DNA of 32,000 bases from Nonlabens ponticola (GTDB lineage Bacteria; Bacteroidota; Bacteroidia; Flavobacteriales; Flavobacteriaceae). The position numbers and the translations under genes were made by a program. This document shows, in pieces, positions 1 to 32,000 of this stretch. Where the stretch lies: contig NZ_CP034549.1 in NCBI RefSeq assembly GCF_003966335.1, positions 2,670,001 to 2,702,000 of the forward strand, written 5' to 3'. The number at the start of each line of letters is the position of its first letter. Position 1 is the first letter of the stretch. Under the pieces are notes generated by a model, which was not told the DNA's origin, ran no database searches, and was given only the letters and a program-made list of their open reading frames with translations.

Positions 1-620
1 AGAAACTGAACTTTGATGGTGTAGTACTTACCAAATTGGATGGTGATACTCGCGGTGGTGCTGCTCTTTCTATAAAAAGTGTGGTTGACAAGCCTATTAA
101 ATTTATAGGTACGGGTGAGAAAATGGAAGCCATTGATGTGTTCTACCCAGAACGTATGGCAGACCGTATCCTAGGAATGGGTGATGTTGTATCGTTAGTT
201 GAAAGAGCTCAAGAACAATTTGACGAAGAAGAAGCCCGCAAGCTGAGTAAGAAAATCGCTAAAAATCAATTCGGTTTTGATGACTTCCTATCTCAAATCC
301 AGCAGATCAAGAAAATGGGTAACATGAAAGATCTTATGGGTATGATTCCAGGTGCTGGCAAGATGCTCAAGGATGTGGATATCGACGATGATGCCTTTAA
401 AGGTATTGAAGCCATCATACATTCCATGACCGTTGAAGAACGCACAAAGCCACAAGTGATTAATGGCTCTAGAAAAAAACGTATCGCAAAAGGTAGCGGT
501 ACCAGCGTAACCGAAGTCAATCAACTGCTCAAACAATTTGACCAGATGAGCAAGATGATGAAGATGATGCAAGGCGGCAAAGGAAAGGCAATGATGCAAG
601 CCATGAGTAAAATGAGGTAA
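1..620 (+). CDS. ffh: Signal recognition particle protein Ffh, C-terminal part (5' end cut by window edge)
   Basis: Frame +3 is open from the window edge. It translates [23 protein letters not shown] (SRP GTPase TKLDGD motif), then the Met-rich M domain ([37 protein letters not shown]). Stop TAA is at 618-620. The TTG at 36 in the ORF track is internal. Confidence 0.9.
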
Positions 621-671
621 AGCGTATTACTTAATTGCCGATTGGTAATTTTCAATTGCTACGCAATTTTG

Positions 672-681
672 ATTGCCAATT
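672..681. repeat. Left arm (ATTGCCAATT) of a 10-bp inverted repeat flanking the four-helix-bundle gene
   Basis: ATTGCCAATT at 672-681 is the exact reverse complement of AATTGGCAAT at 1164-1173. It is embedded in a run of ATTGC/GCAAT/CCAAT/ATTGG motifs (633-683). Confidence 0.6.
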
Positions 682-760
682 GTTTATTTGTGATTGACTA
701 TAACAACCAACAAAATGCTAACGTGATTTTTCATTTTTAACAATTGAAAACTCTATAACT

Positions 761-1150
761 ATGGCTCATTATAAATCCTTTGAAGAATTAGAAATTTGGC
801 AGCGTGCAAGAATTATTTGTGACGATGTTTATAATCTTTACCTCGTCAGTGATTTGCAAAAAGATTATGGGCTTTGGAATCAGATTAATAAATCATCCGG
901 CTCCATAATGGACAACATTGCAGAAGGTTTTGATAGAGATGGAAACCGAGAGTTTATCCAGTTTTTAAGTATTTCAAAAGCAAGTTGTGGTGAAGCAAAA
1001 TCACAACTATATCGATGTTTTGATAGAAAATATCTTGAGCCACAAGAGTTTGAAGATATTAAACGAAAGATGGAAGAATGTAAAGCACAAATTGCTGGCT
1101 TTATGAAATATCTCAAAAACAGTGATAGAAAGGGAAACAAATACGATTAG
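761..1150 (+). CDS. Four-helix-bundle protein (23S rRNA intervening-sequence protein / Avd-like family)
   Basis: 129 aa. The segments FEELEIWQRA, SGSIMDNIAEGF, EFIQFLSISKASCGEAKSQL match the family signature as I recall it. It is a small stand-alone gene between ffh and folD. Confidence 0.8.
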   Translation: MAHYKSFEELEIWQRARIICDDVYNLYLVSDLQKDYGLWNQINKSSGSIMDNIAEGFDRDGNREFIQFLSISKASCGEAKSQLYRCFDRKYLEPQEFEDIKRKMEECKAQIAGFMKYLKNSDRKGNKYD

Positions 1151-1163
1151 CCAATTTCATTAA

Positions 1164-1173
1164 AATTGGCAAT
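1164..1173. repeat. Right arm (AATTGGCAAT) of the inverted repeat flanking the four-helix-bundle gene
   Basis: Exact reverse complement of 672-681. The downstream spacer 1150-1215 again carries GCCAATT, AATTGGCAATT, AATTGCAAT, GCAATT and GGCAAT. Confidence 0.6.
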
Positions 1174-1227
1174 TAACAAATTGCAATAGCAATTAAAAAT
1201 CACTAATAGGCAATAAATTAGACCAAC

Positions 1228-2118
1228 ATGACCATACTAGACGGTAAAAAAACCAGCAATGACATCAAGAACGAGATCACATCGATTGTCGATGAGATGA
1301 AGGCCAACGGCGAGAAAGTACCGCATCTAGCCGCTGTAATAGTTGGTAATGATGGTGCAAGTCTTACTTATGTAGGTTCAAAGGTACGTGCCTGTGAGCG
1401 TGTAGGTTTTGAGAGTACGATGGTGCGCATGCCTAATACGACTAGCGAGACTGAGCTACTACGCGAGATCAAAAAGCTCAACGACAATCCAGAAATTGAT
1501 GGTTTCATCGTACAGTTACCGTTGCCTAAACAAATTGATACTCAAAAGGTATTGATGGCGGTCGATCCAGATAAGGATGTGGATGGGTTCCACCCTACTA
1601 ACTTTGGACGTATGGCGCTGGATATGAGTACGTTTATTCCTGCAACGCCTTTTGGGATTCTAGAACTATTAGATCGCTATGATGTGCAAACTAAGGGAAA
1701 ACACACGGTTGTAATAGGTCGTTCACACATTGTGGGTCGCCCTATGAGTATCTTGATGGGAAGAAAAGGCTTTCCAGGTAATTCTACGGTTACCTTGACA
1801 CACAGCCATACCAAAAATATTACCCAGATCACCTCACAAGCTGACATCATTATTACAGCCTTAGGCGTTCCAGGATTTTTGAAAGCGGAAATGGTAAAAG
1901 ATGGCGCCGTTATTATTGACGTAGGAATCACTCGAGTTCCTGACGAGTCTCGAGAGCGCGGTTATTACATTACGGGCGATGTGGATTTTGAGAATGTTTC
2001 CAAAAAGGTGAGCCATATCACGCCCGTTCCAGGTGGCGTTGGCCCGATGACGATCGCCATGTTGCTCAAGAACACGTTGCTGGCAAGAGAGAGACATCGC
2101 GAGGCTGCAGGTAAGTAG
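1228..2118 (+). CDS. folD: Bifunctional methylenetetrahydrofolate dehydrogenase / methenyltetrahydrofolate cyclohydrolase
   Basis: 296 aa with canonical FolD blocks: LAAVIVGNDGASLTYVGSKVRACERVGF, DGFIVQLPLP, DKDVDGFHPTNFG, VVIGRSHIVGRPM, PVPGGVGPMTIAMLL. Confidence 0.93.
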   Translation: MTILDGKKTSNDIKNEITSIVDEMKANGEKVPHLAAVIVGNDGASLTYVGSKVRACERVGFESTMVRMPNTTSETELLREIKKLNDNPEIDGFIVQLPLPKQIDTQKVLMAVDPDKDVDGFHPTNFGRMALDMSTFIPATPFGILELLDRYDVQTKGKHTVVIGRSHIVGRPMSILMGRKGFPGNSTVTLTHSHTKNITQITSQADIIITALGVPGFLKAEMVKDGAVIIDVGITRVPDESRERGYYITGDVDFENVSKKVSHITPVPGGVGPMTIAMLLKNTLLARERHREAAGK

Positions 2119-2166
2119 CAGGTGCTTATATACCTTTGGAATGTTGATGGAGCTTGTTATGATTAT

Positions 2167-2180
2167 GCTTTCGCGAAAGC
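2167..2180. repeat. Palindrome copy 1: GCTTTCGCGAAAGC (+GTAAT)
   Basis: Perfect 14-mer in the convergent gap between folD (stop 2118) and the metalloprotease gene (stop 2236). Confidence 0.9.
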
Positions 2181-2235
2181 GTAATACTCAAAAATCTTAT
2201 CCACAAGTCCTAATACTGCAGGAATCTATAAATAA

Positions 2236-3036
2236 TTATCTACCGCCATTGGCTCTTAAGTCGGCAAGGCATTGTGAATCAAATTCTGGCACGCTGGACA
2301 AGCCCATAAGATCGAGAATATTACCGCCGTTTACTTCAAAAAACATGAGGCATCCATCAACGTCGCAATGTTTGGGATTATTTGCATCCTCATGATCTGA
2401 TTGTAGTGGTGTTCCTAGGTTTACCAGTCCCATTATGTGACCAAACTCATGGTTATAAACTGTCGATTCCAAAACGACTCTAGATGGCTGTCCTACACCA
2501 CCACTAAATTCCTCTATCGTTTCCTGAAACATAACCAGCGAGGTATTTCTATAAGCCGTACCCAAAACTACCGAGTTGCCCTGATTTGCCGCATTGGGTC
2601 TATTTGCAAAAATGACGGAGACTGCTATCGCATTTTCAGTATTGAATTGCGTGCGGTTGTCCTCTTCTATCTGTGCAATTTCATCTATCGTATAGCTGTC
2701 CTCGTTTTCTACCTGAATATTGCGTTCTATGATTTGTATGCCATCAGGTTTGTTCAACCGCGCTTCTAGAAAATCCTCAAGATTATCGAGCGAGGCAGAT
2801 CTTGGTTCTGCGCCGTTTAGGTAGATAGCCTCTATCACTAGTTGATCAAAGTCGGCAGTGGTAAGCAGCTCTGCAGCGCTGGCTCCAGTAGATCTGGCGT
2901 TATTGGGTATAGAACCATCACCGCCATCGTCATCACCTACTCCTACCATATCGTCAGTAGATGAGCTCTCGTCGCTAGAACATGAAGCAATACATATGAC
3001 AAACATTAAAGCTATGTAATAAAGGGAACGTTTCAT
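2236..3036 (-). CDS. Lipoprotein, putative zinc metalloprotease (HExxH)
   Basis: 266 aa. Signal peptide with lipobox (FVICIASC). Acidic Gly/Asp-rich linker. HEFGHIMGL zinc-binding motif near the C-terminus, plus paired Cys residues. Confidence 0.6.
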   Translation of the reverse strand: MKRSLYYIALMFVICIASCSSDESSSTDDMVGVGDDDGGDGSIPNNARSTGASAAELLTTADFDQLVIEAIYLNGAEPRSASLDNLEDFLEARLNKPDGIQIIERNIQVENEDSYTIDEIAQIEEDNRTQFNTENAIAVSVIFANRPNAANQGNSVVLGTAYRNTSLVMFQETIEEFSGGVGQPSRVVLESTVYNHEFGHIMGLVNLGTPLQSDHEDANNPKHCDVDGCLMFFEVNGGNILDLMGLSSVPEFDSQCLADLRANGGR

Positions 3037-3071
3037 AAGACTATTAATAGGGATTAATTACTGAGTCAAAG

Positions 3072-3079
3072 TATCTTTG
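3072..3079 (+). promoter_or_regulatory. Candidate Bacteroidota -7 promoter box TATCTTTG (TAnnTTTG) 4 nt upstream of the ATG at 3084
   Basis: Exact match to the TAnnTTTG consensus. The 4-nt gap to the start codon implies a leaderless or near-leaderless mRNA. I found no clear -33 TTTG. Confidence 0.3.
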
Positions 3080-3083
3080 GAAA

Positions 3084-3578
3084 ATGGTACCTCTAGACAA
3101 AATTAAAGATCTAGCAAATCAACGCAAAAAAGAAAACCTTGGTTTTTTCAAAACCCTGCGTAAGCAAAAACCCAAAAATCTTGATCAAATTGCTCAGCAA
3201 ACTCACGACGAGGTTTTTCAAGAGATTGATTGCCTCAAGTGCGCTAATTGTTGTAAAACGACAGGACCATTGTTTACCGATGCAGATATAAATCGTATCG
3301 CTCGTCATTTTAATGTGAAGCCCGCTACATTTATTCAAACCTACCTAAGAATTGATGAAGATGATGATTATGTATTGCAGTCAACACCATGTAGCTTTTT
3401 AGGTGATGACAACTACTGTAGTATTTATGAAGTGCGCCCTAAAGCCTGCCGTGAATATCCACATACGGATAGACGTAAATTATATCAAATAGGAACCATT
3501 ACCATTGCCAATACTGGTATATGTCCTGCGGCTTATGAAATCGTGGAGCGCATGAAAGATCGCCTACCTGTGAGATAA
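3084..3578 (+). CDS. YkgJ-family cysteine-cluster protein (UPF0153-type, putative Fe-S/Zn)
   Basis: 164 aa. CLKCANCC (CxxCxxCC) motif, followed by CSFL...NYCSIYEVRPKACREYP, typical of the YkgJ family. Confidence 0.75.
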   Translation: MVPLDKIKDLANQRKKENLGFFKTLRKQKPKNLDQIAQQTHDEVFQEIDCLKCANCCKTTGPLFTDADINRIARHFNVKPATFIQTYLRIDEDDDYVLQSTPCSFLGDDNYCSIYEVRPKACREYPHTDRRKLYQIGTITIANTGICPAAYEIVERMKDRLPVR

Positions 3579-3680
3579 CGCGGACCAAATCCTTTATTTT
3601 TTGCCAAAAATCTATCGATGCATTGCTAAGGTGTGTTAATTACGTTTTTACGGTTCGCAGTTTGCTGTACCTTAGATATA

Positions 3681-4148
3681 ATGAGAAAACTACTTCTTCT
3701 TTTGACCATCGTGGCACTAGGCGGTTGTGCAAATCAAGAGCCGTCTAGCGCAACCATCATTAAGCGTGAAGCCTTGCATGATTTGATGGCTGCAACGACC
3801 AATCAAGATGTCAAAGTATTGAACTTTTGGGCAACTTGGTGCGCACCGTGTATCGAGGAGATGCCGGCTTTTGAAGCTGTTAATGAAGACAATATAGAAG
3901 TCATATTTATATCACTTGATGACGCTTCAAAATTGGAAGATCAAGTCAATACCTTTTTAAGAGAAAACAATATTGTTTCTCGGGTTGTATTACTGGATGA
4001 TCCATACGCAAATGAATGGGTTCCTATGGTAGATTCTCATTGGGATGGCGCCATACCGGCGACACTTATAATTAAAGGAGATAAAAAACGCTTTTTCAAT
4101 CAAACCTTTAACGAGGATGAATTGAGAGAAGCTATAAATACATTATAA
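3681..4148 (+). CDS. TlpA-like thiol:disulfide oxidoreductase lipoprotein (thioredoxin fold)
   Basis: The ATG at 3681 gives MRKLLLLLTIVALGGC (lipobox), whereas the track start GTG 3633 adds a non-signal extension. WATWCAPC active site. The stop overlaps the next ATG by 1 nt (ATAATG). Confidence 0.75.
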   Translation: MRKLLLLLTIVALGGCANQEPSSATIIKREALHDLMAATTNQDVKVLNFWATWCAPCIEEMPAFEAVNEDNIEVIFISLDDASKLEDQVNTFLRENNIVSRVVLLDDPYANEWVPMVDSHWDGAIPATLIIKGDKKRFFNQTFNEDELREAINTL

Positions 4149-4852
4149 TGAAGACACTCAAGATACTTACTGCAGTTTCAATAATTGCCTTGTTGGGAGC
4201 ACTTACCTTCGGTATGCTTAATCTAGATACTGTAAATATTAATTATGCTAGTAATCCAGACTCAATCGATAAACAGGAACAAAAGCTAGAGCCCGCGATC
4301 ACTGCCGATGGATTAAAGGGTTATGATATTGGTGATATCGCGACCGACTTTAAACTCATTAATATTGATGACACCTACGTCTCACTATCAGATTTTCCTG
4401 ATGCCTTAGGATATGTGGTCATTTTTACCTGTAATCATTGCCCGTATAGTAAAGCCTATGAAGATCGCATCATAGCTTTAGACAAAAAGTACAAGAAACT
4501 AGGTTACCCAGTCATCGCAATCAACCCTAACAATCCACAAGAATATCCAGATGACAGTTTTATCAATATGAAGAAACGAGCAGCCGATAAGGGATTTACA
4601 TTTCCTTATTTAATGGACTCTAAACAAGATATTTATCCACAATACGGCGCTACTAAAACGCCTCATGTCTTTTTACTTAATAAAGAAGAAGGCAACAGTG
4701 TGGTGCGCTACATCGGTGCCATCGATGACAATCATCAGGATGAAAATAAAGTGAAAAATCATTTCCTGGCAAACGCAATTGATGCATTATTAGAAAATGA
4801 AGAAATCTCACCTACCAAGACTATCGCAATAGGTTGTTCTATCAAAAAATAA
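4148..4852 (+). CDS. Thioredoxin-fold protein (redoxin / AhpC-TSA-like) with N-terminal membrane anchor
   Basis: 234 aa. N-terminal hydrophobic segment. FTCNHCPYS (CxxC). PHVFLL and GAIDDN blocks typical of the thioredoxin-like family. Confidence 0.7.
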   Translation: MKTLKILTAVSIIALLGALTFGMLNLDTVNINYASNPDSIDKQEQKLEPAITADGLKGYDIGDIATDFKLINIDDTYVSLSDFPDALGYVVIFTCNHCPYSKAYEDRIIALDKKYKKLGYPVIAINPNNPQEYPDDSFINMKKRAADKGFTFPYLMDSKQDIYPQYGATKTPHVFLLNKEEGNSVVRYIGAIDDNHQDENKVKNHFLANAIDALLENEEISPTKTIAIGCSIKK

Positions 4853-4903
4853 CCACGCTGTAAGTAGTTGGCCTAATTTGTATTTTTGCACAAAATTACA
4901 GCC

Positions 4904-6301
4904 ATGATACTGGAACAGTATTATACTAAATGTCTTGCTCAAGGCACTTATTACATTGCTTCTAATGGTGAAGCAGCGATTATAGATCCATTACGCGAGG
5001 TACAACAGTATATAGATCGTGCTCAGGATGACAAGGTGAGGATTAAGTATATATTTCTCACTCATTTTCACGCAGACTTCGTTTCCGGCCATGTTGATCT
5101 AGCCGATAAAACGGGAGCGACAATAGTTATAGGGCCTAATGCTGTTACAAGTTACGCTTTCGCGAAAGCGGAACACCAGCAAAAGTTCTTTATAGGTGAC
5201 ATAAGCCTAACTTTACTGCATACACCTGGTCACACGCTAGAGTCATCCTGTTATTTACTCAAAGATGAAGACGGCAAGGAACAAGCGCTTTTTACAGGGG
5301 ACACCTTATTTATTGGTGACGTGGGAAGACCTGATCTTGCAGCCAAATCAGAAATGACTCAAGAAGATCTTGCAGGGATGCTTTATGATTCACTTCATAA
5401 ACACATTTTACCGCTACCAGATGATATTACCGTATATCCGGCGCATGGTGCAGGCAGTGCCTGTGGTAAAAACATGAGCTCAGAAACTAGTGACACGCTA
5501 GGGAACCAAAAGAAAACGAACTATGCACTTGACACTAATTTGTCTCGCGCAGACTTCATCAAAGAACTTACTTCTGGTATAAGCGCACCACCAGCCTATT
5601 TTCCACTTAATGTTCAAATGAATAAAGGTGTCAACAGCAGTATTGATGAGGTTATCAAAAGAGGCGTTACCCCTATAAATGCAGCTGCATTCAAAGCACT
5701 TGCCGATGATCCTGAATTTTTGGTACTAGACGTAAGATCTCCTCAAGAATTTACCGCAGGACACGTTCCAGGATCTTGGTTCATAGGATTAGACGGTCAA
5801 TTTGCACCATGGGTAGGCGCACTGATTGAAAATATTGATCAAAAAATAATTCTTGTCGTTGAGCCTGGACGTGAACGAGAAGCTGTGACCAGACTAGCTC
5901 GTGTAGGATACGACAATGCAAATGGTTTTTTATATGGAGGTTTTGAATCCTGGAAAAATGCAGGATTCGATGTTGCTACCACGGGCAATGTGAGTGCAAA
6001 ACAGTTCTTAGATGGATTGAACGATGGTAGCATTAAAAATGCAATAGACAGCCGTAAATCTGGAGAGTATGAGAATTCCCATCTTGCGGAAACAGAGCTT
6101 CTACCTTTAGCTGGCATTCATGCCCATCTACCTCATTTAGATAAAGAAAAAACGTATCATGTTCATTGTGCCGGTGGTTATAGGTCGGTAATTTTTGCCA
6201 GTATTGCTCAAGCAAATGGCATTGACAATATGATTAATGTAGAAGGTGGATATGGCGCTATTAAAAAAGTCGCCAAGCCACAACAATTGATTACCTTGTA
6301 A
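4904..6301 (+). CDS. MBL-fold hydrolase (persulfide dioxygenase-like) fused to two rhodanese-homology domains
   Basis: LTHFHADFVSGH metallo-beta-lactamase motif, with HTPGHT, GDTLFIGDVGRPDL and AHGAGSACG. A first rhodanese-like domain follows (LVLDVRSPQEFTAGHVPGS, no catalytic Cys). A second follows with the active-site loop HCAGGYRS. The ATG at 4904 is preferred over the TTG at 4886. Confidence 0.8.
   Translation: MILEQYYTKCLAQGTYYIASNGEAAIIDPLREVQQYIDRAQDDKVRIKYIFLTHFHADFVSGHVDLADKTGATIVIGPNAVTSYAFAKAEHQQKFFIGDISLTLLHTPGHTLESSCYLLKDEDGKEQALFTGDTLFIGDVGRPDLAAKSEMTQEDLAGMLYDSLHKHILPLPDDITVYPAHGAGSACGKNMSSETSDTLGNQKKTNYALDTNLSRADFIKELTSGISAPPAYFPLNVQMNKGVNSSIDEVIKRGVTPINAAAFKALADDPEFLVLDVRSPQEFTAGHVPGSWFIGLDGQFAPWVGALIENIDQKIILVVEPGREREAVTRLARVGYDNANGFLYGGFESWKNAGFDVATTGNVSAKQFLDGLNDGSIKNAIDSRKSGEYENSHLAETELLPLAGIHAHLPHLDKEKTYHVHCAGGYRSVIFASIAQANGIDNMINVEGGYGAIKKVAKPQQLITL
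5156..5169. repeat. Palindrome copy 2 (intragenic): GCTTTCGCGAAAGC
   Basis: Perfect 14-mer (16 bp with flanks, CGCTTTCGCGAAAGCG) inside the MBL-rhodanese CDS. It is read GCT TTC GCG AAA GCG = AFAKA (SYAFAKAEH). Confidence 0.9.
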
Positions 6302-6303
6302 CT

Positions 6304-6624
6304 ATGGAAAACATCAACAACCAACGCTGGAAAGAACTTACCTCACAAGATGATAATAAGGTCATCCTTGACGTGCGCACCGATGAAGAAGTGGCGGATG
6401 GTATCATTCCTAATTCCATTCAATTAGACATTTACCAACCACAAGAATTTATGGATGGTATCAATGCAATGGACAAAACAAAAACTTATTACATCTATTG
6501 CAGGTCTGGTGGTCGCAGTGCTCAAGCCTGTCAAATCATGGAACAGGCTGGATTTGAACGCACCTATAATCTAGAAGGTGGTTACAGCAATTGGGATGGT
6601 GACACTGCAATGCCTAAATCCTAA
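6304..6624 (+). CDS. Single-domain rhodanese-like sulfurtransferase
   Basis: 106 aa. ILDVRTDEE. Active-site loop YCRSGGRS. NLEGGYSNW. Starts 3 nt after the upstream stop. Confidence 0.85.
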   Translation: MENINNQRWKELTSQDDNKVILDVRTDEEVADGIIPNSIQLDIYQPQEFMDGINAMDKTKTYYIYCRSGGRSAQACQIMEQAGFERTYNLEGGYSNWDGDTAMPKS

Positions 6625-6627
6625 AGC

Positions 6628-7032
6628 ATGAGCAATATAATTCGTGCAGTTTTAGCAATAGCATTCATAATCGCGCTGGTATCGTGTTCAAAAGATGCTG
6701 CGACAGTTACCCAGATATCAGTTGAAGAAGCTGAGACTTTGATTGAATTAGATGATGTTCAATTGATTGACGTACGCAGTGCTGTGCAATATGATAAAAA
6801 GCGACTTGATGGCGCTATCAACATTGATGTCGAGGATGAGCGATTCAATCGATTATTAGAAAATATGGATAAGGATGAGCCAGTCCTACTCTACTGCAAT
6901 CAAGGAAATAAAAGTGCGCGTTGCTCGCAAATTCTTGAAGATCGCGGCTTTACTAAAATTTATGACATTGATGGCGGCCTGGCTAAATGGGAAGCATCGG
7001 GACGCAAAGTCATTGTTAAAGAAATAGAATAA
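6628..7032 (+). CDS. Rhodanese-like lipoprotein
   Basis: 134 aa. Signal peptide plus lipobox (IALVSC). LIDVRS. Active-site loop YCNQGNKS. DIDGGLAKW. Confidence 0.8.
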   Translation: MSNIIRAVLAIAFIIALVSCSKDAATVTQISVEEAETLIELDDVQLIDVRSAVQYDKKRLDGAINIDVEDERFNRLLENMDKDEPVLLYCNQGNKSARCSQILEDRGFTKIYDIDGGLAKWEASGRKVIVKEIE

Positions 7033-7038
7033 TCTATT

Positions 7039-7857
7039 ATGAAATTATCACTCATACCCAATCTCAAGCATGTTGATGCCAATAACTTCTTTCTACTATG
7101 CGGCCCATGTGCGATAGAAGGTGAAGACATGGCGATGCGCATTGCTGAAAAAGTTGTGCGCATAACTGATGACCTAAACATACCTTATATTTTTAAGGGT
7201 AGCTTCAAGAAAGCTAATCGCAGTCGTATTGATAGTTTTACTGGCATAGGTGATGAGAATGCTTTAGAGATTTTGCAAAAGGTTGGAGAGAAATTCAATA
7301 TCCCAACCGTTACTGATATTCATGAAGTTAACGATGCAGCACTAGCAGCACAGTATGTAGATGTTTTACAAATTCCTGCATTCCTAGTACGTCAGACTGA
7401 TCTGGTGGTAGCCGCAGCAGAGACTGGAAAAGTGGTCAACCTTAAAAAAGGCCAGTTCATGTCTCCTGAGAGCATGAAACATGCTGCAACGAAAGTTACC
7501 GATAGCGGCAATGAACAGGTGATGATTACTGACCGTGGTACGATGTTCGGTTATCAGGATATGATTGTGGACTTTAGAGGTATTCCTACCATGCGCCAGT
7601 ATGCGCCTACCGTGCTTGATGTGACTCACAGTTTGCAGCAACCCAATCAATCCAGCGGCGTAACTGGTGGTAGACCTGATATGATTGAAACAATCGCACG
7701 CGCAGGAATCGTCAATCACGTTGACGGACTTTTTATTGAAACGCATTTTGATCCAGCTAATGCCAAAAGTGATGGTGCCAACATGCTGGACCTACAACAC
7801 CTAGAAGGTTTGCTAACTAGACTGGTAGAGATTAGGAAGACGATAAACTCTTTTTAA
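7039..7857 (+). CDS. kdsA: 3-deoxy-8-phosphooctulonate (KDO-8-P) synthase
   Basis: 272 aa. GPCAIE, FKGSFKKANRSRIDSF.G, TDIHE, DVLQIPAFL.RQTDL, NLKKGQF, TDRGT.FGY, VLDVTHSLQQP, DGLFIETH are conserved KdsA blocks. Confidence 0.92.
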   Translation: MKLSLIPNLKHVDANNFFLLCGPCAIEGEDMAMRIAEKVVRITDDLNIPYIFKGSFKKANRSRIDSFTGIGDENALEILQKVGEKFNIPTVTDIHEVNDAALAAQYVDVLQIPAFLVRQTDLVVAAAETGKVVNLKKGQFMSPESMKHAATKVTDSGNEQVMITDRGTMFGYQDMIVDFRGIPTMRQYAPTVLDVTHSLQQPNQSSGVTGGRPDMIETIARAGIVNHVDGLFIETHFDPANAKSDGANMLDLQHLEGLLTRLVEIRKTINSF

Positions 7858-7881
7858 TCTTCAACTGGTTGTAAGTATTGA

Positions 7882-7895
7882 GCTTTCGCGAAAGC
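7882..7895. repeat. Palindrome copy 3: GCTTTCGCGAAAGC (+GTAAT)
   Basis: Perfect 14-mer 25 bp after the kdsA stop. Confidence 0.9.
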
Positions 7896-8108
7896 GTAAT
7901 TATGATAATCATTTAAAACGCCTTATTTCCAAATGATATCCTATCAAAAAGGATGAAGCTGCGGTAATGAGGAAGCTTATGTTTACTATTTATTGGCAGC
8001 GCGTATTTCAACGAAGAAATGTATCGATTAAAAACATATTTTAAAGCTGTACATCGATATTAGAGATTTTGATTGACTTATGGACGGTGGGTATAATATT
8101 TTTATCTC

Positions 8109-8786
8109 ATGATAAAGAAACTCTCAAAAATTGTGATTAGCGGTGCTATCTGCTTGTGCGCTATCTCAATGACCGCTCAAATAGGTGTCAATACTAACGA
8201 GCCTACTGCAAACCTAGATGTCAACGGTACTTTAAGAGTGCGAAGTCTTGAAAAAACTACCAACGGTTTTCAAGCAAATGGAACCGTTCTATATATAATG
8301 GGAGTTGATCAAGATGGAAATGTGATTCCTATAGAAATAGGAGAAAATATTGTTCTTGAGAATAACATACTTAAAGTGCAACTTCCTGAACAAGACAACT
8401 CACCTGAAGAATTACCTAATGGTGGTCAATTAAATGAGTTATATGAATCCGGCGATGAAGCGGTAATCAACAACCTAGATCTAGGTATAGTTTTACCTGG
8501 CGATGGACGTGCTAGTTGGCCCGTATTCAAACTAGAAAATGGAAGCAATGATGAAGAAGTCCAAATTACCGGAATAAGGCCAGCTCCCAATGGCACGATG
8601 GCTTACCTATACCCTACTTCTGGTAGTATCATGCTGAGGAAAAACGATAATGATTCTGAGCCAGAAAATCGAATTGAGGCGCAAAATAATATCAAGATTA
8701 AGAAAAACGAGATGGCACTGATTATGTATGATGCCCAGATCCAAAAATGGATCGTTGTTTCTAGTCCGCAAAATGATGATGACTAA
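8109..8786 (+). CDS. Hypothetical secreted protein
   Basis: 225 aa. Signal peptide (AICLCAISMTAQ). The N-terminal IGVNTNEPTANLDVNGTLRV resembles a motif common at the start of Bacteroidota tail-fibre-like/surface proteins (weak, from memory). It is flanked by 250 and 390 bp of non-coding DNA. Confidence 0.5.
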   Translation: MIKKLSKIVISGAICLCAISMTAQIGVNTNEPTANLDVNGTLRVRSLEKTTNGFQANGTVLYIMGVDQDGNVIPIEIGENIVLENNILKVQLPEQDNSPEELPNGGQLNELYESGDEAVINNLDLGIVLPGDGRASWPVFKLENGSNDEEVQITGIRPAPNGTMAYLYPTSGSIMLRKNDNDSEPENRIEAQNNIKIKKNEMALIMYDAQIQKWIVVSSPQNDDD

Positions 8787-8810
8787 TTAACCTTATAAGA
8801 GATTAAGCAA

Positions 8811-8852
8811 AAAATCCAAGTCTGCTCTACTCAAGGACTTGGATTTTTTTTT
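8811..8852 (+). terminator. Rho-independent terminator after the 8109-8786 gene
   Basis: Stem TCCAAGTC (8815-8822) pairs with GACTTGGA (8836-8843). An A-run precedes it and a T9 run follows (8844-8852). Confidence 0.8.
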
Positions 8853-9178
8853 GCGCTAATCTCTGCAACAATGACAGATAAGTAGTGAAACATTTATCTG
8901 GAATGAACACGACTCCTATTTGTTTGATTAAATGTGTGTATATGTTTCCAGATGACGACAGTTAAGTTCCTAAGATAAAAGTAATAGATAGACTGCATAT
9001 CACATGAGGTGCGTATGGTTATATAGATGTCTTAAATACGCCATGCAATATTATTACTCTATCGTACTTCATCTACTCAAGAAGGTGATTTATTATATCA
9101 TCAATTAGGTAAATTTAGATTACAATCGAGGGCAAAACTTTTAACAAGCATCTCCATGAAAATAAAGAATAGTAACAG

Positions 9179-11431
9179 CTATCTTTTTAGGGACTTGTAA
9201 ATAACATCCAGTAATTCCTCGGTTTTGAAAGGTTTGATGAGGAAATCATTGATAGAAGAATTTTTCATTCTGTTTTCTAATTCAATTTGCTCGACAGCCG
9301 TCAGCGCTATTACTGGCGTTGTTGTATCAAACTCTCTTATTCTTTTAGTAGCCTCAAAGCCATCCATTCCTGGTGGCATGTTGATATCCATTAAAATTAA
9401 ATCATATTTATGTGCTTGTGTCAACTCAATAGCTTCGGCGCCTGATGCTGCAATACTCACATTCCCATTTAGATTATCAAGAATTTTCTTGGTGACCATT
9501 TGATTGATTTTATTGTCTTCTACAACTAAGATATCAAGGCCTTTTAAAGTTTGATGAACCGGCGCTGAGTCGTCGGCTATTAGCTCAGCCTTATCGTATT
9601 GCAGTTCAATAGCAAATGAGATAATGGTGCCAGCACCTTCTTCACTTTGTATATCTAAACGAGAGTCAAACAGACTTAATATTTTTTGAGATATTGGTAG
9701 ACCCAAACCAGTTCCCTCGTTTGCAGAATGCTGTTGCAAATACTTAGTCTCATCAAAGATATATTCCAATTTCTCCTTAGTAATCCCTTTACCGGTATCT
9801 CTTATTTGAAATTGTAACAAATGACCAGATGCTGTTTCCTTTTCCAGATCAACTCTCAATTCTATCGTACCATCTTGCGTAAATTTATTTGCATTACCTA
9901 ACAAATTAATCAGCACCTGCATAATACGTACAGAATCACCTACATAATAGTCCTCTATTCTATCATCTATTTCGACATTGAACTCATTATCGTGTTCTGG
10001 TGAGATATATTTTGCAGATTCTACTGCATGACTACACAACTCTCTAACATCAAATCGCTGATCTACAAGAACATTATTTGTGGAACGATTAAGTTTATTC
10101 ATCTCAAGAACATTGTTAATCAATGACAGCAAATAATCTGCACTATATTTTAAAGACTCAATATTCTCTTGATGCTCGTCCTTTAAGGTCTCGTCGCTCA
10201 TCAAAATATTAGAAATTCCCACGATTCCATACATAGGCGTTCTTAACTCGTGACTTATACGCGAGAAGAGAGCATTTCGGGCAATGAGTAAACGCTCCTT
10301 ATTCTCTTTCTCTTTGAGGTAGATTTGGTTTTTTTCTTCCAGTTCCTCATTGAGCCGCTTTCTTCTATTAAAACCAATAAGTAACAATAGGATTAGTAGA
10401 CCTGCGATACCTAAGGCGATCAGTGACCATTTTAAGGTATTTTCCTGTAAGTCATCCTTGCGTCGTATTTCTGCCTCGAGTTTTTCTGACCTTATCCTAT
10501 TTTCTGCATCACGGGTTACTTCATCAACCTTAAATTTTGCAGTGGCATTTTGAACTGCGGTAATTCGATCCTGTTGGAATTTATCTTGCTGTAACTCTTC
10601 AAACTTTTGCGAGTTTTCATAGGCTTTCTGGTAATTACCTACTTGAGCATAAGCCTTTGACGCATAAGAATAGGAATTAATAAGTGCCTCTTGATAACCA
10701 GACAGTTGGGCAAATTTGATACTTTGTTCAAAATTCTCGAGTGCGTTTTTAAAATCATTTTTCTCAAAATGATATCTACCATAAAGTAGTTTCACACTAG
10801 CAGTGTAAGCATCAACCTTCATTTTATCGGCAAGACGATTTGCCGTCACGACATAGGGTAAAGCGTTATCGGATTTGTCATTTTTCAGATAAGCTTCAGC
10901 AATATTATAGTTTAAGATTAACAGCTTTTCTATATCGTCTTGATTCGTAAGAGTTAAGGCTTCTTCATATTTATCAATCGCTGAATCATATTGCTCAGTT
11001 AATAAAAGTGCATTTGCTAGGTCAATGTTAGCAGTAACAAGTGTTCGTTTTCTACGATTTTCATCTAGGCTAGTGTTTTGAAAATCTGCTGCCTTCTCTA
11101 GAGATTCTTCAAAAACTTTGATAGATTGTAGGGTGTCACCTATTTCTAATAAAGCAAGGCCTAGATTACTAGATACGGCAACATAGTAATTATAAAATCT
11201 AGGTTGATCTGCTATAGATCTACCTTGTTGACTAAGCTCAATCGTCTTTACAAAATCCTGACTATCGTAGGATTCTCTTATAGAACCCAACATTTCTCGC
11301 AATTGTAGCTCCAATTCCTGTTCCGCTTTAGAATATTGGGAATTATCCTGTCCCAGGACAATATGCGAAAACAGAAATAGGATAGAGCTGAAAGCTATCG
11401 TTAATTTTATCCTGTTATTAGGTATTGACAT
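9179..11431 (-). CDS. Hybrid sensor histidine kinase / response regulator with N-terminal TPR repeats
   Basis: 750 aa. Signal/anchor, about 300 aa of TPR-like repeats, a TM segment (WSLIALGIAGLLILLLLIGF) and a coiled coil. H-box SHELRTPMYGI, HATPase blocks (NLLGNANKFT, DTGKGI, GTGLGL). C-terminal receiver domain (ILVVEDN, LILMDINMPPGMDG, LIKPF). Confidence 0.85.
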   Translation of the reverse strand: MSIPNNRIKLTIAFSSILFLFSHIVLGQDNSQYSKAEQELELQLREMLGSIRESYDSQDFVKTIELSQQGRSIADQPRFYNYYVAVSSNLGLALLEIGDTLQSIKVFEESLEKAADFQNTSLDENRRKRTLVTANIDLANALLLTEQYDSAIDKYEEALTLTNQDDIEKLLILNYNIAEAYLKNDKSDNALPYVVTANRLADKMKVDAYTASVKLLYGRYHFEKNDFKNALENFEQSIKFAQLSGYQEALINSYSYASKAYAQVGNYQKAYENSQKFEELQQDKFQQDRITAVQNATAKFKVDEVTRDAENRIRSEKLEAEIRRKDDLQENTLKWSLIALGIAGLLILLLLIGFNRRKRLNEELEEKNQIYLKEKENKERLLIARNALFSRISHELRTPMYGIVGISNILMSDETLKDEHQENIESLKYSADYLLSLINNVLEMNKLNRSTNNVLVDQRFDVRELCSHAVESAKYISPEHDNEFNVEIDDRIEDYYVGDSVRIMQVLINLLGNANKFTQDGTIELRVDLEKETASGHLLQFQIRDTGKGITKEKLEYIFDETKYLQQHSANEGTGLGLPISQKILSLFDSRLDIQSEEGAGTIISFAIELQYDKAELIADDSAPVHQTLKGLDILVVEDNKINQMVTKKILDNLNGNVSIAASGAEAIELTQAHKYDLILMDINMPPGMDGFEATKRIREFDTTTPVIALTAVEQIELENRMKNSSINDFLIKPFKTEELLDVIYKSLKR

Positions 11432-11721
11432 CGTTTGTAGTAATGGTTTGAAACGGTTCTAAATCAATAATAACTCATTATTGGTGGATAATTCATTGCA
11501 AATTGCTTTTAACTTGAATTTAAATTAATGCTGTATACGCTAGCGCCTTTTATCAACAGTTAGAATATAAAAAATACTTACACTTCTTTATCGGACTAAC
11601 GGCAATATTTTTAGCTATCTAGACAAACGGTTCTTACTTGTTTAGAATTTAGTTAAGTATCTTTAAAATCAAGTGATTGACAAAGCAATGAATTATCATT
11701 GTACCTACAAAGTTATAATTG

Positions 11722-12411
11722 ATGAGGATTTTTACAATTGCATTATTACTCTCTTCCTTCATAGGCACGTCGCAAGACCTAACTATGATGCAAGGCGGTG
11801 CATTGTCGATAAGTGAGAATGCTTCCTTATTTATTAATGGCTTTGAGATTACACCATCGACTAACTATGAACTGTCCGATTCAAATTCTTTTACTGTTTT
11901 TAATACTTCTATAGAAGAGCCGATAAGCGTTGGCAGGGTATTTCAAATGGAAAGTCCGTTGAGCGCATATCAAGGAAATGTACGATTGTATTATCAAAAT
12001 ATTGAACTCAATAATCTGGACGAGACAAAATTAGCAATGATAGTTCAAGATGAACAGGCTACCTGGAACATGGTAGAAAGTAATCTAGATGAGACGCTTA
12101 AAATTGTTGAGTTTGATTTCCAGGAACCAACAAATTTTCAGGGAATCACCGCAATTAACAGACAAACTCTTACCATTGACGAGAGTTTGATGTCCTCTAT
12201 TAGAATTTTCCCGAACCCTACAGCCGGTATCATACAAGTTGCTACTAATCGAGCTGTCAAACTAGAAGTTATGAATTTGATAGGGCAAACAGTACTTGTT
12301 TCTCAAGACGCTAGCATCGACCTTTCTGATTTGGCTACTGCCACTTACCTTGTCAAGATTACTGATGTTTCTTCAGGAGCAAATGTGTTTAAAAAGATTG
12401 TCAAAAAGTAA
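11722..12411 (+). CDS. Secreted protein with T9SS type-A C-terminal sorting domain
   Basis: ATG at 11722 (MRIFTIALLLSSFIGTSQ signal peptide). The C-terminus IRIFPNPTAGIIQV...LEVMNLIGQTVL...ATYLVKI...FKKIVKK is a Por-secretion-tail pattern. Confidence 0.75.
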   Translation: MRIFTIALLLSSFIGTSQDLTMMQGGALSISENASLFINGFEITPSTNYELSDSNSFTVFNTSIEEPISVGRVFQMESPLSAYQGNVRLYYQNIELNNLDETKLAMIVQDEQATWNMVESNLDETLKIVEFDFQEPTNFQGITAINRQTLTIDESLMSSIRIFPNPTAGIIQVATNRAVKLEVMNLIGQTVLVSQDASIDLSDLATATYLVKITDVSSGANVFKKIVKK

Positions 12412-12448
12412 GAACACGTTACAATAATCAACTGTTTTTAAAGAGTCA

Positions 12449-12462
12449 GCTTTCGCGAAAGC
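12449..12462. repeat. Palindrome copy 4: GCTTTCGCGAAAGC (+GTAAC)
   Basis: Perfect 14-mer 38 bp after the stop at 12411. Confidence 0.9.
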
Positions 12463-12534
12463 GTAACACACTCAAATTACCCAACAATATTATTAGGTCT
12501 TAAATGTGTAAATTAGTGTTCTAACTAGTTTGCC

Positions 12535-15500
12535 ATGAGATACTTTTTCACACTCTTTCTTTTTTCATTCATTCTTCAAGCTACCGCGCAAGAAACCAAG
12601 CTATTGAGGCAACCAACCATTCACGGTGATCAAGTAGCCTTTGTGTATGCCAATGATTTATGGAAAACCTCTATCAATGGTGGTGACGTGCAGCGACTTA
12701 CCAGCCATGAAGGTTATGAAAGCAGCCCACACTTTTCGCGCGATGGTAAGCATATTGCCTTTACCGCACAGTATGATGGTAATGTAGATGTTTTTGTCAT
12801 TCCATCCCAAGGCGGCACGCCGCAGCGAGTGACCTATCATCCGGCATCAGACCATGTACAAGGATGGACGCCAGATGGCAAAATATTGTTCAGGTCAAAC
12901 AGGGAAAGTAGACCAACCGAGACAAACAAGTTCTATACAATAGGGATAAACGAAAACTTCCCAAAAGCGATGCCATTGACACGAGCGGCATATGGAGACA
13001 TCTCGGAAGATGGAAAACACGTTGCCTACACTCCTATTACTTCATGGGATCCTGAATGGCGCAACTATCGTGGCGGTCAAGCCATGCCTATATGGATCGT
13101 CAATCTGGAAACCCTAGAATTACAAACTACTAGTCAACCTACTAAGGAGCGTCATCTAGATCCGGTATGGCTCAATGGAGTCGTGTATTATTTATCTGAG
13201 CGTGATTATACTAGCAATATATGGAGCTACAATCCACAATCTAAAGAGGAAAAACAAATCACCTTTCATAAAAAGTTTGATGTCAAGAGTCTAGATGCAG
13301 ACGATGACCAGATTGTCTATGAGCATGGTGGTACGTTAAAATTAGTAGATCCATCCACTATGAATGGACGACAATTGAGCATTACGGTCAATGCTGATCT
13401 TAACTTCTCGCGGCCTCGATGGATTGATGTAGAAGCTGATGATTTGAGAAATGCAAGATTATCACCTAATGGGCAGCGAGCTATTTTTGAACACCGCGGT
13501 GAAGTGTTGACCTTTCCTAAAAAAGAAGGTTCCTACCGCAACCTGACCCAAAGTAGCAGCACGGCAGATCGTGCACCTATCTGGTCGCCTCAAGGTGATC
13601 GTGTGGCATACTTTAGTGATGCATCGGGAGAATATGAATTAATCATCGCAGATCAAAAAGGCACCGTTCTTAAGAAAATAGCATTTGACGATCCTACTTT
13701 CTATTTTGAACCAGACTGGTCACCAGATGGTAAGTATCTGTCTTTTACAGACACACACTACAATATCTGGATCACCGATATTTCAAGCGGGTCGTCAAAA
13801 ATTGTCGCGACTGATCGCTATGCGCATCCCAATCGATCAATGAATCCCACCTGGTCGCCAGACAGTCAATGGATCGCGTATGCAAAACAGCAGGAAAGTC
13901 ATTTCAAAGCAATTTTTGCCTACAACAACAAAACGGGCAAAACGATACAAATCACAGATCCACTAGCTGATGCTATCTCACCTGTATGGGATGCTGGCGG
14001 TAAATATCTTTACACGCTTGCAAGCACCGATTATGGTTTAAAATCTGGCTGGTTAGACATGAGTTCATACGATCCATCAACCACTAGAAATGTTTATGCG
14101 GTAGTATTATCATCTCAAGACGAATCTCCATTAAAGCCATTAATGGATGAAGAGAAAGAATTATCAACTAAAGAAACTAAAAAGAAAAAAGACAAGAAAG
14201 ACAAAAGCGATCCAGGCGAGATGGAAAGTAAAATGGTCACCGTCAACATCGATGAGAACGGTATCTACAACCGTGCCGTGGCGCTAGATATAAAGGCGGC
14301 AAACTATGTAGCATTAATGCCTGCTCCTAAAAATCATGTGTTCATTGCTAAGGATGTTGATAGTGAATCTGGTTATGAATTGCATCGCTACAATGTTAAG
14401 GATAAAAAACTAGAGGAATATGCGACTGGAGTTAATCAAGCCACCGTTTCCAGCAATCGAGAACATGTTTTACTTAACAAGGGTAATTCGTGGATGATAT
14501 CCGCAGCCGCAGGTAAAGTGGATGCTAGCGAAGATAAAATCAATACCACTGCTTCTATAAATATTGATCCTAGAGAAGAATATGAGCAGATATTTAAAGA
14601 AGGCTGGCGATACATGCGTGACTTTCTATATGTAGATAATGTTCATGGTGCGCCATGGGACGATATCTATAAATGGTATGCGCCGTGGATCAAACATGTG
14701 AGACATCGCACAGATCTCAACTATGTAGTAGACATAATGAGTGGTGAGGTAGCCATAGGCCATTCCTATGTTTCAGGTGGTGACCTGCCAGACGTCGATC
14801 GAGTGAATGTTGGATTATTGGGTGTAGACCTTGAATTAGATGGAGATTATTATAAGATCACAAAAATTTACAATGGCGAGCAATGGAATCCAGAAACCAA
14901 TGCACCACTTGCTATTCCAGGCATGGATGTCAAGGCTGGTGATTACCTACTGGCAATTAATGGTAGAGAATTAGATGGTGAACATAATCCTTATTACCTA
15001 TTGCAGCAGACAGCCAATCGTGAGATTTATATCACCGTTGCAGACAATAAATCTGGAAATAATAAAAGAGAATTGCTGGTTAAACCTATCTATAGTGAGA
15101 ATGGTTTAAGATATGTGGATTGGGTAGAAGGTAATCGTCGCAAGGTGGATGAATTATCTAACGGTAAGTTGGCATACGTTTACGTACCCAATACCAGCAA
15201 CCCAGGTTTTACTAGTTTTAATAGGTATTATTTCTCACAGCAGGATAAAAAAGGTGTAGTCATCGACGAGCGCAACAACGGTGGTGGATCTGCAGCAGAC
15301 TACATGATTGATGTACTCAATCGCAAACCAATAGGCTACTTTAACAGTAAAGCAAACGATCGCAGACCATGGACAACTCCTATGGCAGGAATATTTGGTC
15401 CCAAAGTCATGATTATAAATGAACGAGCTGGATCTGGTGGCGATTTATTACCCTATATGTTCAAACAACAGGAAATCGGGCCACTTATAGGCACAAGAAC

Positions 15501-15801
15501 TTGGGGTGGCCTTGTAGGAACATGGGACACACCGCCATTTATAGATGGCGGTCGTATGGTGGCGCCACGTGGTGGCTTTTATGACCTGGATGGTGAATGG
15601 GCTGTAGAAGGTGAAGGAATCGCTCCAGACATTAAAGTCATCCAGACACCTAAACTCACAGCACAAGGCAATGATCCACAACTAGAACGTGCCGTGCAGG
15701 AAGCGATGGAATTACTCAAAACCCAAGAATTCAACATCAAGCCGGAGCCCACAGCTCCAGTTAGATGGAAACGTCCAGCCGGTTATGAGAATGACAATTA
15801 A
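12535..15801 (+). CDS. Tricorn-like protease (TolB/PD40 beta-propellers + PDZ + peptidase S41 domain)
   Basis: 1088 aa. Signal peptide. N-terminus LLRQPTIHGDQVAFVYANDLW...GGDVQRLTSHEGYESSPHFSRDGKHIAFTAQYDGNVDV, typical of tricorn homologues. Repeated SPDG/WSPD propeller motifs. C-terminal S41 blocks (VIDERNNGGGS, INERAGSGGD, GTRTWGG). Confidence 0.85.
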   Translation: MRYFFTLFLFSFILQATAQETKLLRQPTIHGDQVAFVYANDLWKTSINGGDVQRLTSHEGYESSPHFSRDGKHIAFTAQYDGNVDVFVIPSQGGTPQRVTYHPASDHVQGWTPDGKILFRSNRESRPTETNKFYTIGINENFPKAMPLTRAAYGDISEDGKHVAYTPITSWDPEWRNYRGGQAMPIWIVNLETLELQTTSQPTKERHLDPVWLNGVVYYLSERDYTSNIWSYNPQSKEEKQITFHKKFDVKSLDADDDQIVYEHGGTLKLVDPSTMNGRQLSITVNADLNFSRPRWIDVEADDLRNARLSPNGQRAIFEHRGEVLTFPKKEGSYRNLTQSSSTADRAPIWSPQGDRVAYFSDASGEYELIIADQKGTVLKKIAFDDPTFYFEPDWSPDGKYLSFTDTHYNIWITDISSGSSKIVATDRYAHPNRSMNPTWSPDSQWIAYAKQQESHFKAIFAYNNKTGKTIQITDPLADAISPVWDAGGKYLYTLASTDYGLKSGWLDMSSYDPSTTRNVYAVVLSSQDESPLKPLMDEEKELSTKETKKKKDKKDKSDPGEMESKMVTVNIDENGIYNRAVALDIKAANYVALMPAPKNHVFIAKDVDSESGYELHRYNVKDKKLEEYATGVNQATVSSNREHVLLNKGNSWMISAAAGKVDASEDKINTTASINIDPREEYEQIFKEGWRYMRDFLYVDNVHGAPWDDIYKWYAPWIKHVRHRTDLNYVVDIMSGEVAIGHSYVSGGDLPDVDRVNVGLLGVDLELDGDYYKITKIYNGEQWNPETNAPLAIPGMDVKAGDYLLAINGRELDGEHNPYYLLQQTANREIYITVADNKSGNNKRELLVKPIYSENGLRYVDWVEGNRRKVDELSNGKLAYVYVPNTSNPGFTSFNRYYFSQQDKKGVVIDERNNGGGSAADYMIDVLNRKPIGYFNSKANDRRPWTTPMAGIFGPKVMIINERAGSGGDLLPYMFKQQEIGPLIGTRTWGGLVGTWDTPPFIDGGRMVAPRGGFYDLDGEWAVEGEGIAPDIKVIQTPKLTAQGNDPQLERAVQEAMELLKTQEFNIKPEPTAPVRWKRPAGYENDN

Positions 15802-15824
15802 ACCAGGACGATAAGTATCACGCC

Positions 15825-16280
15825 TTGAATTGTGACATCATTCAATTGAACCCAAGTGCAGCAGCAACACTTACCTCGCTGGCATTAAAGTCCAAAGCAT
15901 ATTGGGATTATCCAGCAGCATGGCTTGATTTATGGAAAGAGGATTTAAAAGTTGATCAGGAATACTTTGAAAAATTCATGCTATACGGTATTTACCGTTA
16001 TAATAAGATTATAGGCTTTTACAGTTATCAATTACAAGATCGCACTGCATACATTGATATGCTTTTTATTGACCCAATATTTATAGGTCGTCAATTAGGT
16101 TCTCGATTATTAAGCCATTGCTTGAATAAGATTAAGGATCACGGTATACAAACAGCTTATCTATATTCTGATCCTCATGCACAGGTATTTTATGAGAAAC
16201 ATGGTTTCTGCGAAACAGGAAAGATAAAAACTGCCATTCAAAATAGGTTTTTACCTATCATGACTTATCAGCTTGATTGA
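15825..16280 (+). CDS. GNAT-family N-acetyltransferase
   Basis: 151 aa, TTG start. Acetyl-CoA loop IGRQLGSRLLSHCL. C-terminal FYEKHGF, typical of GNAT. Confidence 0.7.
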   Translation: MNCDIIQLNPSAAATLTSLALKSKAYWDYPAAWLDLWKEDLKVDQEYFEKFMLYGIYRYNKIIGFYSYQLQDRTAYIDMLFIDPIFIGRQLGSRLLSHCLNKIKDHGIQTAYLYSDPHAQVFYEKHGFCETGKIKTAIQNRFLPIMTYQLD

Positions 16281-16624
16281 TGTAAATTTTTCAGGTTTTT
16301 CAATACCGCCATAATCAGTTTATCATTGATGTCATCAATTGTGGTAAACCGCAAAGACCTTAATGATTGGCGTCCATCACCAGCGATTAGTTGATCATTG
16401 TATTGCGGCAATTGCACCGCATTGATGAATCCAATCTCGAGAAAATCCCTGCGGTAATTGATGAAGCAATACATATGTTTTCCATCTAGGTAATAAAATG
16501 GCAACTTCCATTTATAAAGAAGCTCGGCTTCAGGCGAGACATGTTCTATCAAGGACTGCAAATGTATCGCAATCTCCTTGAAGGGCTCTGGCAAGGCAAG
16601 AATATATTCTTCCGCTGGATTCAT
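16268..16624 (-). CDS. DUF1801 (YdhG-like) domain protein
   Basis: 118 aa. MNPAEEYILALPEPFKEIAIHLQSLI...YKWKLPFYYLDGK matches the DUF1801 pattern as I recall it. Its 3' end overlaps the convergent GNAT gene by 13 nt. Confidence 0.65.
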   Translation of the reverse strand: MNPAEEYILALPEPFKEIAIHLQSLIEHVSPEAELLYKWKLPFYYLDGKHMYCFINYRRDFLEIGFINAVQLPQYNDQLIAGDGRQSLRSLRFTTIDDINDKLIMAVLKNLKNLHQSS

Positions 16625-16648
16625 GTTTGAATATTATTGATGTATTTA

Positions 16649-16662
16649 GCTTTCGCGAAAGC
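16649..16662. repeat. Palindrome copy 5: AGCTTTCGCGAAAGCT (+AAC)
   Basis: Perfect 14-mer (16-bp palindrome with flanks) 25 bp upstream of the DUF1801 start codon. Confidence 0.9.
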
Positions 16663-16940
16663 TAACAAAAAATCGACCTATCAACCACAGGAAAGATTGT
16701 ATCAGCACATAAAGACTGTTTGAAAACTGCTTGCATTGCTTGAAAAGCTCAGTATCTAATCAATTTTATACTGCCCTTAACAACCGTTCTTAATTAACCA
16801 CAAAATTAAACCCAAGTTGAGGTTAAAACGAACATTAATGGCGTGTACACGTCCAAAGTGTAATTATTTTAGACACGATAATGGATGAGAAATGCTATGA
16901 CCATCTAATTATTAGAAAAATAACCTTAAAAATAACAACT

Positions 16941-17549
16941 ATGAAAATTGAAAAAAGTATCCAAAAATTAATGTTCCTCATGGTTCTATTTGTGGGATTT
17001 GTATCCTGTGATGACGACGATGATAATAATGAGGACAGACCGACAACTGCCGAGGTGGTTGCAGATGAGAACGACTTGAGTTTATTAGAGCTTGCACTTG
17101 ATGCCGCAGGATTAACTGCTACTCTGGATGGTGAAGGTAATTTTACCGTATTTGCACCTACAAACTCTGCATTTATCAATTTACTAAATGAACTAGGTGA
17201 CGATTATGACAGCTTAGATGATTTTGATGAAGATGTAGAAATCGATCTACTTAGAAACATCTTATTGTATCACGTAGTGGGCGTAGATTATGATAGTGAT
17301 GATCTTGCACGTCTAGATGATGACGATGATGATGAACTTGCGACGTTGTTTGCAGGTAACACATTAGATATAGATGTGGATGGTGACAGTGTACAAATAG
17401 GTGATGAATCAGATGTAGATGCAAATGTCATAAATGCAAATATCAGGACATCAAATGGTGTTGTTCACAAGATTGATAAGATATTATTACCGCAAGAGGC
17501 TATAGATTTTTTGAATAGCTTAGACGATGATGATGACGACAATGACTAA
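16941..17549 (+). CDS. Fasciclin (FAS1) domain lipoprotein, extremely acidic with poly-Asp tracts
   Basis: The ATG at 16941 gives MKIEKSIQKLMFLMVLFVGFVSC (lipobox). FAS1 blocks FTVFAPTNSAF, LLYHVV, SNGVVHKIDKILLP. D-runs: DDDDDNNED, DDDDDDE, DDDDDDND. Confidence 0.8.
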   Translation: MKIEKSIQKLMFLMVLFVGFVSCDDDDDNNEDRPTTAEVVADENDLSLLELALDAAGLTATLDGEGNFTVFAPTNSAFINLLNELGDDYDSLDDFDEDVEIDLLRNILLYHVVGVDYDSDDLARLDDDDDDELATLFAGNTLDIDVDGDSVQIGDESDVDANVINANIRTSNGVVHKIDKILLPQEAIDFLNSLDDDDDDND

Positions 17550-17572
17550 TTAGTTGTTATCATAGAAATTTT

Positions 17573-17600
17573 AAACCCTGCATAAAGCAGGGTTTTTTTA
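17573..17600 (+). terminator. Rho-independent terminator after the first fasciclin gene
   Basis: CCCTGC (17576-17581) pairs with GCAGGG (17587-17592), loop ATAAA, then a T7 run. Confidence 0.8.
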
Positions 17601-18019
17601 TGCGTGGTAATTCTAAACAAGTTATGTTGTCAGGTCATCCATATTTTATGTTACTATGAAATGCTTTCATAACAATTAACAGATGCATGGTTTCTAAGAA
17701 AACAATATATTCCTGTTAACAATTGAGTGCATTGAGCATGAAAAAGCCAAATATAAATACGTCGAAAAACACTAATAACGATCAATAGACAAATTACCAG
17801 CCATATGAAGTTTTAGATCATCAAATTCAGTCCAAATGCTATTTAGACTGAATTTGGTTTTATTCGTTTATCATATTTTCAATTCCGTGCCAAATGATAA
17901 AAATTTAGCGTTAAATACCTGTTTTTCAGCTTAGTAATTGAAGGATTGATTTAGATTTATATACTATTATCTACTCAACGATAATAGAATAATTTACACT
18001 CTACAATTTTATTTTAGGC

Positions 18020-18616
18020 ATGCGAACAATCTCTACTCTCAAAAAAACACTTTTACTGCTATCCTTTGGATTAGTCATAATTTCATGTGATTCTGACGAT
18101 GATATCAGCGTTCATCAAAAATCAGTCGCGGAAGTCGTAGCCATTCAAACTGATTTGAATGACTTAAACGAAGCGTTAAGTATCACTGGTCTAGATGTTA
18201 TTCTTGAAAGCGATGGACCGTACACATTTTTTGCACCTACTGATGAGGCATTTGCAAAATTATTGAGAAGTACAGGTCACCACTACTCGAGTGTTGATCA
18301 ATTTGACAGCCCTGCCGAAGTTGAATTGCTAAGAAACATCTTGCTATATCACCTGCTACCAGATGAAAACATTTTCAGCATACAATTCAATAACAAGCAA
18401 GGTCAAATGACTACAGCCCTAGACGCAAATCAATTCACTCTTGTAATGCACGACAATGAGATCGTAATTACAGATGCCTCAAGTCTAGAAGCTCGATTGA
18501 CTAAAATGGATATGGGTGGATCTAATGGAGTTGTTCACAAAACTGATAGAGTATTATTGCCACAAGAAGCATTTCAACACATTGATGTCTTGAATGGCGC
18601 CGACGACATTGAATAA
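18020..18616 (+). CDS. Fasciclin (FAS1) domain lipoprotein (paralogue of 16941-17549)
   Basis: 198 aa. Lipobox (LVIISC). FAS1 blocks YTFFAPTDEAF, LLRNILLYHLL, SNGVVHKTDRVLLPQEA, shared with the upstream paralogue. Confidence 0.8.
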   Translation: MRTISTLKKTLLLLSFGLVIISCDSDDDISVHQKSVAEVVAIQTDLNDLNEALSITGLDVILESDGPYTFFAPTDEAFAKLLRSTGHHYSSVDQFDSPAEVELLRNILLYHLLPDENIFSIQFNNKQGQMTTALDANQFTLVMHDNEIVITDASSLEARLTKMDMGGSNGVVHKTDRVLLPQEAFQHIDVLNGADDIE

Positions 18617-18640
18617 TATAGAAGTAGTATCTTATAATAC

Positions 18641-18668
18641 AAAGACCCTGCATGATTGCAGGGTCTTT
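18641..18668. terminator. Bidirectional terminator hairpin between convergent genes
   Basis: Perfect 12-bp stem: AAAGACCCTGCA (18641-18652) pairs with TGCAGGGTCTTT (18657-18668), loop TGAT. A/T runs on both sides. Confidence 0.8.
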
Positions 18669-18691
18669 GTATTTCACAATGTTATTAGCAG

Positions 18692-19912
18692 CTACTCGCC
18701 GTCTACGTAATCCTGGAGATATGAAAAACGATCTGTCAGGGTACCGTTTGCAGTAGTCATTCTAGATCGTTCAAGAATGCCATCTTGATCGCCATTGAAA
18801 AACGCCGGTAGCACATGTTCAAGAAACATTTCACCAAAACCTTCGCTCGCGTCGTGCGGCAATTCACAAGGTAAATTGTCAACCGCCATAACGGCAATTG
18901 CGTTGTCGGCATTAAAATCAACTTCTTTCTCACTAACTGGGTCATATCCATAGAAAGGGTCTGCTATGGTAGAAGGTCGTATGGTGCTGGCTATTGGACC
19001 GTCGATATCACAGCTAACGTCTGCAACAAGTGAGATGTTGAATTTTTCATCACGGGCATCTTCTCTAGTAAAAAAGTACGGTGCGCCATCACCGTAAAAA
19101 TGTCCTGTGATAAGCATATCTCCTACCGCGGCGTACTTCATGAAATCGCTCTCCATTAATTCTGGATTGTTGTAGCATTCCGTTTTTGTAGGTTGGTAGC
19201 CGTCTTTTCTAATCATATAGTCTTCTACATCTAGTTGCGTGAAAACTACTTGCGAGTTTTTAAACTGACCTAACTGTAAAAATTCCTTAGGCTTGATCTC
19301 ATGAATTTGTAGATGCTGCAATATTTCACGTATGCCGTGTGCCACCTTACCAGCACCAGTGGCGATGATATTCATAGGTGGTAGTAAATTCTTTATAGCA
19401 GTAAGCTGTGATTTAAGGGCTGCATAATCGGGCAAATCATCTGCCTTAGGTAATTCATAAAGACCATCTCTTAAGCCTAGTATTCTAAAGGCGTTGTATG
19501 CGCCTACAATACCTGCGTATCTACCAAAGCCTATGAGCCTTGCACCACCAGCGTCGATAATGGTCTCATGGTCATATAGTTCAATCTTTTTGTCTAGTAT
19601 CGCACGCAACAAGTCACGATTGTAGGGCTGTTTTTTAATAGTATGAGAAAAGAAGAAGTATTTTTTTCCTGCTATCAGTGCTTCTGTAGGTACTTCCTTT
19701 ACTCCTATCATGACATCTGCGCTTGAGACATCATCGCTAACCTCTAGTCCAGCAGCTTTATAGGCATCATCGCTGTAGATTCTTATAGGTGATGATTCTA
19801 TGAGGAATTCCGCTTTCGCGAAAGCGTGACTAGCACCAGCCACTTGCATAGGCGTCATGACAACGCGTCTATCTGGTGGGCTTTTTCTTTCGGCAATCAA
19901 GGCAAATTTCAT
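18692..19912 (-). CDS. AlaDH/PNT-family NAD-dependent dehydrogenase (lysine-ketoglutarate reductase / saccharopine dehydrogenase-like)
   Basis: 406 aa. N-terminus MKFALIAERKSPPDRRVVMTP is typical of LKR/SDH-like enzymes of Bacteroidota. Rossmann motif IIATGAGKVAHG. Substrate specificity cannot be read from the sequence. Confidence 0.6.
   Translation of the reverse strand: MKFALIAERKSPPDRRVVMTPMQVAGASHAFAKAEFLIESSPIRIYSDDAYKAAGLEVSDDVSSADVMIGVKEVPTEALIAGKKYFFFSHTIKKQPYNRDLLRAILDKKIELYDHETIIDAGGARLIGFGRYAGIVGAYNAFRILGLRDGLYELPKADDLPDYAALKSQLTAIKNLLPPMNIIATGAGKVAHGIREILQHLQIHEIKPKEFLQLGQFKNSQVVFTQLDVEDYMIRKDGYQPTKTECYNNPELMESDFMKYAAVGDMLITGHFYGDGAPYFFTREDARDEKFNISLVADVSCDIDGPIASTIRPSTIADPFYGYDPVSEKEVDFNADNAIAVMAVDNLPCELPHDASEGFGEMFLEHVLPAFFNGDQDGILERSRMTTANGTLTDRFSYLQDYVDGE
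19812..19825. repeat. Palindrome copy 6 (intragenic): GCTTTCGCGAAAGC
   Basis: Perfect 14-mer inside the dehydrogenase CDS. On the minus strand it is read GCT TTC GCG AAA GCG = AFAKA (codons 30-34, SHAFAKAEF). Confidence 0.9.
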
Positions 19913-20066
19913 AATACAGTTGTCATAAAGTAAGAAAGCAAGATACTAAAATGTACTGCCAACCTGAATAAAGGGAATAACGTAAAATCGATCAGGAAAA
20001 GCATGATAGTTTACAGGCATTAGACGGGCGCATCTTTGTATCATGATAATCACAAAAACATTTATA

Positions 20067-20480
20067 ATGAAAAAATTAATCTTAGTAATCGCAGTAGCAT
20101 TGACAAGTATCATGAGTGCCAGCGCACAGGAATCTATGCATGATAAGGCAGAACATTCTATGAAAAAACATGTTGACATCATTTCACTAGATCAAACACC
20201 TGGCGAGTTTACGGTCAAGCAATTAGAACTGGTTCCTGGAACCTATAAATTTGAGATTAACAATAAAGGAGTCGGTCATGATGTTGGATTCGTGCTAGTC
20301 CCTAAAGGGAAAGACATAAACAATCCAGAAAATCATATCAAGGGAGCTTATGTGACAGCACCAGTAGCCAATAATAGCAGCCAGTCATCAAAAACGGTGA
20401 CGCTTACTGAAGGTGAATACGTATACTTTTGCCCGCTTAACCCTACAGCGACTGACAATACCATCGTGGTGAAGAAATAA
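20067..20480 (+). CDS. Secreted cupredoxin-like protein (tentative)
   Basis: The ATG at 20067 gives MKKLILVIAVALTSIMSASAQ. Beta-sandwich-like pattern (GTYKFEINNKGVGHDVGF ... GEYVYFCPLNP). The His/Met copper ligands normally following the Cys are absent. Confidence 0.4.
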   Translation: MKKLILVIAVALTSIMSASAQESMHDKAEHSMKKHVDIISLDQTPGEFTVKQLELVPGTYKFEINNKGVGHDVGFVLVPKGKDINNPENHIKGAYVTAPVANNSSQSSKTVTLTEGEYVYFCPLNPTATDNTIVVKK

Positions 20481-20618
20481 CGCAAAAATGAGTTAGGGTC
20501 TGTTCCTCGCTCATTGTCGAAGAAGATCTCGTGACATTGTTACGGGATTTTTTTATTTGCAACCAAAGCGCTTTTCTTTTTTGGCACAATTTTTAAGCCT
20601 TACGGGAATAAAGCAAGT

Positions 20619-20626
20619 TATATTTG
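20619..20626 (+). promoter_or_regulatory. Candidate -7 promoter box TATATTTG (TAnnTTTG) upstream of the heptamer arrays and ssrA
   Basis: Exact consensus match about 150 nt upstream of the mature tmRNA 5' end. Function is untested. Confidence 0.25.
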
Positions 20627-20637
20627 TAGTCCAATTT

Positions 20638-20693
20638 TTCAGAGTTCAGAGTTCAGAGTTCAGAGTTCAGAGTTCAGAGTTCAGAGTTCAGAT
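20638..20693. repeat. Heptanucleotide tandem array (TTCAGAG)x7 plus one degenerate unit
   Basis: Seven perfect head-to-tail copies at 20638-20686, followed by TTCAGAT. Confidence 0.95.
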
Positions 20694-20723
20694 TTGGAAT
20701 TTGGAATTTGGAATTTGGAATTT
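20693..20723. repeat. Heptanucleotide tandem array (TTTGGAA)x4 plus a partial unit
   Basis: Four perfect copies at 20693-20720, then TTT. A further isolated GATTGGAATTT lies at about 20746-20756. Confidence 0.95.
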
Positions 20724-20773
20724 AAGATCACGTAAGTGATCGCCAGATTGGAATTTACCGCAATAGCGGTTCT

Positions 20774-21169
20774 GGGGTCGACTGGTTTTGACAGCGAGAC
20801 TGGGTTGATTGTAAGCATGTAGAGCGCTGGGACATAGCTCTTAAATATCATGATTCAACTTTTTTAAACGGCGAGAATAACTACGCCCTAGCAGCATAAT
20901 CTGAATCATAGTAGGATGTGCCTCGGCTTGTAAGACAAGCATGCAGGAATTCTCTCAAAGGCCTTGGTTTATGGCACTTGATATAGAGAATTCGTAAAAA
21001 TAGACCTATCCTCATCAGGTCTTTGATGTTGAGGAGACACTCAATTGAAGATAAGGGATGCGTTGGTGGTTTCTGACCGGCAAGTCCACGAAAACCCAAA
21101 CAGAAACTAAACATGTAGAAAGCGATGAAGTCGCTCGTTTGGACGGCGGTTCGAATCCGCCCGACTCCA
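20774..21169 (+). ncRNA. ssrA: tmRNA (transfer-messenger RNA)
   Basis: 5' GGGGTCG pairs with 3' CGACTCC, including the G3:U wobble (alanine identity). T-arm GGCGGTTCGAATCCGCC. Tag reading frame GGC GAG AAT AAC TAC GCC CTA GCA GCA TAA (20870-20899) = GENNYALAA, the Bacteroidota-type tag. The terminal CCA is not fully encoded (ACAA). Confidence 0.95.
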
Positions 21170-21175
21170 CAACTT

Positions 21176-21217
21176 AAAACCACATTACACTGTAAGTCAG
21201 TATAATGTGGTTTTTTA
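21176..21217 (+). terminator. Rho-independent terminator of ssrA
   Basis: AAAACCACATTA (21176-21187) pairs with TAATGTGGTTTT (21203-21214), followed by a T-run. A second overlapping hairpin is TGTAAGTCA (21191-21199) with TGACTTACA (21221-21229). Confidence 0.8.
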
Positions 21218-21484
21218 TTTTGACTTACACATATCTTATGGATTTGTAAAGATTTAAAATTGTTGATTGAATAATTTGTCTGTAGTATTTTTCGATGATG
21301 CTATTTTCTTTATAATCATATGAAAAATGTGAGAAAGACATATAAATTATATTATGAAAGTTCTCATGAATATTCTTTGACCAAGACCGTCAACATATAA
21401 CCACTTTCGTATTCCATAATCGGTCAGTAGATGCGTTCATATTTTGAAAAGCAACGCGGCGAAAACATGAAAAAGTAATTCTTT

Positions 21485-21928
21485 ATGAATAAATTAAAAA
21501 GTATAGTTCTGTTTCTCCTTATGTGTTTATGCTCATGCAATGGCGAGTCAATCAAAGAGTTGAGCGATGCTCATTATGAAGAAATACGCGATATCCAGCT
21601 AACAGCAGTAGTAACTGATATTGATGATCCATGGCAGCCGTTTCACGGATTTGGCCTGATATCTCTTGAAATCATTGATAGTAACACTGAAATGTATGAT
21701 CCAAGACCACATTTTGATGAATATCTCTTCATACTAAAAAAGGATCAAATGGAGCTCTATCAGTCGCTTTCTTTACTATCGATTGGTGACACAGTTAAAG
21801 TTGATATGCCAAATAAAAAAATAAGATATTTTTTGAATGAATATAATAGGGTTGAAGAATTTACACCACAGCTGTACGATGAGCCATTTTATCATTATTT
21901 CATAGAAAGAGATCTACAAAAGTTATGA
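21485..21928 (+). CDS. Hypothetical lipoprotein
   Basis: 147 aa. Signal peptide with lipobox (LLMCLCSC). No recognisable domain. AT-rich surroundings. Confidence 0.5.
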   Translation: MNKLKSIVLFLLMCLCSCNGESIKELSDAHYEEIRDIQLTAVVTDIDDPWQPFHGFGLISLEIIDSNTEMYDPRPHFDEYLFILKKDQMELYQSLSLLSIGDTVKVDMPNKKIRYFLNEYNRVEEFTPQLYDEPFYHYFIERDLQKL

Positions 21929-22254
21929 ATTAATTTTTTTAAAAAAAAACGAAAAAATGATAGTTGGTACTTGTGAGTACTACCCTAAGTAAAATTCTTA
22001 AATTTCTTAATTGATTTATTCAACATCATAATTATGAAGTTATAATTTTTACCATACAATAGCAGCATATTACTTGCCACTACAAATAATAGCTACAGCT
22101 ATTGAAACACTATTAGGCAATTTTAATAGGTAATTATCTAGCTCGTCTTGTTAGATCCGAACTGTTTTGTAGAATTTTCGAATGCACTTCAATACATATT
22201 TTGATTGACTCGCGTCGGTATTCATTAGTGTAAGAAACTATAAGATATGACTAA

Positions 22255-22268
22255 GTTTTCGCGAAAGC
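22255..22268. repeat. Palindrome copy 7 (one mismatch): GTTTTCGCGAAAGC (+GTAAT)
   Basis: 13/14 match, 19 bp downstream of the stop of the minus-strand T9SS gene. Confidence 0.8.
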
Positions 22269-22286
22269 GTAATAGATACAATTACC

Positions 22287-25076
22287 TCAACGTTTCAAGG
22301 CAAAATGTCCACGTGTCATCTTGTTGTTTGCCGTTGTCAACGTGTACCAATAATCGGTACTAGGTAATGGCTCGCCATTATAGGTTCCATCCCAACCGTT
22401 GCCATTGATCTCTAATTCAACAAGTAATTTACCGTATCGATCATAGAGTAAAAGTTGGCTGCTAGGATCTAGATTTTTGCCGCCGCGTATATTCCATGTA
22501 TCATTATATCCATCACCGTTGGGCGTGAAAAATTGTGGGACACCTATGGTGATCAACTCTTGCTGCTTGTAATAGCAACCTTGTAAATCACGTACGGTAA
22601 CTTCTTGCAGGCCATCATCTGTCTGAATGCGATCAAAAGTGTATTCATAAGCGTTACCGCGACGATCCATGTCAAACCACTCGCCATCTTCCAGACGTAC
22701 TTGATATCGAGATGGTTGATCACCTAGATCTTCTAGTATAATAGTTATCTCATGAGAATCAAGACTAGTCACAAAATCAGATTCAATCTCAAGATCAACC
22801 GGTTGTGAACTTTCTCTTATCAGCGTTTGTGACTGGGTTGAGCAACCGGTTAAGAATGATGTGATATCAACCTTATAGATTCCTAGATCGTTGGTTACCA
22901 GTCTATTTTCTGTAGTTTCTAGTACCTCACGTAGTCCATTATACTCTCGTGTCCATACAAAGTCATAGTCAGCTACTGGCAAGTCCACAGAAATCGTTAC
23001 TGGGTCAGATGCCGTTCCCGTAGCTTTATTGATGCAAACGGAATACTCTTCTGGCAAACTAATTAACGGCATCGTATCCAAGCTAAATGTAATCATCGAT
23101 GTATCATAGCATCGAGTATTCCTATTTGTGATCCTGGTATAGAAGGTGGTTTCTCCTGCCAGGATAGTGGTAGATTCAGGCAATCTATTACGATCACTCA
23201 CGGCGTCATCCATGGTATTATAATAGTCAATCTCAAATCGGGTATGATTTGCATGAAATAGATTATTGTAATCCACAAACTGCAATGTTTCCTCTCCAAC
23301 AATGTCATCACTGTTGTCGCATAAATTGATGATATCAGGTATCAGTGCGGTAGGTGCGTTTTCTACATTTATGGTAATTGAGGCACTGGCACGATCAAAT
23401 CCTGCACTAGCACCTGTATCAATTACTATCACATGATATTCAGTAGTTTCCTCAGGCAAAATCTCAATCGATTGATCAGTCGACAGGATCTCCTCGCTGC
23501 CTACAATATTCCATTGATACGTATAGGTTCCCACAGGCTCATCTGGTTGTGGTTGAGCATTTAAAGTCACTGATTGACTCTCGTTGGCGCATAAGATGTC
23601 ATCACTTGCATCGATGGTTACTTGAATAGGGCAGGCATTGAGAGCAATCTCAAATGATTGCTGAGCCATACAACCGCCACTTGCTGTGCGATCATATGCA
23701 TATAGTATCGTGGGATTTTCAAAATCCTCATTGGTTATTGTAGACCCTATATCATAACGTGTACCACCACCATCTGGCAGCGTATAATAGGCAGCAGCCG
23801 CAGTTATGTTTTCTCCAGTAATTACTGGTAGGACATACGTCTCACAATCCTGAACATCGTCAATCGTATTGATCACAGGAGTCGCATCAATTGATAATTG
23901 AAAGGATTTTTGCGCAAAACATGCACTACCAGATGGATTGTCATATGCGTATAGTCTTGCTGGATAGAAAGGGAATGAATCGTGTGATAGCTCTTCTCCT
24001 ATTTCATATCTATCGCCTTGACCGCCAGGCTCTGTATAATAGGCCTGGTTTCCTGACAAATTATCGCCTTTCAATGCTGGAAGTACATAGGTGTCACATG
24101 CAGCTTGATCCTCAATTTCTTCTAAGGTAGGAAAGTCTGTGGCATTGCTATTTACATTGATGTTGACTTGCTTGACAGTTTCGTTTCCATTGATGTCAGT
24201 CACTGTTACATCAATGATTGTTTTTCCTTGATCGCTACAAGTAAAGGTAGATTGACTTAATGTAATCGTATCAACGGCACAGTTGTCAGTAGGCGTATCT
24301 ATTATAACATCATTTGCATCAATGGTTGCACTATTATCGTCTCCTAGATCTATCTCAATATCTTGAACTTCATAGACAGGCGATTCTACATCGCGCACGA
24401 TGACATTAAAAGTACATTCCGTTTCAGCGCCATTCTCATCAGTAGAAATAAAAGTCACTGGTGTCGTACCTACAGGAAAAAAACAGCCAGATTCTAATCC
24501 AGGTTGTTGTTTTACAGGCGTTGCGATAAATCTAAAGTTATCTATGCTCGCGTCAGCATTGTCACCTTGTTGCTCCCATATCATGGAAGTAATATTTTGC
24601 CACTCAGGAGTATCGGGAAATTCCACTTCACCCGTTTGTTGCGGTATAAAGGTGGCACCGCAGCCCGTAGTAAACTTCATATTGGTAGTACAGGCTATAA
24701 AACGCAACGGTGTAAATGGGTCACCGCCATTATAGGTCCATGTGTTTCCCGTATTGGCATGAATGAGTGCACCCTTGCGATTATCACAAGGAATAGGCCA
24801 CGGCGCATCTATATGACTACCGTCATTACCGTCTAGGCGCATGCCGTTCTCTATATAAGGACTATCAAAAACATTCTCACCGTTAAAAATCATTACAATC
24901 TCCTCGCTAGGGCTAACGTTAGATGTAGCATCAGGAAAATTTACCGTGGCACCGCACTTACCTTCTTCGGCATCGACGATTACATCAGCTGGACAAGTAA
25001 TTATATTTGTTGTTCTTATCACCAGCGATTTGTGCGTGACGGCCATACTATCTCTCGCAATAGATTTTTCAGACAT
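22287..25076 (-). CDS. Large cell-surface protein with T9SS type-B (gliding-motility-associated, CHU_C-like) C-terminal sorting domain, HYR-like and tandem beta-rich domains
   Basis: 929 aa. C-terminus QFFTPNGDGYNDTWNI...GNGWDGTYNGEPLPSTDYWY is the type-B sorting-domain signature. N-terminal CPADVIVDAEEGKCGATVNFPDAT and GCFFPVGTTPVTFISTDENGAETECTFNVIVRD are HYR-like. The true start probably lies upstream (see the finding on 25077-25139). Confidence 0.8.
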   Translation of the reverse strand: MSEKSIARDSMAVTHKSLVIRTTNIITCPADVIVDAEEGKCGATVNFPDATSNVSPSEEIVMIFNGENVFDSPYIENGMRLDGNDGSHIDAPWPIPCDNRKGALIHANTGNTWTYNGGDPFTPLRFIACTTNMKFTTGCGATFIPQQTGEVEFPDTPEWQNITSMIWEQQGDNADASIDNFRFIATPVKQQPGLESGCFFPVGTTPVTFISTDENGAETECTFNVIVRDVESPVYEVQDIEIDLGDDNSATIDANDVIIDTPTDNCAVDTITLSQSTFTCSDQGKTIIDVTVTDINGNETVKQVNINVNSNATDFPTLEEIEDQAACDTYVLPALKGDNLSGNQAYYTEPGGQGDRYEIGEELSHDSFPFYPARLYAYDNPSGSACFAQKSFQLSIDATPVINTIDDVQDCETYVLPVITGENITAAAAYYTLPDGGGTRYDIGSTITNEDFENPTILYAYDRTASGGCMAQQSFEIALNACPIQVTIDASDDILCANESQSVTLNAQPQPDEPVGTYTYQWNIVGSEEILSTDQSIEILPEETTEYHVIVIDTGASAGFDRASASITINVENAPTALIPDIINLCDNSDDIVGEETLQFVDYNNLFHANHTRFEIDYYNTMDDAVSDRNRLPESTTILAGETTFYTRITNRNTRCYDTSMITFSLDTMPLISLPEEYSVCINKATGTASDPVTISVDLPVADYDFVWTREYNGLREVLETTENRLVTNDLGIYKVDITSFLTGCSTQSQTLIRESSQPVDLEIESDFVTSLDSHEITIILEDLGDQPSRYQVRLEDGEWFDMDRRGNAYEYTFDRIQTDDGLQEVTVRDLQGCYYKQQELITIGVPQFFTPNGDGYNDTWNIRGGKNLDPSSQLLLYDRYGKLLVELEINGNGWDGTYNGEPLPSTDYWYTLTTANNKMTRGHFALKR

Positions 25077-25310
25077 CGCATGAGCTGTCAGGGTTAGCGA
25101 GACGAGTAAAACAATTATATTGAGGTAAAGATTCTTCAGGGTACTATTATTCTCAGGTAAATGTGTGTTTCAATACCTCAAACCTACATTTTTTATCCAT
25201 TAAAGTATCAAAACATCGATTAAAAACATACTCATAGTGCATTTCATCGGTGTTTTTACTGTTTTACATAGATCAATGACCTAGAGTGATAATTTGATGT
25301 TTAGAAATTT

Positions 25311-25324
25311 GCTTTCGCGAAAGC
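25311..25324. repeat. Palindrome copy 8: GCTTTCGCGAAAGC (+ATAAT)
   Basis: Perfect 14-mer in the divergent intergenic region between the T9SS gene and the histidine kinase gene. Confidence 0.9.
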
Positions 25325-25639
25325 ATAATCCCTAACGACTTAAAAACGATTGACCATCATTGGATTTAGTTTCAATAACTTGGTTTTCATGAGTTTAAAA
25401 GCGCTTATGACTGGTAGTAGTTCTTAATCACTCGTATTTTAAAAAATCTCTTTTAGAATATTATAAAGAACGCCAGCGTTGATTAATCATTAATTTGCAG
25501 CGCAAAGGGAACTTATGGTGCAAATAAAAAACTATATCGTTGTTTTAAACGTAGATAATTGCAATTGACCGATCACTCTCTGAAATCTTACGAAAGGCTC
25601 ATAGCGTGAACATGCATCTACTCTCTATATAAAGCTTCT

Positions 25640-26953
25640 ATGTTCACTCAAAGAAAACTAAGCAGTGTCTACTGGATATTCTTGATCACCATTATTCTAT
25701 TGGTGCTGGCAAAGGCATTGACTGTACTCTATTATATTGACCGGCAAAAAGATGACGCACGATATGTCAACCTTTCTGGAAGACAACGCATGTTGAGCCA
25801 ACGTATTACTAAACAGCTATTGTATCTCAACCTTAAGGACGATACCGCCGTTTATCCATATAATATGGACAGCCTGCAGATAAGCTTGACCGAATGGAAA
25901 GACGCACAGCAACTATTGGTAAATGAAGCTGCACCACAATATGACAATGAAGAGCTATCTACCCTTCTAGAGAATGCCCTGGTATCCATCAACGATATAG
26001 AAGATGAGGTTCAAAATGTACTAACAAATGAATCTAAAGAAGCTATAAAGAGGGCTACGGTCACCGCATCAAACAGAGAGGTGCGTTTTCTTAAAAATAT
26101 GGATAGCGCCACAAATTTATTTCAACAGGAAGCAGAGTCTAAAACGGCTCAATCTCGCAATGTTGCCTTAATTCTAGCAGTTATAAGCCTTTTAGTTATT
26201 CTTCTAGAATTCATGTTAATAGTGCTTCCATCGTTTAAAGCGCTTTTTGCCAAAAATGCCCAACTAGAGCAAGCTAATAAGCAATTATCAGAATTTGCGC
26301 AGATAACCGCGCATAACTTGCGATCACCCATTGGGAACCTCACATTTTTAAGCAACTTTTATAAGAATGCAGAATCTGACGAAGAGAAGACAGAGTTATT
26401 TGAAAAATTTGATATTGTAATAGGTCACCTAAGTGAGACCATAGATGTGCTCATCGACAGCATCAAAATCAAGGCACATACAAATGTAGAATTCGAAACC
26501 TTATCTTTTGAAAAGACACTAGATCATACCATGCAATTACTGTATGCAGACCTAAAACGAACTAACGCAACTGTAAAAGCTGATTTTTCTAAGGCACCGA
26601 CCATTACATACCACAAAATATATCTTGATAGTATTTTCCTTAACTTGATGACCAATAGTATTAAATATAGAAGTCAAAAAAGAGAACTGATCATTGTTGT
26701 AAGAACAGTTTATCACAAGGATCAAACCGTGATGTATTTTACTGACAATGGCCAAGGTATAGATTTAGATCGCCAGGGCGACAAAATCTTTAATTTAGGA
26801 AAAACCTTTCACCGCAATGCAGACGCCAAAGGTATAGGCTTATTCATGACACGCAACCAGATTCAAGCTTTAGGTGGCAGTATTGATGTGACGAGTAAAC
26901 CCGATGAAGGAACAACATTTATAGCAACTTTTAAAAATCACAATGGAGACTAA
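25640..26953 (+). CDS. Sensor histidine kinase with periplasmic PilJ/NarX-type N-terminal sensing domain
   Basis: 437 aa. Two TM segments bracket a ~150-aa loop that opens with LSGRQRMLSQRITKQ (the type IV pili methyl-accepting transducer N-terminal / nitrate-sensor-like motif). H-box ITAHNLRSPIGNL. HATPase blocks (NLMTNSIKY, DNGQGID, GIGLF). Confidence 0.85.
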   Translation: MFTQRKLSSVYWIFLITIILLVLAKALTVLYYIDRQKDDARYVNLSGRQRMLSQRITKQLLYLNLKDDTAVYPYNMDSLQISLTEWKDAQQLLVNEAAPQYDNEELSTLLENALVSINDIEDEVQNVLTNESKEAIKRATVTASNREVRFLKNMDSATNLFQQEAESKTAQSRNVALILAVISLLVILLEFMLIVLPSFKALFAKNAQLEQANKQLSEFAQITAHNLRSPIGNLTFLSNFYKNAESDEEKTELFEKFDIVIGHLSETIDVLIDSIKIKAHTNVEFETLSFEKTLDHTMQLLYADLKRTNATVKADFSKAPTITYHKIYLDSIFLNLMTNSIKYRSQKRELIIVVRTVYHKDQTVMYFTDNGQGIDLDRQGDKIFNLGKTFHRNADAKGIGLFMTRNQIQALGGSIDVTSKPDEGTTFIATFKNHNGD

Positions 26954-27362
26954 ACCATTTGTAATAAGCCTTATTGACGATGATGAGATCTACCAGTACG
27001 GTTTTAAACGCACCATAAACATTACCAAATTTGCTAAGAAATTACTGATTTTTAGCGATGGTGAACAGGCGATCAATTTTCTCATTGATAACATAGCCAA
27101 TGCTAGTGAATTGCCAGATGTGATTTTTCTAGATATCAACATGCCTATCATGGATGGTTTCCAGTTTATGGAAGAGTACGTGAAAATAAAACCACGAGTA
27201 GGTAAACCGATTACTATTTATATGGTATCATCTTCCATCGATCCTGCAGACATAGAAAGAGCACAAGAGATATCAGACATTTCTGACTACATCATCAAGC
27301 CCATTCAGCTTGAAACGCTAGAAGAAATAATCATAGAGCTTGAAAAAAAATACAATGATTAA
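26943..27362 (+). CDS. Stand-alone response regulator receiver (CheY-like, no output domain)
   Basis: 139 aa. LIDDDE, phospho-acceptor FLDINMPIMDG, YIIKP. Overlaps the kinase gene by 11 nt, which suggests translational coupling. Confidence 0.85.
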   Translation: METKPFVISLIDDDEIYQYGFKRTINITKFAKKLLIFSDGEQAINFLIDNIANASELPDVIFLDINMPIMDGFQFMEEYVKIKPRVGKPITIYMVSSSIDPADIERAQEISDISDYIIKPIQLETLEEIIIELEKKYND

Positions 27363-27567
27363 GCTGTATTAATTGGGATGAACAGTGTCATTGTATTTTC
27401 AGATCTCTTCATTCTCATGAATCAAATGCTCTAGAATCTTACTAGGGTAAATGTTATAATAAATTAAAAGTCAAGGATAACAAGGTCACTAGTTTGTACT
27501 TTGAACAAGTCAAACTGATAGGGGTTTGCAAACTCAAAATAAAAACTAACTGATTAATTCTACCATC

Positions 27568-28410
27568 ATGACTTTACAGGATTTAGGAAATTCAAATTTT
27601 GAAAACTACATCGGTGCTTCCGAAGGTCTGTCCGAAATGGCTTACCAGATGACATCGCATGTACTTACTTTAGGCTATGCAGTTATGCTAGCTGGACTGC
27701 TTTACTTCGTTTTAACCATAAAACAAGTATCTCAAAAATATAGAATGTCAAATATCTTATCGGTTGTGGTAATGGTATCAGCATTTCTTCTACTTTATGC
27801 ACAGGCAAACAACTGGACAACCAGCTTTGAGTTTGATGCAGAGCGTGGTCGCTATTTTCTTGCTGATGGTGAGGACCTTTTCAACAATGGGTATCGTTAC
27901 CTCAACTGGTTGATTGACGTACCAATGCTGTTATTCCAGATACTATTTGTAGTTTCCTTGACTAAATCTAAGTTGTCATCAGTAAGAAACCAATTCTGGT
28001 TCTCTGGTGTAATGATGATCGTTACTGGATATATTGGACAATTCTATGAAGTTTCTAACTTGACGTTATTCCTAGTTTGGGGTGCTGTCTCTACAATATT
28101 CTTCTTACATGTTCTTTACTTAATGAAGAAAGTAATTAATGAAGGTAAAGAAGGAATTCCTGCCAAGGGTCAGAAGATCTTAAACAACATTTGGATTTTG
28201 TTCTTGATTTCATGGATGCTATATCCAGGTGCATACTTGATGCCTTATCTTGGTGGTGTCGATGGATTCCTATACAACGAGAGCGGTATTGTAGGTCGTC
28301 AAATGACTTACACCATTGCAGATGTTACTTCTAAAGTAATCTACGGTGTACTTTTAGGTAACCTAGCAATGTTCTTGAGTAAAGAAGAAGGTTACAAGGT
28401 AACTGACTAA
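27568..28410 (+). CDS. Microbial rhodopsin, NDQ-motif light-driven sodium pump (NaR, KR2-like)
   Basis: 280 aa with 7 hydrophobic helices. Helix C RYLNWLIDVPMLLFQ gives N113 (27904), D117 (27916) and Q124 (27937) at the bacteriorhodopsin D85/T89/D96 positions. Schiff-base Lys K256 lies in ADVTSKVIYG (28333). Long stretches are identical to KR2 as I remember it. Confidence 0.93.
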   Translation: MTLQDLGNSNFENYIGASEGLSEMAYQMTSHVLTLGYAVMLAGLLYFVLTIKQVSQKYRMSNILSVVVMVSAFLLLYAQANNWTTSFEFDAERGRYFLADGEDLFNNGYRYLNWLIDVPMLLFQILFVVSLTKSKLSSVRNQFWFSGVMMIVTGYIGQFYEVSNLTLFLVWGAVSTIFFLHVLYLMKKVINEGKEGIPAKGQKILNNIWILFLISWMLYPGAYLMPYLGGVDGFLYNESGIVGRQMTYTIADVTSKVIYGVLLGNLAMFLSKEEGYKVTD

Positions 28411-28432
28411 TATTCCTTATCAATACAGTATT

Positions 28433-28459
28433 AAAAGGATGCCATGCGGCATCCTTTTT
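28433..28459 (+). terminator. Rho-independent terminator after the rhodopsin gene
   Basis: AAAAGGATGCC (28433-28443) pairs with GGCATCCTTTT (28448-28458) around a 4-nt loop ATGC; the trailing T-run ends at 28459. Confidence 0.85.
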
Positions 28460-28489
28460 GCTCTTAAAACATAACTAACACCAATTTTG

Positions 28490-28497
28490 TAAATTTG
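28490..28497 (+). promoter_or_regulatory. Candidate -7 promoter box TAAATTTG (TAnnTTTG) 4 nt upstream of the ATG at 28502
   Basis: Exact consensus match with the same 4-nt spacing to the ATG as at 3072-3084. This implies a leaderless or near-leaderless transcript. Confidence 0.3.
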
Positions 28498-28501
28498 CAT
28501 T

Positions 28502-28912
28502 ATGCATTCATGGACACATAGAATTCTTGCTATCGCGATGTCGCTGCTGCTGCTAGGCACAACGACCTCGTTTAGTATTGATGCCCATGTGTGCGGCGGT
28601 GAGATTGTAGACATCTCACTCACAAACGATAGTGACTGCAACATGCAAATGATGGATCATGAGATGCATGACCTCATGAAAAAAATGGGTTGTTGTCAAG
28701 ATCACAATCTAGCATCAATAGGTCAGGACGATGTGCAACCATCCATGAGTGACTTCTCGCTGGATCAACAACAATTCATAATAGCATTCACGCATTCTTA
28801 TGTAGTTCAATACGTGCTGCCCGCAACTGCCGCAACAAGCTATAGTTCTAATCCAGAGCCGCCATTGCCGCGGCAACCGCTATACATACTACACGAGTCC
28901 TACCTTATTTGA
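28502..28912 (+). CDS. Small Cys/His-rich secreted protein, HYC_CC_PP-like (function unknown)
   Basis: 136 aa. N-terminal hydrophobic segment. DAHVCGG, then MGCCQDH, then PEPPLP. This order (H-x-C, CC, PP) matches the Bacteroidota HYC_CC_PP family as I recall it. Confidence 0.5.
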   Translation: MHSWTHRILAIAMSLLLLGTTTSFSIDAHVCGGEIVDISLTNDSDCNMQMMDHEMHDLMKKMGCCQDHNLASIGQDDVQPSMSDFSLDQQQFIIAFTHSYVVQYVLPATAATSYSSNPEPPLPRQPLYILHESYLI

Positions 28913-28978
28913 TAAAACGGAATTCATCATCATAGCTGTGCGCTAGCACAGGATTATTCCATTTTATTAAATACGACA

Positions 28979-29743
28979 ATGAAACAATATTTATTATTGG
29001 CTGGTTTGGTTTTCGCTTTCGCGAAAGCGCATTCACAAGGACCACCCATAACAGCAGACAAGCCCATCATGTTAGGTGGAGGCAGTTTTACAACAAAAAC
29101 ATTAACCGAAATACGTAACACAGAGCGAGGCACCGCCATTCATATACCGCTCATGTTGCATTATCTACCTACGGCAAACAGTCTAATAGCAGTACACTTG
29201 CCCTACATCAATTACGATTTGCAAGACGCATCTGGTAGCGACCTGGCTGATGTCAAAATCATGGGTAAGTACCAATTTTATCGCAAGGATGGTACCGGCA
29301 GGACATTCCGTATGGTGGCCAAAACCTTACAGACACTACCTACAGGTCCAGAACTGGATCTTATGGATTTGAGTACTGGTAAATACGCAGGATACTACGG
29401 TCTGGTATCGGGTCTTGAGACACTTAAATACGGTATTTCAACTGAGATAGGTTACAACTGGCAACCTGATGGTACGTTGGATGAATTCAGGACAAAGCTA
29501 GGTTTTGGACTACCACTACTCAAGCCACAATATCCTAATAAACAAGTAAACCTTTATTTTGAATATACCAGCGCCTGGTTGCATGAACGTGACTGGTACC
29601 AACTGTTGTATTCTCAAGGTATTCAATATGCGCGCAAGAACATCACCTTTGATCTTGCCGTGCAATTACCATTAGTACAAGAAATCGCGCCTGACCGCGC
29701 ACTCAATTATTCTGTGTTTCTAGGAACACGCTACACATTTTAA
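28979..29743 (+). CDS. Outer-membrane beta-barrel protein (MetA-pathway 'transporter'-like family, tentative)
   Basis: 254 aa. Signal peptide. Mature N-terminus GPPITADKP. Alternating amphipathic strands. C-terminal aromatic residue (RYTF). Confidence 0.55.
   Translation: MKQYLLLAGLVFAFAKAHSQGPPITADKPIMLGGGSFTTKTLTEIRNTERGTAIHIPLMLHYLPTANSLIAVHLPYINYDLQDASGSDLADVKIMGKYQFYRKDGTGRTFRMVAKTLQTLPTGPELDLMDLSTGKYAGYYGLVSGLETLKYGISTEIGYNWQPDGTLDEFRTKLGFGLPLLKPQYPNKQVNLYFEYTSAWLHERDWYQLLYSQGIQYARKNITFDLAVQLPLVQEIAPDRALNYSVFLGTRYTF
29015..29028. repeat. Palindrome copy 9 (intragenic): GCTTTCGCGAAAGC
   Basis: Perfect 14-mer (16 bp with flanks) inside the signal-peptide coding region. Read as AFAKA (VFAFAKAHSQ). 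Confidence 0.9.
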
Positions 29744-29744
29744 A

Positions 29745-30410
29745 ATGACTATTATGAAAAATATACAGATGATTACCGCATTTCTTTTTTGCTTTTTTGC
29801 TTTCACTTCGACAAGCTCAGCACAGAGCGCGAAAGCGGACGCCCAAATATCCAAAGAACGAGACCAATTTGAAGTACAAGTCGATGGGCTTGGTTGCCCA
29901 TTTTGTGCGTACGGTCTAGAAAAAAAATTCAAAGAATTTAAAGGCATCAAGGATGTCAAGATTGACATCGAGACTGGTGACTTCTCATTCTCGTATCCTG
30001 CAAGCAAGGAACTAACCATGCAAGCAGTGACTGAGCAGGTTAAGAAAGCCGGGTACACACCACAAACAGCTAAAATCGTAAGAGCAAACGGCACCATTGA
30101 GACCAATGAACCTAAAGCAACCGTAGCAGAACTAGGTACATTGACCACGTCAACAATGATGGTAAACGGTAAATGCGGTATGTGTAAGGCACGCATCGAG
30201 AAAACCGTTGCAGATTTACCTGGCGTTCTAGATGCCTCATGGGATGTGAAAACTAAGCAACTTGTGGTGAATCACGATGCTACCATGACCAATAAAGCTG
30301 CCATTTCCAAAGAGCTAGCAGCCGTAGGTCACGATACTAAATCCAATAAGGCTAGCGATGCGACTTATGATGCACTACCAGCATGCTGCCACTATAAACG
30401 AGCTATATAA
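29745..30410 (+). CDS. Periplasmic protein with two heavy-metal-associated (HMA) domains and a C-terminal CC motif
   Basis: 221 aa. Signal peptide. VDGLGCPFCAYGLEKK and VNGKCGMCKARIEK (CxxC metal sites). C-terminus PACCHYKRAI. Starts 2 nt after the upstream stop. Confidence 0.75.
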   Translation: MTIMKNIQMITAFLFCFFAFTSTSSAQSAKADAQISKERDQFEVQVDGLGCPFCAYGLEKKFKEFKGIKDVKIDIETGDFSFSYPASKELTMQAVTEQVKKAGYTPQTAKIVRANGTIETNEPKATVAELGTLTTSTMMVNGKCGMCKARIEKTVADLPGVLDASWDVKTKQLVVNHDATMTNKAAISKELAAVGHDTKSNKASDATYDALPACCHYKRAI

Positions 30411-31237
30411 TGAAGAAGTTTTTATACATCATCCCGATTGTTATCGGGATGATTTCTTGTAAAGAAGATAAACCAATTGTTATGGAATGGCAATTGGACA
30501 AAGTCATTGAATTTGATGGTATCAACCCTATAGGATTGGCGAGCTATGGTGAGAACATCGCTATTAGTGATGGAGATCATAATCGGCTCGTAATGATTGA
30601 TCAAGACGGCACCCTAATCAGTGAGGTAGCAGATTTTGATCGTCCCATGCACATCGATGTTAAAAATGACATCATTTATGTTCCAGAATATGGTCGTGAC
30701 TCTATCGCAATGGTTGCCAATCAAGAAAGATCCTACCTTAAGTTATCAGACTCGCTGGATGCACCAGCTGGCATAAGTATTTTCAATAATGAAATTGCCA
30801 TTGCAGACTTTTACAACAACAAGATTCATTACAATGATGGATCTAGCTGGTCAAGCTTTGGTAAAGAAGGAAAGGCGCTAGGCGACTTCTACTACCCTAC
30901 TGATGTTCAAATTACTGATGATTATATCTATGTAGCTGATGCTTATAACAATCGCGGTCAAGTATTTGACAAATCAGGTAAGGTGATAAAAGCCTTCGGC
31001 GAGGATCAAAATTTCAACGCTGCTACAGGCATTTACGTGAGCGACCAAGAGATTTTCCTGACGGACTTTGAGAACAATCGTGTGGTCATTTTCAGTAAAG
31101 ATTATACCGTCCAGCAAGTTATTGAATCAGGAATTGACAAACCTACTGATATGATTGTGGTAGATAATCAACTGTTTATCACTAATTATAGAAAAGGGGA
31201 GTTAGTGATTTATAAGCTGCAACAAGTATCTAGTTAA
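30410..31237 (+). CDS. NHL-repeat / six-bladed beta-propeller lipoprotein
   Basis: 275 aa. Lipobox (VIGMISC). About 6 repeats of the type FDRPMHIDV, LDAPAGISI, FYYPTDVQI, FNAATGIYV, IDKPTDMIV, followed by Y/F-V-x-D. Its ATG overlaps the upstream stop by 1 nt. Confidence 0.7.
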   Translation: MKKFLYIIPIVIGMISCKEDKPIVMEWQLDKVIEFDGINPIGLASYGENIAISDGDHNRLVMIDQDGTLISEVADFDRPMHIDVKNDIIYVPEYGRDSIAMVANQERSYLKLSDSLDAPAGISIFNNEIAIADFYNNKIHYNDGSSWSSFGKEGKALGDFYYPTDVQITDDYIYVADAYNNRGQVFDKSGKVIKAFGEDQNFNAATGIYVSDQEIFLTDFENNRVVIFSKDYTVQQVIESGIDKPTDMIVVDNQLFITNYRKGELVIYKLQQVSS

Positions 31238-31255
31238 ATTGATTTTGTTGATTAC

Positions 31256-31269
31256 GCTTTCGCGAAAGC
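31256..31269. repeat. Palindrome copy 10: ACGCTTTCGCGAAAGCGT (18-bp perfect palindrome, 31254-31271)
   Basis: Perfect copy 19 bp after the NHL gene stop and 26 bp before the next ATG. The upstream flank TTAC is the reverse of the usual GTAA extension. Confidence 0.9.
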
Positions 31270-31294
31270 GTGTTCCCTCTAAACCAATTCAAAT

Positions 31295-32000
31295 ATGACC
31301 ATGAAACACACTTATAACATTGAAGGAATGACCTGCACGAGCTGCAGTGCTGCCGTTGAGAAGTCGCTTAAAAAAGTTGCTGGTATCGACGAGGTAAGCG
31401 TTGATCTGGAAAACAAACAAGCAACGGTAGAAATGAAGCAACATGTGGCTCTATCTGAGCTGCGTGAGACTTTGCCTTCAAAATATTCCATTTCTCAAGT
31501 TGAGGAAACAAACAATTTTAATAATACAGGCGCGACCTCAACTACCATGATGTCCAACAATGTAGAAGAGAGTAAATGGCAACAATTAAAACCGTTATTC
31601 TTGATTTTGGGATATATCGCGGCGGCTACAATCTTGCTCAATTACTCACGTGATAATTGGAATGGGGCGATGCTGGATTTTATGGGATTGTTCTTTATCG
31701 TTTTTAGCTTTTTCAAGATTCTTGATCTTCAAGGTTTTCCTGAAAGCTTTAAAATGTACGATCCACTTGCCAAGATCTTTCCGGCATACGGCTGGATCTA
31801 TCCGTTTATAGAAACAGCACTTGGATTGATGTTCTTGATGCGATTTGAGATTGACATTGCTTTGATAATCACTTTAGTTATCTTGGGAATAACCACTGTA
31901 GGCGTGACTAAAACATTGTTGGATAAAAAATCCATTCAATGTGCTTGTCTGGGAACGGCACTCAAATTACCTATGACCCAAGCTACCTTTATTGAGAACG
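31295..32000 (+). CDS. HMA domain fused to a MauE/DoxX-like redox-associated membrane domain (3' end cut by window edge)
   Basis: Not in the ORF track because no stop is reached. The frame from ATG 31295 stays open to 32000. N-terminus YNIEGMTCTSCSAAVEKSLKKV (classic GMTCxxC). Then hydrophobic helices and IQCACLG, as in the MauE family. Confidence 0.75.
   Translation, partial: MTMKHTYNIEGMTCTSCSAAVEKSLKKVAGIDEVSVDLENKQATVEMKQHVALSELRETLPSKYSISQVEETNNFNNTGATSTTMMSNNVEESKWQQLKPLFLILGYIAAATILLNYSRDNWNGAMLDFMGLFFIVFSFFKILDLQGFPESFKMYDPLAKIFPAYGWIYPFIETALGLMFLMRFEIDIALIITLVILGITTVGVTKTLLDKKSIQCACLGTALKLPMTQATFIEN

Follow-up and report, generated by a model that had tools for sequence, protein, structure and literature searches.

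Copies of the palindrome at the locus

The window analysed here, a 32-kb stretch of the Nonlabens ponticola genome, carries nine perfect copies of the palindrome GCTTTCGCGAAAGC and one copy with a single mismatch, GTTTTCGCGAAAGC. Three of these copies (5156, 19812 and 29015) fall within long ORFs and the other seven are intergenic. The copies and one isolated half-site are as follows:

2167-2180, no strand: perfect copy between the convergent folD (1228-2118, +) and ORF 2236-3036 (-), in the context ATTAT-core-GTAAT; orthologue after folD in N. marinus (L242:20678)
5156-5169, no strand: perfect copy within an MBL-fold/rhodanese gene (4886-6301, +), read as Ala-Phe-Ala-Lys-Ala; orthologue in the N. 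marinus gene (L242:17366)
7882-7895, no strand: perfect copy 24 nt past the kdsA stop (7039-7857, +), at the left edge of a 4.5-kb segment missing from N. marinus; orthologue at L242:15017
12449-12462, no strand: perfect copy 37 nt past the stop of the ORF 11719-12411 and 72 nt ahead of a tricorn-type protease gene (12535-15801), at the right edge of the same 4.5-kb segment
16649-16662, no strand: perfect copy 24 nt upstream of a DUF1801 gene (16268-16624, -), where the gap is divergent; orthologue upstream of DUF1801 in strain BBFL7 (L243:16893)
19812-19825, no strand: perfect copy within an AlaDH/saccharopine-dehydrogenase-like gene (18692-19912, -), AFAKA being residues 30-34; DNA identical in N. 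marinus (L242:10088) and BBFL7 (L243:10088)
22255-22268, no strand: one-mismatch copy GTTTTCGCGAAAGC, 18 nt past the stop of a type IX secretion adhesin gene (22287-25076, -), with the GTAA tail retained on the intact half
25311-25324, no strand: perfect copy between the divergently transcribed genes for the adhesin (-) and a histidine kinase (25640-26953, +)
29015-29028, no strand: perfect copy within the ORF 28979-29743 (+), where it codes for the last part of a signal-peptide-like N-terminus (..LVFAFAKAHSQ..)
29828-29836, plus strand: isolated half-site CGCGAAAGC, not a full palindrome, which may be a chance occurrence or a decayed copy
31256-31269, no strand: perfect copy 18 nt past the stop of an NHL-repeat gene (30410-31237, +), widening to the 18-bp palindrome ACGCTTTCGCGAAAGCGT (31254-31271)

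A preliminary description of this DNA had reported nine perfect copies and one with a mismatch as too many for chance. We recovered them at the same positions, against an expectation of 0.08 for the window (100 dinucleotide-preserving shuffles, up to two mismatches allowed; mean 0.08 matches, maximum 1). The half-site at 29828 and the 18-mer were also confirmed, as was the absence of a T-run after every copy in the window. Our literature searches found no earlier description of the palindrome or its function, in agreement with the earlier statement that its function was undescribed.

Distribution and conservation

A scan for the 14-mer in the genomes of 185,579 species gave matches dominated by Nonlabens and Dokdonia. 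Loci of Nonlabens and Dokdonia sampled blind to the motif all carried it, at about one copy per 3.4 kb, with 9 and 7 copies per 21 kb in N. marinus, five exact copies and one split copy in N. agnitus, two copies in BBFL7, and three to six copies plus end-variants in Dokdonia. Extrapolating from approximately 116 kb of Nonlabens sequence, a genome of this genus would hold roughly 850 copies. No copies per 21 kb were found in the outgroup genera Gangjinia and Mesonia. The palindrome is a feature of the marine flavobacteria Nonlabens and Dokdonia. Neither of the cultured Nonlabens phages P12024S and P12024L carried a copy (35.7 and 35.0 kb, respectively), and none was present in 9.4 kb of a helicase/McrBC island. 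Prophage-like contigs harbored three copies per 11-12 kb, which is expected from slow build-up in resident DNA and also from any host-imposed requirement.

Orthologous copies were found at the same positions across different Nonlabens species, where a 20-mer forms an island of identity within spacers that are otherwise scrambled between species. Where the window is syntenic with N. marinus, each copy was matched by a counterpart in that species. The AlaDH-like protein illustrates this within a gene: AFAKA was invariant in 46 of the best 120 homologue clusters, among them each of the nine named Nonlabens sequences in the comparison, the adjoining residues were variable, and other genera had xFPxA at that site. 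The AFAKA codons were identical in the three species compared (the N. ponticola window, N. marinus and BBFL7). As judged from these sequences, the motif replaced the ancestral xFPxA in this gene and then became invariant, with DNA-level invariance checked in the three species. Our comparisons showed that copies arise in situ through point substitutions, in genes and spacers alike, not by spread through transposition, and that copies at fixed sites are maintained by selection on the DNA sequence itself.

Placement and spacing

Approximately 60% of the copies in the pooled loci were intragenic and 39% intergenic, the latter at 3.8 times the coding density. Within genes, 61 copies were read in the AFAKA frame and 24 in each of the other two frames. 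In the preliminary description, the copies had been linked to stop codons. Five of the seven intergenic copies in the window do lie 18-55 nt past a stop (previously given as 19-56), but the link disappeared in the larger sample, where convergent gaps had the lowest density (0.37 copies per kb, versus 0.75 in divergent and 0.6-0.9 in tandem gaps) and copies in tandem gaps had a mean relative position of 0.44. The copies are evenly spaced and repel each other rather than cluster: the coefficient of variation of the gaps in the window was 0.24 (P = 6e-5), and only 6 gaps shorter than 1 kb were present in the pool versus 28.8 expected.

Structure of the repeated unit

The pooled loci (784 kb) contained 178 perfect, 17 one-mismatch and 23 two-mismatch copies. 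On each strand, the 3' half is GCGAAAGC, followed by G; isolated GCGAAAGC was uncommon (40 of 396 strand occurrences in the pooled loci). A one-sided extension giving the unit a polarity had been proposed, but this was not borne out by about 150 Nonlabens and Dokdonia copies, in which G at +1 (79-89%) and A at +3 (about 70%) occurred on both sides, making a symmetric palindrome of 16-20 bp without consistent polarity. After the core, G dropped to 0-10% for about 19 nt in the 3' direction on both strands, and this G-poor tail was alike whether copies were grouped as intergenic, coding-sense or coding-antisense. Where a copy had half decayed (24 cases), the tail signature persisted solely beside the intact half. 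Read 5' to 3' on either strand, the full unit is about 19 nt without C, then C, GCTTTCGCGAAAGC, G and about 19 nt without G; GCTTTCGCGAAAGC is the invariant core of this clade-specific iterated palindrome. Because each half-site has its own guanine-free 3' tail, the arrangement points to single-stranded reading on both strands, and since full palindromes far exceed half-sites, both orientations are kept at each locus. The oligonucleotide d(GCGAAAGC) forms a known, ultra-stable mini-hairpin with a melting temperature of 76.5 °C; it withstands 3' exonuclease, and exclusion of SSB has been proposed for it (PMC13037366). The mini-hairpin argument comes from oligonucleotide chemistry, not from Nonlabens. 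The predicted DNA stems of the copies were weak (-3 to -6 kcal/mol), and those of the RNA ranged from -5 to -9.5 kcal/mol.

Possible functions

By analogy with USS/DUS and HIP1, we infer, with somewhat less than even confidence, that the palindrome serves as a self-DNA signal for DNA uptake or recombination. Among the four candidate roles put forward in the preliminary description, the uptake-sequence-like one is the best fit, given the presence of copies in coding and non-coding DNA, their frame bias, clade restriction, positional conservation and even spacing, and the lack of copies in outgroup genera and virulent phages. The element would mark resident ('self') DNA for a DNA transaction usable on either strand and at any locus, most likely natural transformation or recombinational repair, by acting in uptake, in the processing of single strands that are incoming or resected, or in both. 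In the single-stranded state, the 3' half GCGAAAGC would fold into an exonuclease-resistant, SSB-excluding mini-hairpin behind which the guanine-free tail would remain unstructured, and the central CGCG may be methylated. Natural competence in Flavobacteriaceae is known in Riemerella (PMC7965970).

Even spacing and strict conservation of each site would equally suit a site of chromosome architecture. It is possible, although unlikely, that the palindrome binds a dimeric nucleoid-associated or chromosome-organising protein and provides even anchors for folding or supercoil management, such as strong topoisomerase sites. The perfectly palindromic core, the regular spacing and the per-site conservation through the history of the genus agree with such a protein, the half-site and tail, which act as a separate unit, could be the footprint of one monomer, and a like role was proposed for HIP1 in the part of the source available to us (PMC5861425). 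However, exclusion of G from one strand over about 19 positions is hard to account for by double-stranded reading and is typical of unstructured single strands, roughly 850 near-identical sites of 14-20 bp would be unusually many and unusually strict, and there is no known candidate protein. The operator of a dimeric regulator, another of the earlier candidates, was rejected as a misfit with so many copies in each genome, the majority of which lie in coding sequence.

We consider it quite unlikely that a putative CGCG or TCGCGA methylation system targets the motif or leaves it as a by-product, with methylation-directed repair making and maintaining it as in Elhai's HIP model. The Nonlabens phages strongly avoid CGCG (9 versus 44 expected) and lack TCGCGA (0 versus 3.5 expected), host loci avoid CGCG mildly (observed/expected 0.73), C-to-T or G-to-A transitions account for 10 of the 17 one-mismatch variants, and HIP sites co-occur with cognate methyltransferases, according to the portion of that report available (PMC4390886). 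Yet a repair bias over 4-6 bp leaves unexplained the conservation of 14-20 bp and a 19-nt tail, the even spacing and the fixed orthologous positions; TCGCGA outside the motif occurred in the window about as often as expected (4 versus 4.3), and the methyltransferase is still hypothetical. The restriction/methylation target suggested earlier is not supported as the explanation, but the avoidance of CGCG by phages makes methylation of the motif centre plausible.

Highly doubtful is a single-strand initiation signal, in which hairpin and 3' tail would recruit a primase or primosome for lagging-strand or restart priming every 3 kb or so, as proposed for GCGAAAGC, with SSB exclusion, at the primase site of the phage G4 complementary-strand origin (PMC13037366). 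The layout, with an unstructured 3' tail behind a hairpin, matches; the spacing is comparable to the length of Okazaki fragments, and the motif-free phages carry their own primase and helicase. Full palindromes nevertheless outnumber half-sites by 178 to 24; as the lagging-strand template is fixed at each locus, one half-site would suffice for priming. We know of no bacterium that requires specific chromosomal priming signals.

An RNA-level role, as a REP-like stabiliser of mRNA 3' ends, a terminator or an insulating hairpin, is very improbable. The position of five window copies shortly past stop codons and the few canonical terminators detectable in the window would favor it, but most copies lie in coding sequence, the tail signature is just as strong on the antisense strand, convergent gaps have the lowest copy density, copies repel each other, and the sequence downstream is A-rich, not T-rich. 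The predicted DNA and RNA stems are weak, no Rfam match was found at the copies, and at the rhodopsin gene the motif lies past an apparent canonical terminator, an arrangement conserved between two species. The REP-like or insulating hairpin of the preliminary description is accordingly disfavored. Finally, there is scarcely any likelihood that the motif is mobile or marks a recombination site, whether as what remains of a MITE or as a cassette or attachment site for segment insertion: copies 7882 and 12449 do edge the 4.5-kb segment without N. marinus equivalent and share 25 of 40 positions in their left flanks (background 13.8 +/- 3.1), and two copies have 14-21 nt inserted at their exact centre, but flanks elsewhere are alike in composition, not sequence, intragenic copies came from substitution, not insertion, and no copies edge a second indel of that region.

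Comparison with known systems

REP/BIME elements of gamma-proteobacteria are likewise abundant palindromic repeats with some copies right behind genes. They are extragenic, imperfect, clustered and spread by RAYT, whereas our motif lies mainly within genes, is perfect, and has copies that keep their distance from one another and hold fixed positions; it is not a REP element. The d(GCGAAAGC) at the phage G4 complementary-strand origin corresponds exactly to the 3' half on each strand, which is then followed by G (PMC13037366), but there it concerns the structure of an 8-mer present at a few phage origins, whereas the motif is iterated genome-wide and its hairpin is predicted. Chi sites (RecBCD/AddAB hotspots) are also clade-specific, over-represented, found in genes and spacers and present once per few kb. 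They are read on a single strand, and the half-site and tail unit of the motif likewise suggests a strand-specific reader; however, Chi is an asymmetric sequence of 5-8 nt skewed with replication direction, and the motif is palindromic and spans 14-20 bp.

HIP1 (GCGATCGC), the Highly Iterated Palindrome of cyanobacteria, shows conservation and quasi-periodicity and increases natural transformation in a way that depends on methylation, according to the parts of the reports available to us (PMC5861425; bioRxiv 10.1101/2024.09.10.611283, 10.64898/2026.06.24.733823). In these same parts, HIP1 resembles our motif as a perfect palindrome hugely over-represented clade-wide, occupying genes and spacers at sites kept between species by selection, not replenished, with a non-random, quasi-regular distribution and a short CG-rich palindrome inside as a plausible methylation target; a Chi-like effect has been proposed for it as well. 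Both have proposed functions, that of HIP1 having recently been tied to natural transformation. The motif differs in sequence, length (14-20 versus 8 bp), phylum (Bacteroidota versus Cyanobacteria) and density (about one per 3.4 kb, versus HIP1 densities that can exceed one per gene). Its guanine-free, strand-asymmetric tails and GCGAAAGC halves find no mention in the HIP1 literature available to us, which describes cognate methyltransferases co-occurring with HIP; a methyltransferase for the motif is hypothetical.

USS, like the motif, are reported to be evenly spaced, with a conserved core and compositionally biased flanks. Like the motif, the USS of Pasteurellaceae and DUS of Neisseriaceae occur about once per 1-3 kb both within and outside coding sequence, are enriched between genes and biased in reading frame, are common to related genera and absent from outgroups, and originate by point substitution. 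Foreign DNA is reported to lack uptake sequences, and the motif is absent from virulent phage genomes. Against an uptake role, USS/DUS are asymmetric, non-palindromic 9-12-mers with many one-mismatch relatives, whereas the palindromic core here is 14-20 bp long and near-invariant. Competence, motif-dependent uptake and a receptor have been demonstrated for USS/DUS, and an uptake role for the motif is proposed by analogy. By that analogy, the palindrome is, in its behaviour, the flavobacterial counterpart of the USS/DUS uptake sequences and of cyanobacterial HIP1.

Motif copies in the window and in pooled loci

Our scan of the window recovered the nine perfect copies of the 14-bp palindrome GCTTTCGCGAAAGC reported in the preliminary description (positions 2167, 5156, 7882, 12449, 16649, 19812, 25311, 29015 and 31256), as well as the copy with a single mismatch at 22255 and an isolated half-site at 29828. 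The 10-mer TTTCGCGAAA was confined in the window to these ten copies. Their abundance had been described as beyond chance, and dinucleotide-preserving shuffles of the window bore this out, with a mean of 0.08 copies at two or fewer mismatches against the 10 present. In 784 kb of pooled loci, where base composition predicts 0.001 copies, we counted 178 perfect copies against 17 single-mismatch and 23 double-mismatch ones; nine of the 23 are the same end-variant ATTTTCGCGAAAGC (several in Dokdonia). An ordinary restriction target, one of the roles previously considered, would be expected to be avoided or unenriched; the 14-mer is some five orders of magnitude more frequent than expected, and this role was abandoned. 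Among 14 TCGCGA sites in the window, 10 lay within the motif and four elsewhere (4.3 expected from composition), so the shorter restriction-type site alone is neither enriched nor avoided.

The window carries ffh, folD, kdsA and genes for a tricorn-type protease, a type IX secretion adhesin, two-component systems and tmRNA. Two of its features were identified as follows:

20774-21172, + strand: tmRNA gene (Rfam RF00023, 131.5 bits, full length)
27568-28410, + strand: rhodopsin, 100% identical to the Nonlabens ponticola protein and 79-84% identical to database-named sodium-pumping rhodopsins (N. marinus, Dokdonia eikasta)

A second N. agnitus rhodopsin (locus L240, 5572-6390; 38% identical) lies about 4 kb from the other copy and adjoins BLUF-domain genes.

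Clade range and density

The exact 14-mer was scanned in 185,579 species, each represented by one genome. At least 120 blocks of up to 8 kb contained the motif. Among the matches listed, most came from Nonlabens, Dokdonia and other Flavobacteriaceae assemblies, often with two to three copies per block, and those in unrelated GC-rich bacteria were single, as chance predicts. Density was estimated without bias from loci chosen for a rhodopsin or dehydrogenase gene, irrespective of the motif.

Motif copies in loci chosen irrespective of the motif
L239, N. marinus: 8 perfect and 1 variant in 20.8 kb
L242, N. marinus: 6 perfect and 1 variant in 21.2 kb
L240, N. agnitus: 5 perfect and 1 split copy in 20.8 kb
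L243, strain BBFL7: 2 perfect in 21.2 kb
L241 and L244, two Dokdonia: 3 and 5 perfect, plus several with only the outer two bases altered

Together with the window, the Nonlabens loci held 34 copies in 116 kb, or approximately one per 3.4 kb, which extrapolates from samples of 20-32 kb to about 850 copies per genome. The comparison with related Flavobacteriaceae suggested in the preliminary description thus placed the motif in Nonlabens and Dokdonia, with no copy in 21 kb of Gangjinia marincola, the nearest outgroup reached, or in 21 kb of Mesonia maritima. Outgroup "dialects" were also considered and rejected, as neither of these two loci contained another iterated palindrome. The k-mer counts of the Gangjinia locus are dominated by a tandem repeat, some 19 units based on ACTCTGA(AC).

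Spacing and position relative to genes

Long ORFs contain about 60% of the pooled copies, and the 39% between genes are 3.8 times as dense as those in coding sequence (genes in the 8-kb loci being crude ORF calls). Two candidate roles put forward earlier do not agree with this distribution. REP or BIME elements are expected to be strictly extragenic, imperfect and clustered, and the motif has a perfect core, sits mostly in ORFs and shows mutual repulsion. A transcription-factor operator would be expected at tens of promoter sites, not every 3.4 kb and mostly in coding sequence.

Neighboring window copies are separated by 2241-4567 bp (nine gaps; coefficient of variation, 0.24), and placing copies at random matched this regularity 6 times in 100,000. 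In the pooled loci, the same number of copies was placed randomly in 3,000 simulations that kept the 3.8-fold intergenic preference.

Short gaps between neighboring copies in the pooled loci
Gaps below 500 bp: 1 observed, 16 expected
Gaps below 1 kb: 6 observed, 28.8 expected
Gaps below 1.5 kb: 11 observed, 40 expected

None of the 3,000 simulations came near the observed counts, and since short gaps are so far below random expectation, the copies repel each other.

The association with gene ends noted in the window was not kept in the larger sample: convergent gaps were the poorest in copies (0.37 per kb), divergent gaps held 0.75 per kb, and copies in tandem gaps lay near the middle. Intrinsic terminators were likewise rejected, given the A-rich tail, the weak stems, the paucity of copies in convergent gaps and a terminator scan of the window that reported none at the motif copies. 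Terminator-like sites were no commoner in the window than in shuffled sequence, and only one was convincing:

17573-17595, + strand: intrinsic terminator, 9-bp stem and then TTTTTAT, downstream of the first fasciclin gene

In both N. marinus and N. agnitus, a motif copy stands beyond the apparent canonical terminator of the rhodopsin gene (hairpin then T-run), which is conserved between the two.

Anatomy of the element

The anatomy was read outward from the 14-bp core on both sides of about 150 pooled copies. G occupies position +1 in 79-89% of flanks and A position +3 in about 70%, with A or C at +4, so that the palindrome extends to 16-20 bp, typically as TTC-core-GAA in Nonlabens and TAC-core-GTA in Dokdonia. 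With the extension present on both sides, the "one-sided" extension described from the window proved to be an accident of the small sample. A longer stem was rejected because mirror complementarity beyond +2 equals compositional expectation.

Over about 19 nt 3' of the core, guanine falls to 0-10% on each strand, against a background of 19%. The depletion is equal downstream of coding copies on the sense strand, upstream of them on the antisense strand, and at intergenic copies, which indicates a constraint acting on the nucleic acid and not on a protein or a single transcript. In 24 half-decayed copies, the tail signature is kept beside the intact half and relaxed beside the decayed one; hence, the working unit is a half-site with its own 3' tail, on both strands. 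These copies also led us to reject RecA loading through a T/G-rich 5' flank, since in them the signature goes with the intact half's 3' tail, not with its 5' side. A guanine-free tract is a classic means of keeping a single strand unstructured, and we infer from these tails that the element is read in single-stranded form.

The 3' half of each motif strand is exactly the octamer GCGAAAGC. This octamer forms an exceptionally stable DNA mini-hairpin melting at 76.5 C, resists 3' exonucleases, has been proposed to exclude SSB, and is found at the phage G4 primase site (PMC13037366). As ordinary hairpins, natural copies fold weakly (-3 to -6 kcal/mol as DNA, -5 to -9.5 as RNA), the standard energy models used for these values omitting the GCGAAAGC mini-hairpin.

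Two "split" copies have intact arms with 14-21 nt inserted at the exact center:

L240:10912-10946 (N. agnitus): insert itself palindromic, GCCTGTC-G-GACAGGC
L044:474-501 (another pooled locus)

In Dokdonia sp. R86516 (L241), half-variants GCTTTCGCGAAAAT near 14138 and 18347 lie within longer shared sequence (GTGAnCAACCACAA, GATTTTTTTTGTGGT), which suggests a distinct family of intergenic repeats with the half-site inside it.

Origin and conservation of individual sites

Coding copies use the three reading frames 61, 24 and 24 times, the favored frame encoding Ala-Phe-Ala-Lys-Ala (AFAKA). A function of this peptide was rejected in view of the intergenic copies, the use of all three frames and the antisense tail signature, which place the constraint at the DNA level. 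A clear case is the copy in an AlaDH-like gene (window 18692-19912, - strand). AFAKA was found in 46 of the best 120 homologue clusters of its product, in 44 at the same residue, and in all nine named Nonlabens sequences examined, with variable residues on either side; the same position reads xFPxA in other genera and QFEDA in Dokdonia. Although 256 encodings of AFAKA are possible, the 15-mer DNA is identical in N. ponticola, N. marinus and BBFL7. Together, the invariant peptide, its variable neighbors, the ancestral xFPxA and the identical DNA show that this site arose in the Nonlabens ancestor through a few substitutions and was maintained at the DNA level from then on.

Other sites are also conserved between species. 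Window positions 1228-19912 are syntenic with N. marinus locus L242, where four copies match those of the window: one behind folD, one in the MBL-fold/rhodanese gene, one behind kdsA and one in the AlaDH-like gene. A copy upstream of the DUF1801 gene is common to the window and BBFL7. All four sites in the stretch syntenic between N. marinus and N. agnitus are shared, two of them being variant in one species. In spacers, the 20-mer stands as an island of identity amid sequence that can no longer be aligned between species. The 8-kb motif-scan loci contained no orthologues of the window proteins. Flanks of different copies are unrelated in sequence and have only base composition in common, save for one pair (7882/12449); with the substitution origin of the AlaDH-like coding copy, this led us to reject a MITE or insertion-sequence remnant, for which common flanks, terminal inverted repeats and target-site duplications would be expected.

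Several coding copies, in the window and in pooled loci, end signal-peptide-like N-termini (..FAFAKA-Q/Y/H..), for example:

Window 29015-29028
L043:1303
L057:5241
L103:3355
L113:3059

Ala-x-Ala is the usual signal-peptidase cleavage context, and such ends may therefore accept the motif easily.

Foreign and resident DNA

The complete genomes of the Nonlabens phages P12024S (JQ823122; 35.7 kb) and P12024L (JQ823123; 35.0 kb) contained no copy even at two or three mismatches, where about 10 would be expected at host density. Similarly, a BBFL7 island (L243:1-9400) with a large helicase gene and McrB/McrC-like genes, adjoining the AlaDH-like gene, had none in 9.4 kb, with about three expected at the Nonlabens average. 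Prophage-like contigs (portal, protease and head genes) carried three copies per 11-12 kb with typical flanks, some within structural genes. These were the few multi-copy, low-GC contigs counted from a viral-contig scan that otherwise gave mostly single, uninformative matches across all GC contents. The difference between phages and prophages fits a slow accumulation of the motif in lineage-resident DNA.

Short palindromes in phage P12024S
GGCC: 0 observed, 35 expected
CCGG: 2 observed, 34 expected
CGCG: 9 observed, 44 expected

Both phages have about 10 CGCG and no TCGCGA (3.5 expected), and Nonlabens host loci mildly avoid GGCC, CCGG and CGCG (ratios of 0.67-0.73). This avoidance suggests that restriction systems of the HaeIII, HpaII and FnuDII types are common in the host clade. 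On the same grounds, the central CGCG of the motif is probably a restriction-modification target in the clade and may be methylated in the host.

Possible functions

The clade-wide abundance of the motif, its origin by substitution, purifying selection on the DNA at fixed sites, frame bias, intergenic enrichment, even spacing, and absence from virulent phages and outgroups form a signature similar to those of USS/DUS and HIP1. By analogy, our leading but still tentative explanation is that the motif serves as a self-DNA signal in uptake or recombination. As full palindromes greatly outnumber half-sites, both orientations seem to be needed at every locus, which favors processes that work on either strand or in either direction, such as transformation or break repair from either side. 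The mini-hairpin, and the unit of half-site and unstructured tail, suggest that the element acts on single strands, for example by stopping 3' exonucleases or loading a processing protein. A more specific proposal, which we hold as rather doubtful, is that this is the first uptake- or recombination-type "self" signal in Bacteroidota and that it differs from USS/DUS in the way it works. Under this proposal, the palindrome would be read single-stranded, be it on an incoming or on a resected strand; either strand would fold its 3' half into the exonuclease-resistant GCGAAAGC mini-hairpin, with the guanine-free tail behind it, and so protect or mark homologous DNA at intervals of about 3 kb. The signal might be strengthened by methylation of the central CGCG.

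Among the alternatives, a binding site involved in chromosome architecture is unlikely, and maintenance of the motif by methylation is quite unlikely. A priming signal is very unlikely, because replication direction is fixed at a given locus and yet full palindromes outnumber half-sites; the need for both orientations argues against replication-direction functions as a whole, including lagging-strand priming and skewed signals such as KOPS. We find a role at the RNA level highly improbable: the tail is wrong, the stems are weak, convergent gaps are the poorest, the signature is also antisense, and a scan of the window against Rfam 15 at gathering scores matched only tmRNA.

An insertion site is suggested by one segment of the window:

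7882-12462: 4.5-kb three-gene segment between kdsA and the tricorn protease gene (ORFs 8109-8786, 9179-11431 and 11719-12411)

This segment is absent from N. marinus (compared with L242:14955-15060) and is bounded by copies 7882 and 12449, the left flanks of which are identical at 25 of 40 positions. A neighboring indel has no copies at its boundaries; with one of two indels fitting, copies as general indel boundaries were rejected, the reading was not generalized, and we consider an insertion site hardly credible.

If the motif is indeed a single-stranded self signal, abundant marine flavobacteria would turn out to be naturally transformable, and the motif and HIP1 together would form a general class of palindromic signals for transformation. 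The motif would also mark resident versus recently acquired DNA in these genomes and, if it raises transformation as HIP1 does in cyanobacteria, provide a practical genetics tool for these organisms. Since Nonlabens and Dokdonia can be cultured and serve as model marine flavobacteria in rhodopsin work, transformation, methylation and pull-down tests are feasible; the half-site tails and mini-hairpins offer an unusually informative anatomy with concrete, cheap predictions.

Comparison with known signals

To our knowledge, genome-wide "signal words" are few in bacteria (USS/DUS, Chi, KOPS and HIP1), and each has opened a view on a DNA transaction. The motif adds to them a long, near-invariant palindrome from a different phylum. 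Full-text literature searches found no account of the 14-mer, of its 10-mer core, or of such a palindrome or repeat in Nonlabens or Dokdonia, in agreement with the earlier statement that no function had been described.

The earlier suggestion of an uptake-sequence-like signal held in part. Like USS/DUS, which occur about once per 1-3 kb, the motif exceeds its expected frequency by orders of magnitude, at about one copy per 3.4 kb, has coding and non-coding copies with intergenic enrichment and a reading-frame bias, and is common to related genera while absent from outgroup loci and foreign DNA. The likeness did not extend to the core, which in USS/DUS is asymmetric, 9-12 nt long and surrounded by abundant one-mismatch relatives, whereas the motif is palindromic over 14-20 bp with 178 perfect copies versus 17. 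Within Flavobacteriaceae, natural competence has been reported only for Riemerella, and the same study sought uptake sequences in three other members of the family and found only A-rich words (PMC7965970); our literature search returned nothing specific on competence in Nonlabens or Dokdonia.

With HIP1, the motif shares a perfect palindrome, clade-wide hyper-abundance, presence in genes and spacers, and individual sites conserved between genomes, which indicates selection and not replenishment. Published work has shown HIP1 to be conserved by selection and quasi-periodic (PMC5861425), and recent preprints (bioRxiv 10.1101/2024.09.10.611283; 10.64898/2026.06.24.733823) report that methylated HIP1 raises natural transformation up to 100-fold, propose uptake-related and Chi-like effects, and note a correlation with DNA-uptake genes. 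The cognate orphan methyltransferase of HIP-type elements reads an internal sub-site; for the motif, CGCG and TCGCGA are candidate sub-sites, which the phages avoid (9 versus 44 and 0 versus 3.5). HIP-type periodicity spans 10-90 kb, whereas the regular spacing of the motif is short-range and derived from stretches of 20-32 kb. Relative to known iterated palindromic and uptake-type signals, the length of the motif, its guanine-free tails and its mini-hairpin halves are new.

Follow-up and report, generated by a model that had tools for sequence, protein, structure and literature searches.

The rhodopsin gene found in a 32,000-nt stretch of DNA of the marine flavobacterium Nonlabens ponticola (hereafter referred to as the window) almost certainly codes, judged by its sequence, for a Subgroup 1 sodium-pumping rhodopsin (NaR) with the NDQ motif, and the protein very probably pumps Na+ outward in the light. 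It is an uncharacterised yet canonical orthologue of KR2, the rhodopsin 2 of Krokinobacter/Dokdonia eikasta. The picture that the data favor with high confidence is that of a KR2-type outward Na+ pump whose retinal would be supplied by a Blh protein encoded elsewhere and whose gene would form a unit of its own. The family, its motif, structures and mechanism are already known, in line with an earlier note on this DNA that saw nothing novel in the class, and the sequence itself has been public before, with a generic name.

The gene is present exactly as that note had described it, with a product of 280 aa. It starts with ATG, is intact and includes its stop codon within the span listed in Table 1. 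The product matches the Pfam family PF01036 (Bac_rhodopsin) with E = 1.1e-52 over profile positions 2-221 of 224; no NCBIfam model matching it was found. In a search of PDB, KR2 chains matched the protein without gaps over residues 4-274 (E = 6e-143, 478 bits), and the best 15 matches were all chains of KR2 or other NaRs, with E values of ~1e-143 to 1e-137. After the NaR chains, bit scores drop sharply, to 166 for NTQ chloride pumps, 159 for ErNaR and 126 for xanthorhodopsin, and are lower still for Gloeobacter rhodopsin (124) and proteorhodopsins (~44). By pairwise scores, the protein is closer to rhodopsins with demonstrated Na+ pumping than to those that pump Cl- or H+. A full-length match of 100% identity was obtained to the NCBI entry P0001, 'bacteriorhodopsin [Nonlabens ponticola]', which is also in UniRef; public names of the protein are generic, either 'bacteriorhodopsin' or 'rhodopsin'. 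In the searchable literature, N. ponticola is mentioned by one paper, in a mere citation of the species description.

Named relatives revealed by BLASTP include the 'sodium ion rhodopsin' NM-R2 of N. marinus S1-08 (84% identity, 82% in a global alignment), the 'sodium ion rhodopsin' NyNaR of Nonlabens sp. YIK11 (82%), a protein of N. agnitus (82%), and KR2 with the Dokdonia NaRs (79-80%). NM-R2 and NyNaR are the closest named relatives, with all key residues identical, and Na+ transport by NyNaR of YIK11 has been demonstrated experimentally (PMC5531490). When aligned with KR2 (PDB 3X3B, 4XTL, 6REW and further entries), the protein is identical at 79% of 275 positions, and the single gap corresponds to one extra N-terminal residue in the N. 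ponticola protein. The two proteins differ by 58 substitutions, none of which falls on a residue with a known role.

Table 1. Features of the window, with positions counted from its first letter, and residues of the N. ponticola NaR equivalent to those of bacteriorhodopsin (BR) and KR2.
Feature	Position	Strand	BR / KR2 residue	Basis
'23S rRNA-intervening sequence protein' family gene, stand-alone	761-1150	+		PF05635, 4.4e-31
tmRNA (ssrA), tag peptide GENNYALAA	20774-21172	+		Rfam 131.5 bits; ARAGORN
Histidine kinase (HK), 437 aa, PilJ/NarX-like N-terminal region and HATPase_c	25640-26953	+		Pfam
Receiver-only response regulator (RR), 139 aa, without DNA-binding output domain	26943-27362	+		Pfam
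Intergenic region, 205 bp, A+T-rich, presumed to contain the NaR promoter	27363-27567	+		sequence read
NaR gene (NDQ-motif Subgroup 1 sodium-pumping rhodopsin)	27568-28410	+		ORF, Pfam, KR2 PDB match, 100% database identity
Helix C segment RYLNWLIDVPMLLFQ	27895-27939	+		translation; alignment to BR, KR2
R110	27895-27897	+	R82 / R109	
N113	27904-27906	+	D85 / N112	
D117	27916-27918	+	T89 / D116	
Q124	27937-27939	+	D96 / Q123	
ADVTSKVIYG	28318-28347	+		translation
Helix G codons D252-V-T-S255-K256	28321-28335	+		translation; alignment to BR, KR2
D252, counterion		+	D212 / D251	
K256, retinal Schiff-base lysine	28333-28335	+	K216 / K255	
Terminator-like hairpin, starts 17 nt past NaR stop	28427-28462	+		RNA fold
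HYC_CC_PP family protein, His/Cys-rich	28502-28912	+		NF047658
Rest of metal cluster: 254-aa protein without family match; two-HMA-domain protein; NHL-repeat protein		+		
Last gene, partial: heavy-metal-binding CxxC start (MTCTSC), then hydrophobic membrane-like sequence; leaves window end		+		
Palindrome, 12-nt cores	2168, 5157, 7883, 12450, 16650, 19813, 22256, 25312, 29016, 31257			

Positions were mapped with a MAFFT alignment of the N. ponticola NaR, KR2, NM-R2 and bacteriorhodopsin (BR), the BR reference being residue-for-residue identical to PDB 1o0a, residues 1-249. N113, D117 and Q124 fall in the columns of BR D85, T89 and D96, as the earlier note had proposed, and no misalignment of the three was seen; K256, which it had taken for the retinal lysine, is aligned with the lysines of both BR and KR2. 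With the triad and lysine in place and a score of 478 bits for KR2 compared with 166 bits for NTQ pumps, its KR2-type NaR assignment is well supported at the level of sequence. The DTE segment of proteorhodopsin, RYIDWLLTVPLLICE, lines up likewise with the NDQ positions. Six blocks named in that note as identical to KR2 (LFNNGYRYLNWLIDVPMLLFQILFVVSL, VRNQFWFSG, GQFYEVSN, KKVINEGKEG, NIWILFLISW and LYPGAYLMPYL) all proved to be exact substrings of KR2, each offset by one residue. Asn, Asp and Gln where BR has D85, T89 and D96 are the definition of the NaR motif (PMC10608830, PMC4600240).

Sequence features outside the motif were compared using 27 KR2 residues chosen from structural and mutagenesis literature, with roles summarised in PMC10608830 and PMC11006869. 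All 27 are kept in the N. ponticola NaR alignment: E11, Y25, H30, N61, S70, L74, Q78, T83, F86, D102, R109, N112, W113, D116, L120, Q123, G153, Y154, E160, W215, Y218, P219, R243, D251, S254, K255 and G263 (KR2 numbering). In KR2, E11, E160 and R243 form the extracellular cluster, N61 and G263 the cytoplasmic filter, Y25, T83, F86 and D102 the interprotomer Na+ site, and H30 and Y154 pentamer contacts (PMC10608830, PMC11006869). Residues of the last two groups are all present (Y26, T84, F87, D103, H31 and Y155), and the protein is probably a pentamer, with H31 and Y155 at its contacts and an interprotomer Na+ site predicted at Y26, T84, F87 and D103. Also present are D252, R110 and S71, which are family-invariant and whose KR2 counterparts D251, R109 and S70 are required for Na+ transport. 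The ion selectivity of NaRs can be altered by a single substitution, for example Q123E or a change of N61 or G263 (PMC10608830); none of these is found in the N. ponticola NaR.

A family alignment of 204 unique members, drawn from 119 homologues in databases and from 85 genomic loci, was used to place the protein among its relatives. D252 and K256 are invariant throughout. The sole departure from the ≥90% consensus of these relatives is a conservative V to I change at position 241. T254, which precedes S255-K256 and stands where KR2 has S253, is one of the less common residues at a site that varies naturally (C in 84 members, S in 68, A in 23 and T in 14 of the 204). Subgroups 1 and 2 are split by the residue at the KR2 L74 position, which is Leu/Ile in the former and Glu in the latter (PMC11006869). 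The N. ponticola NaR has L75 at this position and is thus placed in NDQ Subgroup 1. The Subgroup 2 proteins ErNaR and SrNaR likewise carry the NDQ motif and export Na+ in the light, as is predicted for the N. ponticola NaR, but their Glu provides an extra counterion, and the score of ErNaR against the N. ponticola NaR is 159 bits compared to 478 for KR2. The NTQ chloride pumps (NM-R3/ClR) belong to the same 'omega rhodopsin' group and have N and Q at motif positions 1 and 3; they differ by a T instead of D at position 2, and their identity to the N. ponticola NaR is only ~37% (166 bits).

The same alignment revealed that the two sites of the cytoplasmic filter, 62 and 264 (KR2 N61 and G263), co-vary: the pair is N/G in 121 and S/T in 66 of the 204 unique NaRs, with few mixed pairs. 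The N. ponticola NaR has the N/G pair of the KR2 type. NaRs of the S/T class may differ from the N/G class in cation selectivity.

By conservation with KR2, the following pumping cycle can be proposed. K256 would bind all-trans retinal, produced by the Blh dioxygenase, through a protonated Schiff base. Under light the retinal would isomerise to the 13-cis form, and the Schiff-base proton would move to D117. With the proton on D117 the electrostatic barrier would be gone, so that Na+ could pass the Schiff base. The ion would be taken up through the cytoplasmic entrance formed by N62, G264 and Q124 and would then move past the neutral Schiff base. Na+ would be transiently bound in the O state by N113 and D252 together with S71, assisted by a flip of N113-L75, and would leave on the extracellular side by way of R110 and Q79 and of the E12-E161-R244 cluster. 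When Na+ is absent, H+ would be pumped instead, as in KR2.

Outward transport of Na+, with H+ pumped when Na+ is not available, is known for NDQ NaRs (PMC10608830). It is highly improbable that the N. ponticola rhodopsin acts in vivo mainly as an outward H+ pump, or as a pump of both Na+ and H+ in which H+ has a strong share, even though KR2-type Subgroup 1 NaRs do pump H+ without Na+ and the Na+/H+ ratio varies among NaRs (PMC10608830, PMC5531490, PMC11006869). The host is a seawater isolate, and Na+ is therefore plentiful; moreover, the residue whose mutation converts a NaR to an H+ pump (Q123D/E) is wild type. The residue H30 required for the H+ mode is also kept, and the dual ability is thus expected as a side activity, not as the main role.

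A search for retinal and carotenoid biosynthesis genes among the 30 ORFs of the window scanned with Pfam and its 3' partial ORF revealed no match to BCD, phytoene synthase, phytoene desaturase or lycopene cyclase, in agreement with the earlier note's statement that no blh or crt genes lie within 32 kb. In total, the window has 37 ORFs of 100 aa or more; the seven not among these 30 are nested in longer ORFs or overlap them, and each is shorter than 160 aa. When Blh of YIK11 was used as a query, a 269-aa 'Brp/Blh family beta-carotene 15,15'-dioxygenase [Nonlabens ponticola]' (P0124; PF15461) was found with 42% identity. A Blh protein is recorded for N. ponticola and none is encoded in the window, which for blh supports the earlier note's proposal that genes elsewhere provide the chromophore. 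Blh is located within 10 kb of NaR in 6 of 85 loci only, and a NaR without a linked blh is thus the norm.

The NaR gene appears to stand as a unit by itself, preceded by an intergenic region of its own and followed by a hairpin, without a functional tie to its neighbours. A scan for sigma-70-type promoters, which does not cover those of Bacteroidota, found no site on the + strand upstream of NaR. The core stem of the hairpin is formed by AAAAGGATGCC (28433-28443) and GGCATCCTTTT (28448-28458) with an ATGC loop. Its folding energy is -18.2 kcal/mol (z = -4.95), and none of 200 shuffled sequences was equally stable; a scan with a simple terminator consensus did not flag it. Directly downstream, genes of a metal-handling cluster unrelated to rhodopsin occupy positions 28502-32000 of the + strand.

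The gene neighbourhood was compared by tblastn over 85 NaR loci, each covering 10 kb on either side. No conserved gene order surrounds NaR. The NaR of Dokdonia sp. Dokd-P16 is only a few residues off KR2, and its gene is flanked by an ABC ATPase gene on one side and rpsO/pnp on the other. In N. marinus (L001 6761-8840), two BLUF genes are located upstream of NaR and genes of a LytTR response regulator and an HWE kinase downstream. In YIK11 (L004 3063-10840) and N. agnitus (L005 3075-10840), NaR is part of a larger photobiology cluster with the order BLUF, Blh, DUF2254, NTQ rhodopsin ClR, glycosyltransferase, NTP-transferase, BLUF and NaR; the LytTR response regulator and HWE kinase genes follow further downstream, and NaR is 5.6 kb from Blh. 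The NTQ rhodopsin of this cluster (272 aa, motif segment RYVNWMATIPCLLVQ) is of the Cl- pump type, and the glycosyltransferase and NTP-transferase belong to sugar metabolism. None of these neighbours (BLUF, Blh, ClR, LytTR or HWE) is present next to the N. ponticola NaR, and the metal genes downstream of it in the window gave no tblastn match in the 85 loci.

The recurrence of BLUF blue-light sensors beside pump rhodopsins suggests light-responsive regulation. It is conceivable, though very unlikely, that the N. ponticola NaR, being outside the neighbourhood seen in the three other Nonlabens and lying next to, and 3' of, the PilJ/NarX-type HK and the receiver-only RR, has come under ionic rather than light regulatory input while the protein is still an ordinary Na+ pump.

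The genes immediately upstream of NaR code for the histidine kinase and response regulator. They overlap by 11 nt and are both co-directional with NaR. One could imagine that this pair controls NaR and forms with it a unit, particular to N. ponticola, that responds to salt or a signal, given the shared direction of the three genes, the absence of a predicted + strand terminator in the 205-bp gap before NaR, and the signalling genes (BLUF, LytTR response regulator, HWE kinase) that also adjoin NaR in other Nonlabens loci. In addition, NaCl induces the expression of NQ rhodopsin in N. dokdonensis, and light does so in YIK11 (PMC9728251). Such control is nevertheless scarcely credible. Over the 85 NaR loci there were only three matches to the HK and two to the RR, and these are all weak (28-37% identity) and lie 4-7 kb from NaR. 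An orthologous HK-RR pair (43-51% identity) is present in N. marinus and a metagenomic relative, but no rhodopsin gene adjoins it there, and an MscS-type channel gene follows instead. The RR also has no DNA-binding output domain. The rarity and weakness of the matches, together with the NaR-free orthologous pairs, indicate that the adjacency of HK-RR and NaR is peculiar to N. ponticola and is without comparative support for a functional link. A conserved HK-RR-NaR operon is ruled out by the tblastn analysis of 85 loci and the context of the HK orthologues.

Mobility of the locus was also considered and rejected. A genomic island at the tmRNA gene, 6.4 kb upstream of NaR, would have to do without a direct repeat of its 3' end, an integrase and a distinctive G+C content, none of which was found, and a search for mobile-element repeats on either side of NaR gave only short ones at chance level.

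The protein, generically named in public records, can be re-annotated with confidence as a Subgroup 1 NDQ sodium-pumping rhodopsin. For optogenetic screening it is a further natural variant of KR2 (79% identity), with T just ahead of S-K in helix G, and the locus is a small example of NaR as a single-gene unit in differing contexts inside one genus. The import beyond annotation is little, and no new mechanistic question is raised.

Two further observations were made in the compared loci. A gene for a DUF2254 membrane protein recurs beside rhodopsin genes (L004 4407-5558, L005 4419-5570 and L008 6490-7638, and also in L031, L034, L035 and L044 at ~10.9-12.9 kb). In Nonlabens its place is between the genes for ClR and Blh, in Aquimarina and Sungkyunkwania just 3' of NaR; its product may be a functional partner. 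In Gillisia limnaea DSM 15749, a partial second NaR-like segment (L020 12678-13007) is located ~1.9 kb downstream of an intact NaR. It is 70% identical to residues 165-274 of the N. ponticola NaR and looks like a duplicated gene fragment or a pseudogene.

Elsewhere in the window, the palindrome CTTTCGCGAAAG (extended consensus ~ACGCTTTCGCGAAAGCGTAA) occurs in 10 copies in 32 kb, compared to 0.08 expected by chance. Seven copies are placed between ORFs, six of them at most 50 nt from an ORF boundary, and three are inside ORFs. A 14-mer, GCTTTCGCGAAAGC, is present in 1-7 copies per locus in 16 loci, all labelled Nonlabens, Dokdonia or uncultured Flavobacteriaceae, and is absent from the remaining 69 NaR loci. 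The palindrome looks like a lineage-specific dispersed element, or else a terminator or operator motif. No rRNA lies near the stand-alone PF05635 gene at the beginning of the window, and the HK-RR locus of N. marinus has a homologue of this gene at its edge (L086 1-277).
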